The translations under genes were made by a program, and so were the position numbers. This document shows positions 1 to 64,000 of a stretch of DNA of 64,000 nt, one piece after another; within the stretch, counting starts at the first letter, position 1; each line of letters opens with the position of its first letter. The stretch comes from Candidatus Staskawiczbacteria bacterium (GTDB lineage Bacteria > Patescibacteriota > Minisyncoccia > Minisyncoccales > Staskawiczbacteraceae). The stretch spans positions 211,877-275,876 of the forward strand of contig JBAZUH010000001.1 in assembly GCA_041661545.1 (NCBI GenBank), read 5' to 3'. Under the pieces are notes generated by a model that was given only the letters and a program-made list of their open reading frames with translations, searched no databases and was not told the origin of the DNA.

Positions 1-631
1 CATTACTTTTAATATCAAAAAGATTTTTATAATGATCTTCTGAATATACTCCAAAATCTTGCCTGTCTTTGGTTTTGCCTAATAATTTGTAAAAATCAGC
101 GGAATATTCATTAAGTTCTTTTATTTTAACTCCAGATTTTCTGGCTCTAATAATATTATGTCTAGTTGTGCTGCTAAATTCTTTTAAAAGCTCTTCCTCT
201 GTTTTTTTAAGGTCAATGAGTAGGGTTTTTTGTGGTTGTATTCTTCTTAATGATATATTATTTTTATATTGAGAGATACTTCCTAAAGAAACCAAAGGCT
301 CTATTCTTAAAAAAATGCACTTTTCTTTTTTAGCTAGTTTTTGTATTTTTTTTATTAAGGTGTCTACGGCAGATTTTTTTTCTGAATCATCTATGTTTTT
401 AATAAAAATTGGACCAAATGGAATGTAAAAATAATTTTTTGAAAAAGACGATTCTTTAAAAACTTGAACCTGCAATAATGTTTCTTCTTTTTCTATAATT
501 CTAATTCTAAAAATATTTACGTCAGATTTTTTTTGAAATTCTCCCCAATCAAATGATTGCAAAAAATTACCATTATTTTGCAGAACAAAATCATCCCACT
601 CTTTTTTTTCGTTATAAAATATCGCCTCCAT
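1..631 (-). CDS. FemAB-family peptidoglycan interpeptide-bridge aminoacyltransferase, N-terminal part (3' end beyond window)
   Basis: Absent from the ORF track because it runs off the window edge. Hand translation from ATG at 631-629 gives MEAIFYNEKKEWDDFVLQNNGNFLQSFDWGEFQKK...STTRHNIIRARKSGVKIKE, which is FemAB/MurM-like. The ATG overlaps the stop of the upstream gene (TAATG). Confidence 0.6.
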   Translation of the reverse strand, partial: MEAIFYNEKKEWDDFVLQNNGNFLQSFDWGEFQKKSDVNIFRIRIIEKEETLLQVQVFKESSFSKNYFYIPFGPIFIKNIDDSEKKSAVDTLIKKIQKLAKKEKCIFLRIEPLVSLGSISQYKNNISLRRIQPQKTLLIDLKKTEEELLKEFSSTTRHNIIRARKSGVKIKELNEYSADFYKLLGKTKDRQDFGVYSEDHYKNLFDIKSN

Positions 632-1398
632 TAAATATTATTTATTATTTTTTCAGCTAAAAGCTCTGGGCATTCTTTGTTTAGAGCGTGGCCAGCACCA
701 TTAATTATAACCAGCTTTGCGTTTTTAATTTTTTTACTCATAAAATGGGCGTCTTCTATTGGCGTTGCGTTATCTTTATCACCCCAAATAATAATAGTTG
801 GGGTTCTAATAAAGCCCGTAAATTGAGCCAAATCTTCAGAAATAACGTTTTTATATGTTTCTTTCATAGAATTATCTACATGCATATAGTCACTTTTTCT
901 AATAATAAACTTATAAAAAGCTTTTCTGAATAACCCATAAAAAGGCAAAAAAGAAAATTTATTAACTATTTTAGCAATATTTTTTAGCACTTTTTTTTGG
1001 GTTGTTTTGGGTCTAACAGAAGCTGCAGCTATTAAAAAAAGCTTTTTTACATCTTGGGGGTGTTTTATAGCTAGCTTAACTGCTAAGGCTCCGCCAAAAG
1101 AATGGCCAGCTAAATAAAATTCTGTAAGATTTATTTCTTTTATAAAATCTTCTGCCCACTTCATATAATTGTTATTATTCCATGTTCCAGGCAGAGCACT
1201 AGAATCTCCAAACCCTGGCAAATCAGGCACGATAACTTTATAGCCCTTTTCAGCAATTTTTTCGGCAACCAAAGACCACCTATCAATTTTTGAACCCCAG
1301 CCATGTAAAATTAAAAATGGAGTACCTTCTCCCCCGCCTGCCGGCGAGGCAGGAAAAGTTTGGTAATTTGTTTTAAGCCCATTAACTGTTATTTCCAT
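631..1398 (-). CDS. alpha/beta-fold hydrolase
   Basis: 255-aa ORF with HGWGS, a GHSFGG nucleophile elbow and a C-terminal GAGH. It carries the in-frame GC-rich repeat at 1331-1353 (encodes ASPAGGGEG). Confidence 0.8.
   Translation of the reverse strand: MEITVNGLKTNYQTFPASPAGGGEGTPFLILHGWGSKIDRWSLVAEKIAEKGYKVIVPDLPGFGDSSALPGTWNNNNYMKWAEDFIKEINLTEFYLAGHSFGGALAVKLAIKHPQDVKKLFLIAAASVRPKTTQKKVLKNIAKIVNKFSFLPFYGLFRKAFYKFIIRKSDYMHVDNSMKETYKNVISEDLAQFTGFIRTPTIIIWGDKDNATPIEDAHFMSKKIKNAKLVIINGAGHALNKECPELLAEKIINNI
1331..1353 (+). repeat. GC-rich palindromic repeat inside a CDS (cccccgcctgccggcgaggcagg)
   Basis: cctgcc/ggcagg and cgcc/ggcg stems. It is an isolated GC patch in AT-rich coding sequence and is related to the cores at 40867, 24557 and 5889. 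Confidence 0.6.
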
Positions 1399-1407
1399 TG
1401 AATTTTT

Positions 1408-2658
1408 TTATTTACTGATTTTTTTAATTTTGCAATATTTTTGCAATATTTTTGGAACTTTTATTGAGCCGTCTTTTTGTTGATAATTTTCCATTATCAT
1501 TATTAAAATTCTTCCAATTGCAAAAGCTGTTCCGTTTAAAGTATGAACAAAATTAATTTTTCCTGCTTTATCACGATATCGTATATTTAATCTTCTTGCT
1601 TGAAAATCTGTACAATTTGAACAAGAATGCGTTTCTCTGTATTGTTTTTCTGAAGGCAACCATGTTTCAATGTCATATTTTTTTGCAGCTGGTCTTCCTA
1701 AATCTCCTGTGCAAATATTTATTAATTGATATGGTAATCCAAGAAGCTTCATCAACTTTTCTTCAATAGATAAAATTAATTCATGTTCTTTTTTAGAATC
1801 TTCTGGTTTAGAAAATACAACCATTTCTAACTTATCAAATTGATGAACTCTTAAAATTCCTTTTGTGTCTTTTCCATAACTACCCGCTTCCCTTCTAAAA
1901 CAAGTTGAATAACCAATATATCTTAATGGTAAATATTTTTCTTCTAAAATTTCATTTGTATGCATAGAAACAAGCGATTGTTCTGAAGTTCCAGCTAAAT
2001 ACATTTTATCTTCTGCTAAATAATAGGCTTCTTTTTCATCTGTGGCTTCAAAATAACCAGTGCCTCGCGCCATTTCTTCTTTTAATAAAACAGGTGGAAT
2101 TATGGGTACAAAACCTTGTTTTGTTACTATGTCCATAACCAAACTAATTAAAGCAAATTGAAGCAATGGTAATTCATTTTTTAAATATCCAAAGCGAGAT
2201 CCAGCAATTTTGCTAGCTCTTTCTGTGTCTATTAAGTCTAGGCTTTCTCCCAACTCCATGTAATCCTTTGGTTTTGCAAAAACCCAAATAGGCTTATGCC
2301 CTACATGCCTTAAAACAACATTTTCAGAGTCATCTTTTCCAATTGGAACATCTTCAAACGGAATATTTGGTAATTGTAAAAGCAAAATCTTTAATTCTGC
2401 ATCAATTTTTTCAAGTTCTGGTTCTATTTCTTTTATTTTAGATTTTATTTCTTTAGCTTGAACAAAAATCTCCTTATTTTCTGCCCCACCTCTGCTAATT
2501 TTGTTTTGTTCGGCTTTTAATGTTTCTATTTCTGTTAATAATTCTCTTTTGCCTTTGTCTAAAGCCAAAACTCTATCAACATCAACGTTGATATTTTTAT
2601 CTTTGCAAGCTTTTTTTACTATTTCACTATTTTCTCTAATAAAATTTAAATCTAACAT
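1408..2658 (-). CDS. serS: seryl-tRNA synthetase
   Basis: 416-aa ORF with an N-terminal coiled-coil arm and class II core motifs (FRREAGS, GTAFAIGR). Confidence 0.95.
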   Translation of the reverse strand: MLDLNFIRENSEIVKKACKDKNINVDVDRVLALDKGKRELLTEIETLKAEQNKISRGGAENKEIFVQAKEIKSKIKEIEPELEKIDAELKILLLQLPNIPFEDVPIGKDDSENVVLRHVGHKPIWVFAKPKDYMELGESLDLIDTERASKIAGSRFGYLKNELPLLQFALISLVMDIVTKQGFVPIIPPVLLKEEMARGTGYFEATDEKEAYYLAEDKMYLAGTSEQSLVSMHTNEILEEKYLPLRYIGYSTCFRREAGSYGKDTKGILRVHQFDKLEMVVFSKPEDSKKEHELILSIEEKLMKLLGLPYQLINICTGDLGRPAAKKYDIETWLPSEKQYRETHSCSNCTDFQARRLNIRYRDKAGKINFVHTLNGTAFAIGRILIMIMENYQQKDGSIKVPKILQKYCKIKKISK

Positions 2659-2683
2659 ATTTTTTATTTATTAATATATGCTC

Positions 2684-3415
2684 TTAGTCCTCAATTCCCC
2701 AAATTTTTAAAACTCTTCTCTTCCACAATATTCGTCTTTTATTGCGAATATTTTCAGATTCAGGATATTTTAATGCTGGGATTCTTTCCCCCTTTTTTCC
2801 TAAATTCATAGAATCTGTCATGGTCAACCTGTCGACCAACACGTCCATGGCCCATTTTTGTTTTTGTTTCGGCATTTTTTTGAGTTCGGCTGAAATTTGC
2901 GCCCTATATTGCTTAATTTTATCACCAGTAACCATCTCAGACATTTCGGCGATGGGCGATGTGGGAAATGAGAGCTCGTCTCCTTTTAAAAAAGCACGTA
3001 TGTCGCGCTTAATTGCGTCTATATCTACATTTACGATCCAAACTTCAATTTTAGTCCCATTTTTTTCATGATTCTCTCTGCAAAAATACTCAATAGCCCG
3101 ATTAAACGCATCGTTCTCTGCAACGTCATTCACTTTCGAAAGGTCGCGTAACACATTGATATCAATATCAGAGGATTTCAAATTATATCCATTTACACTT
3201 GACCCATAAGGTGATACACCAATAAACGCTCCGTATTCAGATAAAAATTTATCAAAATCTTTTATAATTTCTAATCTCTTCCAATTTGGTTCACCCTCAA
3301 CATCTCTTGGTGAATATAGTTTAGTTTCCACTCTTCTTTTTTGGAGATCTACATCGTCGTCGATTATCTCTGGCACGAGTTCATCCTCTTTATTTTTTGG
3401 TTCCCTGGGTTCCAT
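2684..3415 (-). CDS. nucleotidyltransferase-domain protein (Pol-beta superfamily)
   Basis: 243-aa ORF. YGSSVNGYNLKSSDIDINV fits the G-S-x(n)-D-x-D NTase signature. Confidence 0.55.
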   Translation of the reverse strand: MEPREPKNKEDELVPEIIDDDVDLQKRRVETKLYSPRDVEGEPNWKRLEIIKDFDKFLSEYGAFIGVSPYGSSVNGYNLKSSDIDINVLRDLSKVNDVAENDAFNRAIEYFCRENHEKNGTKIEVWIVNVDIDAIKRDIRAFLKGDELSFPTSPIAEMSEMVTGDKIKQYRAQISAELKKMPKQKQKWAMDVLVDRLTMTDSMNLGKKGERIPALKYPESENIRNKRRILWKRRVLKIWGIED

Positions 3416-3420
3416 ATTTT

Positions 3421-4884
3421 TTATTGTTTAGGTTTCATTAATGGGAATATTTGGCACTCGCGGGCTGGTTTATCCATTAAAAAGGAAAACAATCTTTCAG
3501 ACACTCCAAATCCGCATGTTGGTGGCATGCCATGCTCTAAAGCCTCAACAAAATCTTTATCATACATTTGCGCTTCATCGTCTCCTGCGTCTCTTAAATT
3601 TTGCTGTTCTTGAAATCTTTCTGCTTGGTCAATTGGGTCGTTAAGCTCAGAATAACCTTTGCCATTTTCTGAACCAGCTAAAATTACTTGAAATCTTTGA
3701 ACAAGTTTAGGATTTTTTTCCATTCTTTTTGCTAAAGGCTCCATTATAATTGGAACATTTATTAAAAACCCAGGACCAGATATATTTTTTCTACAATATT
3801 TCCATAAATTATCTATTGCCCTTGTAATATTAAACCCCTTTTTGTCGTAATTAATTTTTAATTTCTGCAAAGCTTTTTCTATTTCTGGCAGGGTGGCTTC
3901 ATTTATATTTACACCGGTATATTTAGCAATAGTTGACATATAGTCATATTTTTCCCATTTTTTTCCTAAATCAATATCAAATTCTTTAATTTTAAATTTT
4001 AAAGTTCCAAAAGTTTTTTTAGCAACATATTTATACATTTCTTCTACAAGTTCCATTCCTTTTTCATAATCAGCATATGCCCAGTAAAATTCCATTTGAG
4101 TATAATCTTGCAAGTGTTCTGCGTCCATGCCTTCATTTCTAAATTGTCTGCCAATCTCAAAAGTTTTTTCAAAACCAGCAACCATTAATTTTTTTTGCCA
4201 AAGTTCGCCCATAGAAATCCTTAAATAAACGTCTAAATCTAAGGCGTTATGATGAGTTAAAAATGGCCTGGCATCTGCTCCACCAGGAGTTGTTTCTAAA
4301 ACCGGTGTTTCTACCTCTAAAAATTGTTTTTCAACTAAAAATTCTCTCATAGAAGCCCAGAAAACTGTTCTTTTTTTAACCATTTCTTTTACTTCTGGAT
4401 TGAAAATAATGTCTAAATACCTTTTTCTTAAACATTCTTCAACATCAGTAATTCCGCACCATTTATCTGGTAGTGGCAAAAGTGCCTTTGAGAGCATTTT
4501 ATAATCTTCTGCTATAATACTTTTTTCTCCTCGTTTAGTTGTAAATAATTTTCCTTTTATTTCTACAAAATCTCCTATATCAAAAACATCTAAGAAGAAT
4601 TGATAACCTTTTTCACCCAACTTATCTATTTTTATTAATCCTTGAATTTTAGCAGAGCCGTCATTTATATCTATAAAGGTTGCACCGCCATGCCCTCGCA
4701 TTGCCATAATTCTTCCTGATAAAACATAATCTTTTTTAGTTTTAAAGAATTTATTAAATTGCGCCAAAGCCTCTGCCACAGAATGAGTTCTGTTTGTTTT
4801 TGCAGGATATGCTAAAAGCCCGGCTGTTTGTAGCTTTTTTAATTTGTTTATTCTTGTTTGTCGTAGCTCTTCAATTGTAGGCAT
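3421..4884 (-). CDS. lysS: lysyl-tRNA synthetase, class II
   Basis: 487-aa ORF with an OB anticodon-binding N-terminus and a class II core (FRNEG, GGFGVSERL-type C-terminus). Confidence 0.95.
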   Translation of the reverse strand: MPTIEELRQTRINKLKKLQTAGLLAYPAKTNRTHSVAEALAQFNKFFKTKKDYVLSGRIMAMRGHGGATFIDINDGSAKIQGLIKIDKLGEKGYQFFLDVFDIGDFVEIKGKLFTTKRGEKSIIAEDYKMLSKALLPLPDKWCGITDVEECLRKRYLDIIFNPEVKEMVKKRTVFWASMREFLVEKQFLEVETPVLETTPGGADARPFLTHHNALDLDVYLRISMGELWQKKLMVAGFEKTFEIGRQFRNEGMDAEHLQDYTQMEFYWAYADYEKGMELVEEMYKYVAKKTFGTLKFKIKEFDIDLGKKWEKYDYMSTIAKYTGVNINEATLPEIEKALQKLKINYDKKGFNITRAIDNLWKYCRKNISGPGFLINVPIIMEPLAKRMEKNPKLVQRFQVILAGSENGKGYSELNDPIDQAERFQEQQNLRDAGDDEAQMYDKDFVEALEHGMPPTCGFGVSERLFSFLMDKPARECQIFPLMKPKQ

Positions 4885-4977
4885 ATTTATAAATTTAAAA
4901 GTTTAAATTACTTTATTCTACCAAAATTATAATATACAGTAAACCCCGTTAAAAATGATTTCTAACGGGGCAAGCAG

Positions 4978-5006
4978 TTGACGTTATTTTATCAACATGA
5001 TATTGT
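4978..5006 (+). promoter_or_regulatory. sigma70-type promoter of GC-rich cassette 1
   Basis: TTGACG, 17 nt, TATTGT, preceded by aTGa (extended -10). Same architecture as the rnpB promoter at 53423. Confidence 0.5.
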
Positions 5007-5042
5007 TTTAATATGTAACTTGAAAATTAGCGAACCAGCACC

Positions 5043-5240
5043 ATGAAAACAACATATACCCAAAGAACGGTTAAGCTTAGTAACAGGCACCGGGGGTCCA
5101 AATATGCGCCCAAATGGTTTATCAGGAAGCTGAAGAGGCTTAAAGAAAAGGGCTGGGTGCAAATCGCTCACCGCTCGGGACGTCTTAAGAATTTCGTCTA
5201 CGTAGTTCTTCAAAGACCAAAATGTCGTAGAACTGGTTGA
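5043..5240 (+). CDS. hypothetical small basic protein (cassette 1)
   Basis: 65-aa ORF in a GC-rich segment. KLKRLKEKGW resembles RKRLEELEKLGW of the next ORF, suggesting paralogy and a possible winged-helix fold. TGA stop. Confidence 0.45.
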   Translation: MKTTYTQRTVKLSNRHRGSKYAPKWFIRKLKRLKEKGWVQIAHRSGRLKNFVYVVLQRPKCRRTG

Positions 5241-5243
5241 AAT

Positions 5244-5576
5244 ATGAAAAAAGCGAATACAGCAATTCAGAACTATATTTCTGACAGGACACTTGCCTGT
5301 GTCCGTAAGCGTCTAGAAGAGTTAGAAAAATTGGGCTGGCGCATTCACCATTATTCGATCTGGGGCCCTAAAGGACTTGTCATTGTATTCCATCGCCTAG
5401 CTACTTACTTGTTTCCTTCTGCAAAGATAGAAAGATGTGTCTGCCTTAACGACTTTCCAGAATGGCGTGACCTGATTGTTCGACTTGCAAGTCGCGGTTG
5501 GAGATTTCTGTCTTTCCAAAGTAGCTCTTCTCCCAAGGCTCCTTACAGATTTCGCCAGCTAATCGAAAAAGGCTAG
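5244..5576 (+). CDS. hypothetical protein (cassette 1)
   Basis: 110-aa ORF starting 4 nt after the previous stop, with GC-rich composition. Confidence 0.5.
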   Translation: MKKANTAIQNYISDRTLACVRKRLEELEKLGWRIHHYSIWGPKGLVIVFHRLATYLFPSAKIERCVCLNDFPEWRDLIVRLASRGWRFLSFQSSSSPKAPYRFRQLIEKG

Positions 5577-5678
5577 AACAACTGCCATGATTTGCTTTAA
5601 TTACTGGTTTTTATTCCCTCGGCTTGGAAAGAGTCACTTCATCAAACGGAAGAAAGTTGATAAGAAAGACAAGACGTC

Positions 5679-5840
5679 ATGCCCACACTTGTAACTATTG
5701 CTGTTTGGATTTTGGCCCTGATAGTCTCTTTCAATGTGTCTAGGGGCGTTAACATAGTTGTTTTTATTGTTGCTTCGATTATCACACTTGCTATTGCATG
5801 CAAGGCTGAAAAGCAATCTTCAAAAAGGACGCCTAAATAG
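5679..5840 (+). CDS. small two-TM membrane protein (cassette 1), not in ORF track
   Basis: Hand translation gives MPTLVTIAVWILALIVSFNVSRGVNIVVFIVASIITLAIACKAEKQSSKRTPK (53 aa), followed directly by a terminator. Confidence 0.45.
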   Translation: MPTLVTIAVWILALIVSFNVSRGVNIVVFIVASIITLAIACKAEKQSSKRTPK

Positions 5841-5854
5841 CGTTCTCTTTTTTT
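5827..5854 (+). terminator. intrinsic terminator of cassette 1
   Basis: ggacgc/gcgttc stem followed by tcttttttt. Confidence 0.6.
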
Positions 5855-5926
5855 GAGTGCGAAATATATTTTCATTAATCGCACGAAACCCCGCCGAAGC
5901 CTTGGCGAAGGCAGGTGCAGTAATTT
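5855..5926 (+). repeat. F element copy A (about 72-nt structured repeat)
   Basis: gagtgcgaaatatattttcattaatcgcacgaaaccccgccgaagccttggcgaaggcaggtgcagtaattt. It matches the reverse complement of 9297-9370 except for a few substitutions and one indel, and abuts the mrdA stop codon. Confidence 0.85.
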
Positions 5927-5927
5927 G

Positions 5928-7859
5928 CTATTTCTCCGTAAAATACCAATTTAAAACGTCTTTAGCTACATTTAATGTGACAACTCCAAAACTATTTACA
6001 CTTTCAACTGTAACAACTAAAACAATTTCGGGATTTTCATATGGAGCAAAAACCGATGACCAAACATTATACGCATCTTTTTTGCCTATTTCGGCGGTTC
6101 CTGTTTTTGCACCCGAAGAAACTGGAAGACTCCTTAAAACCGATGATATGCCATAATCTTCTTTAACGCCATCTCGCATGCCCTCCCTAACTATTTGTAT
6201 GTTTTCTGCATCAATAAAATTACTTCTTATAATTTGTGGTTCAAATTGTTTAACTAGTTGGTTTGAATCTGCAGAAACAACTTTATTTACAATTTGTGGT
6301 TTATATAATGTTCCGCCATTGGCAATTGCACAATAAGCCGATGCAACCTGCAAAGGAGTTGTTTGCAAATCTGACTGACCAATTGCAAGGTTATAAGTAT
6401 CTCCATCCCACCATGGTTCACCTTTTACTGTTTTTTTCCATGTTGGATCAGGAATAAACCCAGAAAATTCTCCTGGCAAATCTATGCCAGTTTTTTGATC
6501 CCAACCAAAAAGTGATAAATATTGTTTAATTTTTGTGGGACCCAGTCCTTGCTGACCCTCATAACCACCGCCCACAACATAAAAATAAATGTTAGAAGAA
6601 ACTGCTATTGCTTCTCTCATATCAACCCAACCATGTGGTTTTACTCCCCCATATCTATAAGCTACATTTGGATCGTATTTACTACGAACCAAAATATAAC
6701 CGGGGTCATTTATTTTTTTATCTGGTGAAATTATTTTTTCTTGAAGAGCTGCGGCAGCTTCAAACGGTTTTATTGTAGACCCTGTAGGATATTTTGCTGA
6801 AATAGCTCTATTAAAAAATGGCTGAGATGGGTCGTTTATAATTTTGCTATATTCTTCTTGAGATATGCCTCCAGAAAAGGCATTGTCATCATAAGCTGGA
6901 TAAGAAACTAGTGCTAAAACAGCTCCTGTTCGTGGATCCATTGCAACTGCAGCCCCCTTTTTACCTCCCATTTTTTTTATACTATCAGCCAGAGAATTAT
7001 AAATTCTTGTTTGCAGTTCTGCGTCTATATTAAGAACTAAATTATTGCCCGGAATAGATGGCACAGATATTTGTTTTTCATCTTGTGCATATGCTTGAGC
7101 GGGTTTTAAATTTATTAGTTTAGATTGACCTGGAGTTCCTCTTAAATAACTCTCGTAATATTTTTCTAAACCTGTTTTTCCAATGTAATCATTTATAGAA
7201 TAGCCCCTGCTATCAGAATACTCATCTTTGTTAATTCTGGCTGTATAACCTAAAACTTGAGAAAAAATTGGGCCTAAAACATATTCTCTTGAAGTGTTTT
7301 GTTGAATTCTACAACCTTTTAAATCTTCTATTTTTGTTTCTAGCAATAAAAGTTTTTCGTGGCTCATACTATCTACTAATAAAACATCCGATGATTCTGT
7401 TTTTTGAATTTTATCTAATATTTCGTAGCTACTTATGCCAACAATATTAGAAATATCGTCAATTTCTTGATTAATTGCATTTGAAGACACCGAAAAATAG
7501 GCTCTATCACAAATTAGGTCGTATGCTGGAGAGTTTAAAACAAGTTTTTTCATATTCTTGTCGTAAACTATTCCTCTTATAGGAACAATTAAATTAACAC
7601 TGCCTTTATTGTTTTCTGCTTGCGTGTGTAATTTTTTACCACTTATAATTTGCAAATAAAAAACTTTAGAAAATAATATAATTGCTAAAATAAAAAAAAT
7701 ACCAAACAATATGTGAGATATTCTTTCTTTTATAGGCACTTCAAATTTTTTTTCTGACAAACCAAGCTCTTCTTCTTTAGACTGAGCTAATTTATCCAAA
7801 AAAACCTCATGAGGTTCTATATCAACATTTGATTTTTTTATTTTGTAAATTTTAGCCAT
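5928..7859 (-). CDS. mrdA: penicillin-binding protein 2 (elongasome transpeptidase)
   Basis: 643-aa ORF with an N-terminal TM helix, STIKP (SxxK), SSN and KTGT motifs, and mreC-mreD-mrdA synteny. Confidence 0.9.
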   Translation of the reverse strand: MAKIYKIKKSNVDIEPHEVFLDKLAQSKEEELGLSEKKFEVPIKERISHILFGIFFILAIILFSKVFYLQIISGKKLHTQAENNKGSVNLIVPIRGIVYDKNMKKLVLNSPAYDLICDRAYFSVSSNAINQEIDDISNIVGISSYEILDKIQKTESSDVLLVDSMSHEKLLLLETKIEDLKGCRIQQNTSREYVLGPIFSQVLGYTARINKDEYSDSRGYSINDYIGKTGLEKYYESYLRGTPGQSKLINLKPAQAYAQDEKQISVPSIPGNNLVLNIDAELQTRIYNSLADSIKKMGGKKGAAVAMDPRTGAVLALVSYPAYDDNAFSGGISQEEYSKIINDPSQPFFNRAISAKYPTGSTIKPFEAAAALQEKIISPDKKINDPGYILVRSKYDPNVAYRYGGVKPHGWVDMREAIAVSSNIYFYVVGGGYEGQQGLGPTKIKQYLSLFGWDQKTGIDLPGEFSGFIPDPTWKKTVKGEPWWDGDTYNLAIGQSDLQTTPLQVASAYCAIANGGTLYKPQIVNKVVSADSNQLVKQFEPQIIRSNFIDAENIQIVREGMRDGVKEDYGISSVLRSLPVSSGAKTGTAEIGKKDAYNVWSSVFAPYENPEIVLVVTVESVNSFGVVTLNVAKDVLNWYFTEK

Positions 7860-8338
7860 CTTTTATAAATAAAGAAAAATGCAGTTGCAAAAATAGAGCT
7901 ATAAACTAAAGAATAAATAATATTTAATGATAAGTTAATAACCATTTTATTTGGATCTAAAAAGTATAAATATAGGTCTTTTAGCAAAATATACGCTAAT
8001 AAAAATATTACAAAAAGTGGTAAAAAATAAATAAATGGGTAAGATTCTGCGGTATTTTTTAGTGATGAAAGCACTTTTTTTAATAAAATGCTTAAAATTA
8101 TCAATAAAATAATAGAAGGACCTACATAAGTATAAGAAAAAATATCTATAAAAAAACCAGCTATTACAGCAAGCAAGATTACTTCCAATTTAGAGGGAGA
8201 GAAAAAAACTAGTAAAAAAAATAACGTAAAAACTAAATTAGGAGCAACTCCAAACAAGCTAAAGTGATTAAAAAAACTATTTTGCAATAATACAAAAATA
8301 TAAAAAATGAAAATTACGGGTACGATTTTTTTCCACAT
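7838..8338 (-). CDS. mreD: rod shape-determining protein MreD
   Basis: 166-aa polytopic membrane ORF between mreC and mrdA. It overlaps the mrdA start. Confidence 0.7.
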   Translation of the reverse strand: MWKKIVPVIFIFYIFVLLQNSFFNHFSLFGVAPNLVFTLFFLLVFFSPSKLEVILLAVIAGFFIDIFSYTYVGPSIILLIILSILLKKVLSSLKNTAESYPFIYFLPLFVIFLLAYILLKDLYLYFLDPNKMVINLSLNIIYSLVYSSIFATAFFFIYKRWLKFTK

Positions 8339-8341
8339 TTT

Positions 8342-9244
8342 TTAATTGTCTTTTTTATAATTTGTAATTACAAATACATTATCTGCATTTTTAACATCAA
8401 AAAACAAACTAATTTTTGCTTGTTGAAATGGTTTTTGGTCATTTTTTATATTTTGTGTAATTTTGCCTACTAGCAAGTCTTTGGGAAATGATTTTTCTAA
8501 TGAAGATGTTACTAAAACATCATCTGAATTTATTTCGCTATTTACTGGAATTAAGTCTAAATAAGCTGACAATGCCCCACTTCCTCTAATTACACCAGCA
8601 ATTTCAACTGTTTCTGGAGCTGGATCTGTAGACGTAGTTGTAGTTCCATCTGGATTAACGATAATTATTTCACTAGCAATATTTTGCTGTTGTACTTTAA
8701 CATTTATTACGCTATTTTTGTTTGATATAAGCATTATATCAGAAAAGTTTTTATAAACTTTAAAAACTTTTCCAACTAAAACATTTTGTTGATTTATTAC
8801 TGGCATTCCTATAGAAACGCCATCTACTGAACCTTTGCCTATAGAAAGAATATCTTTATCTAAGCCAATAACTCCTGCCATAACAAATTGAAACCCTGTA
8901 TTTTGACAAGATATAGAAACATCGCTTTGCGCTCTATTGCCCTGCTCTATAGATTGTAAAAATGCAACTTGATAAAGTAAATTTTGATTTTGTTTTTTTA
9001 AGTCTTCGTTTTCTTTTGTTAAGGATCCAGACTTGAGTAAAGAGCTTATCAAACCAGACGAAGATGTTCCAGCTGTCCAGAAAGTTTTTTGAATTGCACT
9101 AGATATTGTAAAAAAATAATTTCTAACTGGTGACACAAAAATATTTAAAATAATTAAAAATAATAAAATAGCACCCAAAATAATTAAAAATTTTGGCCAA
9201 TTTCTTTTCTTTTTATTTATTGAAAACTTGCTTATAGCATTCAT
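8342..9244 (-). CDS. mreC: rod shape-determining protein MreC
   Basis: 300-aa ORF with an N-terminal TM helix, a coiled coil (ENEDLKKQNQNLLYQVAFLQ) and beta-rich domains. Confidence 0.85.
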   Translation of the reverse strand: MNAISKFSINKKKRNWPKFLIILGAILLFLIILNIFVSPVRNYFFTISSAIQKTFWTAGTSSSGLISSLLKSGSLTKENEDLKKQNQNLLYQVAFLQSIEQGNRAQSDVSISCQNTGFQFVMAGVIGLDKDILSIGKGSVDGVSIGMPVINQQNVLVGKVFKVYKNFSDIMLISNKNSVINVKVQQQNIASEIIIVNPDGTTTTSTDPAPETVEIAGVIRGSGALSAYLDLIPVNSEINSDDVLVTSSLEKSFPKDLLVGKITQNIKNDQKPFQQAKISLFFDVKNADNVFVITNYKKDN

Positions 9245-9255
9245 AATTATATGTC

Positions 9256-9284
9256 ATTTTACCTTGTTAAAAGCCTGCGGTCAA
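9256..9284 (-). promoter_or_regulatory. mreC operon promoter (very short leader)
   Basis: Minus strand TTGACC, 17 nt, TAAAAT. The -10 element ends only 11 nt before the mreC ATG. Confidence 0.5.
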
Positions 9285-9296
9285 ATTTTATTCAGT

Positions 9297-9370
9297 AAAT
9301 TACTGCACCCGCCTTCGCCAAGGCTTCGGCGAGGTTTCGTGCGATTAATGAAAACATATATTTCGCACTC
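9297..9370 (-). repeat. F element copy B (inverted relative to copy A)
   Basis: The reverse complement reads gagtgcgaaatatatgttttcattaatcgcacgaaacctcgccgaagccttggcgaaggcgggtgcagtaattt. Confidence 0.85.
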
Positions 9371-9398
9371 AAAAAAAATGCCCACTTGGTTATTGGGC
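9371..9398 (-). terminator. intrinsic terminator of cassette 2
   Basis: Minus strand gccca...tgggc stem followed by a T8 run, directly followed by F copy B. Confidence 0.6.
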
Positions 9399-9418
9399 GC
9401 CTTCAAAAAGAAGACCTA

Positions 9419-9679
9419 TTACTTAATTGCTTCGAGTTCTGCTTTGTATTGCTCTTGCCACGAAGCCAGAATGGATTTAGCAACAGTATCATCATCTGGG
9501 AGATAACTAACAGCTTTTCCTTTTTCCGCAACAAACTGAGTAGCCCAATCAATGAGATTGGTGGAAATTGAGACCAACACTCGAGCTGGTTCAAACTTCA
9601 GCATTCTCAGAAAGATTTTCTTGGTGCTCCGAGACTGCTTCTCTATGTCATCAATAAGCCATTGCTCAAATAGTGTCAT
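9419..9679 (-). CDS. hypothetical protein (cassette 2)
   Basis: 86-aa ORF with a 4-nt ATGA overlap with the upstream ORF. GC-rich. Confidence 0.5.
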   Translation of the reverse strand: MTLFEQWLIDDIEKQSRSTKKIFLRMLKFEPARVLVSISTNLIDWATQFVAEKGKAVSYLPDDDTVAKSILASWQEQYKAELEAIK

Positions 9680-9951
9680 TTTGGTTCCTCCCCGAGCTTT
9701 AGGCCCGCGTCTACTTCAGCGGCTTTTTGTTGCAAATACCTCATGTATTCTGCCTGCTTATCTTCTTTAGGTGCGGATCCTTGGCTAGCGGACAATTGGC
9801 TCCTGATGCCATCCATTAATCCAATACCAACTCCTATGCAAAGAAACTGGTTGGCAATATCATAGATTTTTCTGCGTTGATGTGGCTGTAATGACTGTGC
9901 GTATTCGTCTAGCTCGGTTAGTGCGGGCGTTGCTTCAAATGTAGCGCTCAT
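9676..9951 (-). CDS. hypothetical protein (cassette 2)
   Basis: 91-aa ORF with one central hydrophobic segment. Confidence 0.5.
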   Translation of the reverse strand: MSATFEATPALTELDEYAQSLQPHQRRKIYDIANQFLCIGVGIGLMDGIRSQLSASQGSAPKEDKQAEYMRYLQQKAAEVDAGLKLGEEPK

Positions 9952-9982
9952 TTTAGGTGGTCTTTCTTGATATTGGTGTGAT

Positions 9983-10636
9983 TTACTTTGTTCGAATGGC
10001 TCGAAACGCCCACTTAATGGCCTGGAAGGCCAAGAACAGGGGAATTGTTATTTGCGAGATGACCGGGTTGAACACCGGCAACATCCGTGTGTGTTTCTTG
10101 ATTGTGTCATTAGTAACTTTTGACGAATCAAAGAACATAAATTCAAACAGAGTAACTATTGGCACAAACCACAAAGAGGTCCACAGTTGGGCCTTTATGA
10201 CAACCAATGCGCCAAACAGGCTCCTAAGCTCTGGGTGGACGCGCATTCCCCACCAAAAATATGCAGCTGCTATTACTGAGATTATTTCAACTGCCCTGAT
10301 TAGCGAAAAAATAAACCTCACCTGAACTTTCTTGTTTTTGGCCAAATATTGAATCAGAACTATGCCAACAAAGACAAGGGTCATTACGCCCATTATGTAA
10401 ATCTCTGTATCTGCTATTTTGGGAGAATATACAATCAACATCATGATTACCGACGTCGCCATCAGCAACCTACCTAAAATAGAGACCAGTTTCATTCCCA
10501 GCGGATACGGAGCTTGGTCGCGCAGGTGATTTTGTTGCCACTGCCGAAGCTCTTTGACGTTGCTCCTCATGATGAAATAAGAAATCCAAAAAATTACAGA
10601 CCAAAACAATGGGTGTTCAAACACGTTGATATTCAT
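9983..10636 (-). CDS. polytopic membrane protein (cassette 2)
   Basis: 217-aa ORF with about six hydrophobic helices. GC-rich relative to its flanks. Confidence 0.6.
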   Translation of the reverse strand: MNINVFEHPLFWSVIFWISYFIMRSNVKELRQWQQNHLRDQAPYPLGMKLVSILGRLLMATSVIMMLIVYSPKIADTEIYIMGVMTLVFVGIVLIQYLAKNKKVQVRFIFSLIRAVEIISVIAAAYFWWGMRVHPELRSLFGALVVIKAQLWTSLWFVPIVTLFEFMFFDSSKVTNDTIKKHTRMLPVFNPVISQITIPLFLAFQAIKWAFRAIRTK

Positions 10637-10683
10637 AATTTTATTTCAAGGTTCGGGTTGCTTCTATTCGTAGAAGTCTTTAT

Positions 10684-10712
10684 AATATATGATATTTTTA
10701 CCTAATTGTCAA
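10684..10712 (-). promoter_or_regulatory. promoter of cassette 2
   Basis: Minus strand TTGACA, 17 nt, TATATT. The leader contains a cttcta/tagaag hairpin. Confidence 0.5.
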
Positions 10713-10774
10713 CGATTATGCAATAAAAAACCGCTAAATTAATAACGGTTTTTTTATTTTAGAATCATGAATAA

Positions 10775-10882
10775 TGTAGGAGAGCTACCTACTCTCGCGT
10801 TGCCACTACCATCGGCCTTGGAAGATTTCACTTCTGAGTTCGAAATGGGATCAGGTGGAGCACTTCCAGTATAGCTCCCTTA
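10775..10882 (-). rRNA. rrf: 5S rRNA
   Basis: The reverse complement contains CCCATTTCGAACTCAGAAGTGAAA and a GCCGATGGTAGTG core. The terminal helix is GTAAGGGAGC/GCTCTCCTAC. Confidence 0.9.
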
Positions 10883-10969
10883 CATTATTCACGATTTTTA
10901 CAAAATACCTAAAATCTGTATCTATTTAAACTTACGCTTTTTGTGAATCTTCGTATACTCAAATGCTAA

Positions 10970-14016
<3,047 letters not shown>

Positions 14017-14604
14017 TTAAAATTTGAGTTTTAAATATATTCTGGATTCACTTTTATCCCGCCCTCATAGCTTTTTAATATGAGGGCTGGACGCGTAAGT
14101 TTCTAATAGATACAGATTTTATGTATCTTGAACTTTTTCTTTTGTATGCTTGTTTTACCTATTAATTTTTTAAAATTCCTTATCAAAAATTTTAAAAAAT
14201 CTTCCCAATTAAATATAAGACCCACTGTCGAAAAATTTAATTAGGATTTACCCAGTTAAATAAATTCATAAGAATTTAATTTTAAAAAGCTTGCGTTTTT
14301 TAAAATTATTTAACCGGGTGAACCTGTTAAAAATTGTAGTAGAAACAATCTGTTATTTAAAACATTTAACAGGGTTTAATTTTCAATTTACATTCTTTGC
14401 TTCCATTTTTTAATTAACCCGCGAAAATATTTAATTTTTTAAATATTTTCGTAGATTAACAATTTTTTAATCTTTTTTTAATAAATTTAAAACCGCCTTT
14501 TAAAGCGGTAGTCTGATAAAAAATTTGCAATAACAAATTTTTTCAGATTTTTATCCGCTTCGTTTTTTAATAGTAGTTATTAATTTATTTACCATGTAAT
14601 AACA

Positions 14605-14633
14605 AGTATATTCTATTATTTAAACCGTGTCAA
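14605..14633 (-). promoter_or_regulatory. candidate promoter of the 23S-5S operon
   Basis: Minus strand TTGACA, 17 nt, TATACT, about 590 nt upstream of the mature 23S 5' end. Confidence 0.4.
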
Positions 14634-14662
14634 TAGTCTAACAAGTAAAATAGTTTCTACAT

Positions 14663-14688
14663 AAAAAAAGAAGCGAGCTGTTGCTCGC
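14663..14688 (-). terminator. intrinsic terminator of cassette 3
   Basis: gcgagc/gctcgc stem followed by a T7 run on the minus strand. Confidence 0.6.
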
Positions 14689-14703
14689 ATGATTAGCAAT
14701 TCG

Positions 14704-15159
14704 CTATTCTACTTTGGCAAAAACGAATTCGTAATACGGTTGCTCACGGTCTCTTGGCCTGACATCGTAAGCCGAAAGGCACATGCCCTCGCGCTCGTGA
14801 TTGTAAAGAACAAACATCCACAGATTGCCCTCGGAGTCTATCGTTGGCACACGTATGTATCCTCCTGTTGGTTGATCGTTATATTCAAGCCTTAATTTCA
14901 AGATGCATTCAATTGAGCAACAACGCAAACCGAAATTTGCAGCTACTTCACAAACCTTGTCGCCAGAAATCTTGGAGCAACCCCAACGTCCCAAATTATT
15001 TCGCACCAACTCATCGTGTACTACTCCAGATGGAACGAAAAATTTTTCTACAGCTTTCAATCCAGCAGGCTGCACTCTCATTCCCGCCAATTGAATCGCA
15101 TTGATTAATCCCTGCGTATTGAAAGTATCATTAAAAATTGTCTTCCATGGTTGGCTCAT
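14704..15159 (-). CDS. hypothetical protein (cassette 3)
   Basis: 151-aa ORF with higher GC than its flanks. No motif recognised. Confidence 0.55.
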   Translation of the reverse strand: MSQPWKTIFNDTFNTQGLINAIQLAGMRVQPAGLKAVEKFFVPSGVVHDELVRNNLGRWGCSKISGDKVCEVAANFGLRCCSIECILKLRLEYNDQPTGGYIRVPTIDSEGNLWMFVLYNHEREGMCLSAYDVRPRDREQPYYEFVFAKVE

Positions 15160-15205
15160 ATTTTTAGATTGTTAATAAGAAGACCATTCTTCTTATGCTG
15201 TTTAA

Positions 15206-15234
15206 ACATTAACTTTAAATACATTTTTTGTCAA
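15206..15234 (-). promoter_or_regulatory. promoter of cassette 3
   Basis: Minus strand TTGACA, 17 nt, TAATGT. The leader has a 9-bp hairpin, ataagaaga/tcttcttat. Confidence 0.5.
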
Positions 15235-15357
15235 TAATATTGCACAAACAAAAAGGCGCGGTACGTACGCGCTTTTTTGTTTGGCCCACCAATAAAGGTA
15301 AGCATTGCTTCTAAATTATGTTTTGCTTCTAAAAGCAAAACTGTCAAATGTTAAAAT

Positions 15358-16044
15358 TTATCTCTCTTCTACCTTTCTATACATATCTGCAATAACTTTT
15401 CCTGCTGTGTCTTTTCCGCCAAGTCCTATTGCTAAACCAATTCCCAATGCCAATGCACCGACAATTCCATAAACAAGGCTGTTGTACAATGCTATAATAA
15501 ATGCATTTGTTGGTAAAAGTTGTCCTAAAATCAAGAAAAATGTAAATACCCAAATTGCCCATTTTGCAATTGATGCGGCAACATATCCATAACCAACTTT
15601 TAATCTTTCAACTGTTACTCTAACAAGTTTTTCTACTATGTCAGATACAACTATAGCCACAACAAATACTAATACTGCTACAACAACATTTGGCAAATAA
15701 TTTAATACTTGTGTTAAAAATCCTGCAAATGTTGTTAAGCCTAAAACATCAACGGCTATTAATAATGTTACTACTACAAATACCCATTTAAAAACTGCTC
15801 CTACAAACTCTGAAGGATTTACTTCAACATTTGCTCTTTGCAATGCTTTTTTCCATCCTTCTTTTTCAAATAATTTGTTAAATTTTATTGACTTTAACAG
15901 TTCAGAAATTATTTTTCCAATTCCTATGGAAACTAAATAACCAATTATAAATACAACTATTGCCAACAACAAGTTAGCAAGAAAAACTACTAGTTGAGAT
16001 AAAAATGGTTGAACAACTGTTAAAGACCAGTCTGTGTATGTCAT
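15358..16044 (-). CDS. conserved TM-helix-repeat membrane protein (MscS N-terminal-like)
   Basis: 228-aa ORF with repeated long hydrophobic helices and amphipathic connectors. Confidence 0.5.
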   Translation of the reverse strand: MTYTDWSLTVVQPFLSQLVVFLANLLLAIVVFIIGYLVSIGIGKIISELLKSIKFNKLFEKEGWKKALQRANVEVNPSEFVGAVFKWVFVVVTLLIAVDVLGLTTFAGFLTQVLNYLPNVVVAVLVFVVAIVVSDIVEKLVRVTVERLKVGYGYVAASIAKWAIWVFTFFLILGQLLPTNAFIIALYNSLVYGIVGALALGIGLAIGLGGKDTAGKVIADMYRKVEER

Positions 16045-16248
16045 ATATTTTAATTTTTATGATTTAATTTTAATTTTTACTTTCAAGGATCTAATTTCTC
16101 GTTAATTAAAACGAGCTCGACCTTTAAGTTTTTTTACTATTTATATATTATTACAATACCGAAAAACTAAATCAAGAGCTAGGGGTGTGAATAACTATAA
16201 AACATGTATCTTGTATCTATTCAAGATACTAGATACTAAATTCTAGAT

Positions 16249-16971
16249 TCAAATATATTTTCTCCACGACTCGGGCAAAGGAATTTCTAATTTAACTGAT
16301 TGCTCGGTTGTTGCGGTTTTAAATTCAATTGCAGTTGCACAAAGTGCAATGCTCCCGTCTGGTAAAGGTTTTTGATTAGAATATTTTACATCTCCTAATA
16401 TTGGGCAACCCATTTCATTCATTTGAACTCTTATTTGATGAAACCTCCCTGTTTTTGGCAAAACCTTCAAAAGTGAATATTCATTATTAAATTTGACAAC
16501 CTCATAACTCAATTCAGCTGTTCTAGTTTTTGTGGCACCTTTAATGGCCGCCAATAACTCTTCGTCTGTTTTATTTGTAAAACCTTCGGCAAAAAAAGAT
16601 ATTTTATTTATTTTTTCTTTTAACTCACCCTTGCTCTCTTTTGGCTTGCCCACAACAATGGCATGATAAGTTTTTTGAATTGTGTGGTTTCTAAATTGTT
16701 CTGACAATCTACTAGCTCCTTTTGAAGTTTTTCCAAATAAAACAATTCCAGATACTGGCTTATCTAATCTATGCACCAACCCCAAAAAAATATTCCCAGA
16801 CTTATTGTACTTCTCTTTTAAGTATTTTTTAACTTGCTCAAAAAGACTGGCGCTACTAATATCGCTCTTGCTTTGCCATGCCGTAGCTTCATGCGAAGGC
16901 TGGGTTAAAACCCCAGCTGGTTTATAAACCGCTATTATATGATTATCTTCGTATAAAACTTTTATATTCAT
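16249..16971 (-). CDS. RluA-family pseudouridine synthase
   Basis: The true start is taken at MNIKVLYEDNHIIAVYKPAG. HRLDKPVSG is the catalytic motif. The tracked ORF's upstream 108 codons read through cassette-4 DNA. Confidence 0.8.
   Translation of the reverse strand: MNIKVLYEDNHIIAVYKPAGVLTQPSHEATAWQSKSDISSASLFEQVKKYLKEKYNKSGNIFLGLVHRLDKPVSGIVLFGKTSKGASRLSEQFRNHTIQKTYHAIVVGKPKESKGELKEKINKISFFAEGFTNKTDEELLAAIKGATKTRTAELSYEVVKFNNEYSLLKVLPKTGRFHQIRVQMNEMGCPILGDVKYSNQKPLPDGSIALCATAIEFKTATTEQSVKLEIPLPESWRKYI
16874..16903 (+). repeat. GC-rich repeat inside the RluA-family CDS (encodes EATAW)
   Basis: tgccatgccgtagcttcatgcgaaggctgg is related to 25194-25223 (cgccaggccgtagccttgtgcgtaggctgg). Confidence 0.55.
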
Positions 16972-17015
16972 AATATTTAATAGATTATAGCATCCCAGCG
17001 AATTCCGCGCCACTA

Positions 17016-17044
17016 TTGACAAGCCTTTTCTAATATGATATAAT
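17016..17044 (+). promoter_or_regulatory. promoter of cassette 4a
   Basis: TTGACA, 17 nt, TATAAT with an aTGa extended -10. This is a near-consensus promoter. Confidence 0.6.
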
Positions 17045-17212
17045 ATATCTAGAGTATGAAGCCAAGTACTCTTGCAAGATAAAAGGATTGTTTCGTGTCT
17101 TTGCGGGCACATCGCCTTTGCGGGCGAATAAACAATCTGGGTACAGAGCCCTATCTTGTACTTGAACGGCACATTGACACAACGACAACCGCCCCAATGG
17201 GGCACCAAACAA

Positions 17213-17962
17213 ATGACAAAGATAGTGACTGCAGCGTCTCCCCAGAGGGAGCAACTGACGGACAGCCAAGCCAATAGTCTCGCCCTCGGAGTCATCGGAT
17301 ATCACTTCACCACGGCGCTAATCGCCTGGCTGAAAAATCCGAAAATCGCTGACTTCCGCGACGACGCGGAGTCCTGTTTCTTGAAAGTCGAGAAACGGGC
17401 AAAGGCATGGGGCTGGTTGGCCTTCTGGGTCGGCCTCACCATCGGGTTCTTAGGCATCGCAGTATGCGAAGGCATCACCCGTGGTTTTGTCGAAGCCTTC
17501 TTCCACGGATGGTTGATGCAGGCGTCGGCGATAATCGGCGTGCTAACGCTGATTATCGCCTTCTTCTACGGATTTGGCTACGAGCTCGGCTCGAATCGTC
17601 GGCCGGGTGACACAACCCGAATGGTAGCCAAGATGTGGAAACCTTGGCGGAAGAAAATCGTTTCCTCGGGGGTACTTTCGGACTTCGCCTCTACGCTCAA
17701 ATGGAGGTACAAGGATGCCGAAACCGGATCTATTCTCCTGAGGCAGATCGCGAGTTACTCCTTCGGTGGCAGCGAGCTGGAGATAGTTCTCAAATCGACC
17801 CTCGCCAACCTTGCTGACGAAGCCGTCAAAAACTTCCAGGACGAGGTGCTTGATGGCAGCAAACGTGGCCAGCAACGTCACCGTCAACAGTTCGGCCAGA
17901 TTGACAAGATCGGGCAAGAGCTCGGTTTTGAAAAACTAGACTGGAAACGGCTCGACTCCTAA
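17213..17962 (+). CDS. membrane protein (cassette 4a)
   Basis: The ORF read from ATG 17213 begins MTKIVTAASPQ. It has 3-4 hydrophobic helices and is very GC-rich. Confidence 0.55.
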   Translation: MTKIVTAASPQREQLTDSQANSLALGVIGYHFTTALIAWLKNPKIADFRDDAESCFLKVEKRAKAWGWLAFWVGLTIGFLGIAVCEGITRGFVEAFFHGWLMQASAIIGVLTLIIAFFYGFGYELGSNRRPGDTTRMVAKMWKPWRKKIVSSGVLSDFASTLKWRYKDAETGSILLRQIASYSFGGSELEIVLKSTLANLADEAVKNFQDEVLDGSKRGQQRHRQQFGQIDKIGQELGFEKLDWKRLDS

Positions 17963-18050
17963 CCGAGCAGATAGGGTGCATATCATCTGATACCACCGAG
18001 TAATATCGGGCAGTGATTTGCATCAAAACAAAGAAACTAACAACAACGAA

Positions 18051-18085
18051 AGCGCGTGTGGCTTGGTAAACCCACGCGCTCTTTT
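18051..18085 (+). terminator. terminator of cassette 4a
   Basis: agcgcgtgtgg...cccacgcgct stem followed by cttttaat. Confidence 0.5.
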
Positions 18086-18108
18086 AATACATTTAGCATT
18101 ATTCACAG

Positions 18109-18137
18109 TTGACACAAAGCTTTTTATATAGTATAAA
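18109..18137 (+). promoter_or_regulatory. promoter of cassette 4b
   Basis: TTGACA, 17 nt, TATAAA. Confidence 0.5.
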
Positions 18138-18195
18138 GATTATGGAACATTTACAAGATAAATGAGTTTGGCGAGTGCCAACACGAAACTTCCAG

Positions 18196-18549
18196 ATGTT
18201 CCAAACGTCCAAACAACATATAAACGCCATGTGCAAAATCGCCATCCAGGAACTCCCCCTCGTTTCCCACAGCCCGCGGTGTGCCTGTGGGAAAACGGCC
18301 ATCCAAAAGGCCGTAATCAAAAAACCCACGTTTGTAGTTTCCGTAAACTGCTGCGGTGACGTGGCCTGCGTGCAAGCGGCCCAAAAAAGCGTCGGTGAGA
18401 AGCATCGAGCCCGCCTCGAGGACATCCAACGAGTTCGTCAAGCCAAAGCGGCCCAAAAAGCCGCCGCGCGCGCGGCGAAGAAGGAGAGGTCGTTGCGCGG
18501 CTCCAAAGAGACCTTCGTCGGTAGGGACTTCGATCCCCTGAAGGTCTAA
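18196..18549 (+). CDS. hypothetical Cys-containing protein with a Lys/Ala-rich tail (cassette 4b); frame uncertain
   Basis: This is the longest plus-strand frame between the promoter and terminator. Several overlapping ORFs exist on both strands in this GC-rich stretch. Confidence 0.35.
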   Translation: MFQTSKQHINAMCKIAIQELPLVSHSPRCACGKTAIQKAVIKKPTFVVSVNCCGDVACVQAAQKSVGEKHRARLEDIQRVRQAKAAQKAAARAAKKERSLRGSKETFVGRDFDPLKV

Positions 18550-18575
18550 CCGCCCTCGCCACACATTTCCCCAAA

Positions 18576-18608
18576 GCTCGCATCCCCCCAGATGCGAGCA
18601 ATTTTTTT
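18576..18608 (+). terminator. terminator of cassette 4b
   Basis: gctcgcatc/gatgcgagc stem followed by a T7 run. Confidence 0.7.
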
Positions 18609-18616
18609 GCATAGGC

Positions 18617-18680
18617 ATCCTCCCAAATAAAAGTTTCCGACACGAAAACTTTTACCATTTGGGGGGATATTTTGAGGGAT
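18617..18680 (-). repeat. E element copy 3 (structured repeat with an 11-nt insertion)
   Basis: The reverse complement reads atccctcaaaa[tatccccccaa]atggtaaaagttttcgtgtcggaaacttttatttgggaggat. It lies 8 nt after the terminator T-run. Confidence 0.75.
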
Positions 18681-18687
18681 GCATAAA

Positions 18688-18990
18688 CTAGCTAACACCT
18701 AATATCTGCCTAATCCTATCTGCCTCCTCGTCAATTATGGGGCCAAAATATTCACCATTATGGGCATGAGAGTTGCCACCATAAACTGGTGCTTTTTGAT
18801 CTAAGTGCAAACTAAAAGTAAAATCTGTTCCCGCTTGGCGGGTGTAAGCATGAAACCGTGGAAAACTATTGCCACTTAATTTTCTAACCAAATTATACTC
18901 ACCATTTGGCTTTGTATCTATAATAACGTAGCCAAGTTTTCTGGCTACATTAGAAATACTTTCTTTTACATTTTTTATAATAAAATCCAT
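18688..18990 (-). CDS. hypothetical protein
   Basis: AT-rich ORF with start taken at MDFIIKNVKE. No family recognised. Confidence 0.55.
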   Translation of the reverse strand: MDFIIKNVKESISNVARKLGYVIIDTKPNGEYNLVRKLSGNSFPRFHAYTRQAGTDFTFSLHLDQKAPVYGGNSHAHNGEYFGPIIDEEADRIRQILGVS

Positions 18991-19015
18991 AAATATAATG
19001 GGGCAATAATTATTA

Positions 19016-19120
19016 AGCGAGGCAGTCAATTTTCAGCGTATTTCAGGACACAAAGTGCCTGACCAAGCCATTTAGACGCGAAGCGTATCAATGGCGTTAG
19101 CAGAAAATTGACTGCCGAGC
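19016..19120 (+). repeat. R element copy 1 (105-bp structured repeat with 14-bp terminal inverted repeats)
   Basis: ggcagtcaattttc...gaaaattgactgcc termini. It differs at 4 positions from the copy at 57024-57128. Confidence 0.85.
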
Positions 19121-19126
19121 GAAAAA

Positions 19127-20197
19127 CTAACCGTGCTTAAATTCTATAACGTCGCCATCTTTAACAATATATTCTTTTCCTTCGGTTCTTAATTTTCCCA
19201 TTTCTCTAGCTTTTGCATAACCGCCTAATTCCATTAAATCTTTCCAAAAAACAACTTCTGCTTTTACAAATTTATTTTCAAAATCTGTGTGAATGGCCGC
19301 GCCAGCTGTTGGAGCTGTATCGCCTTTTTTTATTGTCCAAGCTCTTGTTTCGTCTTCACCTGTTGTTAAAAAGGTTATTAAATTTAAAAGCTCATATGAC
19401 TTTTTTACTAAAACATCTGTTTCCGAGTCCACTGGCAAGCCAAGTTCTATTCTTTCTTCGCGTGATAGCCCTTCGGCCTCAAATTCTGTGGCTACATCCA
19501 AAATAATGCAATTATTTTGTCCTGAGGCACCTCGAAGGGAATTCACAATTTCCTCACCTACTTCGTCGTCTTTGCCATTTAATAAATATAGACGAGGTTT
19601 GAAAGTTAAAAGTTGAAAGTTTTTCAAGATCTCCGCTTCGTCTTCTGCAAATGACATGTCGCACAATACTTTTTCTTGACTTAAAAATTCTTTGGCTTTT
19701 GTTAAAACTGCCATTTCTTTAACAGCCTCTTTTTTATTCTGCCTAACTTCACCAGCCAAACTATCTATTCTTTTATTTATAGTATCTAAATCTTTTAAAA
19801 TTAGTTCTACATCTAAAATTTCTTTTTCTTCTAATGGGTCAACTTCTTGCTGAGTGTTTACAATATCTGGGTTTTTAAAAGCGCGCAAAACATATAAAAC
19901 TGCATCGGTTTCTCTAATGTTTGCTAAAAATTTATTTCCTAAACCTTCGCCCTCGCTAGCACCTTTAACTAACCCAGCAATATCTACAAAATCAACTGTG
20001 GCGTAAATTTTCTTTTTAGATTTCGATAATTCTGCTAGTGCATCAACTCTCTGGTCGGGAACCAAAACAACCCCAACATTGGGGTCTATTGTAGCAAAAG
20101 GATAATTGGCAATCAAAACTGGCTTTTTAGTTAATGTTTTAAATAATGTTGATTTGCCTACATTTGGCAAACCCACAATTCCTATACTTAATGACAT
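19127..20197 (-). CDS. ychF: ribosome-binding ATPase YchF
   Basis: 356-aa ORF with the [10 protein letters not shown]-loop and a TGS-like C-terminus. Confidence 0.9.
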
Positions 20198-20232
20198 ACC
20201 AAAATAATACTACAAAACTGCCCAAATTTCAA

Positions 20233-20610
20233 TTAAATTTTTTGTTTACGGAATTTTATAAGGCCTACAATAATTGGTAGTATCAGTGTAGTTATATAAT
20301 ATAAATATACATCTAGCTTATAATACCCATCGGCTGGCTTAAACAATAACACTAAGAATAGATAATCCAATATAACTGCTATTACTGTCCAAACAACTCC
20401 TAATCCAAAATAGCACTGCAAAGAATCTCTATTAATTTTCTTAAACAAAACCCAAAGAGTTATTATTATTCCAATAGGTGAAACAACCCAGCCAATCATG
20501 TTTACGGGAACTACCATAAAGGCAACAATTCCTAACACCCAACCAATAAACCAAAGCCCAATGCCCCACACCACTGAATTTTTTAAAATTTTTAATTTTT
20601 CTTTTTCCAT
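20233..20610 (-). CDS. small membrane protein
   Basis: 125-aa ORF with four hydrophobic helices. Confidence 0.6.
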   Translation of the reverse strand: MEKEKLKILKNSVVWGIGLWFIGWVLGIVAFMVVPVNMIGWVVSPIGIIITLWVLFKKINRDSLQCYFGLGVVWTVIAVILDYLFLVLLFKPADGYYKLDVYLYYITTLILPIIVGLIKFRKQKI

Positions 20611-20637
20611 AAATTTTTTTTAAATTAATTATAGAAA

Positions 20638-21387
20638 TTATTTTTCTAATTTGTTGCGGGCGTTCCAATAAGCACACCAGCTACAATTGTTTTTTGCTTG
20701 GGGAATTGTATTGCTATCTAAACATTTTTTTATTTCAAACAAAGTTTTTTCTACCCAAGAATCATCGCCTTTATATTCTATTAAATTAACGTCAAATTCA
20801 ATTTTTTTATCAAAAGCCTGCCTATCCATTTTTCCTGTGCAATAAACAAAATAACCTGTGTCAGAAACTTTTAAATTATTTCTTCGCAAAAGCCATTGAT
20901 AAACCTCCATTTGACGCTTGTAGCCATCTTGCCACTCTTTATCAAGGGTTGTTACAGCCTCATCTTTTGCAGTTGCTTTATAATCAACAACAAAATATTC
21001 GCCAGCACTGTTTATCCATAAGTCATCAATAGCTCCACTAACCAACATTTGCGTTGGCTCATGAAAACATTTTATTCCACCAAAATTTCGCCTCCACTCG
21101 TCAATTTCTTTGTGTTGGGCTGGCATTGCATCTATGCCATATTCTTTTTGCAATGGATGTTGCTGATTTTTGGCGCGGTGGCCATCAAATTCTTGTTTTA
21201 ATAAATAATCTACCGCGCTATTTATAGAAAAGGGAAACCCAGGCACTCTTTTAACCCCAAGTTTATTGTCTAAATAAAAACATCTAGGGCATTCTATAAA
21301 CAAGTCAATTTTTGACCTACTCAATTTCCAATTATTGCCCCCGTAATTCCACCCCGCCCCCCTATTTGCATTATAATAATCATTCAT
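20638..21387 (-). CDS. PD-(D/E)XK nuclease-family protein with a Cys cluster (Cas4/RecB-like)
   Basis: 249-aa ORF with CPRCFY near the N-terminus, a GAIDDL...VVDYK core and a C-terminal CSWCAYW. Confidence 0.6.
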   Translation of the reverse strand: MNDYYNANRGAGWNYGGNNWKLSRSKIDLFIECPRCFYLDNKLGVKRVPGFPFSINSAVDYLLKQEFDGHRAKNQQHPLQKEYGIDAMPAQHKEIDEWRRNFGGIKCFHEPTQMLVSGAIDDLWINSAGEYFVVDYKATAKDEAVTTLDKEWQDGYKRQMEVYQWLLRRNNLKVSDTGYFVYCTGKMDRQAFDKKIEFDVNLIEYKGDDSWVEKTLFEIKKCLDSNTIPQAKNNCSWCAYWNARNKLEK

Positions 21388-21402
21388 AATTTTTATTTTT
21401 AT

Positions 21403-22443
21403 TTATATTACTAAAAAATTCGTTATTATTTTTACTAATTTTTCTTTTTCCGACCTGTCGCTCACCGCAATCAAAAGCGCAAGCGCAGTAAGCGCGTTAT
21501 CATTAATTTTCTTTTCACCGTTTTCTTTATAAGAGTAATTACTCTTATCTAAAAAGTATGCAAACAGAAATGAGGCAATCCTTTTATTACCATCAACAAA
21601 TGGATGGTCTTTAATAATAAAATAAAGCAAATGCGCCGCTTTTTCCTCTATAGATGGATAAAGTTCTCTTTTATCAAAAGTTTGGTAAATATTCCCAACA
21701 ATGCCCTTTAATTTTTCGCTGTTTTCTTGCCCAAACAATTCGCTTGCCTCTTTTTTAGCAACAAGGCTTTTCTTAATTTCTTCAATAACATTTGATGCAC
21801 ATGCATAGTTTAAAACAAATTTACCCCTTCCTCGCTTTACCAGAGAAACTTTTTCTGTATCATACTGCTCAAGCAAGGTTAAAGTTTTTGAGTAATCACT
21901 CAATAAACTTAAAATTTCCTGCTCTTGCCCAGCCATCAACTCGTGACCAGCTTTCTTTTGTAAAAAGTCGATAGTGCTTTGTAATTCTCTAAATTTATTC
22001 TTGGTATCAAGCAGTCTTTTATCATTTATTGCATAACCCTTCACTAAATAATCTTTTAAGGTCTTAGTAGCCCAAATTCTGAATTGCGTAGCCCTTTTGG
22101 AATTAACCCTATAGCCAACCGAAATAATCGCATCCAAATTATAAAATTTGACATTTTGTTTTTGCGTTTTACCCTTAATGGCACCATGTCTAGTGGTATG
22201 TTCCAAAATGGAACTAACCACTTTTTCGTCCAATTCTTTGCTTTTAAAAATATTCTTGAGGTGCTTGGTTATTGCTGGTCTCTGCGTACCAAAAAGAAGC
22301 GCAATTTTGTCTTGCGTAAGCCAAATAGTTTCTTTATCTAAAGAAATATCAATCCTTATTCTTTTATCTGATGTTTTATAAATAACAATTTCTCCCCGCC
22401 CCTTTGAAGCCTTGCTCGAAAGAAGATTTTCTTTCTTTGACAT
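21403..22443 (-). CDS. RhuM-like N-terminal domain fused to a Fic/Doc domain
   Basis: 346-aa ORF. The N-terminal FYNLDAIISVGYRVNSKRATQFRIWAT is RhuM-like, and the C-terminal HPFVDGNKR is the Fic/Doc active-site motif. Confidence 0.7.
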   Translation of the reverse strand: MSKKENLLSSKASKGRGEIVIYKTSDKRIRIDISLDKETIWLTQDKIALLFGTQRPAITKHLKNIFKSKELDEKVVSSILEHTTRHGAIKGKTQKQNVKFYNLDAIISVGYRVNSKRATQFRIWATKTLKDYLVKGYAINDKRLLDTKNKFRELQSTIDFLQKKAGHELMAGQEQEILSLLSDYSKTLTLLEQYDTEKVSLVKRGRGKFVLNYACASNVIEEIKKSLVAKKEASELFGQENSEKLKGIVGNIYQTFDKRELYPSIEEKAAHLLYFIIKDHPFVDGNKRIASFLFAYFLDKSNYSYKENGEKKINDNALTALALLIAVSDRSEKEKLVKIITNFLVI

Positions 22444-22511
22444 TTCAATTATTTTTTATTATTTTAATTATTTTATTATATAACAACTAAAAAACTATCT
22501 CAATAATATAC

Positions 22512-22558
22512 AAAAAAAGGCCACGTTTCGCTAGGCTGTTGCTTTTGCGAAACGTGGC
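22512..22558 (-). terminator. terminator of cassette 5
   Basis: 12-bp perfect stem gccacgtttcgc/gcgaaacgtggc followed by a T7 run on the minus strand. Confidence 0.7.
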
Positions 22559-22583
22559 ATGATAGGCTCACTGAGCCGTGTTC

Positions 22584-23507
22584 TTACTTGCCCTTCTTCG
22601 GCGGACGGGGCTTCTTCCGTCGCGCGGTGAGCTTGGTGGCGGGCGCAGGCGCTTCGGGTGAAGCGGGCGCTTCGGCTACCAACTGCCATTCAGGACTCAG
22701 TCCATCCGGAGTGGGAACTTCAGCGACCGGAGGCTGCTCAGCCGACTCGGAAGTCGGCGGAGCGGGTTGCTCGGGAACAGGCTCGGTGGGCGGCTGAGCG
22801 GTGGGCTCGGGCGTAGGTGCTTGCGGTTCCCAACGAGAGGCTTCGGGAAAAGGCCCTGGGAAAAGACCTCCGCTTCCAAACAGAACTTCGAATGGGTCGG
22901 AACGGCGGGGTTCCCCAAAGAACTCCGGACGGAGACGACCACGCGCATCCATAAATCCGGGCGGATATGGGGATGGCGGTGGACCATACATGTCGCCAAA
23001 AAGGCTGTCGAGGCCCGCCAAAGCGCCGAGATTCATGGCGCCAAGGTCTATGACCGTGATCTCCGGCTCAATGGCCACGATGTGCCACCACTTCTTCACG
23101 GCCAGTGTCCGTTTCTCAAAACTTGCCATGGCGCACTGCTGGGGGAAGACTTCCTTGATCCCCCTCCACAAGAGACGGTTAAGGATAGTCAATTCCTCTT
23201 GCACGATGTCTAGTTCGGCGACCGATCGGCTCATGCGCTTTTTGATGTCGGCACCATTGGCCAGAACCATGGAAAATTCGTCCATCAAACGCATCTGGCA
23301 ATAGCCCCCTATGCTTTCCACTTCTCGCATGCAGATCGCTCTAAGCGTTGCCACCGCCTTCAAATGGTTCGGCAAAATGCCGATGAAGGTATCACCTTCC
23401 TGGATAAGCCCTTGGGGCTCTTCATACTCGGCGGCAGGCATGGTCTCAATCCTGTCAAGCAGAGCTCGCAGAAATCTCGTCGTTACGCTTCCCTTTGGTT
23501 GTTTCAT
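22584..23507 (-). CDS. hypothetical protein with a Pro/Ala-rich C-terminal tail (cassette 5)
   Basis: Start taken at MKQPKGS (ATG). One sample stretch is 45 of 60 nt GC. The C-terminus is low complexity (PEPTAQPPTEPVPEQPAPP) and ends in KKPRPPKKGK. Confidence 0.55.
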   Translation of the reverse strand: MKQPKGSVTTRFLRALLDRIETMPAAEYEEPQGLIQEGDTFIGILPNHLKAVATLRAICMREVESIGGYCQMRLMDEFSMVLANGADIKKRMSRSVAELDIVQEELTILNRLLWRGIKEVFPQQCAMASFEKRTLAVKKWWHIVAIEPEITVIDLGAMNLGALAGLDSLFGDMYGPPPSPYPPGFMDARGRLRPEFFGEPRRSDPFEVLFGSGGLFPGPFPEASRWEPQAPTPEPTAQPPTEPVPEQPAPPTSESAEQPPVAEVPTPDGLSPEWQLVAEAPASPEAPAPATKLTARRKKPRPPKKGK

Positions 23508-23598
23508 GGCTTCAATTCGGTTGTTCGTGGGGTTGGTTTGGTTTTTCAGTTTCCGCAAACGCGCGGAAACTAAAAGTCACCTTTTAGGTGCTACAAAT

Positions 23599-23627
23599 AC
23601 CTTATCACACAAAAAATATAGTGTCAA
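23599..23627 (-). promoter_or_regulatory. promoter of cassette 5
   Basis: Minus strand TTGACA, 17 nt, TAAGGT. The leader has cacct/aggtg and gtttccgc/gcggaaac hairpins. Confidence 0.5.
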
Positions 23628-23676
23628 TATGACTAAAATAAATAAAAAGCCGCCTCAAAGAAACGGCTAATATATT

Positions 23677-23955
23677 TTAATTAAATTTTTTGTTCCACCT
23701 TTCTAATGTGGGAATTGGGCGGGTTGCAAGCCAAGCAAAAAACCCATTCATCCCAGCTTTTTTCATTTGTTCAATACAAAATTTTTGAAATTTTTCGGCA
23801 GTATCAATTTCTGGAGGATTCAAAAATAATCCATTTTCATAGCACATAGAACAATACTTGGCACTTTTTGACCCGTCTTTTTCGCTCCCACCCCCTTTTT
23901 TATCTTTATTTAGTGGAAACCCACAACTTTGACAAAACTTGTATATTTTTTCCAT
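23677..23955 (-). CDS. zinc-ribbon domain protein
   Basis: 92-aa ORF with CQSCGFPL and YCSMCY Cys pairs. Confidence 0.6.
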   Translation of the reverse strand: MEKIYKFCQSCGFPLNKDKKGGGSEKDGSKSAKYCSMCYENGLFLNPPEIDTAEKFQKFCIEQMKKAGMNGFFAWLATRPIPTLERWNKKFN

Positions 23956-23977
23956 AAATTTCTTTGATAATTAATTA

Positions 23978-24547
23978 TTAAAATTCTTGAATATGATATA
24001 CTCCCCTGTCATTTGTTGGAGCATACAGCCCCTCTACAAAATCTTTGGATGAATCTCTTAAAAATGGCTCCACCTTCTTTACAGCACAATTCTTACAGAA
24101 ATAAACGGGCATAGATGATATTTTTCTAAAATGCGGGAATTCATAATCTTCTTTATTAAAATATGCAACTGTTGCCCTTGAGCCACATTTTTTACATACC
24201 TTTCCTTTAATATTATCTAAAATATTAGAAACATTACCTTGATCTTCTTTCGTATATTGCCATTCTTTTAATTTATCTACTGTTGCATATAAATATCCAT
24301 ATGGATAATGAACAAAATCTGGCTCTATAATCATTATGTCATAGTTAGATGAAGTAAAATCTTTTTCCCATCTTTCTAATAAATGATTTTTGCAAAATGA
24401 TATAATATTGTCTTTTTCATCTCTGTATATATCTTTAGTGTCGCTACCACAAACAGCACATTTTGCTGGTTTCAAAGCAAACTTAATAAATGCCCAAATA
24501 GCCACGCCTACAACTAAAACAATAATAATCCCTGTTAAAATATCCAT
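23978..24547 (-). CDS. membrane-anchored double zinc-ribbon protein
   Basis: Start taken at MDILTGIIIVLVV. Cys pairs are CAVCGS...FCKNH and CKKCGS...FCKNC. The tracked ORF extension reads through the repeat at 24557. Confidence 0.55.
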   Translation of the reverse strand: MDILTGIIIVLVVGVAIWAFIKFALKPAKCAVCGSDTKDIYRDEKDNIISFCKNHLLERWEKDFTSSNYDIMIIEPDFVHYPYGYLYATVDKLKEWQYTKEDQGNVSNILDNIKGKVCKKCGSRATVAYFNKEDYEFPHFRKISSMPVYFCKNCAVKKVEPFLRDSSKDFVEGLYAPTNDRGVYHIQEF

Positions 24548-24556
24548 ATATTTTTT

Positions 24557-24609
24557 CAGGTTGCCCCTGCCTACGCCAAGGCTACGGCGAGGCAAGCATG
24601 GGCAACCTG
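24557..24609 (+). repeat. intercistronic GC-rich hairpin repeat, copy 1
   Basis: caggttgccc...gggcaacctg 10-bp outer stem enclosing tgcctacgcc-aaggctac-ggcgaggca. Confidence 0.85.
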
Positions 24610-24614
24610 ACACG

Positions 24615-24866
24615 TTAATTATTTTTTTTGATCCACCAATTTTTAAATAAAGAAATTGAAAATGTTGAAATAACAAATCCCAAGGTTGGCACAATGGCAT
24701 TTGCAAAAGGTTTTTCCAGTTTTGCAAAATAGAAAAAAATTACAATAACAATATAGGTTAAAACCGCAACCAAAATTTTCCGCGCCCAGCTTGTTTCCCA
24801 CGCCTTGTCTTGCTCAACTTTTTTGTTTCTTTCTTTTATTAAATTAATTTCTTTCTCAAAATCCAT
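24615..24866 (-). CDS. small two-TM membrane protein
   Basis: 83-aa ORF. Confidence 0.55.
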   Translation of the reverse strand: MDFEKEINLIKERNKKVEQDKAWETSWARKILVAVLTYIVIVIFFYFAKLEKPFANAIVPTLGFVISTFSISLFKNWWIKKNN

Positions 24867-24876
24867 AATTTTATTT

Positions 24877-24935
24877 CCTCAGGTTGCCCCTGCCTACGCC
24901 AAGGCTACGGCGAGGCAAGCATGGGCAACCTGAGG
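24877..24935 (+). repeat. intercistronic GC-rich hairpin repeat, copy 2
   Basis: cctcaggttgcccc...gggcaacctgagg. The interior is identical to copy 1. Confidence 0.85.
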
Positions 24936-24940
24936 TGTTT

Positions 24941-25237
24941 TTAGTTTTTAAATTGAATTACATTAAGACCTTTTTCTATTATTTCTTTTTCTTGGCCAAA
25001 ACTGTCAATTTTAAAATTTAAAACAAAATCAACCTTTTTCTCAATTTTTCTGCCAGTATATTGTTTTGTTTTAGGATTCCACTCTTCTAAAATTAACGTG
25101 TCGCCTTTTTGCACATCAAAATCTGCCAAGCGCAACTCAAACCTCTTTTCTCCTGATATGACCTTTTCAAAATACTCCGGCCAACATTTCCTTCGCCAGG
25201 CCGTAGCCTTGTGCGTAGGCTGGTTCTTTATTTCCAT
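24941..25237 (-). CDS. ASCH/DUF3850-like domain protein
   Basis: Start taken at MEIKNQ. CWPEYFEKVISGEKRFELRLADFDVQKGDTLILEEW is ASCH-like. Confidence 0.6.
   Translation of the reverse strand: MEIKNQPTHKATAWRRKCWPEYFEKVISGEKRFELRLADFDVQKGDTLILEEWNPKTKQYTGRKIEKKVDFVLNFKIDSFGQEKEIIEKGLNVIQFKN
25194..25223 (+). repeat. GC-rich repeat inside the ASCH CDS (encodes KATAW)
   Basis: cgccaggccgtagccttgtgcgtaggctgg. The core gccgtagcc-ttg-gcgtaggc is shared with the intercistronic repeats. Confidence 0.55.
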
Positions 25238-25246
25238 ATTATTTTT

Positions 25247-25299
25247 CAGGTTGCCCCCGCCTACGCCAAGGCTACGGCGAGGCAAGCATGGGCAACCTG
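25247..25299 (+). repeat. intercistronic GC-rich hairpin repeat, copy 3
   Basis: caggttgcccccgcctacgccaaggctacggcgaggcaagcatgggcaacctg. Confidence 0.85.
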
Positions 25300-25326
25300 G
25301 CGAATTTTTATATATTGTTGAATTTT

Positions 25327-25536
25327 TTAGGTTTCTTTTGGGTTTTGAGGAATTATTACCATTGCCACAATATATGCCAAAAATAGCGGAAAAAATCCCG
25401 AGAGAAAAGTAATTATTATATATGCTAGTCTCAAAAGCGAAGGGTCTACATTATAATATTCCCCCACCCCTCCAATAACCCCAGCCCACATTCTATTTGT
25501 TTTACTTCTATACAAACGTTTATTTAAATCTCCCAT
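25327..25536 (-). CDS. PspC-domain membrane protein
   Basis: 69-aa ORF. RLYRSKTNRMWAGVIGGVGEYYNVDPSLLRLAYI matches the PspC domain pattern. Confidence 0.75.
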   Translation of the reverse strand: MGDLNKRLYRSKTNRMWAGVIGGVGEYYNVDPSLLRLAYIIITFLSGFFPLFLAYIVAMVIIPQNPKET

Positions 25537-25563
25537 AATATTTTTTTTAAAATTCCATATTTT

Positions 25564-26163
25564 TTAATTAAGTCCTAATTTTAAAAATTCGTCAGGTGTC
25601 ATTATTTTAAAATCTCGAAGCCATTCTATTTTTTTAATTCTTTTTATTAGTGGCTTATCCCAGGTCAAAAAATAATCAATGTTTCCACAAATGGCTTGAA
25701 CTATATGTAGAGAGTCTTTTCCATCGATTCCAGAATTTATAAGAATTTCTAATAAATTTAATTCATCTTGTATATAAAAACTTATTCTTGAATCATATGG
25801 GCTTGTTGCCCATAAGGCTGCAAATTTTGAACTGACTGGCATTAAATGAACGCCCTTCCAATAACTCCACTCTTCTGCTTCGTCTTTTCTTGCGTTCTCG
25901 TATGCAATCCTTTTTTTATTAACAAAATCAATAACTATTTGATCAATTTGCTGGCTTCCAGTCGGCAAAAGTTTATCATAAATTCTTAAAGCAATATCCT
26001 TCTCTCTTAAAAGAGGAAAAACTTTTCCGTGTAATTCTACGGTTGCATGATCGCTAATATATAGAATTAATACACCATCCTTTGATAAATTTTTGACAAT
26101 TTCGTGTTCTTTTCTTTCCGCTCCCAATATTAATATATTAGAATCAAGATAAACCTTCTTCAT
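25564..26163 (-). CDS. PIN-domain protein (VapC-like nuclease fold)
   Basis: 199-aa ORF with VYLDSNILI at the N-terminus and DSLHIVQAICGNIDYFLTWDK at the C-terminus. Confidence 0.55.
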   Translation of the reverse strand: MKKVYLDSNILILGAERKEHEIVKNLSKDGVLILYISDHATVELHGKVFPLLREKDIALRIYDKLLPTGSQQIDQIVIDFVNKKRIAYENARKDEAEEWSYWKGVHLMPVSSKFAALWATSPYDSRISFYIQDELNLLEILINSGIDGKDSLHIVQAICGNIDYFLTWDKPLIKRIKKIEWLRDFKIMTPDEFLKLGLN

Positions 26164-26995
26164 TTTTTATTATGGGTATGATTTGTTCTGGATTTCCACC
26201 TTTAAGATTATAAAAGTCAACTCTTGCGAAACCCGCTAATAAATCATTAATCTTTTGTGCGCCATATGGATTTAAATCATCAGCAACAATAATTAATAAG
26301 ACTCTTTTAATGCCAAATATAATTAGCTTTTCCCTGAGCTTACTAATAATGAATTTAAGCGTTTCGGGATGCTTGTTGGCTCCAATATATCTTATTTCAA
26401 CTGCTGTTTTTTTCCCGGTTCCAGACGTCAATAATCCGTCTAGAATAATCGTCCTTAAGCCTTTGGTCAATTTTACATTGGGCCTATATTCTTGACCAAG
26501 ATTTGCCTGAAGTATAACCTGTACCGACTCTTCTATTTTCCTAATTTTTTTCAACTTCAAAAGGAATTCCTGGTTAGATGATTTGGGTTCGGTCCTTTGT
26601 ACGTTTTCTTCTATACAAACTTCACCATCCCTCGCTGGCGTTTCTTTTATGTCTTCTATCGCCTTAGCTGTGACTTCTCTCTCGCTAGCATCGGATGTTA
26701 ACGGACTCGCATTGACTCCACCTGGCCCAATTGATATGATTCTTTTTCTAATAAACTCATCTATTGCATCTTTTTGTTGATATAACAATATACAAGATAT
26801 AATTATAATGGCTGCGGGCCAAGACGTTAAAATTATAGTTAGATATTTATCAATAAGAATAAACAATCTGTCTGAGAATAATTTAATAAATATGCTAAAC
26901 AACAAGGATAGGAGAGCTAGCACAAAAAATATATATAAAATTATCAATACGGATTTTTTTATAAATAGATCTCTATCTTTTTCTTCGTCATCCAT
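26144..26995 (-). CDS. membrane protein with a C-terminal restriction-endonuclease-like region (tentative)
   Basis: 283-aa ORF with 2-3 N-terminal TM helices. ILDGLL...AVEIRY resembles a degenerate D...ExK core. It overlaps the PIN gene by 20 nt. Confidence 0.4.
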   Translation of the reverse strand: MDDEEKDRDLFIKKSVLIILYIFFVLALLSLLFSIFIKLFSDRLFILIDKYLTIILTSWPAAIIIISCILLYQQKDAIDEFIRKRIISIGPGGVNASPLTSDASEREVTAKAIEDIKETPARDGEVCIEENVQRTEPKSSNQEFLLKLKKIRKIEESVQVILQANLGQEYRPNVKLTKGLRTIILDGLLTSGTGKKTAVEIRYIGANKHPETLKFIISKLREKLIIFGIKRVLLIIVADDLNPYGAQKINDLLAGFARVDFYNLKGGNPEQIIPIIKNEEGLS

Positions 26996-27171
26996 AACTT
27001 TATTTTTATTTCTTAATTAATTTTAAAAACTTACCTCATATTAAATTCTACTCTCTCATATAGCCATGTCAAATGATATTTTATATACAGAAGCTGTGGA
27101 TAACTTACGCTTTGAGTTTCGGTTTATGTTCGGTATAATTAAATTGTAGCGCAATTAAATTTTAATGCAAT

Positions 27172-28752
27172 ATGCAAACATTAACAAAAAAACAAAAACA
27201 AGTTTTCGATTTTATTAATGAATACATATTAGAGAATGGTATCTCCCCTACTTTTGAAGAAATCCGAAAAACACTTGGACTAAAAGCCATATCTACTATA
27301 CATGAACACGTGGGCACGCTTAAAAAGAAGGGCTATCTTGCAAAAGATATAAATTCAATCCGAAACATAACCCCCAAAAAATCCATACGAATAATTATAG
27401 ATATTCCCATTGTGGGGAAAATTGCAGCTGGCAAACCAATAGAGGCCATAGAAGATAACTTGCAAGAAATTATATCTATATCAAATCCAACTATAAAAAG
27501 CTCGAAAGATTATTATGCACTCCGCGTAACTGGCGACAGCATGATTGGCGAAGGCATATTTGATGGCGATATAGTAATAATCAAAAAACAATCTGTAGCT
27601 GAAAATGGGCAAACCGTGGTAGCAATCATAGACGACAACGAGGCCACTCTTAAAAAACTTTATCGAGAAAAAAATAGATTCCGCTTAGAGCCAAGGAATC
27701 CAAGCATGCTCCCTTTTTTTAGAAAAGAAGTTGAAGTCAGGGGGGTAGTTGTTCAAGTAATTAGCAATATTCCTAATAAACCAAAAGAAAAAATATCAAA
27801 AAAGACTAAACACGGATTTAAAACTATTGATCTTTTTGCTGGAATTGGCGGAATACGTATTGGTTTTGAGAGGGCTGGCTTTGAAACAGTTTTTGCAAAT
27901 GACTTTGACGAACCATGCAAAATAACTTACGATTTTAATTTTCCTAGAGTAAAATTAGTGGCTGAAGATATAAGAAAAATCGGCTTAGATGATATTCCTA
28001 AATTTGATTTTTTATTAGGAGGCTTTCCTTGCCAGGCATTTTCTATCGCTGGATATAGAAAAGGATTCAATGACGAAAAAGGACGTGGAAATTTATTTTT
28101 TGATATAGCAAAAATTATTGAAGATAAAAAACCGGAAGGATTTCTTTTAGAAAATGTTAAAAATTTAAAAAGCCACGACGAAGGAAAAACTTTTAAAATA
28201 ATCGAAGAAACTTTAAAAAATTTAGGCTATTATCTAAATGTAAAAATTTTAAACAGCATGGAATATGGCAATATTCCACAAAATAGAGAGAGAATTTATA
28301 TAGTGGGCTTTAAAAATAAAAACTACGCAGATAATTTTAATTTTCCAGAACCAAGAAAACTTACTAAAAAAATTATCGATCTACTCGAGGACAATGTTGT
28401 TGAAAAATATTATTATAACGGCAAACCCCTGTTTGAGAAGCTAAAAAATTTCATAAAAGAGGAAGGAAAAGTTTATCAATGGCGCAGACAATATGTCCGC
28501 GAAAATAAAAGCGGAGTTTGCCCAACATTAACCGCAAATATGGGAATGGGCGGACACAATGTGCCAATTATAAAAGATAAAAAAGGTATAAGAAAACTTA
28601 CCCCTTTAGAGTGCTTTAGAATACAGGGTTTTCCAGAAAACTTTAAACTTCCGCAAATATCAGATTCTTCTCTATACAAGCAAGCTGGAAATTCTGTGAG
28701 TGTTCCAGTTATAGAAGCCGTTGCCACTCAAATGATGAAGGCAATGTCATAA
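27172..28752 (+). CDS. LexA-like repressor (wHTH + S24 autopeptidase) fused to a DNA (cytosine-5) methyltransferase
   Basis: 526-aa single ORF. The N-terminus is LexA-like (LTKKQKQVFDFI...GISPTFEEI). KIAAGKPIEA is the Ala-Gly cleavage site, and GDSM (Ser) and TLKKL (Lys) are the catalytic residues. These are followed by MTase motifs DLFAGIGG (I), GGFPCQAFS (IV), ENVKNL (VI), QNRERIYIVG (VIII) and GNSVSVPV (X). Confidence 0.85.
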   Translation: MQTLTKKQKQVFDFINEYILENGISPTFEEIRKTLGLKAISTIHEHVGTLKKKGYLAKDINSIRNITPKKSIRIIIDIPIVGKIAAGKPIEAIEDNLQEIISISNPTIKSSKDYYALRVTGDSMIGEGIFDGDIVIIKKQSVAENGQTVVAIIDDNEATLKKLYREKNRFRLEPRNPSMLPFFRKEVEVRGVVVQVISNIPNKPKEKISKKTKHGFKTIDLFAGIGGIRIGFERAGFETVFANDFDEPCKITYDFNFPRVKLVAEDIRKIGLDDIPKFDFLLGGFPCQAFSIAGYRKGFNDEKGRGNLFFDIAKIIEDKKPEGFLLENVKNLKSHDEGKTFKIIEETLKNLGYYLNVKILNSMEYGNIPQNRERIYIVGFKNKNYADNFNFPEPRKLTKKIIDLLEDNVVEKYYYNGKPLFEKLKNFIKEEGKVYQWRRQYVRENKSGVCPTLTANMGMGGHNVPIIKDKKGIRKLTPLECFRIQGFPENFKLPQISDSSLYKQAGNSVSVPVIEAVATQMMKAMS

Positions 28753-28754
28753 AA

Positions 28755-29642
28755 TTACTCTACGAACTCTATTTTAATGCTGTTTATTTTATCAATTTCG
28801 TTCTTTAAATATGCGGGTCCGATGTCTTTATCTCTTAGGTTCACCCCTTGATGAATAAAAGATGTCGTAATTTTTAAAGCCATATCACTATCAACCCACT
28901 TTTTAGGCTTGAGCCTTAGCTCCAATCTCTTTTTGGCTTTATAAATTTTTGCATTACCAAGTTCGTTATCTATAAAATTATCTAAAAATACAGATTTGCT
29001 TGTGGTCCTATTTTTATTGATGTCAACTAGTTGTATTTTATTTAAATCTAAAACGGCACCTGAAAAATAAAAATCTGCGCCCTGAATTTGTGTACTGGGA
29101 CGAAGTATAAACAAATAGTATATTTTTTGGATTGGATAATTTCTATTTAATGATTTATATTTTTCGAAAAGCAAGCTCATCCATTGGTCTTTAATTTTCT
29201 TATAATTCTTTTTTTCAAACATTTGATCCAGGTCAATGCCTGGGCCTTCAAATTTTTGCCCAAGCGAAGCCTCTCCACTATCGCGAGAGGACACATCACC
29301 TGTTGGTGTAAGACTAATATTCAGCATCTTAATATCTGCACCCCAATGTTCGCGCTCATTATAAATATCTATTGGATATGACCCAGCGCCTACGGGTTTG
29401 ACATCAAGCGCTTGCGTGAACCATTGTTCTATATGCTCTTTTGGTATTTGAATAGGAAGTATTTTTTGCCCAATTTTTGGTTCTGGCTGAGAAAACAACG
29501 ATTTAATCAAAAAATATTTTATAATTTTTTTTGATTTTTCGTCTAAAAATCCCAACAATTCATTTTTTGACAAAGGATTAACGACATATTTTTTTAATTT
29601 CGAAGACTTATTTTTTACTGTCATATATTTTTTCAGTTTCAT
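28755..29642 (-). CDS. candidate type II restriction endonuclease (PD-(D/E)XK-like)
   Basis: 295-aa ORF lying tail-to-tail, 2 nt from the methyltransferase stop. YPIDIY...GADIKML fits a PD...D-x-K core. No family name could be assigned by eye. Confidence 0.45.
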   Translation of the reverse strand: MKLKKYMTVKNKSSKLKKYVVNPLSKNELLGFLDEKSKKIIKYFLIKSLFSQPEPKIGQKILPIQIPKEHIEQWFTQALDVKPVGAGSYPIDIYNEREHWGADIKMLNISLTPTGDVSSRDSGEASLGQKFEGPGIDLDQMFEKKNYKKIKDQWMSLLFEKYKSLNRNYPIQKIYYLFILRPSTQIQGADFYFSGAVLDLNKIQLVDINKNRTTSKSVFLDNFIDNELGNAKIYKAKKRLELRLKPKKWVDSDMALKITTSFIHQGVNLRDKDIGPAYLKNEIDKINSIKIEFVE

Positions 29643-29699
29643 TAAATTTACACCTTTTGCGGTTATTTTTTCCAGTCTTTTTGAATCGATTGGTGGAGG

Positions 29700-29732
29700 T
29701 CCCGCCCCAGCGGAATCCCCGCTGGGGCGGGA
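29700..29732. repeat. GC-rich perfect hairpin (tcccgccccagcgg-aatc-cccgctggggcggga)
   Basis: Related to the in-CDS elements at 49043 and 57784 (cccgcc...gcgggatcccgc...ggcggg). Confidence 0.7.
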
Positions 29733-29766
29733 AAATTCCGCCGTGGATGCATTTTACAACCACTTT

Positions 29767-30069
29767 TTAATTTTGTGCTTGTTCTTGGTGAATTTTCATT
29801 TTTGCAATTTTTCCATCAAGGCGGGCCATCATTCTGGCAGGAAACTCTTTATCTTCCCAATACTCAGCTTCTAATGCTTGCAACATTTGAGCTCTAAAAT
29901 CTTCAATTGTTGCAAATGTCTCTCCACGAAATTTTTGCGAAATGCTGTCCCAATTTGTTGTATCTACAACGCTTTTCATGTTGTATATAGAAGCATCTAA
30001 ATCATAAAGAGCTTCGGGAGCTCCCGACAAATCTTTTTCTCTTGGTCCTCTTGGTTCTCCTTTTGGCAT
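29767..30069 (-). CDS. hypothetical acidic protein (cassette 6)
   Basis: 100-aa ORF with moderately elevated GC. Confidence 0.5.
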   Translation of the reverse strand: MPKGEPRGPREKDLSGAPEALYDLDASIYNMKSVVDTTNWDSISQKFRGETFATIEDFRAQMLQALEAEYWEDKEFPARMMARLDGKIAKMKIHQEQAQN

Positions 30070-30151
30070 GTTTTTAAAAAATTTAATATTATTTACTTAA
30101 ATTTACTCCTTTACGGCGGTGAAATCAAGTCGATGAAAAAAGATTATAAAC

Positions 30152-30186
30152 AAAAAGGGGCGGGTGCAATGCGCCCGCCCCTTTTT
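30152..30186. terminator. bidirectional intrinsic terminator
   Basis: ggggcggg...cccgcccc stem flanked by A5 and T5 runs. Confidence 0.65.
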
Positions 30187-30231
30187 GTGATTTGATAGAT
30201 TTTATTGTTGATTGTGTTGTTGTGGTGGTTT

Positions 30232-30525
30232 TTAAACAAAAGATATATTTAGATCTAAGCCTAAAGCATTCGCAATTTTTTCGAGTGTATCCATAGAAAA
30301 ATTTTGCTGACCCGACTCCATTCTGGCAATATTGCTTTGCTTTGTACCTATTTTCTTTGCCAATTGTGCCTGTGACATGCCCTTTCTTTTTCTTAGTTGC
30401 AAAATTTGATAAGCAACTTCAAGTTGCCTGCCATATTCATCAAAACGCTTCTTAAACTCGGGGTTTTTTAACTCTTTTTTTAGTAAATCATCAAAGTCAA
30501 CTGCTTTGTATATTTTTTTATTCAT
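30232..30525 (-). CDS. XRE-family HTH protein (HigA-type antitoxin-like)
   Basis: 97-aa ORF. MSQAQLAKKIGTKQSNIARMESG is the HTH motif. Confidence 0.75.
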   Translation of the reverse strand: MNKKIYKAVDFDDLLKKELKNPEFKKRFDEYGRQLEVAYQILQLRKRKGMSQAQLAKKIGTKQSNIARMESGQQNFSMDTLEKIANALGLDLNISFV

Positions 30526-30622
30526 ATATTTTAGGATTATTTAATACATCTTCGACGGGGCTTTCACCATTTCTTGAATTCTTATAAAGTTTTACTTTGT
30601 ACTCTATATTTAAGTATATCAT
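30518..30622 (-). pseudogene. truncated HigB/Gp49-like toxin remnant (34 codons)
   Basis: Hand translation gives MIYLNIEYKVKLYKNSRNGESPVEDVLNNPKIYE*. The YxVxxYxxxxGxSPVxDxL pattern matches the N-terminus of Gp49/HigB-type toxins. The stop overlaps the antitoxin start. Confidence 0.5.
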
Positions 30623-30724
30623 ATATGATATTATTATGTCAATAGCTAACTATTTCAATCAACTATTATATTAATTTTAAGCCTAAAAGAAATGGCTTTC
30701 AAGCCCTTGGATTAAATTTAATCA

Positions 30725-30762
30725 AAAACCCTCAGGTTGCCCGTGGGCAACCTGAGGGTTTT
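30725..30762. terminator. bidirectional terminator hairpin sharing termini with the 24557-type repeats
   Basis: ccctcaggttgccc-gt-gggcaacctgaggg flanked by A and T runs. Confidence 0.7.
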
Positions 30763-30796
30763 TATAATTACTAGATTTTTTTGTAATTGCTAGGTT

Positions 30797-31573
30797 TTAT
30801 TGTTGATTGGGTTGTTGTGGTGATTTTTTGTCGCCAAAGCCTTCAAAGGCTCGTAAAACTTCTAATGGAACCGCAAACACAATTGTGTTTGATTGGTCTG
30901 AGCTTATATCGTTAATAGATTGCAAAGTTCTCAAATGCAAGGCACCTTTTGACCCGCCCAAAATATTTGCTGCTTTTGCCATGTTGTCGGCGGAAACAAC
31001 TTCTCCCTCGGCTTTTATAATCATTGCTCTTTTTTCTCTTTCGGCCTCGGCTTGTTTTCCAATTACCCTTTTCATTTCTTCTGGCAAAACAATATCTTTT
31101 AATTCTACATTTTGAACTTTAATTCCCCATGGATCCGAAGCTTCATCTACAATGGTTCTAATGCTTTCTGAAACTTTGTCTCTTTGGCTTAACAAAGTGT
31201 CTAAATCAACTTGCCCCACGGCGTTTCGCATTGTTGTTTGAGCCAACTGCGAAATTGCATAATAAAAATTTTCTACTTCTAAAAGTGCCTTTGAGGCATC
31301 TTGAACTTTATAATAAATAACTGCGTTTACCCCAACAGATATGTTGTCTTTGGTAATTGCCTCTTGATTAGGCACATCAACTGCTTTTACTCTTAAATCT
31401 ATTTTTTTGAATGATTGAAAAACAGGCCAAACCAATCTCCAGCCTGGCTCCATCATGCCTATATATTTTCCTAAACCAAACTTAACTCCTTTTTCGTATT
31501 GATTAACTTGTTTTATAGAACCCAAGATAATCATAATTACTACAAACACTATTGGATAAATAAATTCTGTCAT
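30797..31573 (-). CDS. SPFH/band-7 (stomatin-prohibitin-like) membrane protein
   Basis: 258-aa ORF with an N-terminal TM helix and an SPFH core, including AEAEREKRAMIIKAEGE. Confidence 0.85.
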   Translation of the reverse strand: MTEFIYPIVFVVIMIILGSIKQVNQYEKGVKFGLGKYIGMMEPGWRLVWPVFQSFKKIDLRVKAVDVPNQEAITKDNISVGVNAVIYYKVQDASKALLEVENFYYAISQLAQTTMRNAVGQVDLDTLLSQRDKVSESIRTIVDEASDPWGIKVQNVELKDIVLPEEMKRVIGKQAEAEREKRAMIIKAEGEVVSADNMAKAANILGGSKGALHLRTLQSINDISSDQSNTIVFAVPLEVLRAFEGFGDKKSPQQPNQQ

Positions 31574-31647
31574 ATTATTATATGTTAATTATATTATATA
31601 TTTTTACTCTACGCCTAAAAATTAAATTTGGCAAGTAATGTCTATTT

Positions 31648-31700
31648 ATCCCTCAAAAATGGTAGCACTTTTCGTGTCGAAAAGCGCTATTTTTGGGGAT
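31648..31700 (+). repeat. E element copy 1 (53 nt)
   Basis: atccctcaaaaatggtagcacttttcgtgtcgaaaagcgctatttttggggat, 8 nt from terminator D1. Confidence 0.8.
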
Positions 31701-31708
31701 TTTCGTTT

Positions 31709-31746
31709 AAAAAAAGAGCCCAAGGTTGCAGGTGCAACAAGGGGCA
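31709..31746 (-). terminator. terminator D1 (38-bp unit identical to D2)
   Basis: The minus strand reads tgccccttgttgcacctgcaaccttgggctcttttttt, starting 8 nt after the rSAM stop. Confidence 0.75.
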
Positions 31747-31754
31747 CAGAAATA

Positions 31755-33128
31755 TTATATTTGTTTATAAACGTCCCAAATTAACCAATTAAGCACTCCC
31801 AGCGAGTGTTTGCAAAACTTATCGTCAATAGCCCAAATTGTTCCATGCTTAAGAAATGCACTGTAGGCACACCCCCCTCCGCATAAACCAAGTGATGGAC
31901 AATTGAAGCATTGAGGCATTGTAAGCGGGGACCGCCTGCCCCATTCTTGAATTAGAAGATGGTCTGAAAAAATAAAATCTTTAGAAACTTTTCCAAAAAA
32001 GGAATTGCCGCAGCCTACTCCTTCGTGGCAAATGCCCAAAGACCCGTTTGGCGAGATAGCAAGTTGTGCGCCAGTAGCACGACAATCAAAAGGGTGAAGA
32101 ACGCCCTTGCCAATTGCTCTAACTTTGCGCATTATTCTATCTTCGTATAGTCCAATTTCTCGTGCTTTTTCAAAATATTCTAACATTCGCGTTGTAGCAT
32201 GTTCGGTGTAAGAAGCATCAACCATGCGCTCTGCGGTATCTAGCATTAAGTTAAAGTTAACCGTCTGAAATTGATATTGCTGGTGCAAAGTAAGCAGTTC
32301 GTCTAGCTTATCAACGTTGTGCTCGTCAATTGTTGCCGAGATGTTGATGTCTTTACGACCCGCACAATGCAAAAGCTCAATTCCTCTAGTTATGTCGCAG
32401 AAAGTTCCCTTTCCGCCACAATAAACCCTTTTCTGATCGTTAGTTTCTTGAAGTCCATCAAGCGAAACGCAGATTGTGATTTCTGGATGTTGCGCTAAAT
32501 AGCCAGCAATTTCTTCTGTGATCTTTGTTCCGTTGGTAATAAGCAATAAACCGATTTTGAACTCGGCCAGCTCCTTGCCATAATTGTCGTGGATGTATCC
32601 GACGATTTGTTTTATTAACGGGAAAGCAAGCAAGGGCTCACCACCGTAAAAAACGATCGTCTTGTGAAACTTTGTTGGCTTGATATTGGCGAAATACATG
32701 TCAACAGCCTCTTTTGCTATATCCCAGGTCATCGCCTTACTGCCTTTGCATTGTTCTGGCATGTTGCCGTTTATCATGCAATAATGGCACGCCAGATTAC
32801 ACATATCCGTAAGTAGTATAAAAATTGTCTCAAGCGTTGGCTGATAAACATACGTTTTTTGTTTTTCACGCAAAACGCAGTCATCGTCATATTCAACAGG
32901 TACAACCAATTGTTGCTCAATTAATTCAGCAACGATATCATCGACATCATCACCAAACTGACGTAAGTGTTCAAGTGTTGTACCTAATCGCAACTCATTT
33001 AGCAAATCAGCATAGCGCTCCTCTAAAAATAGAAGCGACAAACATAGCGAGTGAAAAACTGCATACGCACCATTTTTTTGTATTACGTGCGTCCATTTAG
33101 ATAATCGAATTGCCTTGTTATCATTCAT
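31755..33128 (-). CDS. radical SAM/SPASM peptide maturase with an N-terminal RRE (PqqD-like) domain
   Basis: 457-aa ORF with the CNLACHYC (CxxxCxxC) cluster and a C-terminal SPASM Cys pattern (CFNCPSLGLCGGGCAYS...CKH). The N-terminal 90 aa or so look like a peptide-recognition element. Confidence 0.8.
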   Translation of the reverse strand: MNDNKAIRLSKWTHVIQKNGAYAVFHSLCLSLLFLEERYADLLNELRLGTTLEHLRQFGDDVDDIVAELIEQQLVVPVEYDDDCVLREKQKTYVYQPTLETIFILLTDMCNLACHYCMINGNMPEQCKGSKAMTWDIAKEAVDMYFANIKPTKFHKTIVFYGGEPLLAFPLIKQIVGYIHDNYGKELAEFKIGLLLITNGTKITEEIAGYLAQHPEITICVSLDGLQETNDQKRVYCGGKGTFCDITRGIELLHCAGRKDINISATIDEHNVDKLDELLTLHQQYQFQTVNFNLMLDTAERMVDASYTEHATTRMLEYFEKAREIGLYEDRIMRKVRAIGKGVLHPFDCRATGAQLAISPNGSLGICHEGVGCGNSFFGKVSKDFIFSDHLLIQEWGRRSPLTMPQCFNCPSLGLCGGGCAYSAFLKHGTIWAIDDKFCKHSLGVLNWLIWDVYKQI

Positions 33129-33174
33129 GATTCTATTTCTTTCTTGGTTGAGGTTTAAGACAGCTAATAAATTG

Positions 33175-33211
33175 GTGGGGTGGCGCTATCCATTGGACCG
33201 CGCCACCCCAC
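33175..33211 (-). terminator. 12-bp GC hairpin between precursor and maturase (putative attenuator)
   Basis: gtggggtggcgc/gcgccaccccac stem 20 nt after the precursor stop, followed by only a weak U-tract. Confidence 0.5.
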
Positions 33212-33231
33212 GAAGAAAGTCGTGCGACCGA

Positions 33232-33333
33232 TTAGTGGCACGAACACCCGCAGGCGCAATTCTGCGCCAACAGCACCGAGGTGCTGATGTTTCCGGCAAC
33301 ACGATCCAAGTGATGTTTAGTTACCTTCTTCAT
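33232..33333 (-). CDS. 33-aa Cys-rich RiPP precursor candidate (not in ORF track)
   Basis: Hand translation gives MKKVTKHHLDRVAGNISTSVLLAQNCACGCSCH*. A GAAAGGAG Shine-Dalgarno lies 5 nt upstream of the ATG, and the ORF sits directly upstream of the rSAM gene. Confidence 0.65.
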   Translation of the reverse strand: MKKVTKHHLDRVAGNISTSVLLAQNCACGCSCH

Positions 33334-33466
33334 CGCTACTCCTTTCTAACCTATTGTCTTTTGTTGGTTTTTTGACTGAGAATCCGCGCGGACACTCAAT
33401 TAACAACATGATCCAAAAACTAACTTGGACAACTAGGATTTTGCATTGATTTCAAAGAGCAATTTA

Positions 33467-33494
33467 ATCTTAGCACTATATTTTATTCTGTCAA
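33467..33494 (-). promoter_or_regulatory. promoter of the precursor-maturase module
   Basis: Minus strand TTGACA, 16 nt, TAAGAT. Confidence 0.45.
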
Positions 33495-33509
33495 TTTTAT
33501 TTTAATTAC

Positions 33510-33547
33510 AAAAAAAGAGCCCAAGGTTGCAGGTGCAACAAGGGGCA
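33510..33547 (-). terminator. terminator D2 (identical to D1)
   Basis: Same 38-bp sequence as 31709-31746, starting 8 nt after the stop of the small TM gene. Confidence 0.75.
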
Positions 33548-33555
33548 TGATGGAA

Positions 33556-33738
33556 CTAGCTGTCCTTACTGCCGTTATTGGGCAACGGTTTAAGAACAAA
33601 AAAATACAAAACAATCGTAGCAACTAATGCTGTTAAGATATAGACGTCGTAGGACTGCACGGTCCAATTTTCAAGGCCCATTAGCTCGCCTAAATATATG
33701 CAAATTCCCAAAAAGACTACTGCAAGGAGCGTTCTCAT
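33556..33738 (-). CDS. small two-TM membrane protein
   Basis: Start taken at MRTLLAVVFLG (60 aa). The upstream part of the tracked ORF overlaps the preceding gene. Confidence 0.45.
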   Translation of the reverse strand: MRTLLAVVFLGICIYLGELMGLENWTVQSYDVYILTALVATIVLYFFVLKPLPNNGSKDS

Positions 33739-33757
33739 ATTTTTTTGCTTTCTTTTC

Positions 33758-34027
33758 TTATCTCTCAGGCGAAACCACAACAGCAACTTCATTATTACTA
33801 TCAGTAACCATATCCGCCCACCGCGCTGGTCTCCCATCGATGGTATATGAATATGCAAAGGTTCTGAACCGGTGACCATCATGAATGCTAGTTGTGACAA
33901 TGTCGCTGATGGTCATCCAACCATTTAACTCAACTTCTAAGGTAGCACCAGGAATGACTAGTTTAATCTTCTTTATGGCAACAGCCACCTCATCATTCTC
34001 GGGAGCAACATCTCGATTTTCTTTCAT
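33758..34027 (-). CDS. small beta-grasp-like (ThiS/MoaD-like pattern, no terminal GG) protein, paralog 2
   Basis: 89-aa ORF. The C-terminus YTIDGRPARWADMVTDSNNEVAVVVSPER is paralogous to that of the upstream ORF. Confidence 0.5.
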   Translation of the reverse strand: MKENRDVAPENDEVAVAIKKIKLVIPGATLEVELNGWMTISDIVTTSIHDGHRFRTFAYSYTIDGRPARWADMVTDSNNEVAVVVSPER

Positions 34028-34048
34028 GATTTTTTTCTATACTACAGT

Positions 34049-34258
34049 TTATTCCGAGGGAAGGAGGGTGACGACTACCTGGTCATTATCGAAAGTAACC
34101 TCCGTTTCCATATCGGCCCTTCTGCCGTCTATGGTCAATTCACAACGGTCGGCGATTTCTTCCAGGTGAGCTACCTTGATTATCGATCCAGCCCTTACAA
34201 TGCCATATATGGTTACTGGCGTTGTACCTCTCGGCGACACAACTTGAATTTGTTTCAT
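34049..34258 (-). CDS. small beta-grasp-like protein, paralog 1
   Basis: Start taken at MKQIQVVSPRG (69 aa). The C-terminus is LTIDGRRADMETEVTFDNDQVVVTLLPSE. An AAAGGA motif lies 7 nt upstream of the start. Confidence 0.5.
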   Translation of the reverse strand: MKQIQVVSPRGTTPVTIYGIVRAGSIIKVAHLEEIADRCELTIDGRRADMETEVTFDNDQVVVTLLPSE

Positions 34259-34373
34259 GGTTTTGTCCTTTCGTAAATTGGGAAAGAGCAAGTGGCTACT
34301 TATCTTTAGTATATCCTACCACAATTTATTATTTTGTAAATAAAAGCACCCGTTTACTGAGTGCTTTTATTTT

Positions 34374-34784
34374 TTATTTTATAATTATTTGACTGCAATG
34401 GGCGCAACGTTTGGCATCTACGGGCACATCAGATAAACATTCGGGGCATTTTTGGTGAGTTGGTTTTTGACCTTTTTTAACTGTTTTTTCCATAAAAGCA
34501 TTCATTGGTAAAATTACGCAAAAATAAATTGCAGCTGCAACTAACAAAAATGATATTAAAGCATTAATAAATTCTCCATATAAAAATTTGCTACCGTTTA
34601 TGGTAAAAAATAATCCTGAAAAATCTGGCACTTTTGCAACAGCTCCAATAAATGGAGTTAGTAAGCCTTTTACCAAAGTGGTTACAACTGTTCCAAAAGA
34701 AGCTCCAATAACCACACCAACTGCTAAATCAACGGCATTGCCTCTTAATACAAAATTTTTAAAACCTTCAATAAATTTTGGCAT
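34374..34784 (-). CDS. mscL: large-conductance mechanosensitive channel with a C-terminal zinc-ribbon extension
   Basis: 136-aa ORF. FKNFVLRGNAVDLAVGVVIG is the MscL signature. The tail CPECLSDVPVDAKRCAHC is a 4-Cys ribbon. Confidence 0.85.
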   Translation of the reverse strand: MPKFIEGFKNFVLRGNAVDLAVGVVIGASFGTVVTTLVKGLLTPFIGAVAKVPDFSGLFFTINGSKFLYGEFINALISFLLVAAAIYFCVILPMNAFMEKTVKKGQKPTHQKCPECLSDVPVDAKRCAHCSQIIIK

Positions 34785-34807
34785 AAATTTTTATTAAATT
34801 TATTAAG

Positions 34808-34881
34808 TGGTGGACCCGGGGAGAATCGAACTCCCAGCTTCTCGTTGCAAACGAGATGTGTTGCCACTATACCACGGGCCC
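34808..34881 (-). tRNA. tRNA-Ala (UGC), CCA encoded
   Basis: GGGCCCG acceptor stem with G3:U70, anticodon loop TTTGCAA and T-loop TTCGATT. Confidence 0.9.
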
Positions 34882-34888
34882 TAAATTT

Positions 34889-35341
34889 TTATTTTACCTC
34901 TAAAATTTTAACTTTTACCATTTTACTTCCTGCTTGAAAGCTAAATTCATCACCAGCTTTTTTGCCCATTAATTGCTGACCCAATGGTGATGCATAAGAA
35001 ATTTTATTTTCTAAAATATCTGATTCACTTGGCGCTACTACTTGATAAGCTACTTTTTCTCCTGCAAATAAAATTACTATTTTTGAACCTGTTTGAATTT
35101 CTCCGGTGCTATCTTTTTCTTTTACTACAGCTTCATTTATTGCGCCTTCTAGTTGTTCTACTCTTCCAAGTATAAAAGACATTTTGTCGCGCGCATCATG
35201 ATAACCAGCATTTTCTTTTAAATCACCAAAGGCCCTAGCTTCGGCAATAAGTTTGCGAGTTTCAGGAATAGCAACATCTTTCAATTCTTTTAATTCATCT
35301 TTAAGTTGTTGCAACCCTTCTTTTGTAAAATACTGTACCAT
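34889..35341 (-). CDS. greA: transcription elongation factor GreA
   Basis: 150-aa ORF with an N-terminal coiled coil carrying the acidic tip (GDLKENAGYHDAR) and a C-terminal FKBP-like domain. Confidence 0.9.
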   Translation of the reverse strand: MVQYFTKEGLQQLKDELKELKDVAIPETRKLIAEARAFGDLKENAGYHDARDKMSFILGRVEQLEGAINEAVVKEKDSTGEIQTGSKIVILFAGEKVAYQVVAPSESDILENKISYASPLGQQLMGKKAGDEFSFQAGSKMVKVKILEVK

Positions 35342-35484
35342 AATAATTTTAAATTTTCAATAAATTAGTACGTTTAATATACTATACTTTTTTGTTTTTT
35401 TCAAGTTTAATGTCTCCCTTCGGGAGATCTGCCGTAGGCAAACAAAAAAAAGTCGCTAAATGCGACATGGGGATAAAGGTTTGA

Positions 35485-35555
35485 AGCGCCTAATTGGATT
35501 TGAACCAATGACATACGCTACGCAGAGCGATGCTCTACCACTGAGCTACAGGCGC
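35485..35555 (-). tRNA. tRNA with an atypical anticodon arm (isotype unresolved; reads GCG/Arg under the C32-U33 rule)
   Basis: Acceptor, D and T arms are good (GCGCCTG...TAGGCGC, GCTCAGTGGTAGAGC, ATTGGTTCAAATCCAAT). By hand the anticodon stem TCGCT/AGCGT encloses only 6 nt (CTGCGT). Confidence 0.55.
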
Positions 35556-35589
35556 ACTTGGAAATGAACAAACAGAAAAAGATATGGAA

Positions 35590-35661
35590 ATCCCCGTGCA
35601 GGATTTGAACCTGCAACCTACAGATTAAGACTCTGTCGCTCTGCCATTGAGCTAGCGGGGA
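35590..35661 (-). tRNA. tRNA-Lys (CUU)
   Basis: Anticodon stem ACAGA/TCTGT with loop GTCTTAA, and T-arm GCAGGTTCAAATCCTGC. Position 1:72 is U:A. Confidence 0.75.
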
Positions 35662-35703
35662 ATTTTCCAAAATGGTTGGTACCACCTAGTAAAACGACAA
35701 ACG

Positions 35704-35750
35704 CCGCCTAAAAAATTATTTCTAAATTATAAAAATAATTTTTTAGGCGG
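35704..35750 (-). terminator. long AT-rich perfect hairpin downstream of the 16S processing stem
   Basis: ccgcctaaaaaattattt...aaataattttttaggcgg. Confidence 0.4.
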
Positions 35751-36067
35751 TTGTTTGTAATAAGTAAAATTAGTGCTTTAAAGTTGTTTCGAATAAGAAG
35801 AATTTCTAGCGACTCTTCTCAAAACGCTTTTAGTTGAAAATCAGTGCGATTCGACATGCTCATCGAACTGAGCCAATCGAACCGTGCTGATAATTCTAAA
35901 GTCGACTACCTAAATACTATTCTTGCGAATAATATTTTTAAAAAAATGATCCACGACCAGCTTCCGCTAGCCGTGCCTTGTTACGACTTAGCCCCTCTTA
36001 CTGAATCTAGCTTAGGCCCTCTTGCGAGGAACTTCGGCTATCCCCAGCTCGCTTGGCTTGACGGGCG

Positions 36068-36912
36068 ATTATCCTCTAGAAACCTAGAGTTGATGTTCCC
36101 ACCGTACGAGCGGATTTCCCGCATACGGCGAGCTCTAATGCATTTTTTGTTTAATAAGATATAATCTTTTTAAACCAGAACTTGTCAAATGTTCTTTTTT
36201 CTTAATCCTTTTCATTATTTCGCAAAAAATTTTAAAATCGTATGCTTTTGATTTTAAATTTAATTTATTGCGCTTAAAAAATGGAATAATAGTTTCTTCT
36301 AAATCATTTCTATTTGTTACTTCGTATCGGTAACAATTTTGATGGTTTAGCCGTGTATCTTTTTGAAAATACACGTTTCCGCATTCAAAATATTTTTTCA
36401 AATCATATAAAATATCTTTATCTTTTTCTATGAGTTTGATATAAAATCTTGGTTCGGCTTTAACTCTTCTTTCATTTTCTAATTTTTTTGCCGGATTTTT
36501 AATATAAACAGTGAAGCTTCCTTCACCATCTATTAATCCAACAATATAATTAGGATTAAGTGACTTGTTAGAGAGATTCCTTGGCATAATATACTATATT
36601 ATGTTTAATATGAATCAGCTGACTTCTGACGCAGCGTTAGTAGTTTCATTATACTACGTCAGATCTCCCCGGGTCAATATATTTTCTTTTCCTGACATCC
36701 TTAGCTAGGCGTTGTGGTATGTTCTTCACTATGCTCACCGCCGATCATAGCTCGAACGCCTATTTTTATGCTAGGGCTACCATTTGTCGCAAAACCCTCT
36801 GGCGTCTACCTCGCGGTAGTTCGCCTGTTTGTTGACTACTCTCTGTTGAGTCTTAACAACAGAGGAAAAGATTTTAACTTTTTAGAAAATATACCTGCCG
36901 GGCGCGTTTATT
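36068..36912 (-). mobile_element. intron/intervening sequence in 16S rRNA at about E. coli position 1399/1400
   Basis: Exon 1 ends ...GAATACGTTCCTGAGTCTTGTACTCAC and exon 2 resumes CGCCCGTCAAGCC. The insertion splits the universal 1392-1406 block and carries a homing-endonuclease ORF. Confidence 0.85.
36135..36587 (-). CDS. LAGLIDADG homing endonuclease (single-motif type)
   Basis: 150-aa ORF inside the 16S intron. YIVGLIDGEGSF is the LAGLIDADG motif. Confidence 0.85.
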   Translation of the reverse strand: MPRNLSNKSLNPNYIVGLIDGEGSFTVYIKNPAKKLENERRVKAEPRFYIKLIEKDKDILYDLKKYFECGNVYFQKDTRLNHQNCYRYEVTNRNDLEETIIPFFKRNKLNLKSKAYDFKIFCEIMKRIKKKEHLTSSGLKRLYLIKQKMH

Positions 36913-37381
36913 GTGAGTACAAGACTCAGGAACGTATTCATCGCCACGTAGCTGATTGGCGATTACTAGCGATTCCAGCTTCATGAGGGCGAGTTTCAGC
37001 CCTCAATCCGAACTGAGATAGGTTTTGGTGCGATTAATCTCCGCCTTACGGCATCGAAGCGCATTGTACCTACCATTGTACCACGTGTGCGGCCCAGGTC
37101 ATCAAAGGGCCATGCTGATTTGGCGTCATCCTCGCCTTCCTCCCAATTATCTCGGGCAGTCCCCCGTGACATTTAAAACACAGGGCAAGGGTTGCGTTCG
37201 TTACCCGAATTAACGGTACGTCTCAAGACACGAACTGACGACAACCATGCAGCACCTGTCTGCACGTCTTGCGAGGGCTCTACTTTCATAAAGCTTTCGT
37301 GCAGATTTCCAGACCTGGTAAGGTTCTTCGCTTGTTGTCGAATTAAGCCACATGGTCCACCGCTTGTGTGAGTCCCCGTCT

Positions 37382-37413
<32 letters not shown>

Positions 37414-38530
37414 TCCCAGGCGGGATACTTAACGCGTTAGCTTCGCCACATGAAGGGTCGACACTTCATATAGCCAGTATCCATCGTTTACAGCGTGGAC
37501 TACAAGGGTATCTAATCCTTTTTGCTCCCCACGCTTTCGTTCCTCAGTGTCAGGATTGTCCTAGTGAACTGCCTTCGCTTTTGGTGTTCCCGACAATATC
37601 AACGGATTTCACCCCTACTCTGTCGGTTCCGTTCACCCCTAACATCCTCTAGTTTAGCAGTATTGAAAGCATCTCAAAGGTTAAGCCGATGAGTTTTAAC
37701 TTTCAACTTACTATACCACCTACGAACCCTTTACGCCCAATAAATCCGGGTAACGCTCGAGGATTCTGTATTACCGCTCCTGCTGGCACAGAATTAGGAT
37801 CCCCTTATTCATATGGTACTGTCTGGCTTGCGCCTTCCTCCCATATAAAAGAACTTTACACCCCTAAGGGCTTCATCATTCACGTAACGTCGCTCCGTCA
37901 GGCTTTCGCCCATTGCGGAAGATTCTCGACTGCAGCCTCCCGTAGGAGTATGGCCCGTGTCGCAGTGCCATTCTTGGGGGTCGCGCTCTCACGCCCCCTA
38001 CCCGTCATAGACTTGGTGAGCTATTACCTCGCCAACAATCTGATAGGCCGTAGGCCATTCCCAAATCGGCTTGCGCCTTTACCCTTGCGGGATTATGGAG
38101 AATTACCCCGTCTTTCGACGAGCTGTGCTCCAATTTGGGGTATGTACCCACGTGTTACTAAGCCGTTCGCCGGTTGCTATTGCTAGCCCCCTTGACTTGC
38201 ATGCCGGTATCCACGTTACCAGCGTTCACCCTGAGCTAGGATCAAACTCTCAAATAAAACATTTGATGTTTGAATTTCTAGTTATAGAATAAACTACTAA
38301 TGTGTGTCCCGCCTTCACTTAAGTGAAGGCGTGGACTAATTCGAAACAACTTTAAAAAACTAATTTTTGATTAAACTTTAATTTAATCAAACCTTTTGGT
38401 TGTTTACTATTTACTTATTTGCTGATTTTAAAAATGGTTTTAAAATCATGCTCATTATTTTCCTTTCCAAAACTTTTTTTTCAAAAATTGTTGGTAGGTT
38501 TATTTTTCAATTTTCTTTCCGTTCTGAATT

Positions 38531-38564
38531 GACCCGCCTTCGCTCTTACGAGCTTCGGCGAGGC
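38531..38564 (+). repeat. GC-rich repeat in the 16S leader
   Basis: gacccgccttcgctcttacgagcttcggcgaggc is related to the F core cccgccttcgccaaggcttcggcgagg. Confidence 0.55.
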
Positions 38565-38718
38565 TAAGAAAAAACACCCGCAAAAATATTTAAGTTATTA
38601 AATACTTTTGCGGACGTTTTATATCTTTTGTATAAAAATTTACAAAAGTTTAAATTGTGGAATTAAATTATTTTTTTATTAATTTAATTAATACTATTAC
38701 TTACTGTCTACAAGGTAT

Positions 38719-38747
38719 ATTCTATTCTAAAATTAAATCCCTGTCAA
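38719..38747 (-). promoter_or_regulatory. candidate 16S rRNA promoter
   Basis: Minus strand TTGACA, 17 nt, TAGAAT, immediately downstream of tRNA-Thr. Confidence 0.5.
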
Positions 38748-38752
38748 GTATT

Positions 38753-38827
38753 TGGAGCCGGTGAAAGGATTCGAACCCTCGACCCACGCTTTACAAAAGC
38801 GTTGCTCTACCACTGAGCTACACCGGC
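38753..38827 (-). tRNA. tRNA-Thr (UGU), CCA encoded
   Basis: GCCGGTG acceptor stem, anticodon stem ACGCT/AGCGT with loop TTTGTAA, and T-loop TTCGAAT. Confidence 0.9.
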
Positions 38828-38831
38828 AAGA

Positions 38832-39122
38832 TTATTTCTTATTCTTCTGGCGGATTTTGTGCAAAAGATGGTCAACTCTTGTTTCAATTTTCAATGTCAT
38901 TACTTTTACCCAAGACAAAATTTTGTGTAAAAATACCTGCTTTTCAAAATAAACTACTGTTTCTTTTATTTTTGTTTCTATGTTTGATATAACTCTGTGT
39001 TTTTTTATACCAGTTGTGCCACTGTGTGGCAAAGAATTTAAGGCTGGCAATTTTCTAACAAGAATAAATATTACTACGCCAAAACTTAAAATAAAAATAA
39101 TTGAAATTATTAATTCTAGCAT
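38832..39122 (-). CDS. small membrane-anchored protein
   Basis: 96-aa ORF with an N-terminal TM helix and a basic tail. Confidence 0.5.
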   Translation of the reverse strand: MLELIISIIFILSFGVVIFILVRKLPALNSLPHSGTTGIKKHRVISNIETKIKETVVYFEKQVFLHKILSWVKVMTLKIETRVDHLLHKIRQKNKK

Positions 39123-39147
39123 AATGTTAAGTGTTAATTACGACCCC

Positions 39148-39732
39148 TTATATTTCAAACCTTGCAAACCTTTTAACTTCTATTTTTTCTCCTATTTTAG
39201 CAATTGCATCTTCTACTAAATTACCTATTTTTTTTGAGTCGTCTTTAATCCAGGTTTGTGACAATAAACAAACCTCTTCTTTGTATTTATTTAATTTACC
39301 TTCTATAATTTGAGCAACAATATTTGCTGGCTTTCCAGATTCTTTTACTTGTTCCTCATAAATTTTTGCTTCGGCTTCTAAAAGTTCTTCTGGAATATTG
39401 GCTTCTGAAACATATAATGGCTTCATGGCAGCTATTTGCAAACAAATTTCATGAGCTAATTCTTTAAATAAAGGATTTTTTGCAACAAAGTCTGATTCAC
39501 ATCTAATGTCTAACAACACTCCTGTTTTTGCATTAGAGTGCAAATATGTTTCAATTATTCCAGATTTTGCTTCTCTTGACTCTTTTTTTATTGAAACACT
39601 TTTGCCCCAAAGATTTAATAATTCTTTGGCTTTTTCTAAATTGCCATTAGATTCTTCTAGTGCTTTTTTTATTTGTGTAGGAGCAGATCCAGTTTCTTCT
39701 CTTAATTGCTTTATTTGATCTATTGTTGCCAT
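39148..39732 (-). CDS. tsf: translation elongation factor Ts (short form)
   Basis: 194-aa ORF with an N-terminal UBA-like IKQLREETGS...KKALEE, and rpsB-tsf synteny. Confidence 0.9.
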   Translation of the reverse strand: MATIDQIKQLREETGSAPTQIKKALEESNGNLEKAKELLNLWGKSVSIKKESREAKSGIIETYLHSNAKTGVLLDIRCESDFVAKNPLFKELAHEICLQIAAMKPLYVSEANIPEELLEAEAKIYEEQVKESGKPANIVAQIIEGKLNKYKEEVCLLSQTWIKDDSKKIGNLVEDAIAKIGEKIEVKRFARFEI

Positions 39733-39744
39733 TTTAATAAAATT

Positions 39745-40440
39745 TTATTTTGAATTAGTTGAATTCAAGATTACTTCTTTTACTTTATCTATTATATAAC
39801 GAACTGAAGAAATTGCATCATCATTAGCTGGAATTAAATAATCTGAAATATCTGGATTTACATTTGTATCAACTATTGAAACAATTTTAATGCCCTTTCT
39901 TTTTGCCTCTCTTGCGCAAGTAATATCTTTTTCTAGTCCAAAAATTACTACTGCTTCGGGCAATTTTGACATATTTCTTATGCCTTCAAATTTTATTTTT
40001 AGTTTGGCAGTTTCTCTATCAAAGTCTAATTGCTCTCTTTTGGTATATTTTGCTAATTCTCCAGTTTCTTTCTTTTTCTCTAAATCTTTAAAATAATTAA
40101 CTCTTTTTTGTATTGTGTCAAAATTAGTAAAAGTTCCACCAAGCCATCTTTCGGTAACATATGGAATGCCAAGCTCTGTGGCGGCTTCTTGTATTATGGC
40201 TTTTAATTGAATTTTTGTTCCTACAAAAATTATAGATTTTCCTTCGGAAACTATTTTAGATATAAATATAAGGGCCTTCTCTAATTCTTTAGAAGTTTTT
40301 TCTAAATCAAAAACATGAACATTATTTTTTACGTTTAAAACATACTGCTTCATTTTAGGGTGCAACCTGGCAACCCTATGTCCAAAGCCAACCCCGGCTT
40401 TTTCCATTTCTTCTATACTTAACTTAATATCTTTTGACAT
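39745..40440 (-). CDS. rpsB: 30S ribosomal protein S2
   Basis: 231-aa ORF with GVGFGH and FVGTK motifs. Confidence 0.95.
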   Translation of the reverse strand: MSKDIKLSIEEMEKAGVGFGHRVARLHPKMKQYVLNVKNNVHVFDLEKTSKELEKALIFISKIVSEGKSIIFVGTKIQLKAIIQEAATELGIPYVTERWLGGTFTNFDTIQKRVNYFKDLEKKKETGELAKYTKREQLDFDRETAKLKIKFEGIRNMSKLPEAVVIFGLEKDITCAREAKRKGIKIVSIVDTNVNPDISDYLIPANDDAISSVRYIIDKVKEVILNSTNSK

Positions 40441-40549
40441 TTATTTTTATTAGAAGTTATCATATAATTTCGAGCGGGTCCAAATATGAATCAAAGGAAA
40501 CACTAAAATTACACAAATGGCCTAATGACCACTTTACTTCATTATTAAA

Positions 40550-40801
40550 TTACTTTTTCTCTGCTTTCGCACGCGGATTCTTCACGCGTTTTACCACTGT
40601 TGATTTTTTAGAAGCTCTATCTTTAAACTTTTGAACTCTCCCTAATGTATCCATAACCTTTTCTTGTTTTGTATAAAATGGATGACACTTGGCACAAACT
40701 TCAGTTTCTATAAACTCTTTTGCTGAACCAACAGTAAAAACGTTGCCACATGCGCAACGTACATTTGCTTTATAATATTTTGGATGTATATCTACTTTCA
40801 T
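40550..40801 (-). CDS. rpmE: 50S ribosomal protein L31 (Cys-containing form, basic C-terminal extension)
   Basis: MKVDIHPKYY...CACG...CAKCHPFYTKQ. Confidence 0.9.
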   Translation of the reverse strand: MKVDIHPKYYKANVRCACGNVFTVGSAKEFIETEVCAKCHPFYTKQEKVMDTLGRVQKFKDRASKKSTVVKRVKNPRAKAEKK

Positions 40802-40866
40802 AGTATTAAATTAATTTTTGTATAAACATATATTACCAAATTTTTTCAAGAATAGCAAGGGTTAAT

Positions 40867-40888
40867 ACCTGCCTACCGGCAGGCAGGT
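40867..40888. repeat. GC-rich palindrome acctgcctaccggcaggcaggt
   Basis: Follows the cassette-8 terminator. Related to 1331-1353. Confidence 0.6.
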
Positions 40889-40938
40889 AAAAAAAAGACC
40901 CGCCAGCAACGCTTCTGCGTAGCTAATGCGGGCTGGCG
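40889..40938 (-). terminator. terminator of cassette 8
   Basis: cgccagc...gctggcg stem followed by a T8 run on the minus strand. Confidence 0.6.
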
Positions 40939-40965
40939 CGCTCATTGCAAGCGCCATGACATGAT

Positions 40966-41421
40966 TCAGCAATAGTGCTGACCTTCAAGAATGCGATACC
41001 CCCGACCCTCCTCAAAACGGACCGCCGCCAGCATTCTCTTTGCGTAAAGAGCAAACTCCTCATCACACAGTTCACCTGAATTATGCAATTGCCGGTAATG
41101 GTTCTTCGCCGCACCATCGTCGGCAGCAAGAAATCTACGAATTTTCTGTATCTGTTTTCCTCCTTCGCGCTGCCAGATGAAAAGTATATACCAATGTGGC
41201 CTTTGATCCACGCGTTCACATCTTAGCTTTGCGCGTTTATAGATATAACGCTTGATTATTTTATTGTTTCGCTTTAAAGTCGCGTGCTTTGGCTTCTTTT
41301 GCGAGATATAAAGTTTGAACAGATTCCTCGCTGCCCTATCTGACGAGCATTGAATCGTATGATAAAAAGAACAGCCATCGCGACGGCTACGATGTATACC
41401 ACTTATAATGTAGTGTTTCAT
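40966..41421 (-). CDS. two-domain small basic protein (type1-type2 fusion, cassette 8)
   Basis: 151-aa ORF. The N-terminal half is paralogous to 41455..41712 and the C-terminal half to 41943..42185 (HWYxLFxW...FLAxxDGAAK...FALYAxR...EGRGY...C). Confidence 0.55.
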   Translation of the reverse strand: MKHYIISGIHRSRRDGCSFYHTIQCSSDRAARNLFKLYISQKKPKHATLKRNNKIIKRYIYKRAKLRCERVDQRPHWYILFIWQREGGKQIQKIRRFLAADDGAAKNHYRQLHNSGELCDEEFALYAKRMLAAVRFEEGRGYRILEGQHYC

Positions 41422-41454
41422 AATAATTACCCTCTCTTTAGAATTGCAAGCGCC

Positions 41455-41712
41455 CTAAAGGGGGACACAACTCGCCATACTTCTTATCTCAGCATCTTCT
41501 TCTCGTCGGCGTTGTCTTTCTTTTCTGCTGACGTAATTCCTAACTCTCCTATCATCTCGCCATGCCGTAACAAACGCCGGCCTATCAAGGCGGATGAAAG
41601 ATCTCAAGTATCTCAACGCTAATTCATCGGATTTAAATTCAATTTCATCGCAAATATCACAGTTGTTTTGATGGGCACCATGTCGGCCCCTTATCATGTA
41701 TTGGCGTTTCAT
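41455..41712 (-). CDS. small basic protein, type 1 (cassette 8)
   Basis: 85-aa ORF with AAGGAG 13 nt upstream. The N-terminus MKRQYMIRGRHG aligns with MKHYIISGIHR of the fusion protein. Confidence 0.5.
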   Translation of the reverse strand: MKRQYMIRGRHGAHQNNCDICDEIEFKSDELALRYLRSFIRLDRPAFVTAWRDDRRVRNYVSRKERQRRREEDAEIRSMASCVPL

Positions 41713-41787
41713 AATTGTTCTTCGCTCCTTGTTTTGTAAAGGTTCTGATTGATGTTTTGGGCAACTCTTATGAGCATTGCCGATTTA

Positions 41788-41816
41788 TTCTTACCACAAG
41801 CTATTTTCAAAGTCAA
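41788..41816 (-). promoter_or_regulatory. duplicated promoter unit, copy 1 (cassette 8)
   Basis: Minus strand TTGACT, 17 nt, TAAGAA. The surrounding ~35 nt are nearly identical to 42311-42350. Confidence 0.45.
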
Positions 41817-41942
41817 AAAGCTTAACTAACATATCTCTGTAAAGCTAGTTCACATTTCAAGCGATAGCGTAAAATATGAACCTATATATTTATGGGAGAT
41901 TTTGTAGAAAAAAAGAGACGCGAACTTTCGTAAGCGCCATAT

Positions 41943-42185
41943 TCAACAACCATAGACACCATCCCAGATGAGATACCCGCGCCCCTCCTTAAATTTGGTT
42001 ACTGGCAACCGTCTGCGTGCATAGAGAGCAAAATCCTGACCAGGCACTAAACCATTCTTCTGCAACCGCCGACAATAGCGTTTCGCTGCACCATCATTGA
42101 CGGCAAGAAATTTACGAATTATCTCCACCCGTTTTCTTTTAATCCAATGCCAGGTGAACAGTGCATACCAGTGTCTTCTTTTCAT
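41943..42185 (-). CDS. small basic protein, type 2 (cassette 8)
   Basis: Start taken at MKRRHWYALFTW (80 aa). Confidence 0.5.
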   Translation of the reverse strand: MKRRHWYALFTWHWIKRKRVEIIRKFLAVNDGAAKRYCRRLQKNGLVPGQDFALYARRRLPVTKFKEGRGYLIWDGVYGC

Positions 42186-42316
42186 TTTTGTAAAGGTTCT
42201 GGTTGCAACTCCCGCCCCCGGCTCTAACGGCATTGCAAGACTGACCTCACACCTTAGTTCCACCATTTTTCAATGGTTATTGGTGAGAGGGATACTCTCA
42301 CGAGAGTTGCAATTTA

Positions 42317-42345
42317 TTATTACCACAAGCTATTTTCAAAGTCAA
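42317..42345 (-). promoter_or_regulatory. duplicated promoter unit, copy 2 (cassette 8)
   Basis: Minus strand TTGACT, 17 nt, TAATAA. Confidence 0.45.
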
Positions 42346-42369
42346 AAAAATATGTTATTATTTTTGAAT

Positions 42370-43224
42370 ATGAACGATCAAATAGATTATTCTAAATTTA
42401 CTGCAGAAGACTGGAAAAACTACAAAGGTGAAGAAATTGAAAGCCCTTCGGCAAACTCGGGGCGACAATCTGCAATAATTGAAATACGTGCTGGCCAAGG
42501 CGGAGACGAGGCTGGTCTTTTTGGACGCGATTTATATAGAATGTATTCAAGATATGGGCAAACAAAAGGGTGGAAAGAAAGAATTTTAGACTCTAACAGC
42601 ACTTCTGTTGGTGGATATAAAGAAATGATTTTTGAATTGCAGGGTCCTGGCGCTTATGACGAGCTTCAAAATGAAGGTGGAGTTCACAGGGTTCAAAGAA
42701 TTCCAAAAACAGAAAAACAAGGCCGAGTTCACACTTCAACCGCCACTGTAGCTGTTTTATTAAAACCTAAAAAAACAGAAATAAATATAAACCCAGCAGA
42801 TTTGAGAATAGATACTTATCGTTCTTCGGGTGCCGGAGGACAATACGTTAATAAAACAGAATCTGCCATTAGAATAACACACATTCCAACAAATACAGTT
42901 GTTACCTGCCAAACAGAAAGAAACCAACAACAAAATAAAGAGCAGGCTATGTCGGTTTTAGCGGCAAGAATTTTACAAAAACAAGAAGAATCTGATTTAT
43001 CAAGTTTATCGGCAGAAAGACGAGAACAAATTGGCTGGGCCAAACGTTCTGAAAAAATAAGAACTTATAATTATCCTCAAAATAGAATTACAGACCATAG
43101 AATAAACAAATCTTGGCATAATTTAGAAAGTATAGTTGATGGAAATTTAGAACCTGTTATTAAAGCTTTTAACAAACCCCATCATTCAGAAGCCAACATT
43201 GAGCTCGAAAAAGTAGAAGAATAA
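42370..43224 (+). CDS. prfA: class I peptide chain release factor, RF1-type (PxT), N-terminally short
   Basis: Start taken at MNDQ (ATG 42352 is an alternative). RIPKTEKQGRVHTS carries the PKT tripeptide, and SSGAGGQYVNKTES is the GGQ motif. The tracked ORF's upstream part reads through the cassette-8 promoter. Confidence 0.8.
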   Translation: MNDQIDYSKFTAEDWKNYKGEEIESPSANSGRQSAIIEIRAGQGGDEAGLFGRDLYRMYSRYGQTKGWKERILDSNSTSVGGYKEMIFELQGPGAYDELQNEGGVHRVQRIPKTEKQGRVHTSTATVAVLLKPKKTEININPADLRIDTYRSSGAGGQYVNKTESAIRITHIPTNTVVTCQTERNQQQNKEQAMSVLAARILQKQEESDLSSLSAERREQIGWAKRSEKIRTYNYPQNRITDHRINKSWHNLESIVDGNLEPVIKAFNKPHHSEANIELEKVEE

Positions 43225-43225
43225 A

Positions 43226-43254
43226 AACAAAAACCCCGCAATGCGGGGTTTTTT
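43226..43254. terminator. bidirectional intrinsic terminator
   Basis: aaaaccccgca-a-tgcggggtttttt. Confidence 0.8.
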
Positions 43255-43277
43255 AATTATCAATACCCTATTGTATT

Positions 43278-44687
43278 TTACCTTACGCCTATTAGTTTTT
43301 GACAGCTAGAGGTCATCGTGCCTACATCAATAAAGGTTTGGATACAGCTTGCTCTCGACATAACCTGCCTTGCATAAGAAGATGATCCACCGTAATACCT
43401 TGACGCAGCTGCACTTTCTGCTGAAGCTGTTTGAGCTGAAGCACCTAAATCAGCAAGATACATTCCCGCTGCCGTAAACGCATCTTTAATTTGCCATGGA
43501 TCTGCTGGTCTTCCAAGTACGGCTTTTAACCTTTCTGTAAATAAATTCCACGTTGATGGTATAAATTGCGCAGGGCCCATTGCTCCACCCCAGCCAGCAA
43601 CACCAACTATAGGGCAAGATACAGGCGTTTTATAAGGGTCTCTGCCTAAAGCTGCCGTAATACTTATAAAGGGCTGAACGTCTCTTGTGGGTTTCATTAC
43701 TTTTGCCATTATAGCTCCGCTTGATATTTTCTTACCAGCACCTGTAGTTGGATCTGTTAAATAACATTGACCAACGTTTTTACCAATTGATGACTCTTGG
43801 CTTATTTCGGCCAATAAGAATGCAGGCCTTATTCCAACTAAAGCTGCTGCTTGTTTGGCAACCTCTAAAGCTTCGCCAAAGGTTGGAGCTTTAGAAACAC
43901 CCACCACTTGAAAAAGCATTGCTTTTATTTTTGCTGATTTCGCTTCTGCTGCTTGCTTATCTTTTAATTGTTGTTGATATTGAGTTTCTGTAAGCTTTAA
44001 ATATTGGTCTTGTTCTTTTTTATTTTCTTCTTGTTGTTGTTTCTGCAGTGTTTGTAGTGCTATGGTTTTTTGCAACTGGTCAACGCTATCATTCATTTTT
44101 ACGTGTTGACCTTCTAAATATGTTTTTAAATTTTTTGTGTTATCTAACAGATTGCTAACTTGAGCATTAAGTTTGTCTAAATATGTTAAATTACTAAAAA
44201 AATCAGACAAATTGCCTTGCAATAAAATTACAAATTCTGGTTTTTTATCTTCTTTATAAACTGTACGCAATATGGCTTCAATTTGCTCTTCTGAGCTGGC
44301 TATTTTTGTGGTAGTTTTATTAATAGATTTTTCTGTTTCTGATATTTGCACATTTAAGCCTTGAACCATAATTTTACCCTGCTTTATATCGTTATTTAAG
44401 CTGGTAATTTTATTTTTCAATTTTGTAATTGCAGATTGTAGAGTATTTTTTTGAGCAGAGGTTTTAGTTAAATCTTGCGCTAATTGAGCAGATTGTTGAT
44501 CATAATAGTCGTTACATCTTTTTAAAAATGCTGTGCAGTCAGTAGCTGTCATATTTGGACATCCGGCGCTTGAAGCCAGAATAGAATCACATTGAGGTCC
44601 AATATCCTCTGCAAATGAAATAGCAGGGATAATTACTCCTAAAATAATAAAAAACAAAATTAAAAATTTATATTCTATAATTTTCAT
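43278..44687 (-). CDS. secreted coiled-coil protein with a C-terminal lytic transglycosylase (MltB/SLT_2-like) domain
   Basis: 469-aa ORF with a signal/TM N-terminus and a long coiled coil. LAEISQESS and GAMGPAQFIPSTW are transglycosylase-like. Confidence 0.65.
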   Translation of the reverse strand: MKIIEYKFLILFFIILGVIIPAISFAEDIGPQCDSILASSAGCPNMTATDCTAFLKRCNDYYDQQSAQLAQDLTKTSAQKNTLQSAITKLKNKITSLNNDIKQGKIMVQGLNVQISETEKSINKTTTKIASSEEQIEAILRTVYKEDKKPEFVILLQGNLSDFFSNLTYLDKLNAQVSNLLDNTKNLKTYLEGQHVKMNDSVDQLQKTIALQTLQKQQQEENKKEQDQYLKLTETQYQQQLKDKQAAEAKSAKIKAMLFQVVGVSKAPTFGEALEVAKQAAALVGIRPAFLLAEISQESSIGKNVGQCYLTDPTTGAGKKISSGAIMAKVMKPTRDVQPFISITAALGRDPYKTPVSCPIVGVAGWGGAMGPAQFIPSTWNLFTERLKAVLGRPADPWQIKDAFTAAGMYLADLGASAQTASAESAAASRYYGGSSSYARQVMSRASCIQTFIDVGTMTSSCQKLIGVR

Positions 44688-44762
44688 ATATTATATTATC
44701 TCTTTTTTTATAAAAAAAATCCAGCCTTTTTATTCACACAGCTGGATTTTTAATTTAATTTA

Positions 44763-45422
44763 TTATGCGGGAGTATCTTCAACTACATCTTCTACTTTCT
44801 TTTCTTTTTCTACCTTTTCTACATCTTCAACTTTTTCTTCAATTTCTTTTGCTAAGTCTTCTTCAACATTAGTTGGTGCAACCACAGAAACAACTATTTC
44901 TTCCGGTTTAACCAAAACTTTTATATTTTCTGGTAAAATTAAATCTTTTACTAATATACGATCTTCAAAAGTATTTAATCCATCAATAGAAACCTTAATA
45001 TCGTGAGGAAGATTTCCGGGCATTGCTTTAATTTCTAATTCATAAATATTTTGAACCAAAGTTCCTCCTAAATCTTTTACTGCCAAAGATGTTCCTTCTA
45101 TAATTAATGGCACTCCTACTTCTACTTCTTCTTTGGCAGATGTTTCAAAAAAATCAACGTGAATATATTTATCTGAAACCGCATCTTTTTGCAAATCATG
45201 AACCAAAACAAGCCTCTTTTCTTTTTCACCCTCAACATGCATTTCTATTAAAGAGCTTTCACCTGCTTCTTTTAAAACGCTTGTGAATTCTTTGTAATCA
45301 AGGTCTAATGAAGCATTTTCAATTCCATGACCATAAATCACGGCAGGAATTCTGCCGGAGTTTTTAAGGGCACTTGTTTTTCGGCCCATTTCTTGTCTAA
45401 TTTTTGCTGTTAATTTAATCAT
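44763..45422 (-). CDS. ctc: 50S ribosomal protein L25/general stress protein Ctc
   Basis: 219-aa ORF. The N-terminus GRIPAVIYGHG and a two-domain architecture with an acidic tail fit the family. Confidence 0.85.
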   Translation of the reverse strand: MIKLTAKIRQEMGRKTSALKNSGRIPAVIYGHGIENASLDLDYKEFTSVLKEAGESSLIEMHVEGEKEKRLVLVHDLQKDAVSDKYIHVDFFETSAKEEVEVGVPLIIEGTSLAVKDLGGTLVQNIYELEIKAMPGNLPHDIKVSIDGLNTFEDRILVKDLILPENIKVLVKPEEIVVSVVAPTNVEEDLAKEIEEKVEDVEKVEKEKKVEDVVEDTPA

Positions 45423-45423
45423 T

Positions 45424-45636
45424 TTATTTTTCTATATGAATACATTGAACGGGACATGTTTCTGCTGCAGCTTCTGAGCATTCTATTTTTTCTACTTCTA
45501 ATTCTTCAACTTCCTGCTTTATTGCTCCAACAACGTGCGATTTGCCGTCATCTACCATTTCAAAATATTTTGGGCAAACTGCTGCACAAGAACCACACCC
45601 AATGCACTCTTCTCTTTTTAATATTATTTTTGCCAT
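45424..45636 (-). CDS. 4Fe-4S ferredoxin
   Basis: 70-aa ORF with CIGCGSCAAVCP and a C-terminal CPVQC. Confidence 0.8.
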   Translation of the reverse strand: MAKIILKREECIGCGSCAAVCPKYFEMVDDGKSHVVGAIKQEVEELEVEKIECSEAAAETCPVQCIHIEK

Positions 45637-45713
45637 AAGTTTACGTAGCGTAGCGATATGTTTATTTTTTATTAATGTTTGTATATTAATATATTATTTT
45701 AAAAATGTAAAGC

Positions 45714-46580
45714 CTAAGCCTTGTCTGCACTACCAAACAAAGCTATTTTTATGCCTACCAAATTTTCTACCGACTTAATGGCATTTTCTAGATATTTATA
45801 GGGCACAATCAATTCTTTATCATTTTCTAGCGCCCTTCTAATATTTCCAGAAAAAGCCAGCCTTAGCTCTGTGTTTATATTAATCTTAGAAACTCCCAGT
45901 TGAATAGCTTCTTTTACATCATCTTCTGGCGTTCCCGAACCACCATGCAAAACAAATGGTGTATTACCTACTTTATTTTTTATTTCTTTTAATAAATCTA
46001 ATCTTAAATTAGGACAAACTCCAGAAATTTCAATTCCGTGAAAGCTTCCTATGCTTATAGCTAATAAATCTACTTTGGTTTCTTTCAAAAATTTAAGTGC
46101 TTCATCTGGTTTTGTTAAATCTTCTTCTTTTATTTCAAATTTATCTGAATAAAGTTGCGAAGAATCTGTTCCAATTCTACCCACCTCGCCTTCTACCACC
46201 ACTCCTTTCTTTTTAGCATATTTTACTACTTCTTTTGTAATTTTTATATTTTCTTCTAACGGCAACTTCGAGCCATCAAAGTGAACCATATCATAGCCTG
46301 CATCAATGGCTTGTTTTAAATAATCAAATGATTTTCCATGATCTAAATTTAAAAAAATAGGTAATGCAAATTTTTTTCTTAAAACATCTCTTATTGCTAC
46401 AGCCTCTTCTAGCCCAAAAAATTTACTTTCGCCTTCGGAAGTGCCCAAAATAACCGGCGACTTTAACTGAGCACATTTATTAATTATTCCTTTTACTTGG
46501 CTAAAATCAGAAAAATTAAACTGCCCAATAGCAAATTTCTTTTCACGCGCTTTATTTAAGTAATATTTTAAATTTTTCAT
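45714..46580 (-). CDS. fba: class II fructose-bisphosphate aldolase
   Basis: 288-aa ORF with LNLDHGKS and HGGSGTP motifs. Confidence 0.9.
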   Translation of the reverse strand: MKNLKYYLNKAREKKFAIGQFNFSDFSQVKGIINKCAQLKSPVILGTSEGESKFFGLEEAVAIRDVLRKKFALPIFLNLDHGKSFDYLKQAIDAGYDMVHFDGSKLPLEENIKITKEVVKYAKKKGVVVEGEVGRIGTDSSQLYSDKFEIKEEDLTKPDEALKFLKETKVDLLAISIGSFHGIEISGVCPNLRLDLLKEIKNKVGNTPFVLHGGSGTPEDDVKEAIQLGVSKININTELRLAFSGNIRRALENDKELIVPYKYLENAIKSVENLVGIKIALFGSADKA

Positions 46581-46601
46581 CTTATTTTTAGATTTATATT
46601 T

Positions 46602-47207
46602 TTACTGACATGCCGAATTAAATTCTAGCTCAACACACTCTTGACCTCCTATGCAAGCACAATCAAGCTCGCAAGTATTGCAATCCTCATTAGCACCAGA
46701 AAATTCGCACTCACCGTTACCACATTCATTTTTCGTAACGCAAATACCAGCAACGCAAATTAGGCCATTCTGACATTCTATACCATCACAAGAGCCCCAT
46801 CCTCCATTTTCTCCTCCAGCGTCTCCAGTTCCTTCCGTGCATGTATAAACTCCTGCATCTGGGATGTTTGATAATTCTTTAACAGAGCCTACAGAATCAA
46901 CACACCAATACTTTGTAGGGTCTGTGCAAAGCTTATGATATGCAACAAATGCTGTTGTGCTTGGAATAAAAACATATGTTCCTTCACATGGAGTTACTGC
47001 ACTCAAAGTATTAGCATATGATCCATTTTTTTCGTAATTAACTATAGCACCCTTAGCTATTTGAGATAATTCCGCCTTAACCTTGGTGTCTTTAGATTTA
47101 TTTATATACTGTATTACATTTACTAAAACTATTCCTGCTAATACGGCAATAATAGCTATTACTACGATTAGCTCTATAATTGTAAACCCCTTTTGTGGTT
47201 TTTTCAT
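46602..47207 (-). CDS. type IV pilin-like protein with a Cys-rich C-terminal domain
   Basis: The prepilin signature KGFTIIELIVVIAIIAVLAG is present. About 14 Cys lie in the last 70 aa. Confidence 0.75.
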   Translation of the reverse strand: MKKPQKGFTIIELIVVIAIIAVLAGIVLVNVIQYINKSKDTKVKAELSQIAKGAIVNYEKNGSYANTLSAVTPCEGTYVFIPSTTAFVAYHKLCTDPTKYWCVDSVGSVKELSNIPDAGVYTCTEGTGDAGGENGGWGSCDGIECQNGLICVAGICVTKNECGNGECEFSGANEDCNTCELDCACIGGQECVELEFNSACQ

Positions 47208-47211
47208 ATAT

Positions 47212-48258
47212 TTATTTCGGCATGCATAAATTATTCTCCAAACATAATTGTTTTACAACTTTGACTCTTATAAATTCTGCATCTTTTTCTAAAATACCAT
47301 TTTTAGCTCCAATTTCTGATAAATTAGCGGCCGAGTTTGCCAACCCTAGCTGTATTGCCTTTTCCATGTCTCCTTCGTATTTTATATAATTAGACAAAAA
47401 TCCACTTGCAAAAGAATCTCCTGCTCCTGTTGTATCTACAATTTTTCTACTTTCATCTGGCAATGCAGAATAAGAGTATTTTCCGTCGGAAACAACCACA
47501 CCCTCTCCTCCTTTTGTCATAACAACAATTTTAGAACCCATTTCATCTATTTTTTTAAATATCTCATTTTCTTTTTCAAAAGAAAACTTAGTTAAAAAAG
47601 AGGCTTCTTCTTGATTTAAAAACAAAATATCTATTTTTTTAAAAATTTCTTTTAATTTTTCTTCTGATAATGATAATTGTTGCTTTGAAGGATTTACAGC
47701 AATTTTAATATTGTTTTCATATGCAAAATTTATTATTTTTTCAAATGCGCAACCACCTTCGTCTAGTGACTCCGGCGAGTCAAGCAATAAACCAGTCAAG
47801 GGCGCCAAATAAAACCATTTCGCACTTTTTATTTTTTTCCAAGGAATATCTTTATCAGTCAACACATCCGATGCGCCCCTATAAACTAATATTGTTCTAT
47901 CTGAACCTTCGCTAGAAATTATAACCGAACTATTGGTATGTTTTTCCTTTTTCTTTAATACAAATTTAGTATCTATGCCTAAAATCTTTAACTCTCTAAC
48001 AATTTCTAACCCAGAAGCATCTGCTCCTATTGCACCACAAAAAGCTGTTCTAAAACCCTGTTTTGCAAAAGTAGCTGCAGTGTTTGTTCCACCACCTCCT
48101 GTTGTAAAAACAATATCATCTATATTAATTTTAGAACCCAATGTAAAACAAATACCCCTACCTGTAACAAAATCTGTATTTCCATCTACTGTTTTAAATT
48201 CTTTTGACCGCAAATGAATATCCTGCGCCGCAGATCCAAACGTTATAATGTCGTACAT
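47212..48258 (-). CDS. PfkB-family carbohydrate kinase
   Basis: 348-aa ORF with GGGGTN and DTTGAGDSF motifs. Confidence 0.8.
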   Translation of the reverse strand: MYDIITFGSAAQDIHLRSKEFKTVDGNTDFVTGRGICFTLGSKINIDDIVFTTGGGGTNTAATFAKQGFRTAFCGAIGADASGLEIVRELKILGIDTKFVLKKKEKHTNSSVIISSEGSDRTILVYRGASDVLTDKDIPWKKIKSAKWFYLAPLTGLLLDSPESLDEGGCAFEKIINFAYENNIKIAVNPSKQQLSLSEEKLKEIFKKIDILFLNQEEASFLTKFSFEKENEIFKKIDEMGSKIVVMTKGGEGVVVSDGKYSYSALPDESRKIVDTTGAGDSFASGFLSNYIKYEGDMEKAIQLGLANSAANLSEIGAKNGILEKDAEFIRVKVVKQLCLENNLCMPK

Positions 48259-48262
48259 AATT

Positions 48263-50674
48263 TTATTTTTTGTTTTCTAATTTTTTTTCGGTGTCACTAA
48301 TAGCAATTTTGGTTTTTAAAACTGAGTCGGGGTTTAAAGAAATTGACTCAATCCCCTGCTCAACTAAAAATTGGGCAAAGTCTGAAAAATCGCTTGGGCC
48401 CTGCCCACAAATACCAATATACTTATTGTTATTCTTGCATACTTTTACAGCTTCTTCAATAAGCTCTTTTACTGCTTCGTTTTTTTCGTTTCCAATTGCT
48501 GACAATCCCCCATTGTCTCTATCTAGTCCAAGCGTTAGTTGAGTTAAATCATTAGAACCAATTGAAAATCCATCAAAAATTTCTAAAAACTTTTCAGCTA
48601 AAATTACATTTGCTGGAATTTCACACATTACGTAAACATTGCCTAAAATACCGTTTTCTCTAATAATTTGCATCACTTTTTTGCCCTCGTCTAACGTTCT
48701 ACAAAATGGAACCATGGGTATTACATTATCTAAGCCAAATTCTTCTTGCACTTTTTTCATTGCACGGCATTCTAAAACAAAGGCATCTTTAAATTTTTTA
48801 TCATAATACCTAGAGGCCCCTCTGAACCCAATCATGGGGTTTTCTTCTTCTGGCTCATAATTTTCTCCGCCCAATAAAGACCTATATTCATTTGTTTTAA
48901 AATCAGAGAACCTTACAATTACTGGCTTAGGGTAAAAAGCTGCACCAATTGTTCCTATACCTTCGGCTAATTTGTCTATATAAAACTGAACTTTGTCACT
49001 ATACCCCAAAGTTATAGCATCTATTTTTTTCTTTAGTGTTTTGTCCCGCCCCAAGCGGGATCCCGCTATGGCGGGATAGTTTATTAAAGCGTTTGGATGA
49101 ACTTTTATAGAGTTTATAATTATAAACTCTTCACGGGCCAAACCAACACCATCATTTGGTATAAAACTTAAATTAAATGCATTTGAAGGCTCACCCACGT
49201 TCATTAAAATTTTAACATTGTTGTGGGGAATATTAGAAATATCTGTTTTTTGAATTTCAAATGGAATTATGCCTTCATAGACTTTTCCATTTTCTCCACC
49301 CGAACAGTCTATTGTTATTTCTTGCCCCGATTTTATTATTTTTGTTCCATTATTTGTTCCTACAATTACCGGCACCCCCAACTCTCTGCCAACAATAGCA
49401 GCGTGACAGGTTCTACCACCAGAATCTGTAACAATTGCCGAAGCTAATTTCATTGCCGGCACCCAATCGGGGTCGGTGGCTGTAGTTACTAAAACTTCTC
49501 CTTTTTTAAATTTTCCTATATCTTTTGCACTTAAAATTTTGTTTGCCTTGCCTTGCCCAATCTTACTGCCCACGCTCATACCCTGAGCAACAATTTTTAA
49601 TTTTACATTTCCAATTTTCAATACATAATCTTCTAAAACTTTTAAATTCTTTCTACTTTGCACTGTTTCGGGCCGTGCCTGCACAATATATAATTTTCCA
49701 TCTCTGCCGTCTTTTGCCCACTCCATGTCCATTGATTTTTTATAATGGTCTTCTATGATTATTGACCACTTTGCTAAACTCAAAATTTCTTCGTTATTTA
49801 AAACAAAACTCTCTCTTTCTTTTTTAGTTGTTGCAATATTCTTACAAGGAAGCTTAGGGTTTGTTGTATAAATCATTTTTATCAGTTTGCTTCCAATTCT
49901 TTTTTCTACTATTGGCTTAAACCCTTTTTTAAGCGTAGTTTCAAAAACATAATATTGGTCTGGCTCAACAGCTCCCTGCACAACGTTTTCACCCAAACCA
50001 TAACTAGCATTAATTAAAACAACATCTCCAAACCCAGATTCTGTATCACAAGAAAACATAACTCCCGATGCCCCTAAATCTGCTCTTACCATTTTTTGTA
50101 TTCCAGCTGATAACCCCACTTTTGTATGAGCAAAACCCATTTCTTGCCTATAAACAATGGCCCTGCTTGTAAACAATGATGCAAAACACTTTTTTACAGC
50201 TAACAAAACATTTTCTGCGCCTACAATATTTAAATAAGTTTCTTGTTGACCAGCAAAACTAGCTCCTGGCAAATCTTCTGCAGTTGCCGAAGATCTTACC
50301 GCCACATCTGTATCTTCTGGTCCATATTTACCCGACAATCTCTTATAAGCCAAAATTACATCATCTGCAAATTCTTGTGGTAATTGCGAATTTAAAATTG
50401 ACTCTCTAACTATTTTTCCTTTTTCAGCAAGTTGTAGCAAATTATGAATATCTAAATCTTTTAAAGTGTCTTCAATTTTTTTATCTAATCCAGTTGTTTC
50501 TAAAAAATAAAAATATGCCTCTGCAGTTGTGGCAAAACCAAAAGGCACATTTACTCCTTTAGGAGAAACCGACTTAATCATTTCTCCTAATGAAGCATTT
50601 TTGCCTCCAACCAGAGGAATATCTTTTATGGTTATCTCATCAAACCAAAGTATATTTTTTTTAGGTTTTTCCAT
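48263..50674 (-). CDS. ppsA: phosphoenolpyruvate synthase
   Basis: 803-aa ORF with GGRTCHAAIVGRELG (phosphohistidine) and a C-terminal PEP-utilising TIM domain. It carries an in-frame GC repeat at 49043-49077. Confidence 0.9.
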   Translation of the reverse strand: MEKPKKNILWFDEITIKDIPLVGGKNASLGEMIKSVSPKGVNVPFGFATTAEAYFYFLETTGLDKKIEDTLKDLDIHNLLQLAEKGKIVRESILNSQLPQEFADDVILAYKRLSGKYGPEDTDVAVRSSATAEDLPGASFAGQQETYLNIVGAENVLLAVKKCFASLFTSRAIVYRQEMGFAHTKVGLSAGIQKMVRADLGASGVMFSCDTESGFGDVVLINASYGLGENVVQGAVEPDQYYVFETTLKKGFKPIVEKRIGSKLIKMIYTTNPKLPCKNIATTKKERESFVLNNEEILSLAKWSIIIEDHYKKSMDMEWAKDGRDGKLYIVQARPETVQSRKNLKVLEDYVLKIGNVKLKIVAQGMSVGSKIGQGKANKILSAKDIGKFKKGEVLVTTATDPDWVPAMKLASAIVTDSGGRTCHAAIVGRELGVPVIVGTNNGTKIIKSGQEITIDCSGGENGKVYEGIIPFEIQKTDISNIPHNNVKILMNVGEPSNAFNLSFIPNDGVGLAREEFIIINSIKVHPNALINYPAIAGSRLGRDKTLKKKIDAITLGYSDKVQFYIDKLAEGIGTIGAAFYPKPVIVRFSDFKTNEYRSLLGGENYEPEEENPMIGFRGASRYYDKKFKDAFVLECRAMKKVQEEFGLDNVIPMVPFCRTLDEGKKVMQIIRENGILGNVYVMCEIPANVILAEKFLEIFDGFSIGSNDLTQLTLGLDRDNGGLSAIGNEKNEAVKELIEEAVKVCKNNNKYIGICGQGPSDFSDFAQFLVEQGIESISLNPDSVLKTKIAISDTEKKLENKK
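49043..49077 (+). repeat. GC-rich double-hairpin repeat inside ppsA
   Basis: gtcccgccccaagcgggatcccgctatggcgggat, encoding part of PAIAGSRLGRD. Confidence 0.7.
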
Positions 50675-50725
50675 ATTATTTTACAACATTAACAAAATTT
50701 TTAGTATCAATAATCAACACAAGCA

Positions 50726-51379
50726 TCATAGATTAGGACACTCGCCACCGTTGGGAGAAGTAACTCCATTTCCCTGTCCGCAACAAAAATGTGCCTCCGG
50801 GTTATAACAAGTTATTCCGTCACAACAACTATCACCAGGGTTGGTACAACAACCCGACCCACAACACGGTAAATTGGTTTCGCAAGTATGACCACCGGGA
50901 CATTGATGCACATATGCACATGCCCCATCAATACAAATATATCCGGGCTCACAAGTTATACCCCCGCAAAGAGTTTCTCCTCCACCAGCACCACCATCTC
51001 CAGCAGTACATGTATATACATCAGAATCTGGGGCGGTTGCTAATTCTTTAACAGCTCCAGTAGAGTCAACACACCAAAATGCACTGCTAGTGCACAATTT
51101 AGCATAAGCAGCGAAGGCAGAAACACTTGTATGAATTTGATAAGAACTCCCCGCACATTGGCCTGATGGGTTTGAGATTACAAAACCTATATAAGTGTAA
51201 TCTTTTAAAAATTTTTCGGCAGCGACCGTGTATATTTGACGAAGATTTGCTTTTATGGCTGCGTCTTTAGATTTATTAATATATTGCGTTACATTTACTA
51301 AAACTATTCCAGCCAAAACAGCGATAATAGCAATTACCACTATTAATTCTATTATTGTAAACCCTTTAGATTTTTGCAT
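50726..51379 (-). CDS. type IV pilin-like protein with a Cys-rich C-terminal domain (paralog)
   Basis: KGFTIIELIVVIAIIAVLAG is present. The C-terminus is very Cys/Gly-rich and locally GC-rich. Confidence 0.75.
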   Translation of the reverse strand: MQKSKGFTIIELIVVIAIIAVLAGIVLVNVTQYINKSKDAAIKANLRQIYTVAAEKFLKDYTYIGFVISNPSGQCAGSSYQIHTSVSAFAAYAKLCTSSAFWCVDSTGAVKELATAPDSDVYTCTAGDGGAGGGETLCGGITCEPGYICIDGACAYVHQCPGGHTCETNLPCCGSGCCTNPGDSCCDGITCYNPEAHFCCGQGNGVTSPNGGECPNL

Positions 51380-51380
51380 A

Positions 51381-52727
51381 TCATTTTTTAATTAACGATT
51401 TAATAGCAATAATGCCACACTTTAAATCGCTATAATTTGGAATGTGATTTTTTTCTAACAACTCTATTGCTTCATCTGATAATTTTCCGCCCAAAAAGAA
51501 ACAAATAACTGGTTTTTTAGGAAAAAGTTTTTGAGCTTCTATAATTGTTTTAGCATTTTCCATTGGATCTGTCATAATTTGGGGAGTTTGTATTACCATT
51601 AATCCAGCAACATTTTTTTGGCTTAAAGCCTCTTCAATGGCAACTTTATAGCCCGCGCTAGAAGCATCACCAACAATATCAAGTGGGTTATGTTTAGACC
51701 AGTGGGGGCTCATATCTTTAGAACTAGAAATTTTATTAATAGTTTCTTCAAAAAGTTCTGCCAAATTAATTTCTTGTATTTTACAATAATCAGCCGCCAA
51801 AACTCCGCAACCTCCTCCATTTGTAACAATAGCAAAAGAATTTTCACAATTAGGTTGCCAAGATAAAAGTTTAGAAATATCAACTAACTCTTCTATAGAA
51901 TCTGCTTCAATGATGCCGGTTTGTTTAAAAACAGATTTATAAACTTCGTAATCACCAGCCATAGAGCCTGTGTGGCTTTGCACTGCCTTGGCTCCAGATT
52001 CAAATTTTCCGGCCTTAATTGCCACAATTGGCTTAATTTTAGTAATTTTACTAGCCACTTCCATAAACTTTTTGCCATCTTTAATTGCTTCTACATATAA
52101 TGCAATAACCTTTGTATCATTATCATTGGCCAACCACTCTAAAAAGTCTGTTAAGGTTACATCGGCCTCATTTCCATAAGAAATGCCCGAGGAGAGGCCT
52201 AATTTTGCCACTCCGTCAATTATAACATCTAGCAACGCACCCGATTGAGACACAAAAGAAATTTCTCCGTCAGCTGGAGTGGCCGGAGAGAAAGAAGCAT
52301 TTAATTTGTTTTCTGTTTTAACAACTCCCAAACAATTAGGACCTATCATAGGAATTCCAGCATTTTTAACTTTTTCTAATATTTCTTTTTGCCTAGCAAC
52401 GCCATCTTCGCCCATTTCACCAAAACCAGCAGAAATTATAATTATTCCACCTACTTTTTTATTACAACAATCATTTATAACTTCTAAAACAAACTTAGCA
52501 GGAACAGCTATTACCGCAAGATCTATTTCTTCTGGTATATCTGTTATTTTATTAAAAGTTTTATTTCCTAAAATTTCTATTTGATTAGGATTAACAAAAA
52601 ACGCTTTACGAACATCTTTGCCTGTTAAAATATTTTTTACCAAACCAAAACCAACTGTTTTTTCTTGAGAACTTGCTCCAATTATAGCAACAGATTTTGG
52701 ATTAAAAATTTTACTTAAATCTCTCAT
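51381..52727 (-). CDS. ADP-forming acetyl-CoA synthetase, alpha (CoA-binding/ligase-CoA) subunit
   Basis: 448-aa ORF with a CoA-binding Rossmann N-terminus (SVAIIGAS) and succinyl-CoA-synthetase-like domains. Confidence 0.75.
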   Translation of the reverse strand: MRDLSKIFNPKSVAIIGASSQEKTVGFGLVKNILTGKDVRKAFFVNPNQIEILGNKTFNKITDIPEEIDLAVIAVPAKFVLEVINDCCNKKVGGIIIISAGFGEMGEDGVARQKEILEKVKNAGIPMIGPNCLGVVKTENKLNASFSPATPADGEISFVSQSGALLDVIIDGVAKLGLSSGISYGNEADVTLTDFLEWLANDNDTKVIALYVEAIKDGKKFMEVASKITKIKPIVAIKAGKFESGAKAVQSHTGSMAGDYEVYKSVFKQTGIIEADSIEELVDISKLLSWQPNCENSFAIVTNGGGCGVLAADYCKIQEINLAELFEETINKISSSKDMSPHWSKHNPLDIVGDASSAGYKVAIEEALSQKNVAGLMVIQTPQIMTDPMENAKTIIEAQKLFPKKPVICFFLGGKLSDEAIELLEKNHIPNYSDLKCGIIAIKSLIKK

Positions 52728-53353
52728 TATATTATAAATTTAAAATCTACAGCTAAAGCTGTTTTAATATTAGAAATTACCGGATTTAAATCAATTTCTT
52801 GTATTTCTGGTTGATTTATAGATAATTCAGAAATTGCAACAATTATTTTAGCAACTTTTTCAAAATTAATTGGTTTTTTATCTCTTTTTCCGCATAAATA
52901 ATCGTAGCCCTTTAATTCAGACATCATTTTAAGCGCTTCTTTTTCTGAAACCGGAGCAACTCTTAAAACAAAATCTTTTAAAATTTCTGTAAAAATTCCG
53001 CCAATTCCAACCATTACAACTGGCCCAAATTGTGGGTCTCGCTTCATTCCTATAATTAAATTTTTGCCATCTACTTTTTCTTGAATTAAAACCCCTTCTA
53101 CTCCTTTTATCTTTATCATTTTAGAAAACATTTTAATTGCCTCTTCTTTATTTTTAGCCTCATCAACTCCATTTATTTCTGTGCGGTGCAAAATATCATT
53201 TCCATAAATTTTTAAAAAAACAGGATACCCAAAAATATCTGCGGTTTTTTGTGCTTCTTCTGGGGTTATGCAAAGAACGGTTCTTGGAAAAGAAATTTTA
53301 TATTTTGCCAATAATTTTTTTGCTAACTCAAAATCAATTACCTGCATATTCAA
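52727..53353 (-). CDS. ADP-forming acetyl-CoA synthetase, beta (ATP-grasp) subunit
   Basis: 208-aa ORF with an ATP-grasp pattern. Its stop overlaps the alpha subunit start. Confidence 0.7.
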   Translation of the reverse strand: MNMQVIDFELAKKLLAKYKISFPRTVLCITPEEAQKTADIFGYPVFLKIYGNDILHRTEINGVDEAKNKEEAIKMFSKMIKIKGVEGVLIQEKVDGKNLIIGMKRDPQFGPVVMVGIGGIFTEILKDFVLRVAPVSEKEALKMMSELKGYDYLCGKRDKKPINFEKVAKIIVAISELSINQPEIQEIDLNPVISNIKTALAVDFKFII

Positions 53354-53422
53354 GTATTATATCATCTATTTAAAAAGTAAAAAAGTGGATAATACATCAA
53401 CCATTAAAATTATCGTGCCCTA

Positions 53423-53451
53423 TTGACATGATTTTAGTAATATGATAATAT
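53423..53451 (+). promoter_or_regulatory. near-consensus promoter of the RNase P RNA gene
   Basis: TTGACA, 17 nt, TAATAT with a TGa extended -10. Confidence 0.6.
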
Positions 53452-53457
53452 ATAACC

Positions 53458-53835
53458 ATTGACAATTAAATAGGTGGTCCGGTCGTAGTTAAGCCTAATT
53501 CGGATAGAGTATGCGTTAACCGAGCGTTCGGTACGATTAAGGCACGCACGACCAGACCACCGACCTTTTCGGGCGAAATTCCGCATTTCACAAGTTCGAA
53601 GAGAATGCTCTTCGACTGCCCAAGGCTAACTAGTGCCTCGTGAACCGAAACTAGGTTGAAAATTAATGGGATCCTCCCGCAAGGCTGGATTCCGCTGCTA
53701 AGAGATTAGTGGAACCTATCTTAGCAGAACCTTCTTCAATGCGCCGTGCTTGAGGTTTAAAAGCAGACTGTTCAGAGTTCCGCAAGGGACTTTGTCGAAA
53801 CAGAAATGCCTTATCTCGCCGGCGCCTCTTTTTTT
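53458..53835 (+). ncRNA. rnpB: probable RNase P RNA (bacterial type, divergent)
   Basis: GC-rich non-coding block. Conserved blocks occur in the correct order on the plus strand: TTAAGGCA (P4 5' strand, pairing with TGCCTTA), GGTTGAAA, GCTAAGAG, GTGCTTGAGG and GACTTTGTCGAAACAGAAATGCCTTATC. The block ends in a T-run. The strand is not fully certain. Confidence 0.55.
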
Positions 53836-53939
53836 ACATTTTTTAACTAATTTTACTCAGGTTACCATATGGTAACCTGAAGCCGCCACATAATATTTTA
53901 AAAATCAAAAAGCACCTGTTAGGTGCCTTTTGATTTTTA

Positions 53940-54941
53940 TTAAAGTTTGGTTCCAATGAATTCGGCGAAATCAGCCATTCGGCAACTATATCCCCATTCG
54001 TTGTCATACCAAGCAACAATTTTTATCATATTTTCATTTACCATTGTTTCTTCTGCGTCAACAATTGATGAATATGTATCTCCCTTAAAATCTGCGGAAA
54101 CTAATGGCTCTTCTTCTACTCTTAAAATGCCTTTAAAATTTTCTGAGCTAGCTGCTTTTTTAAAAGCTTCATTAACTTCTTCTTTTGTGGTTGATTTTTT
54201 CACCTCAACAATTAAATCTAACAAAGAAACTGTTGGCGTTGGAACTCTTACAGCAATTCCATCTAGCTTTCCTTTTAATTCGGGAATAATTTTACCAATT
54301 GCTTTGGCAGCTCCAGTTGAAGTTGGAATCATATTTACAGCAGCTGCTCTTGCTCGCCTTAAATCTTTGTGAGGTAAATCAAGAATTTTTTGGTCATTGG
54401 TATAACTATGAATGGTTGTCATAAAACCCTTAACAATTCCAAACTCGTCGTTTAAAACTTTGGCAATTGGAGCTAAACAATTTGTTGTGCAAGACCCCAT
54501 ATCCATTACATCAACTTTTCCATCATATGTATTAGCATTAACACCCAAAACAAATCCTGGCAAATCTTTGCAAGGAGCTGAAACAATTACTTTTTTTGCT
54601 CCAGCTTTAATATGCTTTTTTGCTCCAGCCTCGTCGGTAAAAAATCCTGTGCATTCTAAAACTATATCAACTTTTAAATCTTTCCATGGTAATTTTTCAG
54701 GGTCTTTTTCTGCTAAAGCTAAGTATTTATTTTTTCCAACAATAATTGAATCATCTGTAGCTGAAATATCTTTACCATAGTTGCCATAATTAGAATCGTG
54801 TTTTAAAAGATGAGCCAGCGTTTTGTTGTCTGTTAAGTCATTTATTGCAACCACTTCCAAACCTGGGTGAGATTCTTCTATATTTTTAAAAACCTGACGG
54901 CCAATTCTCCCAAAACCATTTATAGCTACTTTAATTGACAT
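53940..54941 (-). CDS. gap: glyceraldehyde-3-phosphate dehydrogenase
   Basis: 333-aa ORF with INGFGRIGR and SCTTNCLAP motifs. Confidence 0.95.
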   Translation of the reverse strand: MSIKVAINGFGRIGRQVFKNIEESHPGLEVVAINDLTDNKTLAHLLKHDSNYGNYGKDISATDDSIIVGKNKYLALAEKDPEKLPWKDLKVDIVLECTGFFTDEAGAKKHIKAGAKKVIVSAPCKDLPGFVLGVNANTYDGKVDVMDMGSCTTNCLAPIAKVLNDEFGIVKGFMTTIHSYTNDQKILDLPHKDLRRARAAAVNMIPTSTGAAKAIGKIIPELKGKLDGIAVRVPTPTVSLLDLIVEVKKSTTKEEVNEAFKKAASSENFKGILRVEEEPLVSADFKGDTYSSIVDAEETMVNENMIKIVAWYDNEWGYSCRMADFAEFIGTKL

Positions 54942-54942
54942 A

Positions 54943-55179
54943 TTATTTTTGATTAATTTTTAGAAGTTCATCAATCTTCTGTTTGTCAAAACCAATTATA
55001 ATTTCGCCATCTATATCAACAACAGGCACAGCCATTTGACCAGAATCTTTTATCATTCTTTGAAGCTGTTTTTCATCTTTAGATATGTCTATATCTTCAA
55101 ACTCAATTCCATTTTTCTTTAAATAACCTTTGAGCGTCTTACAATAAACACAAGTTGGCGTAGAATATATCTTAGTCAT
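54943..55179 (-). CDS. glutaredoxin/NrdH-like redoxin
   Basis: Start taken at MTKIYSTPTCVYCK (CxxC), 78 aa. Confidence 0.8.
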   Translation of the reverse strand: MTKIYSTPTCVYCKTLKGYLKKNGIEFEDIDISKDEKQLQRMIKDSGQMAVPVVDIDGEIIIGFDKQKIDELLKINQK

Positions 55180-55186
55180 AGTTTTA

Positions 55187-56212
55187 TTATTGTACTGGCT
55201 CACAGTTAGCTGCGTTAGATCCAGAATCAGCACTTGCAGAAGATGCATATGTTTCAGAAAAAGAAATTGCTGCTTCTGCTGTATTTAATGCTGTAGAGCA
55301 AAAACTTGCTGGCGTGTTAAATCCTCCACAAATCATTGATTTTATGCCATCAGATGATCTTCCTCCATAATTAGATTCTGAAACTGTAGTTCCATTCAAA
55401 ATCATTGTTGGTGAACCTGAAGCACCATATTTTGCACTTAAATCAAAATCAACTTTGGCATAAGCCACCCCCTTGCTTGGAGTTGATATGCAAGAGTTCA
55501 ATTTAGCTGAATCTATGCCGGTAGAAGTTTGACAACCTGCTGTATCACCAGACTTCATTTGACAAGCAACATAATTCCAATATTTGGTTGGTTGCTCTTC
55601 TCTAATACAAATTTGTCTTAAATTTTCTTTAGCTTCGGCGTCTCCATGCATTGCTGTAATAGTATTTCCAGAAACTTCTCCTATATATCTTGCTTTCATA
55701 TATGGCGCCAAAGAAGGCATATTTTTAACTGCGTCGGCCATGGCTCTTTGTATTTGCAAGCCATATGGACATCTTGCTACAACAAATGCTTCTAACATTG
55801 GGGCATCTGTTTTTGTAATCTCGGTTGGTGTTGTATTAGATGTGGCACTTTTCCCATCATCTTTTTTGGGAGTTAGTTCAAATGCTTGCGGAAACATAAG
55901 CTTACCGTCTTTTGTAGCATACGAATCAAATTCGTTTTCACCAATTTTAATTGTCACTTTTACTAATCCAGACTCTCCGGAAAACTTTACTAATGATGCT
56001 GGGGTTTGCGAAAGTTGATTGTCATTAATATATTTTATTGTATTTTCTGCAACTTGTTTATCTGACATACCAAAAATACTTGTTAACGAAAATCCTCCAT
56101 CTGATTTATTAAAAATTAAAACTCCAACCACTACAACTGCCACAACGGCTATACTAATAAGAATAGTATTCTTGTTCATTTTTGAATGAATTTTCTTTAA
56201 AAAATGTTTCAT
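55187..56212 (-). CDS. membrane-anchored thioredoxin-fold (DsbA-like) protein, tentative
   Basis: 341-aa ORF with an N-terminal TM helix. FVVARCPYGLQ resembles a DsbA-like family. There are multiple Cys in the C-terminal half. Confidence 0.4.
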   Translation of the reverse strand: MKHFLKKIHSKMNKNTILISIAVVAVVVVGVLIFNKSDGGFSLTSIFGMSDKQVAENTIKYINDNQLSQTPASLVKFSGESGLVKVTIKIGENEFDSYATKDGKLMFPQAFELTPKKDDGKSATSNTTPTEITKTDAPMLEAFVVARCPYGLQIQRAMADAVKNMPSLAPYMKARYIGEVSGNTITAMHGDAEAKENLRQICIREEQPTKYWNYVACQMKSGDTAGCQTSTGIDSAKLNSCISTPSKGVAYAKVDFDLSAKYGASGSPTMILNGTTVSESNYGGRSSDGIKSMICGGFNTPASFCSTALNTAEAAISFSETYASSASADSGSNAANCEPVQ

Positions 56213-56340
56213 TTTTTATTGCTATATTGCTACGTTGCTATATTGATTTTTAATCTTCAATTTAACACTTACGCAATCTAACGGTTATACTTATTAAATT
56301 ATTATTAATTACATCTACTAATTATAATATAATATTTTTT

Positions 56341-57006
56341 TTATACAAGTTTTTTATATTTTCCATCTTCAAAATCATATTTAATTAATGCTCCAAAAGG
56401 TAATTCTAGCTCAGCAATTTTATCGTCGGGTATATTTTCCAAATATTTTACTATTGCCCTTAAACTATTATGACTGGCCACCACTAAAACGTTTTTACCT
56501 GCTTTCAAATCTTTCTCAATATTTTTTTTATAAAATGGCACCGCTCTTTTAAAGGTATTTTCCATGGTTTCTCCTCCTGGAATAACAATTTTATATGATC
56601 GCCTCCAGTTATGAACCAATTCGCCTCCAAATTTTTCTACAGTTTCATTTTTATTTAAACCCTGCAAATTACCGTAATATCTCTCATTTAATTTTTCTGA
56701 AGTATAAACAGGAACATAATTACCGCCTCCTTCAAAATTCCCCCATTTTTGCATTTTCCCGCCATCTAAATGAATAAATATTGGATATTTATCACCCAAA
56801 TTTCTAAGAATCTTAATAACGGTTTGCACATTTCTAATCAATGCCGAAGAATATACAACATCAAAATTCTCTCCAACTATCTTTGATGCAACGTCTTTGG
56901 CTTGATCTGCACCCTCTTTAGATAACGGATTATCAACCCAACCAGCAAACCTATTTTCTAAGTTCCATTGTGATTTTAAATGTCTTAATAAATATAATTT
57001 AGCCAT
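56341..57006 (-). CDS. gpmA: 2,3-bisphosphoglycerate-dependent phosphoglycerate mutase family
   Basis: 221-aa ORF with LLRHLKSQWNLENRFAGWVDNPLSKEG (RHG-type histidine phosphatase) and ASHNSLRA. Confidence 0.8.
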   Translation of the reverse strand: MAKLYLLRHLKSQWNLENRFAGWVDNPLSKEGADQAKDVASKIVGENFDVVYSSALIRNVQTVIKILRNLGDKYPIFIHLDGGKMQKWGNFEGGGNYVPVYTSEKLNERYYGNLQGLNKNETVEKFGGELVHNWRRSYKIVIPGGETMENTFKRAVPFYKKNIEKDLKAGKNVLVVASHNSLRAIVKYLENIPDDKIAELELPFGALIKYDFEDGKYKKLV

Positions 57007-57023
57007 AAGTTTATATAATTTGT

Positions 57024-57128
57024 AGCGAGGCAGTTAATTTTCAGCGTATTTCAGGACACGAAGTGCCTGACTAAGCCGTTTAGACGCGAAGCGTATCAAT
57101 GGCGTTAGCAGAAAATTGACTGCCGAGC
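57024..57128 (+). repeat. R element copy 2
   Basis: About 96% identical to 19016-19120 and in the same orientation. It lies between eno and gpmA. Confidence 0.85.
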
Positions 57129-57152
57129 AAAAAAAATTTATTTGCCAAGCGT

Positions 57153-58400
57153 TTATTTAAATTCTTTTTCTATTTCTATTACTCTTTGATATTTTACCAT
57201 TCTTTCTGGTTTTGCAGGAGAGCCGGCTTTTAAAAAATCTGCGCCTGCACCCACTGCTAAATCGGCAATAAAATTATCCATTGTTTCGCCACTGCGATGC
57301 GAAACAATAACTTTCCAGCCAAATGATTTTGTCATATTTATTGCGTCTATTGTTTCAGATACACTTCCAATTTGATTTAATTTTATTAAAATTGCATTGC
57401 AAGCTAATTGGCTATGAGCATCCTTAATTGTTTTTATGTTTGTTGTTGTTAAATCGTCTCCAACAATTGTAACTTTACCACCAAATTCTTTAGTAATTTC
57501 TTTAAATCCTTCCCAATCTTCTTGCGAAAATGGATCTTCAATAGAAATAATAGGAAATTCATTTACTAAGTTTTTATAAAATTCTAACATTTGACTTCTT
57601 GTATATTCTTTGCCTTCAACCATATACTTACCATTGTTATAAAACTCCGAAGCAGCACAATCTAGCGCAAATTTTATATCATTTTGCCCTTCACATGCCC
57701 CTTTTATAAAAAATAATGCTCTTTCAGCTGAAGAAATTGGTGGAGCAAAACCGCCCTCATCCCCCAGTTGTAGATAATCTTCGCTCCCGCCGTTAGCGGG
57801 ATCCCGCTGTGGCGGGACAAAATTTTTAGTAATTGCATCTTTTAAATTGTTAAAAACTTTATTGCACACTACCAAATTTTCTTGCATTGTTTTCTTTTGG
57901 GGCACAATCATAAATTCTTGAATATCTAAATCATTTTTAGCATGCGCTCCCCCATTTAAAATATTAAACATTGGCAAAGGAGAAAATAATTTATTTTCAT
58001 TCCCAGATAAATCTGCAATATATTCATACAAAGAAACCTTTTTAGAACCAGCGCCAGCTCTACAAACAGCTAGTGAAACTCCTAAAATTGCATTGGCGCC
58101 AAGCTTAGATTTATTTTCTGTCCCATCTAAATCAATCATTGTCCTATCAATTTCTTTTTGATTTGACACATCCATTCCCTTTAATTTTGGTGCAATAATT
58201 TCATTTACATTATTTATTACAGTATTTACGCCTCTTCCATCGGCATCTCTTAATTCTAAAGCTTCTCTAACACCAGTTGATGCACCGCTTGGAACTGAAG
58301 CAACAAAACTGCCCTTTTCAGTTTCAAGCTCAACTTCAATTGTAGGCTTACCGCGAGAATCTTTTATTTCCCTGGCAATTATATCCTTTATTTTACTCAT
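57153..58400 (-). CDS. eno: enolase
   Basis: 415-aa ORF with GDEGGFAP, SHRSGET and IKLNQIGS motifs. It carries an in-frame GC repeat at 57784-57818. Confidence 0.95.
   Translation of the reverse strand: MSKIKDIIAREIKDSRGKPTIEVELETEKGSFVASVPSGASTGVREALELRDADGRGVNTVINNVNEIIAPKLKGMDVSNQKEIDRTMIDLDGTENKSKLGANAILGVSLAVCRAGAGSKKVSLYEYIADLSGNENKLFSPLPMFNILNGGAHAKNDLDIQEFMIVPQKKTMQENLVVCNKVFNNLKDAITKNFVPPQRDPANGGSEDYLQLGDEGGFAPPISSAERALFFIKGACEGQNDIKFALDCAASEFYNNGKYMVEGKEYTRSQMLEFYKNLVNEFPIISIEDPFSQEDWEGFKEITKEFGGKVTIVGDDLTTTNIKTIKDAHSQLACNAILIKLNQIGSVSETIDAINMTKSFGWKVIVSHRSGETMDNFIADLAVGAGADFLKAGSPAKPERMVKYQRVIEIEKEFK
57784..57818 (+). repeat. GC-rich double-hairpin repeat inside eno
   Basis: ctcccgccgttagcgggatcccgctgtggcgggac, encoding PPQRDPANGGSE just upstream of GDEGGFAP. 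Confidence 0.75.
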
Positions 58401-58839
58401 CTTTATTATTAAAATAATTATTTAATTTTAATGTTATCTTAAACAATAAATCTTCGTCAATTTTATTTACTAAATCAATGTCTGTTTTTTTAGGCCAACT
58501 AAAATCTTTGAATACAAACCCTTCAAAATATCTATCTGATGAATAACGCGGTATTATATGAAAATGCACAACTGCATCAACCATCATTAACATCAAATAG
58601 TTAATCTTTTCATTTTGGAATAATTCCTTAATTTTTACTTCTATTTCAGTTATAATTTGTGGCAGTTCATCAAAGCTCTCTTTTGAGATTTTATGAAATT
58701 CATCAACATTATCCTTGCACATCAAAACAAGAGAACCAAGTGTCACGTGATTGAATCTGCATAAAATCACCCAATTATTATATTCTTTTACAAGAAGCTC
58801 TGGATATCTAAATTTTTTTAAAATATCGCTATCTACCAT
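58393..58839 (-). CDS. HIT-like family protein
   Basis: 148-aa ORF. VVHFHIIPRY resembles the histidine-triad motif. Confidence 0.5.
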   Translation of the reverse strand: MVDSDILKKFRYPELLVKEYNNWVILCRFNHVTLGSLVLMCKDNVDEFHKISKESFDELPQIITEIEVKIKELFQNEKINYLMLMMVDAVVHFHIIPRYSSDRYFEGFVFKDFSWPKKTDIDLVNKIDEDLLFKITLKLNNYFNNKDE

Positions 58840-59267
58840 TATTTTTTGATTTTTAGCTTTTTAGAATGCTCTGCCGATGGAGTAAAAAGTAGCGCCTCTT
58901 GCTCTAGGCCATTATCATCATTTTTATTTCCCGCCTTTTTTAATCGCTGTTTCCTATTTTTTATTAGTCTTTCTGCAATAAATTTATAGCCACTATCGTC
59001 TTGTAATAAATTTTTACTAACAAAAGATATCTTATCTCTTCCAACTCCTAGCATTTTAATAATTTTATCATATTTATAACCAGCAGACAAAAGAACTGCA
59101 ATTTCTATTCTTCTAGACAAAGTTGCAATTTCATCGGGAGTAAGTAGACTCTTAAGAAATAAACGCACCTCGCTTCTGTCTTTCAATGAATCCACCATAT
59201 CATAAAATTCACTTATCATTTGGATTCTTTTTTCCTTAGGCAAACTATTTAAATGAAAAGTCGTCAT
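58839..59267 (-). CDS. TrpR/YerC-YecD-like DNA-binding protein
   Basis: 142-aa ORF. LTPDEIATLSRRIEIAVLL...MLGVGRDKISFVSKNL fits the pattern. Confidence 0.6.
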   Translation of the reverse strand: MTTFHLNSLPKEKRIQMISEFYDMVDSLKDRSEVRLFLKSLLTPDEIATLSRRIEIAVLLSAGYKYDKIIKMLGVGRDKISFVSKNLLQDDSGYKFIAERLIKNRKQRLKKAGNKNDDNGLEQEALLFTPSAEHSKKLKIKK

Positions 59268-59329
59268 TTTATTTTCAGTCCTGTGGTTCGGACTACAGGA
59301 CTATTTAATAAGAGAGTAGTATGGCTTAT

Positions 59330-60253
59330 TTATTTTTTGGTTTTTAGTAAATAATCGTAGGCTGCTAATGCAGCTTTGGCTCCTTCGCCCGCAGCAGTAA
59401 CAATTTGTTTATATTTTCCTTTATTACAATCTCCGGCGGCAAATAACCCTGGTGTTTTAGTTTCGTAATTTTCTAAATTCGTGATAATTTCATCTCTATC
59501 TGAAAAATTAACTAAATCTTTTATAAATGCGGTAGCTGGCGAATAACCAATTTCAACAAAAACCCCCTCTACATCTAACTTTTTTTGTTCTTTTGAAACT
59601 AAATCCTCATAAATTAAAGATTTTACAAGACTATCACCTTCCACTTTTAAAACTTTGGCGCTAGTTATAACTTCTGTTTTGTTGTTATTTGCAATAATTT
59701 TTTGATTTTCTTCGTCAGCTTTTATTTTATTTCCGTATTCTAATATATATATCTTTTTTACATAATTAGACAAAAACAAAGCTGTTTCAAAACCAGAATT
59801 ACCGCCACCAACAACTGCAACGGTTTTATCGCGAAATATAGGGCCGTCGCACAATGCACAATAGCTTACTCCTTTTCCTATAAATTCTTTTTCGCCTTGG
59901 GCTTCTAGCGGCCTTGGGTCTCCTCCGGTTGTAACTATAACTGATAAAGCTTGGTAATTATCATCCATAGCTGTTGAAACTTGAAAAACATTTTCATTTT
60001 TAACAACTTTCAAAACTTCGTCAAAAACAATTTCTACTTTATTTGTTTTTAATTGTTCTTCAAAAATTTTAATTAAATTTGGCCCAGATATTTTATCAAA
60101 CCCAGGATAATTTTCTATATCAACAGCTTTTTTTGCAATTTGACCGCCCATATCTTTAGAAATAACTAAAAGATTAAGCTTTTGACGGGCCGCATATATT
60201 GCCGCTGAAACTCCCGCTGGGCCAGAACCTATAATAATTAAATCGTATATCAT
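59330..60253 (-). CDS. trxB: thioredoxin-disulfide reductase
   Basis: 307-aa ORF with GSGPAG, CALCDG and GGGNSG motifs. Confidence 0.9.
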   Translation of the reverse strand: MIYDLIIIGSGPAGVSAAIYAARQKLNLLVISKDMGGQIAKKAVDIENYPGFDKISGPNLIKIFEEQLKTNKVEIVFDEVLKVVKNENVFQVSTAMDDNYQALSVIVTTGGDPRPLEAQGEKEFIGKGVSYCALCDGPIFRDKTVAVVGGGNSGFETALFLSNYVKKIYILEYGNKIKADEENQKIIANNNKTEVITSAKVLKVEGDSLVKSLIYEDLVSKEQKKLDVEGVFVEIGYSPATAFIKDLVNFSDRDEIITNLENYETKTPGLFAAGDCNKGKYKQIVTAAGEGAKAALAAYDYLLKTKK

Positions 60254-61125
60254 TTTATAGTTTTTAAATATTTTTTTAATTCTTCTTTGTACCTAGGATC
60301 TTTTAAAGCAAAATAGAAAAATGATTTTATCCATTTTAATTTATCACCACATTCTAGCCATTCACCCCTTAGCTCGCTTCCATAAATGACCTTTCCATCA
60401 GAAAGCATTTTATCAAAAACTTCAGCTAAAAATATTTCTCCCTTTTTAGATGGCTTGGCTTTTTTTAAATAACTAAATACCTCGGGAGTTAAAATATATT
60501 TTCCTACAACTACCAAATTAGAGGGAGCTTGGTCAAACGTAGGTTTTTCAATAATTTTTTTTATTTTATGCAATCCATTAGCAATTTTTTCATTAGCTAC
60601 AACTCCGTATGCGGGCAAACTTTCTTTTGGAAGCTGTTTTAATCCTAACACAGGAGAATTACAAGTTTGAAAAACTTTGATTAATTGAGCAATAGCTGGC
60701 TCATCACTATCTATAATATCATCGCAATGCAAAACAGCCACTGCTTCGTCTGCACCAATAAACTTTTTTGCTTGCAATATAGCATGACCATCTCCATTTG
60801 GTTCTTTTTGAACTACAAAATTTATTTTCAAATCACCAAAAACATCGTCTATATCCTTCAAGTCTTTTAACTGCTTGTCTTTTTTTCTTTGAGACAAAAA
60901 AGCCTCCAATCGCTTGTCTGGCTTAATATAGTCGGCAATCATTTTTTGACCTGGACTAATAACAAAAATAATTTCTTCTATTCCTGCATCTTTAGCCTCT
61001 TGAACTATATATTGAATTAATGGTTTGTCTATTATTGGAAAAAATTCTTTAGATAACACTTTTGACATAGGCAAAAACCTTGTTCCCGAGCCCGCAATTG
61101 CCATAATAGCTTTTTTTATTTCCAT
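60250..61125 (-). CDS. galU: UTP--glucose-1-phosphate uridylyltransferase
   Basis: 291-aa ORF with AGSGTRFLP and VEKP-like IEKP motifs. Confidence 0.85.
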   Translation of the reverse strand: MEIKKAIMAIAGSGTRFLPMSKVLSKEFFPIIDKPLIQYIVQEAKDAGIEEIIFVISPGQKMIADYIKPDKRLEAFLSQRKKDKQLKDLKDIDDVFGDLKINFVVQKEPNGDGHAILQAKKFIGADEAVAVLHCDDIIDSDEPAIAQLIKVFQTCNSPVLGLKQLPKESLPAYGVVANEKIANGLHKIKKIIEKPTFDQAPSNLVVVGKYILTPEVFSYLKKAKPSKKGEIFLAEVFDKMLSDGKVIYGSELRGEWLECGDKLKWIKSFFYFALKDPRYKEELKKYLKTIK

Positions 61126-61223
61126 AAAATATAATTCTAATCTACGAATTATCCAAATTCTACGAATACAACAAATTTAATTCGTGGCATTCGAATGATT
61201 AGGATGACATTCGGATTATATTG

Positions 61224-62990
61224 CTAACTTTTAAATTTTACTTTTCTTAAAAATGCGGGGATTTCCCACTCCTTTTCTTGGGCTATTCTCTTTTTTTCCT
61301 GAAGTTCTTCTGCTTCTTTAATTTCTAATCCACTTCTTCTTATTGCCTGCCTGCTGTTAGGCACGACCTGCCTACTGACAGTTAAGCTTTTTTTGGTTAA
61401 TACCGCGCGTTCGTTAGAAATAGTTTCTACTATCTCTAATTTATTTTTTTCTAAAATTGGCTTAGCTAAAATTGGTTTTTTAAAAACCTTTATTTTCGTC
61501 TTAGGCTTAGATATAGGCAATTTTTTAGCTTTAATTATTGCTGGCGCCTCAACCTTAATTGGCTCTACTATTTGTTTTACCTGAACTGGCAAAATTGGCA
61601 AATCTTTTTTAAGAACAGCATCTGCCTCTTCTTGGACTTGCGACTCGGGAGAGGCCCCAGTCATTAAAATAGTAGTTTTTATTTTATTTTTCAATTTAGT
61701 ATTTTTAGAAATTCCAAAAATAATTTTGGCTTTAGAATTTAAATCTGAGATATGACTACTAATTTTTTCTACCTGAAACATTGAAAGCGCTTCTCCTCCA
61801 GCGATATTAAACAAAATCTTTTCTGTTTTAAATGTATTATTTTGTAATAATGGATTTTTAAAAATATTTTCGCAAATTTTTTCTACACTATCTTTGCCCG
61901 AAGCCTCAATAGTATTTAAAAATGCCGAATTACCCCTACCTCTTAAAATTGTTCTTAAATCAGCAAAGTCTATGTTTATTACTCCGGGACTATAAATTAA
62001 ATCTATTAAACTTTCTAAAGATTCTATTAAGCTTTTATTAACCGTTGAAAAAGCATTTGTTATTGGCGTTGACTCATCAATAATTTTAAAAATTTTCTCG
62101 TTAGGAATTACCAAAGAAACATTTAATGATTTACGCAAAATTTTTAACGCATTTTGTGCTATGCGTTGCTTATTTTTGCCCTCAAATTTAAAAGGCATTG
62201 TAAATATTCCAAAAGTAATTCCCCCAAAGTTTTTGGCTGCTTCAGCAAAAACTTGCGTAGCTCCAGACCCCAGCCCTCCGCCTAAAGATGCTACAAAAAT
62301 TATAATATCTTGATCTTTAAATAAACCGCTTATTTTTTCTTTTGATGCTTCGGCCGCTTGTTTAGCTAAATCTACATTTACTCCAGTTCCTAAGCCGTGA
62401 GTTAAATCTTCTCCAAACCAAAAATACTTCATTCCAGATCTCTTTTTTAAAGCTCTAATATCTGTATCTGCAATAACAAAAGTAGCTTTTTCTAAAGACC
62501 TACCTATCTCTGAAACAATAGAACCTCCTCCACCACCCACTCCAATAACCTTAATTTTTGCTTTAAACAAAGACTCTGCTGCAAACTCACCCTCTGGCTT
62601 GGTTTGGGCGCGCCCTGAACGTGGTCTAAGGGTTTTTTTAATAATAGCTTTCTTTACTTTTTTGATAACTAATTTCTTAGCTGGGTTTTTAGTAATCTTT
62701 TTTGTTATTTTTTTGATAATTTTCTTCACTACTTTCTTAACTGGTTTTTTTGACGTAACTTTTTTTATAATCTTTTTGGGCAATTTCTTTATTATCTTTA
62801 CAGGTTTTTTAATCTGCTTTTTTATAACAACCTTCTTTACTGTTTTTTTTATTTTTTTTGCGGGTTTCTGAATTATTTTCTTAACCAAAATCTTGCCCTT
62901 TTTTATTGGCTTAGTTTTTTTAGCTGGTTGAGAATTTTTTTTCTTTAATTTCTTTACCAGCTTTTTTATTATTTTCTTTTTCTTTGGCAT
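61224..62990 (-). CDS. ftsZ: cell division protein FtsZ with a ~140-aa Lys-rich N-terminal extension
   Basis: Start taken at MPKKKK. The core has GVGGGGGS and GLGSGAT motifs, and the C-terminal peptide is IPAFLRK. A TTG start just before the core cannot be excluded. Confidence 0.85.
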   Translation of the reverse strand: MPKKKKIIKKLVKKLKKKNSQPAKKTKPIKKGKILVKKIIQKPAKKIKKTVKKVVIKKQIKKPVKIIKKLPKKIIKKVTSKKPVKKVVKKIIKKITKKITKNPAKKLVIKKVKKAIIKKTLRPRSGRAQTKPEGEFAAESLFKAKIKVIGVGGGGGSIVSEIGRSLEKATFVIADTDIRALKKRSGMKYFWFGEDLTHGLGTGVNVDLAKQAAEASKEKISGLFKDQDIIIFVASLGGGLGSGATQVFAEAAKNFGGITFGIFTMPFKFEGKNKQRIAQNALKILRKSLNVSLVIPNEKIFKIIDESTPITNAFSTVNKSLIESLESLIDLIYSPGVINIDFADLRTILRGRGNSAFLNTIEASGKDSVEKICENIFKNPLLQNNTFKTEKILFNIAGGEALSMFQVEKISSHISDLNSKAKIIFGISKNTKLKNKIKTTILMTGASPESQVQEEADAVLKKDLPILPVQVKQIVEPIKVEAPAIIKAKKLPISKPKTKIKVFKKPILAKPILEKNKLEIVETISNERAVLTKKSLTVSRQVVPNSRQAIRRSGLEIKEAEELQEKKRIAQEKEWEIPAFLRKVKFKS

Positions 62991-63040
62991 TATATTATAT
63001 GTTAACCGCTTACAAAATAAAATCAAGTCTTACCATATGC

Positions 63041-63093
63041 ATCCCTCAAAAATGGTAGCAATTTGTGTGTCACAAATCGCTATTTTTGGGGAT
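63041..63093 (+). repeat. E element copy 2 (53 nt)
   Basis: atccctcaaaaatggtagcaatttgtgtgtcacaaatcgctatttttggggat, 8 nt from the cassette-9 terminator. Confidence 0.8.
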
Positions 63094-63101
63094 TTTCATT
63101 T

Positions 63102-63129
63102 AAAAAAAAGCTACGATGTCACACGTAGC
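63102..63129 (-). terminator. terminator of cassette 9
   Basis: gctacg/cgtagc stem followed by a T8 run on the minus strand. Confidence 0.65.
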
Positions 63130-63169
63130 GAAGTCTTTGTCGCACAATGCGTCAAAGACCCATAAAATC

Positions 63170-63883
63170 TCAAGCCAGAAGCTTGGGCCAGTTTTCACCT
63201 TTGGGTTCCAAGGCTTCAGAACCCTGCGGACAATATGGACAATCTTCAGGCTCCCAACTGTCCACCTGTTTGGCAATAAATGGTACGACTAAGCTTCCAT
63301 CGTTCGTCCTAAAATTGAGAACTGGGGGGCGATACACAAACACCCCAATCTGTCGAGCATAGCAGACACCATTATTTGTTGCCTTGTCAATTGCCACACG
63401 GCTAGCGATAGCACTATCAAAAGTGGTGATTAACTCTTCAACCTGCAAAAGCACCGCGCCTTCTGACAATGGCACGTCATGCTTAAACTTCATCTTTTTG
63501 CCTTTGGGATCCTCTGGATCCTTTTCCAACACAAGCGTTGGCACGCCAAGCAAACGACCAATATCACCGGTTAAGAGAATCGATGACTGTGGCGATCCGA
63601 AGACTGCATCAACGTGTGCTAATCCAGCTCGAAGGAGGCGCTTAACAATACAAGCGGCAATAATCTCGCGAAGATTGCCATGCATCAGCAAAGCCTTGCA
63701 TAGGAAAAATGCGTTACTGTGACGCCCGGAGTGAAGTTTCGCATGCGGTTTTATTGGGTCACCTGAGTAAACCCAACCTGCTTGCAAAAGTCCAAACCAC
63801 TCCAACACATTTTCCGGTGTCGGCAAAAATAACCCCCATTTCATCGAAAGGTTTTTCAGACCTTCTCTGGTTAATTCTTTCAT
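63170..63883 (-). CDS. phosphoribosyltransferase-like protein (type I PRTase fold, divergent) in cassette 9
   Basis: 237-aa GC-rich ORF. VLLQVEELITTFDSA resembles the PRPP-binding loop (hydrophobic strand, two acidic residues, then TTG-like). The C-terminus has CPYCP. Confidence 0.5.
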   Translation of the reverse strand: MKELTREGLKNLSMKWGLFLPTPENVLEWFGLLQAGWVYSGDPIKPHAKLHSGRHSNAFFLCKALLMHGNLREIIAACIVKRLLRAGLAHVDAVFGSPQSSILLTGDIGRLLGVPTLVLEKDPEDPKGKKMKFKHDVPLSEGAVLLQVEELITTFDSAIASRVAIDKATNNGVCYARQIGVFVYRPPVLNFRTNDGSLVVPFIAKQVDSWEPEDCPYCPQGSEALEPKGENWPKLLA

Positions 63884-63920
63884 GGCTTTTTCCTTTCTTT
63901 CTAGCGCAGGTTCTTTCTTG

Positions 63921-64000
63921 TTAGTCTGTATCTTCTCCGCCTTCTTTAAGGGCTAATCGGTCGCCAGGGTGGCCAATAACAATATCCTTGTGAGGCGGAT
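63921..64000 (-). CDS. C-terminal fragment of an upstream cassette-9 gene (5' end beyond window)
   Basis: Hand translation gives ...PPHKDIVIGHPGDRLALKEGGEDTD*. GC-rich, same strand. Confidence 0.3.
   Translation of the reverse strand, partial: PPHKDIVIGHPGDRLALKEGGEDTD

Follow-up and report, generated by a model that had tools for sequence, protein, structure and literature searches.

Organisation of the GC-rich units

The window analysed here is a stretch of 64,000 nucleotides from a 737,971-bp contig of Candidatus Staskawiczbacteria, a candidate-phylum bacterium with about 32% GC. It contains a number of short GC-rich units (Table 1), which lie between core genes, as an earlier note on this DNA had stated. 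Most of the nine units retained are self-contained, with a near-consensus sigma-70 promoter at the head, then between one and three ORFs, and an intrinsic terminator at the end. The leader is short and, as read from the sequence, often opens with a hairpin. These 5' hairpins and terminators had also been claimed earlier, and they were seen both in the sequence and in terminator scans.

Table 1. GC-rich units and hairpin repeats of the window (GC as fraction; the last column gives the segment first listed, with its GC)
Feature	Position	Strand	Promoter and leader	Terminator	ORFs and remarks	GC	Listed segment
c1	4978-5846	+	TTGACG-N17-TATTGT (4978-5006)	5826-5853	5043-5240, 5244-5576, 5679-5840 (hydrophobic)	0.41-0.43	4978-5854 (0.413)
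c2	9380-10712	-	TTGACA-N17-TATATT (10712-10684); 5' hairpin	~9405-9378	10636-9983 (217 aa, membrane), 9951-9676, 9679-9419	0.42-0.43	9371-10712 (0.420)
c3	14663-15234	-	TTGACA-N17-TAATGT (15234-15206); 5' hairpin	14688-14663	15159-14704 (151 aa, Cys-rich)	0.41-0.43	14663-15234 (0.406)
c4	17016-18087	+	TTGACA-N17-TATAAT (perfect consensus); GC-rich leader of 167 nt	~18050-18087	17213-17962 (249 aa)	0.52-0.53	17016-18085 (0.517)
c5	18109-18607	+	TTGACA-N17-TATAAA	18576-18607	18196-18549 (117 aa, Cys-rich, basic tail)	0.53-0.56	18109-18608 (0.526)
c6	22512-23627	-	TTGACA-N17-TAAGGT (23627-23599); 5' hairpin	~22556-22512	23507-22584 (307 aa)	0.56-0.57	22512-23627 (0.559)
c7 (rejected)	29767-30130	-			30069-29767 (100 aa)		29767-30130 (0.354)
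c8b	31709-33494	-	TTGACA-N16-TAAGAT	31746-31709	33332-33231 (precursor peptide), 33128-31755 (maturase)		31709-34300 (0.421)
c8a	33510-34340	-	TTTACA-N16-TAGGAT	33547-33510	34258-34049 (69 aa), 34027-33758 (89 aa), 33738-33556 (60 aa, hydrophobic)	0.43	31709-34300 (0.421)
c9, second unit	40889-41816	-	duplicated promoter	~40970-40889	41712-41455 (85 aa), 41421-40966 (151 aa); upstream of rpmE	0.43-0.44	40889-42345 (0.434)
c9, first unit	41905-42345	-	TTGACT-N18-AATAAT; 5' hairpin	~41935-41905	42266-41943 (107 aa; 81 aa if an internal ATG is the start); divergent from prfA		40889-42345 (0.434)
c10	63110-64000	-		~63129-63110	63883-63170 (pyrE-like), 64000-63921 (3' end only)		63102 onward (0.467)
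E81, copy 1	5848-5926	+			directly after the c1 terminator; predicted fold
E81, copy 2	9297-9377	-			directly after the c2 terminator; predicted fold
D8, degenerate third copy	18608-18690	+			directly after the c5 terminator; duplicated 3' arm
D8	31643-31715	-			overlaps the end of the c8b terminator and runs on; upstream of an SPFH gene
D8	63036-63108	-			between the pyrE terminator and the ftsZ promoter

The promoter form TTGACA-N17-TAnnnT occurs eight times in the window against 0.97 expected, a count reached in none of 100 shuffles. Strict copies head four cassettes (at 10712, 15234, 17016 and 23627) as well as the 23S, the 16S and the RNA near position 53.4 kb, which bears out the suggestion that the units share their promoter style with the host rRNA genes. 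In the window the strict form is found outside the units only at rRNA genes and one structured RNA, and the remaining units carry slightly weaker versions of it.

Five unit terminators are followed by a REP-like hairpin repeat, and two repeat families were recognised in all. Copy 1 of E81 contains a hairpin and a REP-like GC-rich core, CCGCCGAAGCCTTGGCGAAGGCAGG; the two copies are 95% identical over 81 nt and lie on opposite strands. Being mutually inverted, the pair therefore brackets the mreC-mreD-mrdA operon. The D8 copy at 31643-31715 (fold z -7.0) is 88-90% identical to that at 63036-63108, with compensatory pairs, and the degenerate third copy was recognised by alignment, fold (z -6.8) and pair counts. 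One relative, L167, has no D8 at the place that corresponds to 63036-63108. The modules repeated within the window thus comprise both hairpin families, one terminator (c8a, 100% identical to 31709-31746) and one promoter (the c9 block 42312-42348, 97% identical to 41783-41819).

Composition and integrity of the units

The host baseline (mean GC 0.326, sd 0.036) comes from 500-nt windows in which RNA genes and cassettes had been masked. The GC values counted by hand in the earlier note were exact (45 of 60 nt at 22621-22680 and 19 of 60 at 61-120), and of the ten GC-rich segments claimed there nine are distinct, at 0.41-0.56 against 0.326 +/- 0.036 in the host windows. The same nine were recovered by a blind maximal-segment scan of the window, which also picked the genes for rRNA and tRNA, an RNA without an ORF (53473-53828), a few palindromic repeats and, inside two host ORFs, stretches of higher GC. 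In cassette ORFs GC3 lies at 0.39-0.67, in host genes at about 0.15-0.31. After normalisation for GC, the dinucleotide signature of c4, c6, c8b and c9 is atypical, that of the other units borderline or not atypical. The GC of c8b matches that of relatives with 40-45% GC.

The tenth segment, c7, was rejected as a GC-rich unit: its GC3 is host-like (0.25), it was missed by the segmentation and its dinucleotide signature is not atypical. Only a neighbouring palindrome stands out in composition there, and c7 should leave the set.

Independent Logan contigs from SRR18595301 were compared with the window. Three of them, corresponding to 6206-10802 (L173, 100% identity, spanning the junctions of c2 and of the second E81 copy), 16589-19082 (L172, spanning c4 and c5) and 22198-24585 (L001, spanning c6), reproduce at 100% identity the two outer junctions of c2, those of the pair c4 and c5, and those of c6. 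Because the junctions of four units are reproduced, a chimera is unlikely.

Coding content

The claim that the units encode only unrecognisable proteins did not hold for two of them. Unit c8b is a RiPP cluster encoding a Cys-rich precursor peptide, MKKVTKHHLDRVAGNISTSVLLAQNCACGCSCH, and a radical SAM/SPASM peptide maturase with a Pfam Radical_SAM match. Among NCBIfam models, the maturase is matched best by the FibroRumin rSAM maturase, at 2.7e-74, which falls short of the family cut-off. It has 1866 homologs, the best 79% identical, and those with a taxon name are all from Patescibacteria. The precursor is conserved in L162-L164, and the cluster occurs in three Patescibacteria genomes in three different contexts, at a local GC of 0.40-0.45.

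The second exception, c10, carries a pyrE-like orotate phosphoribosyltransferase gene, matched by NCBIfam pyrE models at 9e-12, below cut-off. The ORF upstream continues beyond the window and is probably pyrF, judging from the resemblance of its C-terminal motif and from synteny.

In c1 and c2 no protein had a Pfam match at the curated cut-off or a PHROGs or PADLOC family, and the c1 ORF 5244-5576 forms a singleton cluster found on this contig only. In c2, the stop codon of the second ORF overlaps the start codon of the third. The protein of c3, which lies between an mscS-like gene and the 23S promoter, had no family or viral match in Pfam, PHROGs, PADLOC and viral searches, and its AlphaFold model (pLDDT 39) was unusable. 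In the c4 protein, hydrophobic stretches resemble two membrane segments; searches of phage and IMG/VR collections gave no homolog of it. The c4 transcript has an unusual degree of structure (mean MFE z -2.0), and GC3 is 0.67 for the listed ORF that overlaps this unit. The frame of c5 was assigned from the orientation of promoter and terminator, and its exact protein is absent from the public collection. The opposite strand of c5 also carries long ORFs. All the orphan proteins looked up (five ORFs were left out, and c5 is absent) are singleton clusters restricted to this contig.

The c6 protein has a domain at its N-terminus, a tail rich in Pro and Ala, and a basic C-terminus; a search with the N-terminal domain matched only itself. 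In c9, the protein of the first unit matches the C-terminal half of the second unit's 151-aa ORF at 47% identity.

In line with the earlier note, Pfam scans of 50 of the ORFs in the window showed no integrase or transposase, and analysis of the window gave no attC site, phage signal or defence signal.

Placement in related genomes

The units fill inter-operon slots of a backbone common to about 18 related genomes, which reads greA-(mscL)-ychF-X-rluA-mscS and goes on to 23S and mreC where contigs extend. A second backbone stretch, pyrFE-ftsZ-galU-trxB-eno, is found in two sister lineages. The slots of the relatives are empty or hold other units, many of them GC-rich; some fills are AT-rich, so that not every member of the pool is rich in GC. 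The X-rluA slot measures 8 bp in L002 and L090 and 0.36-1.24 kb in eleven other genomes, where it holds unrelated small genes, several GC-rich; in the window it spans 1.7 kb (c4 and c5). Two gene families recur in different slots of different genomes. In L092 a slot is filled by 5.5 kb with a GC of 0.53, and each gene-gene junction read there carries a separate terminator and TTGACA promoter; a 73-nt terminator module is common to two junctions and a 66-nt 5' leader to two. None of the relatives was close enough for nucleotide alignment of filled against empty sites.

Two units have syntenic, GC-rich counterparts in relatives, which by the earlier note's own standard counts against its reading. 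Members of the c6 family, 24-30% identical, are found at the corresponding position upstream of ychF in L002, L003, L082 and L092, where they are the last gene before ychF and GC-rich in all four; in the window c6 is at this site, but three extra genes intervene before ychF. Among the 646 relatives of the pyrE-like gene, the best share 61% and 58% identity with it; these belong to two sister lineages, in which the order is pyrF-pyrE-ftsZ-galU-trxB-eno. There pyrE is more GC-rich still (0.59-0.60 against 0.34-0.40 in the flanks), and its divergence is about that of the flanks (58%, 58% and 72% identity against 59-77%).

Origin and exchange of the units

The segments belong to the flexible genome as accessory gene units, and the slots between core operons in which they reside are gene-flux hot spots whose content varies among relatives. 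The explanation given here as a whole we consider fairly probable. The dispersed pool of horizontally acquired cassettes proposed in the earlier note is thus upheld in part: the units are dispersed, intergenic, foreign in composition to a 32% GC host, equipped with their own promoter and terminator and devoid of an integrase, slot occupancy varies among relatives, and families appear in different slots, but pyrE and c6 behave as long-term residents. None of the orphan units could be traced to an outside donor, nor c1-c6 or c9 to a donor lineage.

Because pyrE and the c6 family stand at the same position and are GC-rich in sister species, they are not recent imports. By this synteny pyrE, with the likely pyrF, and the c6 family are long-term residents, and their lasting GC excess is a puzzle. 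Neutral import followed by amelioration fails to explain the lasting GC, since the GC3 excess of pyrE persists at +0.25 to +0.35 in three lineages, with four-fold sites near saturation. GC-richness is a sign of membership in the flexible pool rather than of recent arrival.

The set of units is mixed in age and origin, comprising the RiPP cluster, pyrE (with pyrF), the c6 family and orphan genes. Judging from its homologs, the radical-SAM peptide cluster is drawn from a wider Patescibacteria pool, in which it is common. Apart from the one real puzzle, this is mostly ordinary flexible-genome biology of a known kind, that of recombination hot-spot islets.

A recombinase could lie outside the 64-kb window. 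Since none accompanies the units, their gain, loss and exchange would most likely proceed by DNA uptake and recombination. The crossovers would fall in the core genes on either side or in the short modules (promoter, terminator, hairpin) that the units of one genome have in common.

Composition and architecture of the GC-rich units

The GC content of the window is 35.9% overall and that of the host DNA, once RNA genes and cassettes are masked, is 32.4% (500-nt host windows average 0.326 with a standard deviation of 0.036). The ten segments that the earlier note had singled out as far richer in GC than their surroundings have, in order along the window, GC contents of 0.413, 0.420, 0.406, 0.517, 0.526, 0.559, 0.354, 0.421, 0.434 and 0.467. 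Two 60-nt stretches counted by hand for that note gave exactly the same values on recounting, and a blind maximal-segment scan recovered nine of the ten segments almost to the base. The seventh (c7) is not distinct, its ORF having a host-like GC at third codon positions (GC3) of 0.25, and it was dropped. Structural RNAs, a small number of palindromic repeats and, within two host ORFs, stretches of higher GC are also picked up by the scan. The units have a size of 0.5-2.6 kb and are dispersed across 59 kb.

Coordinates of the GC-rich units, repeats, RNA genes and accessory features in the window
Feature	Position	Strand	Remarks
c1	4978-5846	plus
c2	9380-10712	minus
c3	14663-15234	minus
c4	17016-18087	plus
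c5	18109-18607	plus
c6	22512-23627	minus
c7	29767-30130		dropped
c8b	31709-33494	minus	RiPP unit
c8b precursor gene	33332-33231	minus
c8a	33510-34340	minus
c9	40889-42345	minus	two units
c10	63110-64000	minus	pyrE-like gene
E81, 81-nt repeat	5848-5926	plus	shared core at 5892-5915
E81, 81-nt repeat	9297-9377	minus	shared core at 9311-9334
REP-like hairpin family	24549-24626; 24872-24949; 25239-25316
D8, hairpin repeat	18608-18690; 31643-31715; 63036-63108
D18, palindrome	29700-29732; 49044-49076; 57785-57817		TCCCGCC...GGCGGGA
111-nt repeat	19016-19126; 57024-57134		MITE-like
52-nt repeat	30182-30233; 30777-30828
23S rRNA gene	10975-14009	minus	Rfam/ARAGORN
23S leader	14009-14640	minus	promoter at 14633
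5S, 16S and four tRNA genes		minus	Rfam/ARAGORN
16S rRNA gene	35948-38257	minus	appears interrupted
LAGLIDADG endonuclease ORF	36135-36587		in the 16S insert
tRNA gene	35485-35555	minus	Rfam 58 bits
Structured RNA	53455-53830	plus	no ORF
Accessory region	20233-31573		host GC
LexA(S24)-C5 cytosine methyltransferase fusion	27172-28752

The GC3 of the cassette ORFs is 0.39-0.67, as against 0.15-0.31 in host genes, and their GC1 and GC2 are likewise elevated. After normalisation for GC, the dinucleotide signature of c4, c6, c8b and c9 is plainly atypical and that of several others borderline.

The description of rRNA-style promoters at most units is borne out. The strict motif TTGACA-N17-TAnnnT was observed eight times against 0.97 ± 0.95 expected, a number that none of 100 shuffles reached. 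Four of these copies head c2, c3, c4 and c6 and three head the 23S gene, the 16S gene and the structured RNA at 53.4 kb, and the remaining units have close variants. The hairpins said to lie in the 5' leaders could be read in c2, c3, c6 and both c9 units, and a terminator is indeed present at every unit 3' end inside the window. On close reading of c2, c3 and c6, the GC-richness is confined to the body of the unit, the AT-rich promoter and early leader resembling host DNA.

Integrity of the assembly

The database entries for the cassette proteins come from one contig of 737,971 bp, belonging to a Candidatus Staskawiczbacteria MAG (locus tags WC711_011xx upward). That the genome is metagenome-assembled, and that contigs of relatives often end close to such units, could suggest that foreign GC-rich fragments were misjoined into an AT-rich contig by assembly or binning. 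However, every unit has host DNA on both sides within this one 738-kb contig, and six junctions are reproduced by an independent assembly of run SRR18595301 (Logan), whose contigs we compared with the window. One contig, identical at 100% to positions 22198-24585, spans both junctions of c6; another (16589-19082, 100%) spans both outer junctions of c4 and c5, and a third (6206-10802, 100%) both junctions of c2 together with the E81 repeat. The GC-rich arrangements of pyrE and c6 were moreover seen again in assemblies of other samples. A chimera is therefore very unlikely; we consider an artefact barely credible and rejected it.

Variable slots between conserved operons

Loci surrounding ychF were collected from species-representative genomes and from metagenomes. 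The closest in the GTDB species set are also from Staskawiczbacteria, and even the best relatives have only about 70-80% nucleotide identity to the window in core genes. The backbone greA-(mscL)-ychF-X-rluA-mscS, X being the gene between ychF and rluA, is common to about 18 loci and continues to 23S, 5S and mreC where contigs reach. Occupancy is variable in every inter-operon gap of this backbone, the gaps measuring from 3 bp to 5.5 kb. The slots compared were greA/ychF, ychF/X, X/rluA, rluA/mscS, mscS/23S and, in two loci only, 5S/mreC. The X/rluA slot, which in the window is 1.7 kb long and holds c4 and c5, is 8 bp long in L002 and L090 and measures 66-119 bp in two other loci and 0.36-1.24 kb in eleven others. 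The ychF/X slot is shorter than 130 bp in eleven loci and 0.5-2.1 kb long in five, and the greA/ychF slot ranges from 111 bp to 5.5 kb.

Many of the fills are GC-richer than the local core (0.47 against 0.36 in L002, 0.49 against 0.37 in L091, 0.41 against 0.32 in L083, and 0.53 and 0.50 against 0.36 in L092). AT-rich fills also exist, for example a hicAB-like pair common to L084 and L123. In the 5.5-kb fill of L092 there are fucose isomerase-like and ureidoglycolate lyase-like genes with a GC3 of 0.76-0.79, and each of the gene junctions read has its own terminator and TTGACA promoter; a 73-nt terminator module is common to two junctions and a 66-nt 5' leader to two. This architecture is that of the window units. 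Clustering of the slot ORFs gave eleven small families, two of which occur in different slots in different genomes.

The window also contains an accessory region at host GC (20233-31573) that is absent at the corresponding place in L002 and L003. It encodes a PD-(D/E)XK nuclease, a RhuM/Fic protein, an ASCH protein, an HTH protein, an SPFH protein and a fusion of LexA(S24) with a C5 cytosine methyltransferase.

Hot spots of horizontal transfer in chromosomes, where small "genomic islets" without mobility genes of their own lie between conserved core genes, are established in comparative genomics. The best-supported interpretation of the GC-rich units is that they are flexible-genome islets of this kind, located in recombination hot spots, organised as stand-alone expression units and of mixed age and origin. 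Here too, variable content is flanked by the same orthologous core pair, the site is empty in some relatives, the families are patchy, recurring and mostly uncharacterised, and there is no integrase; in the known hot spots the flux is attributed to recombination in the flanking core genes. The present units differ in being very small and in having each its own near-consensus promoter and terminator. They are also GC-richer than the host, whereas acquired DNA is usually AT-richer, and at least two of them are long-term syntenic residents that are still GC-rich. Insertion may have occurred by recombination through the flanking core genes or, as another candidate route, through short modules shared between units.

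Promoter or terminator modules that are propagated ("mobile") up- or downstream of unrelated genes are likewise an established concept. Two unrelated genes of L092 are preceded by near-identical promoter/leader blocks, and another two are followed by near-identical terminator blocks. Within the window, c8a and c8b have one and the same terminator sequence, and the two c9 units, which carry paralogous genes, start from copies of one promoter. The difference is that here such modules bracket compositionally foreign genes, for which they may serve as recombination anchors.

Gene transfer and genomic islands have been reported for Patescibacteria in general terms (PMC12455944). In the full-text literature searched we found no description of GC-rich mini-cassettes or of persistent GC-rich orthologs.

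Products of the units

According to the earlier note the units encode only unrecognisable proteins. This does not apply to c8b, which is a RiPP cluster, nor to c10, which carries a pyrE-like gene; the other units remain without a significant family match.

Unit c8b encodes a precursor peptide (MKKVTKHHLDRVAGNISTSVLLAQNCACGCSCH) ending in ...NCACGCSCH, whose gene adjoins that of a radical SAM/SPASM maturase, directly upstream. The maturase matches Pfam Radical_SAM (3.4e-16) and aligns over its full length to many rSAM/SPASM maturase models, the best at 2.7e-74, with all scores below the NCBIfam equivalog cut-offs. A Cys-rich precursor directly upstream of the maturase is also found in rSAM/SPASM RiPP clusters of the ranthipeptide, sactipeptide and FibroRumin types. 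From these c8b differs in scoring under every equivalog cut-off and in lacking the partner gene of about 215 aa that comes after the maturase gene in L162-L164. A search with the maturase gave 1866 homologs at E ≤ 1e-10, with identities of up to 79%, and the taxon-named matches are all from Patescibacteria. In three genomes the homologs lie in three different contexts at the GC of their surroundings (0.40-0.45), with the upstream precursor conserved (near-identical in L162 and L164, related in L163). Exchange within Patescibacteria, many of which have 38-45% GC, is directly supported for c8b, and the moderately GC-rich units (0.41-0.47) fit such exchange. No source was identified for the strongly GC-rich set (c4-c6, pyrFE in the sister lineages and the L092 fill).

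The c10 protein is a pyrE-like phosphoribosyltransferase. It scores below the cut-off against TIGR01367 (9e-12, 45 bits, cut-off 150) and has no Pfam match at E < 0.1. An exhaustive search gave 646 relatives. In L167-L171 the gene immediately upstream of the homolog (38-61% identical) has a Pfam OMPdecase match; of the upstream ORF in the window, no more than the 25 C-terminal residues can be read. The two best relatives (61% and 58% identical) come from two sister lineages, one annotated as Staskawiczbacteria. The order in these lineages is pyrF-pyrE-ftsZ-galU-trxB-eno-gpm, and from pyrE onward the window has the same order except for two extra genes between eno and trxB.

For c1-c6, c8a and c9 all Pfam matches were below the curated cut-offs, and PHROGs, PADLOC and NCBIfam gave no significant match. 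In PHROGs the radical-SAM gene alone had a clear match (E 1.5e-38, to generic rSAM families), one other ORF being marginal (E 0.005), and the PADLOC scan of the cassette proteins gave nothing. A tblastn search of INPHARED phages with c4 and c6 and scans of IMG/VR with c3, c4 and c6 (c6 as a single protein) were equally negative. A phage origin of the units is thus unsupported by these scans, in collections where Patescibacteria phages are likely few. In a cluster look-up of about 15 billion proteins, each cassette protein that was found is a singleton cluster from this contig only, the c6 cluster having as its one further member a shorter gene call on that contig. The sole match of the c6 N-terminal domain in a word-indexed search was itself, with no donor-like close homolog. 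A profile of the c6 family gave chance-level matches only to PDB sequences (E ≥ 0.03), and AlphaFold2 without alignment reached a pLDDT of 38-39 for the c6 N-domain and c3. Direct signs of coding were seen in several units, namely overlapping start and stop codons in c2, the c9 paralogs and the protein-level family for c6; by our own base-composition estimate, ORFs of 150-300 codons are very unlikely to arise by chance at the GC of the units.

Boundary repeats and mobility

The two E81 copies are 95% identical and start right after the terminators of c1 and c2; being mutually inverted, they bracket mreC-mreD-mrdA. They contain the core of a REP-like GC-rich hairpin family (fold z -6.6) which separates small AT-rich accessory genes at 24.5-25.3 kb and is partly translated in listed ORFs as ...LPRRSLGVG.... 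The three D8 copies follow directly after the terminators of c5, c8b and c10. Each D8 folds as a hairpin (z -5.6 to -7.0) whose stem of about 23 bp has a conserved ACC bulge and is capped by a GACAC loop. Compensatory changes are present in five of the 12 inner-stem pairs, and 95.7% of the cells are paired, compared with 29-48% in slid controls.

D8 and E81 are thus multi-copy, intergenic palindromes of conserved structure, as REP elements are. REP/BIME and Rickettsia palindromic elements resemble D8, E81/D1 and the palindrome D18 in being multi-copy imperfect palindromes found after terminators or between genes; D8 also has the stem covariation of REP/BIME, and one D18 copy is placed in frame within enolase as Rickettsia elements can be. 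The differences from REP/BIME are that copies are few here, that no RAYT-type transposase was seen among the scanned window ORFs, and that all D8 and both E81 copies follow terminators of GC-rich units.

This last association, with 3/3 D8 and 2/2 E81 copies at unit ends, raises the question whether the units form a discrete, undescribed cassette family, with D8 and E81 as recombination sites for a trans-acting enzyme encoded elsewhere in the genome. It would agree with the compensatory changes in five inner-stem pairs among only three D8 copies, with the change of slot by families between genomes, and with the lack of D8 in the L167 pyrE/ftsZ spacer, a spacer that does retain the sequence of the ftsZ promoter. 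However, a repeat is present at only five of about 11 units, and the E81 core also occurs three times amid the AT-rich accessory genes. When D8, E81, D1, D3 and D18 were sought in relative loci L002-L081, only chance-level matches were obtained. A regular-expression scan for attC-like cores gave six pairs across the window, attributable to chance and all more than 200 nt away from unit 3' ends. No recombinase was seen either: the earlier statement that there is no integrase or transposase held in Pfam scans of 50 window ORFs. The pyrE unit that bears D8 furthermore appears to be vertically inherited, and since D8 is missing from the L167 spacer, the hairpin at the window pyrE looks like a later REP-type insertion. 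A dedicated mobile family therefore seems quite improbable to us.

Neither of two better known systems fits the units. Integron cassettes and CALINs are also short, with mostly one ORF of unknown function, a 3' imperfect palindrome and no mobility gene in the unit. They are, however, promoterless and stacked in arrays beside intI/attI, with attC sites that have RYYYAAC/GTTRRRY cores, whereas the units are dispersed, have their own promoters and lack attC-like cores, and no integrase is found in the window; attC, a promoterless array and, among the 50 window ORFs scanned, IntI are all missing. With a classical genomic island, defined by an integrase, a tRNA target, flanking direct repeats and a length of at least 10 kb, the units share the atypical base composition (GC 0.41-0.56 against 0.326 ± 0.036). 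No unit in the window has an integrase or bracketing direct repeats, and only c8 is near a tRNA gene (tRNA-Ala).

Other repeats were observed in the window. One D18 copy is intergenic, one lies inside an 803-aa ORF (48263-50674) and one inside enolase, where its position is that of a 13-14-residue in-frame insertion missing from the L165 and L167 orthologs, a situation reminiscent of Rickettsia palindromic elements. The two copies of a MITE-like repeat of 111 nt, 95% identical and with 14-nt terminal inverted repeats (GGCAGTCAATTTTC), are placed between ychF and gene X and between eno and gpm. The HTH and SPFH genes each have, in the 3' UTR and close before the terminator, a copy of a 52-nt repeat (85% identity) that is rich in CA when read on the coding (minus) strand.

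Structured RNAs

It could also be argued that some units, c4 and c5 in particular, specify structured non-coding RNAs and have long ORFs simply because their GC content is high. In sliding-window folding against dinucleotide shuffles most units had mRNA-like z scores. Only c4 departs from this: its mean MFE z is -2.0, more negative than that of the rRNAs (-1.0 to -1.3) but not as low as the -2.8 of the structured RNA at 53.4 kb. The c4 promoter is also 80% identical over 35 nt to that of this RNA. Moreover c5 has long ORFs on both strands, and both units are without any protein homolog. Against this, an ORF of 249 codons at 54% GC, as in c4, is very unlikely by chance (about 3e-5 per frame by our own estimate), and its coding periodicity (GC3 > GC1 > GC2) and hydrophobic stretches resembling membrane segments favour a protein gene. 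No cassette region, c4 and c5 included, matched Rfam at gathering score or at E ≤ 1, either in the whole window or in a restricted search, and other units are clearly coding, with protein families, paralogs, overlapping start/stop codons and recognisable enzymes. We consider it very improbable that RNA genes are present among the units, and retain the reading of protein-coding islets.

The 53.4-kb RNA is an ORF-less transcript of about 370 nt (GC 0.50) with a TTGACA-N17-TAATAT promoter and a terminator. It had been taken for rnpB, but no Rfam family matches it, even in a 500-nt search. An insert of about 870 nt, holding a LAGLIDADG endonuclease ORF with its own promoter, seems to split the 16S gene close to the 3' end; the Rfam match ends at 36861 and the canonical 3' terminus lies at about 35990-35948. 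One tRNA gene has an abnormal anticodon loop according to ARAGORN ("tRNA-???"). Between the 23S promoter and the mature 23S there is an AT-rich leader of about 600 nt which, unlike the adjoining intergenic DNA, has 70-74% nucleotide identity in L082, L087 and L092.

Long-resident units and the persistence of high GC

The c6 family has five members (the window, L002, L003, L082 and L092). It is encoded by the last gene before ychF in the four relatives, while in the window three extra AT-rich genes intervene. All members are GC-rich (0.46-0.58, core 0.36-0.42), and they are only 24-30% identical to one another, whereas ychF is 72-83% identical to the window copy. The pyrE identities (58%, 58% and 72%) are similar to those of ftsZ, galU, trxB, eno and gpm (59-77%), so that pyrE has diverged as much as its neighbours, which fits vertical descent. 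In L165 and L167 pyrF and pyrE have a GC of 0.59-0.62 and a GC3 of 0.67-0.81 between flanks of 0.34-0.40, and the window pyrE has a GC of 0.47. The GC3 of pyrE in the three lineages is 0.45 (window), 0.68 and 0.71, compared with about 0.2-0.4 in the hosts.

These results bear on the proposal of the earlier note taken at face value, by which all units would be recent acquisitions from GC-richer outside donors, having arrived with their own promoter and terminator and being still unameliorated. For pyrE and the c6 family recent import does not hold, as GC-rich orthologs are found at the same sites in sister species. Judged by the known relation of codon-position GC to genome GC, GC1, GC2 and GC3 of the cassette ORFs do resemble those of normal genes from genomes of 41-58% GC. 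The singleton clusters, the empty c4/c5 slot in L002 and L090 and the obviously foreign metabolic genes in the L092 slot also speak for import. On the other hand, the promoters and early leaders of c2, c3 and c6 are host-like, the taxon-named close homologs of the radical-SAM gene include no outside phyla, and c6 has no donor-like close homolog. Recent import of all units is for these reasons unlikely in our view, and islets of mixed age and origin remain the best-supported reading.

Why GC should have stayed high in the resident units is another matter. Identity at four-fold sites between the window and its L165/L167 relatives is 0.19-0.31, where 0.25 is expected at random, so that, on the 50-70 sites available per gene pair, neutral amelioration should have erased the GC excess of pyrE. 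The lasting excess of syntenic pyrE and the c6 family in diverged sister genomes is a real puzzle. Repeated replacement, biased conversion and RNA-level selection are candidates, none of which we favour.

One possibility is that the excess is actively kept and not inherited from a donor. It could be kept by GC-biased gene conversion confined to units that recombine often through shared flanking modules, or by RNA-level selection for long-lived transcripts having a 5' hairpin, a GC-rich body and one or two 3' hairpins. Besides the large GC3 excess of pyrE at random-level four-fold identity, the sharp end of the GC contrast at the unit boundary (the adjoining ftsZ is at host GC) would agree with this, as would the GC of 0.45-0.51 in the untranslated parts (leader and 3' UTR) of c4 and c6 and in the pyrF leader of L165, against 0.28 in host intergenic DNA. 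The recombination-capable modules common to units and the folding of c4, far better than that of shuffles, are further points in its favour. However, most units fold as ordinary mRNAs, and the effects of GC-biased gene conversion in bacteria are known to be small. Distant Patescibacteria have pyrFE in other contexts, at host GC3 in L170 and only 5-10 points above the host in L169 and L171, and the L170 case shows that there is no universal selection for GC-rich pyrFE. The small number of sites behind the saturation estimate also weakens the argument, and we regard active maintenance as unlikely.

A more speculative model, which we think doubtful, is a clade-wide cassette system of Staskawiczbacteria in which small GC-rich units shuttle between slots and their GC is actively maintained. 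Shared promoter/leader and terminator/hairpin modules would form the brackets through which the units recombine, and GC would be kept by biased conversion tied to this frequent recombination or by selection for long-lived transcripts. Vertically inherited pyrFE would in that case stay 20 points GC-richer than the surrounding genome.

Patescibacteria have tiny genomes, and how they gain and retain new functions is poorly understood. At this locus the gene flux of one clade is concentrated in a few inter-operon slots, and the acquired genes run as stand-alone units with strong promoters, and no machinery of mobile elements can be seen. Most promising as a lead is the observation that the syntenic pyrE and c6 family stay GC-rich in several sister genomes that are AT-rich. 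Should this excess be real, it would allow biased gene conversion, RNA-level selection and other forces counteracting AT-biased mutation in bacteria to be studied on a natural example, and atypical composition would be no proof of recent transfer in these genomes.

The sister lineages also have a conserved GC-rich leader of about 280 nt between the TTGACA promoter and pyrF (L165:246-555 and L168:372-647). It matches no Rfam family, and may be a cis-regulatory RNA for the pyrimidine genes; the leaders share conserved blocks, and 12 predicted pairs still pair despite changes on both sides.

Follow-up and report, generated by a model that had tools for sequence, protein, structure and literature searches.

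On a 738-kb contig of a Candidatus Staskawiczbacteria genome, we analysed a stretch of 64,000 nucleotides (the window) in which the mreC-mreD-mrdA operon lies between two small gene units, here called cassettes 1 and 2. The 23S-5S rRNA genes are located immediately upstream of the operon on the same strand. Each cassette is a self-contained unit with a promoter-like site, three small ORFs and a terminator, and the two converge on the operon. At the 3' end of each cassette, as a preliminary description of this DNA had stated, one copy of a repeat of about 80 nt is present, designated F1 and F2 (Table 1). When the cassette 1 terminator is read on the minus strand, the hairpin (5826-5854) is again followed by a T-run (TTTTT), and it probably serves as a bidirectional terminator that also ends the mre transcript.

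Table 1. Features at the mre locus and further copies of the GC-rich core in the window.
Feature	Position	Strand	Details
Cassette 1	4944-5847	+	5' hairpin 4944-4970; promoter-like site 4978-5006; GC 0.42
Cassette 1 ORFs	5043-5240, 5244-5576, 5679-5840	+	
Cassette 1 terminator	5826-5854	+	hairpin and T7
F1, repeat copy	5848-5929	+	T-run 5848-5854; element proper ~5855-5926
F1 hairpin A	5857-5884	+	GTGCGA, AT-rich 16-nt loop, TCGCAC; predicted fold
F1 GC-rich hairpin module	5889-5915	+	CCCCGCC GAA GCCTTGGC GAA GGCAGG; without CTTG tag
Operon bracketed by F1 and F2	5928-9244	-	mreC 8342-9244, mreD 7838-8338, mrdA/PBP2 5928-7859
mreC promoter-like site	9256-9284	-	TTGACC, 17 nt, TAAAAT
F2, repeat copy, inverted orientation	9294-9377	-	T-run 9371-9378; element proper ~9297-9370
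F2 GC-rich hairpin module	9308-9334	-	CCTCGCC...GGCGGG
F2 hairpin A	9339-9368	-	loop longer by 2 nt (TG indel); predicted fold
Cassette 2 terminator-like hairpin	9371-9398	-	GCCCA, 9-nt loop, TGGGC, A, T8
Cassette 2	9399-10712	-	promoter-like site 10712-10684; GC 0.42
Cassette 2 ORFs	9983-10636, 9676-9951, 9419-9679	-	217, 91 and 86 aa
D1 repeat copy a	24557-24609	-	core 24569-24589
D1 repeat copy b	24880-24932	-	core 24892-24912
D1 repeat copy c	25247-25299	-	core 25259-25279

An inverted-repeat search of the window found arms of 82 nt (5848-5929 and 9294-9375) with an ungapped complementarity of 87%, and blastn within the 64-kb window aligned the two copies with 94% identity over 84 columns (E = 6e-26). 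A 2-nt indel (TG) in the first hairpin's loop and three further positions account for all differences between the copies, their overall identity being about 95% and their longest unbroken identity 22 nt. A 33-nt piece of F gave no chance match in 100 shuffles. The near-identical inverted repeat reported previously around the operon is real and slightly longer than described. Its position directly behind the terminator T-runs was also confirmed: the homology begins precisely at the T-run, and the hairpins preceding it are unrelated (AGGACGC..GCGTTCT at 5826-5846 versus GCCCA..TGGGC at 9379-9397), as are the flanks of the two copies. F1 occupies the entire gap between terminator and stop codon, from the T-run to 1-2 nt short of the mrdA stop codon, and F2 the gap between terminator and promoter, from the T-run to 9 nt ahead of the conserved -35 region of mreC. 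The block AAAATTTGACCGCAG..GGTAAAAT at the mreC promoter, which starts 9 nt past the end of F2, is kept in the relative L163. Two Logan contigs of SRR18595301, which are 100% identical to window positions 6206-10802 and 1852-6231, cross F2 and F1, respectively, with both flanks included. The presence of the junctions in two independent contigs makes an assembly artefact very unlikely, and this reading of F was rejected.

In both copies, folding predicted the GTGCGA/TCGCAC hairpin of the preliminary description and, behind it, a GC-rich hairpin. F is predicted to form two separate, mutually unrelated hairpins and not one end-to-end palindrome, and it folds only modestly better than shuffled sequences (z = -1.7 and -2.0 for the two copies). 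Terminal inverted repeats are absent, the ends GAGTGCGAAAT... and ...GGTGCAGTAATTT being non-complementary. F also lacks a clear target duplication: at most TTT is present on either side, which is indistinguishable from the terminator T-run. The possibility that F is a small RNA with its own promoter was rejected, since no promoter-like site was found inside it.

Both known copies of F are located in the 64-kb window, and no further copy was found in five syntenic relatives or in any collection searched. The exact F junction pattern had no match in the GTDB species genomes, nine matches in JGI metagenome contigs were all chance matches in high-GC DNA, and two F patterns gave no relevant match in IMG/VR. 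Searches of phage genomes by blastn yielded chance matches only (E ~1), the concatenated six-frame peptides of F had no match among 5.8 billion proteins, and sensitive blastn of F against the window and the five relatives returned module matches only. With Rfam 15, neither F nor its GC-rich module matched a family, and permissive E-values gave terminator look-alikes only.

The five relatives share the order 23S-5S ... mreC-mreD-mrdA ... lysS with the window, and their MreC proteins are 63-66% identical. Neither F nor the module was found in these genomes. Small ORFs vary at both gaps flanking the mre operon, which are hot spots in this respect: between mrdA and lysS the distance is 58 nt (L161) to 1.9 kb among the genomes compared, and the segment corresponding to cassette 1 is missing in L161 and L163. 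The cassettes had been described as two foreign units. Their GC content of 0.42 is higher than that of the mre operon (0.30), and cassette 1 is an ORFan insertion, absent from relatives; a search of 5.8 billion proteins gave no homologue of its 110-aa ORF. The description as foreign does not hold for cassette 2, since its 217-aa and 86-aa proteins have orthologues in L165 at the same position between 5S and mreC (31 and 52% identity). Apart from F, the cassettes have nothing in common at the DNA or protein level according to blastn and protein comparison, and none of their six ORFs scored above threshold in Pfam, PHROGs, PADLOC or NCBIfam.

In our preferred reading, F belongs to the non-coding mosaic repeats of the REP/BIME kind, is specific to its lineage, and has no known mobilising enzyme and probably no dedicated function; we assign this reading a probability of roughly 0.55. 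In its favour are the near-identity of two copies with unrelated flanks, the lack of F in the five relatives, the permissive sites, the many short repeats of the window, the rare variants common to F and D1, the wide spread and mobility of the module, and the agreement with described REP behaviour. Against it are the modest fold, the lack of the CTTG tag, of terminal inverted repeats and of a clear target duplication, and the lack of a transposase, RAYT or other HUH gene among the ORFs scanned. Most likely, F is an ordinary selfish intergenic repeat and neither a device for cassette delivery nor one for inverting the operon. It would be composed of a private GTGCGA...TCGCAC hairpin with an AT-rich loop, a short spacer and a single truncated copy of a promiscuous GC-rich module. 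The identity of 95% in combination with unrelated flanks points to a recent duplication, which may have occurred by transposition in trans or by ectopic conversion. F would then persist where an insertion of 80 nt is harmless: F1 separates a terminator from a convergent gene's stop codon, and F2 a terminator from the next promoter. The gaps holding F flank the mre operon because both are variable small-ORF hot spots of this family. Purifying selection would in any case leave copies right behind the T-run; the identical start of both copies relative to the T-run could reflect targeting and not just tolerance. We saw no evidence for an action of F on the mre operon, and any effect is most likely incidental and exerted at the RNA level. 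The reverse complement of F1 would be present in the 3' untranslated region of the mre transcript, just ahead of the shared bidirectional terminator, where its GC-rich hairpin might slow 3'-to-5' decay, by analogy with REPs in E. coli.

The interesting part is the module rather than F. The full module comprises 30 nt, CTTGYC-CGCCGWAGCCTTGGCGWAGGC-GGR, and is predicted to fold into a 7-bp stem with a 3x3 GWA/GWA internal loop and a GC-CTTG-GC top. Its 5' tag is a conserved C-T-T-G at positions -6 to -3, in place of which the F copies read AAAC. The pair -2/+23 covaries (T-A in 57, C-G in 52 cases), and conservation extends past the searched pattern into the flanks. A scan of genomes located the module in at least 120 stretches from at least 13 phyla, with identical sequence across phyla and GC contents of 0.35-0.76, and it was also present in 30 IMG/VR contigs. 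No protein family was linked to it in about 150 loci, the plasmid collection gave only partial or chance matches, and a literature string search with the module and its peptides returned nothing relevant. An adapter or contaminant origin was rejected in view of the mid-contig position of the module, its occurrence in isolate genomes and its in-frame genic copies. At high-GC loci, spurious long ORFs obscured the orientation of the module relative to genes.

Comparison of filled and empty REPs of the CGTC type (Bradyrhizobium-type) revealed the module as an exact insertion of 30 nt. In a GT4 glycosyltransferase it lies in frame and forms a 9-residue insertion relative to solved homologues, and it apparently lies in frame also in LeuRS and PorD. 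Inverted doublets with a loop-variant partner were found at the Acidobacteriota loci L043, L045 and L050 and are absent from the 64-kb window. Within the window, the core CGCCGWAGCCTTGGCGWAGGC occurs five times, in F1, F2 and the three copies of repeat family D1, always in sense orientation relative to local transcription. It was not found in the other GC-rich repeat families of the window, for which a common core had been postulated previously. In D1 copy a, the full CTTG-bearing module is nested in hairpin CAGGTTGCCC/GGGCAACCTG, within its loop, and the genes on either side are co-directional. The modules of F and D1 have two rare variants in common, T at -1 (13 of 146 worldwide) and A at +21 (3 of 146), which suggests a common source within the genome.

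In REPs, which are imperfect palindromes of small size, one end bears an unpaired tetranucleotide, GTAG or CGTC; they occur downstream of genes between co-directional or convergent ORFs, nested in palindromes and as in-frame genic copies (Di Nocera et al., 2013, PMC3733652). The module resembles them as a short imperfect palindrome with an unpaired tetranucleotide at its 5' foot, and its size and repetition (30 nt, five copies in 64 kb) agree with the definition as an imperfect palindrome of 20-40 nt repeated in a genome. It likewise occurs downstream of genes between co-directional or convergent ORFs, singly or in inverted pairs (e.g., L043), nested in palindromes, in frame within genes, apparently including one for a tRNA synthetase, and in mosaics with other short motifs, as in F. 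In contrast to REPs, its tag is CTTG and not GTAG or CGTC, the F copy lacks the tag, and the same 30-mer spans at least 13 phyla, while a REP family is usually confined to one species or genus. Furthermore, no match to RAYT (Y1_Tnp) was obtained among the 37 window ORFs scanned with Pfam, and only two F copies and five module copies are present in the 64-kb window.

Rickettsia palindromic elements are similar in that they, too, are selfish palindromes residing in the small, AT-rich genome of a bacterium that depends on a host, and in their in-frame insertion into protein-coding genes, as seen for the module elsewhere and for the D8 palindromes in the enolase and PEP-utilising enzyme of the window; however, most of them are 100-150 nt long and genus-specific, and F is intergenic. 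With the miniature elements derived from IS200/IS605 (PATEs), F shares hairpins near both ends and the lack of terminal inverted repeats and of a clear target duplication, and the module shares a conserved tetranucleotide beside the foot of an imperfect hairpin as well as a preference for hairpin loops, which expose single-stranded DNA. The differences are that no TnpA was found among the scanned window ORFs and that the hairpins of F are mutually unrelated. Terminal inverted repeats of 15-30 bp, as in MITEs, are not present in F.

The module appears to behave as mobile DNA that leaves no target duplication and often enters the loops of other hairpins or genes in frame, and a mechanism via single-stranded DNA (HUH-type) would fit this behaviour. 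We tentatively propose, as a possibility that is rather doubtful at present, that the GC-rich half of F is a copy of an undescribed, ultra-small mobile hairpin (30 nt or 10 codons), which has spread in near-invariant form through at least 13 bacterial phyla and their phages and which enters hairpin loops, intergenic gaps and, with the reading frame kept, essential genes, leaving no target duplication. A putative single-strand DNA enzyme, perhaps phage-borne, would move it in trans and cut beside the CTTG tag, and F and D1 would testify to its recent invasion of a CPR genome of 738 kb, perhaps without that enzyme, and to its local amplification there.

Alternatively, F might be a functional RNA element, either as a 3'-end stabiliser or back-up terminator, or as a panhandle of about 80 bp formed by F2 in sense and F1 in antisense orientation on one read-through transcript from the side of the rRNA genes and cassette 2, which RNase III would cut to release the mre mRNA as in rRNA processing. 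The sense orientation of all five module copies, the location of the F1 reverse complement ahead of the bidirectional terminator, a predicted duplex energy of -140 kcal/mol for F2 and antisense F1, and the 23S-5S genes just upstream on the same strand are in line with this idea. However, the conserved mreC promoter lies downstream of F2, and F2 itself follows a terminator; a transcript spanning both F2 and the operon would require read-through. An element that regulates the operon should be retained among relatives, and F is absent from five relatives with the same operon arrangement. Given also the lack of an Rfam match, the weak fold and the number of copies (two, too few to show covariation), we regard an RNA function as unlikely.

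Even less probable is that F represents the conserved 3' end of a mobile cassette family and serves as the recognition site of a recombinase or HUH enzyme that acts at one end, similar to attC, IS91/ISCR or IS200/IS605, cassettes 1 and 2 being two cargoes of the same machinery. Both F copies are indeed 3', in the same orientation relative to their unit and right after the terminator; cassette 1, ORFan and GC-richer, abuts F1 at one end and has no counterpart in L161 and L163, and the hairpin near each end without terminal repeats or a clear target duplication recalls IS200/IS605-derived miniature elements. The preliminary description had suggested that F could be a footprint of cassette delivery, which our comparison does not support. 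There is no F at the L165 locus where two cassette 2 genes are syntenic, and the small-ORF insertions at both hot spots, which vary among the five relatives, carry no F in any of them. Moreover, the cassettes have no common 5' end, no recombinase, transposase, RAYT or other HUH gene was detected in a Pfam scan of 37 of the 68 window ORFs (at least 110 aa) and the cassette ORFs, and the GC-rich half of F is a ubiquitous hairpin, which also lies between ordinary genes and, in at least 13 phyla, at places that have nothing to do with cassettes. The arrival of the small-gene units is not explained by F.

As a structured imperfect palindrome at the 3' end of small gene units, F resembles integron attC sites (55-140 nt), but neither of its ends fits RYYYAAC (R'') or GTTRRRY (R') on sequence inspection, and with no such core sites an attC identity was rejected. 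No intI or other integrase was found among the scanned window ORFs, and the cassettes carry their own promoter-like sites and terminators and are separate, facing each other, not in tandem. The cassettes themselves are reminiscent of phage morons, autonomous units of promoter, gene and terminator that deviate in composition and have been inserted between conserved genes. Each cassette, too, possesses a promoter-like site and a terminator of its own and a higher GC content, lies between conserved neighbours, and varies in content among relatives. Unlike morons, the cassettes are chromosomal without phage context, and part of cassette 2 is vertically conserved. Group IIC introns also insert after terminators, start with 5' GUGYG and carry domains V and VI at their 3' end. 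F starts with GA-GTGCG after the T-run, but an intron remnant was rejected: D5/D6 are lacking, the symmetric 3x3 loop of the module differs from the D5 bulge, and F matched neither Intron_gpII nor another Rfam family even at E ≤ 10.

The further suggestion that F1 and F2 are recombination sites of an invertible 3.4-kb mre segment is very improbable, since despite 82-nt inverted repeats at both segment ends the longest perfect identity is 22 nt, mreCD-mrdA point the same way as in all five relatives when compared with the rRNA genes and lysS-serS, with no sign of inversion, no recombinase or invertase gene was found within 3421-14009 or among the 37 scanned window ORFs, inversion would set an essential operon against the local gene orientation while detaching it from nothing useful, and the Logan contigs show only the reference junctions (a minor isomer could not be reported by k-mer assembly).

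F itself is of little importance, being another private repeat of a CPR genome rich in repeats. Should a dedicated enzyme move the module, the latter would rank with the smallest and most widespread mobile units known, and it would also give rise to spurious ORFs and to inserts of 10 residues in protein databases. The flanks of mreCD-mrdA are hot spots for lineage-specific small ORFs across Staskawiczbacteria and provide a defined setting in which gene gain in minimal genomes can be studied. The 64-kb window contains at least six families of short structured repeats, among them the GC-rich D8 palindromes of 33 nt, which lie in frame within the genes for enolase and a PEP-utilising enzyme.

The mreC-mreD-mrdA operon is bracketed by two inverted copies, F1 and F2, of a repeat of approximately 80 nt, here called F. 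An inverted-repeat search of the window delimited arms of 82 nt, which differ in a gapped alignment by one 2-nt indel and three substitutions and are 94% identical over 84 columns in blastn within the window (E = 6e-26). The inverted pair reported in a preliminary description of the sequence was thus confirmed. From run SRR18595301, two Logan contigs assembled independently match positions 6206-10802 and 1852-6231 at 100% identity and cover both copies with both flanks, which practically rules out an assembly artefact as the origin of the pair.

Features of the window discussed in the text (positions in nt)
Feature	Position	Strand	Remarks
lysS	3421-4884	minus	
mrdA-lysS gap	4885-5927		
Cassette 1		plus	promoter-like site 4978-5006; ORFs of 65, 110 and 53 aa; terminator; then F1
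Bidirectional terminator hairpin	5826-5846		
F1	5848-5929	plus	
Hairpin A of F	5857-5884; 9339-9368		GTGCGA, AT-rich loop of 16-18 nt, TCGCAC
GC-rich hairpin of F	5889-5915; 9308-9334		3' of spacer GAAA, followed by tail TGCAGTAATTT
mrdA, mreD, mreC	5928-9244	minus	promoter-like site 9284-9256
5S-mreC gap	9245-10775		
F2	9294-9375	minus	
Cassette 2		minus	in rising coordinate: F2; terminator; ORFs of 86, 91 and 217 aa; promoter-like site 10712-10684
23S-5S rRNA	10776-14009	minus	beyond cassette 2
GC island	17000-18500		51-54% GC
Direct repeat, 111 nt	19016-19126; 57024-57134		95% identical
RhuM/Fic-domain protein gene	21403-22443		
GC island	22500-23560		54-61% GC
D1 repeat, 53 nt	24557-24609; 24880-24932; 25247-25299	minus	
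GC-rich palindrome, 33 nt	49044-49076; 57785-57817; 29700-29732		TCCCGCCnnAGCGGGATCCCGCTnnGGCGGGA
Long hairpin repeat	31643-31746; 33510-33547; 63036-63108		ATCCCTCAAAAATGGTAGC...GCTATTTTTGGGGAT; in L165 at 14469-14590
Radical SAM gene	31755-33128		
ORF	63170-63883		
LAGLIDADG endonuclease ORF	36135-36587		
16S rRNA	36861-38257		1397 nt matched only
Palindrome, 24 nt	38309-38332		ACGCCTTCACTTAAGTGAAGGCGG, near-perfect

Homology of the two copies starts with a terminator T-run (TTTTTTTGAGTGCGA...) and ends with ...GGTGCAGTAATTTRCT. The hairpins preceding the T-runs are unrelated to each other, and hence two different terminators are each directly followed by the same element. These terminators belong to cassettes 1 and 2, two units of small genes converging on the operon, which supports the earlier proposal that F marks the 3' ends of two such units. 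The cassettes have a GC content of 0.42 versus 0.30 for the mre operon, and their proteins matched no model above threshold in Pfam, PHROG, PADLOC or NCBIfam. F1 extends over the whole gap from the cassette-1 T-run to the stop codon of mrdA, and F2 spans from the cassette-2 T-run to a point 9 nt before the -35 region of the mreC promoter. According to the sequence, the minus-strand mre transcript would contain the reverse complement of F1 first and then the bidirectional terminator hairpin.

Each F copy is predicted to form hairpin A and a GC-rich hairpin; F by itself had only a slight folding advantage over shuffled sequences (z = -1.7 and -2.0). Neither terminal inverted repeats nor a promoter-like site were found inside F, and Rfam gave no match even at E ≤ 10. 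No further copies were detected in the window, GTDB species genomes, IMG/VR or phage genomes, JGI metagenome contigs gave chance matches only, and F-derived peptides were absent from predicted proteins.

The MreC of the window is 100% identical to a protein of a Candidatus Staskawiczbacteria MAG (Parcubacteria, CPR), and the nearest other MreC proteins are 63-68% identical to it. We compared the region with five loci from Staskawiczbacteria relatives (L161, L163, L165, L168, L169). The order and relative orientation of rRNA, mreC-mreD-mrdA and lysS-serS are the same in all five. The mrdA-lysS gap, in contrast, is empty in L161 (58 nt) and L163 (184 nt), contains small ORFs in L169 (~590 nt) and L168 (~1.05 kb) and five small ORFs on the opposite strand in L165 (1.9 kb); in the window it measures 1.04 kb and contains cassette 1. 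The 5S-mreC gap is equally variable, and the small ORFs in both gaps differ from relative to relative. This wide variability indicates that both gaps are hot spots for small lineage-specific ORFs. In L168, small opposite-strand ORFs are also present between lysS, serS and a hydrolase gene. In L163, the promoter block of mreC next to F2 is conserved, and a search of all five relatives for F revealed neither the repeat nor its GC-rich core. The units had been described as foreign. Cassette 1 is an insertion, and its 110-aa protein lacks any homologue. For two proteins of cassette 2 (217 and 86 aa), however, L165 has orthologues in the corresponding position (31% and 52% identity), so that this cassette is at least partly old and vertically inherited.

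F is a repeat that is absent from the relatives and fits exactly into non-essential space. It is probably a private mosaic repeat of the REP/BIME kind, recently duplicated into two permissive gaps; copies would flank the mre operon because both gaps are local hot spots. We assign this explanation as a whole a probability of roughly 0.55. F would work like a REP/BIME-type mosaic but lacks the GTAG/CGTC tag that defines REPs; we therefore regard F as REP-like and do not place it in a named family. In the 3' UTR of the mre transcript, antisense F1 might have an incidental stabilising effect.

A functional RNA, including an RNase III panhandle formed by a read-through transcript carrying F2 and antisense F1, appears unlikely: a duplex of -140 kcal/mol is predicted, but its formation requires terminator read-through and F is not conserved in relatives. 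Slimmer still are the chances that F represents a conserved cassette 3' end. Its identical placement after both terminators and the insertion of cassette 1 fit this idea, whereas the cassette-2 orthologues and the hot-spot insertions of the relatives lack F, no recombinase was found among the 37 window ORFs scanned and the F core is generic. The earlier suggestion that F is the footprint of cassette delivery is not supported. The proposed inversion of the mre operon by the F pair is highly improbable in view of the conserved orientation in relatives, the absence of an invertase among the window ORFs scanned and a longest perfect F1/F2 identity of only 22 nt.

F is ordinary in itself, and the interest of the case lies mostly in the hot spots and in a 30-nt hairpin module, of which the GC-rich half of F is a truncated copy. 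The 21-mer CGCCGWAGCCTTGGCGWAGGC of F also occurs in the three copies of D1, another repeat of the window, in 30 IMG/VR contigs and in at least 120 stretches of GTDB genomes. The GTDB matches listed include Acidobacteriota, Verrucomicrobiota, Bacteroidota, Pseudomonadota, Planctomycetota, Nitrospirota, Desulfobacterota, Bdellovibrionota, Elusimicrobiota, Armatimonadota, Omnitrophota, Marinimicrobia and Patescibacteria. Conserved sequence continues on either side of the searched pattern (5' CTTGYC, 3' GGR), and position -2 covaries with +23 (T-A 57, C-G 52), which defines the unit as a 30-nt hairpin with an unpaired CTTG tag. Its predicted fold comprises a 7-bp stem, a symmetric GWA/GWA internal loop and a GC-CTTG-GC top (~-14 kcal/mol). 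In Acidobacteriota, it is often paired with an inverted loop-variant partner (CCGCCTWCGCTAAAGCTWCGGCGG).

The module is promiscuous and insertional. In alphaproteobacterial CGTC-type REPs (Bradyrhizobium-type), empty copies (L081, and L147 at 3548) read ...GCGAGCGnAGCGA directly followed by AGCAATCCA..., and filled copies (L078, L098, L122, L143, L147) carry CTTGTCCGCCGAAGCCTTGGCGAAGGCGGA between ...AGCGA and AGCAATCCA..., an exact 30-nt insertion in the loop with no target duplication. In AT-rich loci, in-frame copies of the module occur within ORFs. In a GT4 glycosyltransferase (L151), the module accounts for 9 residues inserted relative to solved homologues; it also appears, possibly twice, in LeuRS (L132) and in a PorD-like ferredoxin (L068), where it is C-terminal. 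Both the filled and empty REP sites and the in-frame copies show that it behaves as an insertion. Di Nocera et al. (PMC3733652) report such behaviour for REPs, which occur downstream of genes, nested in other palindromes and as in-frame copies in genes; for Bradyrhizobium REPs, they mention loops of the 'GCGG/CCGC type' that are unusually long, up to 27 bp. These long loops may correspond to the module. Neither its sequence nor its peptides were found in the searchable literature, Rfam contained no match and no linked protein family was found. Only tentatively can it be considered an actively mobilised, undescribed and frame-preserving cross-phylum element of 30 nt for which no mobilising enzyme is known; its movement might involve a single-strand DNA (HUH-like) mechanism.

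In F, the module hairpin lacks the CTTG tag and has AAAC in its position. F and D1 share the rare variants T at -1 (13/146 worldwide) and A at +21 (3/146), which points to one intragenomic module lineage recombined into two repeat families. D1 contains the complete module within the loop of an outer hairpin of 10 bp (CAGGTTGCCC/GGGCAACCTG). Its copies fill three consecutive short spaces between genes of the same direction and precede the next start codon by 9-13 nt. The neighbouring small genes (PspC-like, DUF3850/ASCH, two unknowns) and the palindromes alternate in an array.

In addition, the window harbours at least four other families of short structured repeats, among them the three 33-nt palindromes, a pattern not found in IMG/VR. 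Two of these are in frame, at residues 532-543 of a PEP-utilising enzyme (PPDK/PEP synthase family) and at residues 194-205 of enolase, where the palindrome encodes an 11-residue insertion compared to PDB enolases. The third is apparently intergenic. This genome is evidently permissive to small palindromic DNA.

The 111-nt direct repeat occupies two unrelated intergenic gaps and had no Rfam match at E ≤ 1. Its fold is a three-way junction with a closing stem of 14 bp (z = -6.5 and -7.9 for the two strands). The long hairpin repeat (z = -6.9) lies at the 3' side of GC-richer genes, the radical SAM gene and the ORF at 63170. Behind it, at 31709 and 33510, comes an identical GC-rich hairpin of 38 nt. 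Of the window repeats, the long hairpin alone also occurs in a relative, L165, whose mrdA-lysS hot spot contains it as a tandem pair. The rRNA genes are unlinked in the window; the LAGLIDADG ORF lies just downstream of the 16S gene and the 24-nt palindrome ~50 nt upstream of its 5' end, where it may be a processing stem or a REP-like element. Two GC islands stand out in this ~33% GC genome. The one at 22500 carries an ORF of 324 aa whose C-terminal half is proline-rich and which has no Pfam match, and its 60% GC sequence is directly adjoined by the RhuM/Fic-domain protein gene.

Follow-up and report, generated by a model that had tools for sequence, protein, structure and literature searches.

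A palindromic repeat of fixed polarity in CPR genomes: a candidate family of non-autonomous mobile elements

Background

In-frame palindromic insertions are the hallmark of the Rickettsia palindromic elements (RPEs; Ogata et al. 2000, summarised in PMC10969869). The repeat described here, of which two copies lie in a 64-kb stretch of CPR (Patescibacteria) DNA, referred to below as the window, resembles the RPEs in several respects. It is a dispersed palindrome of 100-150 nt in a reduced genome, it is found either between genes or in frame within a housekeeping gene, to which it adds a peptide (type B/C copies, in mnmA), it has no known transposase partner, and its presence varies between related genomes. 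It differs from them in its CPR host, in having a subtype, type A, that is purely intergenic, and in its branched architecture, conserved foot and strict polarity. As the hosts are unrelated, homology to the RPE families of Rickettsia is not expected.

A second point of comparison is provided by the REPINs, which are hairpin-forming, non-autonomous, extragenic units of about 100 nt with compensatory changes and short motifs flanking the stem; a single-strand intermediate has been proposed for them, and their population persists while individual copies come and go (PMC3116915). These characteristics are shared by the CPR family, whereas its other features set it apart. There is no GTAG, the foot being CGCUC/UCGCU, and a stem with a structured three-way apex stands in place of two inverted REPs and a spacer. 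Copies also occur inside coding sequence, and no RAYT gene was present among the 10 window ORFs tested. By analogy, the closest parallels appear to be the RPEs in behaviour and the REPINs in hairpin logic.

The Correia (CREE/nemis), ERIC and RUP sequences are similar in size (100-200 nt), have terminal inverted repeats, occupy co-transcribed spacers and are sometimes nested, and MITEs of this type can be substrates for RNase III or RNase E (PMC10969869). They are however found in both orientations, and several have TA duplications and an IS partner, whereas in the CPR family the polarity is fixed and neither of these was found. Palindrome elements derived from IS200/IS605 are recognised in a hairpin-dependent and strand-specific manner, show a strong orientation bias and make no target-site duplication. 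They carry a subterminal hairpin at each end, and the strand expected to be active in them is the lagging-strand template. The CPR family has instead one terminal stem, and the strand that folds better is the one opposite to the gene-sense strand.

CPR/Patescibacteria genomes rank with the smallest and most streamlined of bacteria, and repetitive or selfish DNA is usually considered to be scarce in them. No description of the element was found in the literature on CPR/Patescibacteria repeats or RNA motifs. Set against the known repeats, its unusual features are the branched, conserved apex, the strict polarity and the foot motif.

Two copies in the window

The first copy, R1 (type A; 19016..19121, minus strand), scored 128.5 bits (E = 1e-25) with the covariance model R1. 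The second, R2, is also of type A and has the same polarity; it lies in the gap between eno and gpmA (57024..57129, minus strand) and scored 123.1 bits with the same model. An earlier note on this DNA had described two copies in the same orientation, and comparison of 19016-19120 with 57024-57128 gave, as it had reported, exactly four mismatches (19027 C/T, 19052 A/G, 19064 C/T and 19070 A/G). The similarity extends to 19126/57134, ie over 111 nt at 95%, with a fifth mismatch at 19121. A 31-mer of the element occurs twice in the window, in R1 and R2 only, with an expectation of 0 from shuffles, and the covariance models detected no third copy within the 64 kb, so the window total is two. The description of the element as present twice understated the family, which is widespread, with about 25 distinct relatives.

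R1 lies downstream, in the direction of transcription, of ychF (19127..20197, minus strand) and upstream of a conserved hypothetical gene of 100 aa (18688..18990, minus strand), whose true start is the ATG at 18990 and for which no Pfam match was obtained. R2 is similarly placed between eno (57153..58400, minus strand) and a gpmA-like histidine phosphatase gene (56341..57006, minus strand). YchF and enolase of the window, which is from a Candidatus Staskawiczbacteria genome (CPR/Parcubacteria), are 100% identical to proteins encoded on a 738-kb contig. The spacings given previously were reproduced, ie 6 nt from the ychF stop codon to R1 and 24 nt from the eno stop codon to R2, and 25 nt and 17 nt, respectively, to the next ATG. 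On the minus strand, which is the sense strand of ychF and the gene that follows it, R1 reads 5'-CGCUCGG...CCUCGCU.

Fold and architecture

The 14-bp terminal inverted repeat already recognised in R1 corresponds to helix P1 of its minimum-free-energy fold, in which GGCAGTCAATTTTC at 19021..19034 pairs with GAAAATTGACTGCC at 19103..19116; the assignment is also based on compensatory changes within the family. The repeat is perfect over 14 bp in R1 and matches at 13/14 in R2, where the minimum-free-energy fold pairs 57029..57042 with 57111..57124, and position 57035 gives G-U on the plus strand and C.A on the minus strand. The internal hairpins noted before also belong to the R1 fold. P2 (19043..19062) consists of CAGG-A-CAC / GTG-CCTG with a 3-nt loop, and its pairs 36/55 and 38/53 covary; P3 (19067..19095) consists of GCCATT...AATGGC around ACGC-GAA-GCGT, and its pairs 64/88 and 69/83 covary.

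A foot, AGCGA...GAGCG, lies outside the inverted repeat and had been overlooked. In R1 the 5' half on the plus strand, GCGA at 19017..19020, faces GAGC at 19117-19120, and together they make two G-C pairs and a tandem G.A (CGAG/CGAG) on the plus strand, and U.C/C.U on the minus strand. The foot is kept in nearly all copies of the family.

Both strands adopt a common architecture of foot (a 2-bp closing helix and a 2x2 internal loop), P1, a 2-bp junction helix, and P2 with P3. As RNA, the plus strand folds at -48.3 kcal/mol in R1 (z = -7.5) and -45.8 kcal/mol in R2 (z = -5.9), and none of the shuffled sequences folds as stably as either copy. The corresponding values for the minus strand are -47.0 and -36.0 kcal/mol. 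With DNA parameters the two strands of R1 are equally exceptional, z being about -7 on each. The substitutions at 19027 and 19070 convert Watson-Crick pairs to G-U on the plus strand, as had been stated. A C-A pair was also claimed for that strand, but none is made; 19052 is in the loop of the P2 hairpin and 19064 is in an unpaired junction.

In the family, the foot 5'-CGCUC...UCGCU-3' (gene-sense) closes an A/U-rich stem of 12-15 bp, which is followed by the junction helix and an apical module. In type A the apical module comprises two hairpins at a three-way junction; it is larger in type B and smaller in other variants. The best-conserved parts are the termini, which read in the gene-sense direction 5'-CGCUCGG-CAAyAAAUUUU...AAAAUUUrUUG-CCUCGCU-3', and the apex differs by subtype. 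Units may also be nested, with outer arms enclosing inner units in L082, L015, L019 and L022, and less clearly in L032. Beside R1 a probable remnant of the 3' outer arm, TTATTGCCCC, is located at 19000..19009 (minus strand; family consensus TTTATTGCCTCGCT), its identification being based on the nested copies in L082 and L015. A remnant of the 5' outer arm, ACGCTTGGCAAATAAAT, adjoins R2 at 57136..57152 (minus strand); the homologous outer arm of L082, ACGCTCGGCAACAAAC, is intact.

Relatives and covariation

R1 and R2 are members of a family with a unit size of about 90-150 nt, and about 25 distinct relatives were recovered from CPR/Patescibacteria contigs by means of pattern scans and of two covariance models. 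When species-representative genomes were scanned for the exact P1 ends, six matches were obtained, of which one (L008) was a true relative. P1 of L008 shows a compensated change, the junction sequences are the same, and the contig is binned as Saccharibacteria; the spread of the family across phyla has this one MAG label as its basis. The matches to the P1 ends in Collinsella, Neomarinimicrobiota and Elusimicrobia proved to be unrelated palindromes. About 18 more relatives came from a metagenome scan with the junction sequences. The copies include type A, of about 105 nt (R1, R2, L012-15, L018, L019 and L032), and type B, of about 125-140 nt. The covariance models, one per type, added L013b, L031b, L031c, L022b, L082a, L082b and L089/L090, of which L013b is a second copy 3 kb from L013a. 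Several loci therefore hold more than one copy, namely L013 (two in 8 kb), L031 (three in 14 kb) and L082 (two in 13 kb).

Comparison with Rfam 15 showed no overlap at the gathering score for the whole window, at E <= 10 for R1, or at E <= 1 for nine related loci, and the two covariance models could seed an Rfam or Dfam entry. Pattern scans of viral contigs revealed no relatives; the 45 matches obtained there in scans with the end motifs were all due to chance, in G+C-rich phage contigs without the P1 stem. The motifs AGCGUA/UAGCAG were considered as an invariant junction core, of the kind found in a riboswitch or ribozyme, and rejected when L013b was seen to have the compensated helix GGCGAA/UUCGCC instead. 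They had seemed invariant because the search pattern demanded them, ie through ascertainment bias. Hammerhead, attC, K-turn, 5S-like and retron msr structures were dropped by inspection, since the defining core sequences are absent.

The fold is conserved by compensatory change. In the type A set, a MAFFT alignment of 11 sequences with 34 pairs, 97.9% of the cells are paired compared with 89.6% in shuffles, and slid controls pair at 28-41%. Double changes were found in 10 of the 34 pairs, and the covariation score was reached by none of 500 shuffles. In type B there are compensatory changes in 22/41 pairs. A covariance-model and wider search, which the earlier note had proposed as a check, has thus yielded both further copies and strong covariation. 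REPIN hairpins also carry compensatory changes, and both compensatory evolution and long-term persistence are possible for REPINs under selection purely at the level of the element (PMC3116915). Covariation alone consequently does not imply an RNA function.

Gain and loss of copies

Both sites in the window are empty in some relatives. The spacer between ychF and the next gene is 136 nt in the window, compared with 12 nt in L033-35, in which YchF is 87% identical and the downstream gene is the same, and 21 nt in L036. In L001 an unrelated insert of 102 nt occupies this site. The eno/gpmA spacer is 4 nt in L085/86 (Eno 83%) and 1 nt in L087 (Eno 74%), and in L082-84 (Eno identity 83-86%) a type A copy with outer arms is present at the site of R2. 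To judge from these sequences, copies have been gained and lost between close relatives. The occurrence of filled and empty sites implies that the element is dispensable for these operons and was gained or lost recently. R1 is probably the younger of the two copies, since its site is empty or otherwise filled in every relative sampled. Filled and empty alleles could also provide a natural marker for the strain-level population genomics of uncultured CPR bacteria.

Compared with R1 and R2, the eno/gpmA copy of L082 contains two fully compensated P1 pairs, and for one of these R2 holds the half-step. Identity between R2 and the L082 copy is 92% (108/118), whereas third codon positions are 62% identical between the window and L082 in eno and 52% in gpmA. 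The contrast between 92% for the element and 52-62% for neighbouring synonymous positions argues against a decaying selfish copy, unless the copy is young or has been homogenised. Possible reasons for the high identity are an age of the copies below that of the host divergence, owing to re-insertion into a pre-existing outer hairpin, homogenisation, or purifying selection.

Three options had been put forward for the element: a MITE-like mobile element, an intercistronic RNA and a small RNA gene. The first is the best supported, by the empty sites, the nesting and the copies in mnmA described below; the intercistronic RNA is less likely, with the fixed polarity and a conservation far above that of neutral sites in its favour, and for the small RNA gene, for which no promoter or terminator was found, the one supporting observation is the better fold of the plus strand. 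The explanation that we favour, with moderate confidence, is that R1 and R2 belong to a new CPR family of non-autonomous palindromic mobile repeats, comparable in kind to RPEs, REPINs, ERIC and MITEs of the Correia/RUP type, which are propagated strand-specifically and are passive in operon transcripts. A trans-acting activity would recognise the folded single strand, through the foot and P1, and the unit would be copied in a strand-specific manner, as is done by HUH/Y1 enzymes for REPINs and IS200/IS605. Recognition of the fold in trans would keep the fold and much of the sequence conserved while single copies remained dispensable. Each copy would presumably be co-transcribed within its operon, which would place a structure of -36 to -48 kcal/mol between the cistrons, and by analogy with REP and Correia sequences this could alter mRNA 3'-end stability or RNase III processing. 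The family points to a strand-specific mobilising activity as a candidate; no mobilising enzyme was found among 10 atypical ORFs of the window.

Polarity and genomic context

The polarity of the element relative to the host genes is uniform in every scorable copy, the flanking genes being on the 5'-CGCUCGG strand; for scoring, the upstream gene is cut off in L021 and the divergent L016 is ambiguous. The element starts no more than 24 nt past the stop codon, sometimes overlapping it, and in most copies ends 0-28 nt ahead of the next start codon. Two copies are at the end of an operon, L014 between convergent genes and L021 ahead of a terminator. A stop-free sense strand was considered as the cause of the fixed polarity and rejected, as frames are open in 22/75 cases on the sense strand and 19/75 on the antisense strand. 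The downstream genes are functionally unrelated (groEL twice, fusA, rpsP, trmD twice, tgt, sodA, atpC twice, gpmA and tRNAs), which excludes a pathway-specific riboswitch.

These observations bear on an alternative which we hold to be unlikely while giving it some weight, namely that the element is a portable cis-acting RNA of use to the host, its rod and three-way junction acting as a shield of the upstream cistron against 3' exonucleases, as a site for RNase III or other processing, or as a translation insulator or enhancer for the next gene. Such a module might well have a fixed polarity and abut stop and start codons, with the next gene often beginning 0-28 nt on and lacking an obvious Shine-Dalgarno sequence. 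It might also recur at the same junctions, and several are in fact shared: groES/groEL is occupied by type A in L013a and type B in L026, the site upstream of trmD by a short variant in L022b and type B in L025, the site upstream of atpC in both L018 and L019, and eno/gpmA in the window and L082. The excess of element identity over that of neighbouring third codon positions (92% vs 52-62%) is in keeping with this, and P1 together with the junction helix would offer a duplex of about 20 bp, for which the Correia and REP sequences are precedents in RNase III processing and stabilisation (PMC10969869). However, relatives with the same gene order manage with spacers of 1-21 nt, and some members of the family are inside coding sequence, where a role of this kind makes little sense. 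The sense strand, which would be the transcribed one, is moreover atypical of a selected RNA fold; its foot contains U.C/C.U, its unpaired residues are 71% pyrimidine, and A.C is as common as G.U or commoner.

The better-folding strand

From GC skew and gene direction, the sense strand is the lagging-strand template, and an IS200/IS605-like model therefore predicts it to be the active strand. [quoted passage not shown] At the foot of P1, of P3 and of the outer arms the plus strand has tandem G.A in the context CGAG/CGAG, compared with U.C/C.U on the sense strand. The loops on this strand are of the GNA triloop type with a closing C-G pair (GCGAAGC), and A and G make up 40% and 31%, respectively, of its unpaired residues. 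G-U pairs are also more numerous than A.C on this strand, with counts of 42 and 28 overall and of 10 and 4 when type A is aligned. The minimum free energy is lower on the plus strand in 18/23 copies, by about 4 kcal/mol in the mean, these strand signals being traits of the family and not 23 independent observations.

Because the antisense fold has the hallmarks of a selected RNA, and because the identity of the element is far above that of neighbouring synonymous sites, there is room for a further reading, which we advance only tentatively. The element may be more than selfish DNA and represent a structured nucleic acid of a new class, one that has a specific activity and is conserved in Parcubacteria and perhaps also in Saccharibacteria, either as a mobile RNA or single-stranded DNA unit folded antisense to the host genes or as a portable intercistronic RNA module used genome-wide.

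A narrower proposal is that of a multi-copy small RNA gene, or mobile RNA, on the plus strand and antisense to the operons, the plus-strand RNA being the selected fold. In its favour are the tandem sheared G.A at the feet of P1, of P3 and of the outer arms, for which CGAG/CGAG is the optimal context, the GNA triloops, the A/G-rich unpaired residues, the G-U excess and the lower energy; R2 also resembles the G-U intermediate on the way from C-G to the compensated U-A of L082. We nevertheless consider it improbable. A sigma-70-like promoter directed at the element was not found on the plus strand, the upstream flanks being the AT-rich starts of the next gene, and no terminator-like site was found at the element on either strand, the stem having no U-tract after it. 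The strand signals, as traits of the family, carry less weight than their number suggests, the difference between the strands nearly disappears with DNA parameters, and in the short variant group (L031c, L028b and L082b) the G-U bias is reversed.

Termini and target sites

A classical DDE-transposase MITE would move by cut-and-paste, using the 14-bp terminal inverted repeats and leaving a short target-site duplication, and would share with R1 and R2 the inverted repeats themselves, the small size, the non-coding character of type A and the insertion polymorphism. No target-site duplication was definable in three comparisons of empty and filled sites, where the terminal CTCG is the conserved foot of all copies; as CTCG is repeated at both ends of every copy, it is indistinguishable from such a duplication. 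The strictly uniform polarity is unusual for classical cut-and-paste MITEs, and the asymmetric conserved foot motifs outside the inverted repeats and the maintenance of the internal hairpins by compensatory change also count against this explanation, as does the failure to find in the window an IS with matching ends (GGCARTNAATTTT). We therefore regard it as very improbable. An 82-nt inverted repeat at 5848/9294 was considered as a possible parent IS and rejected, since it flanks mrdA-mreD-mreC, not a transposase, and has different ends.

A riboswitch or leader for the downstream gene, or an intrinsic terminator or attenuator, might be suspected from the location 0-28 nt ahead of start codons and the three-way-junction architecture, but is close to refuted by the unrelated downstream genes, the lack of an Rfam match and of a U-tract after the stem, the origin of the invariant junction as a search artefact, the copies inside mnmA and the empty sites in relatives.

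Copies inside mnmA

Type B copies in L011 (148 bits) and L089/90 (108 bits) are located inside mnmA, in frame and directly past the conserved ATGHYAR, and a short variant, L031c, is also in frame in mnmA past ATGHYAR. The insertions are read through without stops and add 25-46 residues, for example ...SFASARRQRRLAQSSAKFRSAEPCILPAGYASDLLPR... in one interrupted MnmA. Close MnmA homologues are 335-354 aa when uninterrupted (ARIKDGKLF) compared with 362-430 aa when interrupted, and L088 provides an uninterrupted mnmA allele at the DNA level. In type A, to which R1 and R2 belong, each of the three sense frames contains stops, and this type is purely intergenic. In mnmA the host codons TAC GCT CGN resemble the 5' ACGCUCG motif of the element, which hints at a target preference, and the insertion site in MnmA is predicted to be a permissive loop.

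As the family enters spacers and also the reading frame for an essential tRNA-modification enzyme, coding palindromes of the RPE type are not confined to Rickettsia, and they seem to arise repeatedly in the course of reductive evolution. For annotation, the family accounts for unusually long spacers and for length polymorphisms of 25-60 aa in otherwise conserved proteins. A separate in-frame palindrome, of 33 nt, is carried by the enolase gene.

A second family of coding palindromes

A G+C-rich, perfect-type palindrome of 33 nt (TCCCGCC...GGCGGGA) occurs three times in the window. One copy is intergenic (29700-29732), another lies inside an open reading frame on the minus strand (49044-49076, within 48263-50674), and the third falls inside eno (57785-57817; eno is at 57153-58400, minus strand). 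In the enolase the palindrome encodes an in-frame insert of 11 amino acids, VPPQRDPANGG, and an orthologue with 83% identity is without it. The palindrome is a second family of 'coding palindromes' resembling the Rickettsia palindromic elements, which are known for in-frame insertions in genes, and it shares its genome with the R element, the folded repeat of about 105 nt.

Other small repeats

Two more small repeat families of the window are a 73-nt hairpin (31643-31715 and 63036-63108, 88% identical) and a 38-nt repeat (31709-31746 and 33510-33547, 100% identical). A G+C-rich hairpin repeat of about 60 nt is present in three copies, at 24549-24626, 24872-24949 and 25239-25316, with 83-88% identity to the reference copy and a spacing of 323-367 nt. 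On the minus strand these copies carry TTGCCTCGCC, which is similar to the R-element foot, ie the conserved ends that close stem P1. An 82-nt inverted repeat (5848-5929 and 9294-9375, 87% complementary) was considered as an IS and rejected; the genes bracketed by its arms are mrdA-mreD-mreC. It is another G+C-rich structured intergenic repeat, found in both orientations.

The ychF spacer and other loci of relatives

In a related locus, L001, whose YchF is 88% identical, the spacer between ychF and the next gene is filled by a different sequence of 102 nt (5054-5155), which has a hairpin of its own (TTAGACCC...GGGTCTAA) and a CTCGCCTCGCTCGC tail. It was undetected by both R-element covariance models, and perhaps represents a further repeat family in this position. 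Two other loci carry relatives of the R element. In L025, a type III hammerhead match at 1374-1428 (plus strand) scored 34.9 bits, below the gathering score of 48.5 (E = 3e-4), and is located some 1.1 kb upstream of a copy of the longer, type-B element. In L008, from a contig binned as Saccharibacteria, the R element (1171-1318, plus strand) has a gene whose product resembles CCA-adding enzyme on one side and two tRNA genes on the other, ie it does not stand before a protein-coding gene.

G+C-rich islands and gene content

Two islands, at 17000-18700 and 22500-23500, have 51-61% G+C, compared to about 32% in the remaining window. Open reading frames in the first are all short and overlapping. 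No Pfam family was matched above threshold by its longest frames or by the single long frame (324 amino acids) of the second, and Rfam gave no match in either island at E <= 1. In relatives, the position of the first island, between the gene downstream of ychF and a pseudouridine synthase, is occupied by a 79-aa gene or by other genes. This first island is possibly of foreign origin; alternatively, it may encode a large non-coding RNA.

Among the few plus-strand genes of the window is one at 27172-28749, which encodes a LexA DNA-binding domain, an S24 peptidase and a C-5 cytosine DNA methyltransferase as one fusion. The 16S rRNA gene (36861-38257, minus strand) fits the full-length Rfam model with just about 1397 nt. 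Some 23 kb separate it from the 23S-5S pair (10776-14009, minus strand), and the rRNA genes are therefore unlinked.
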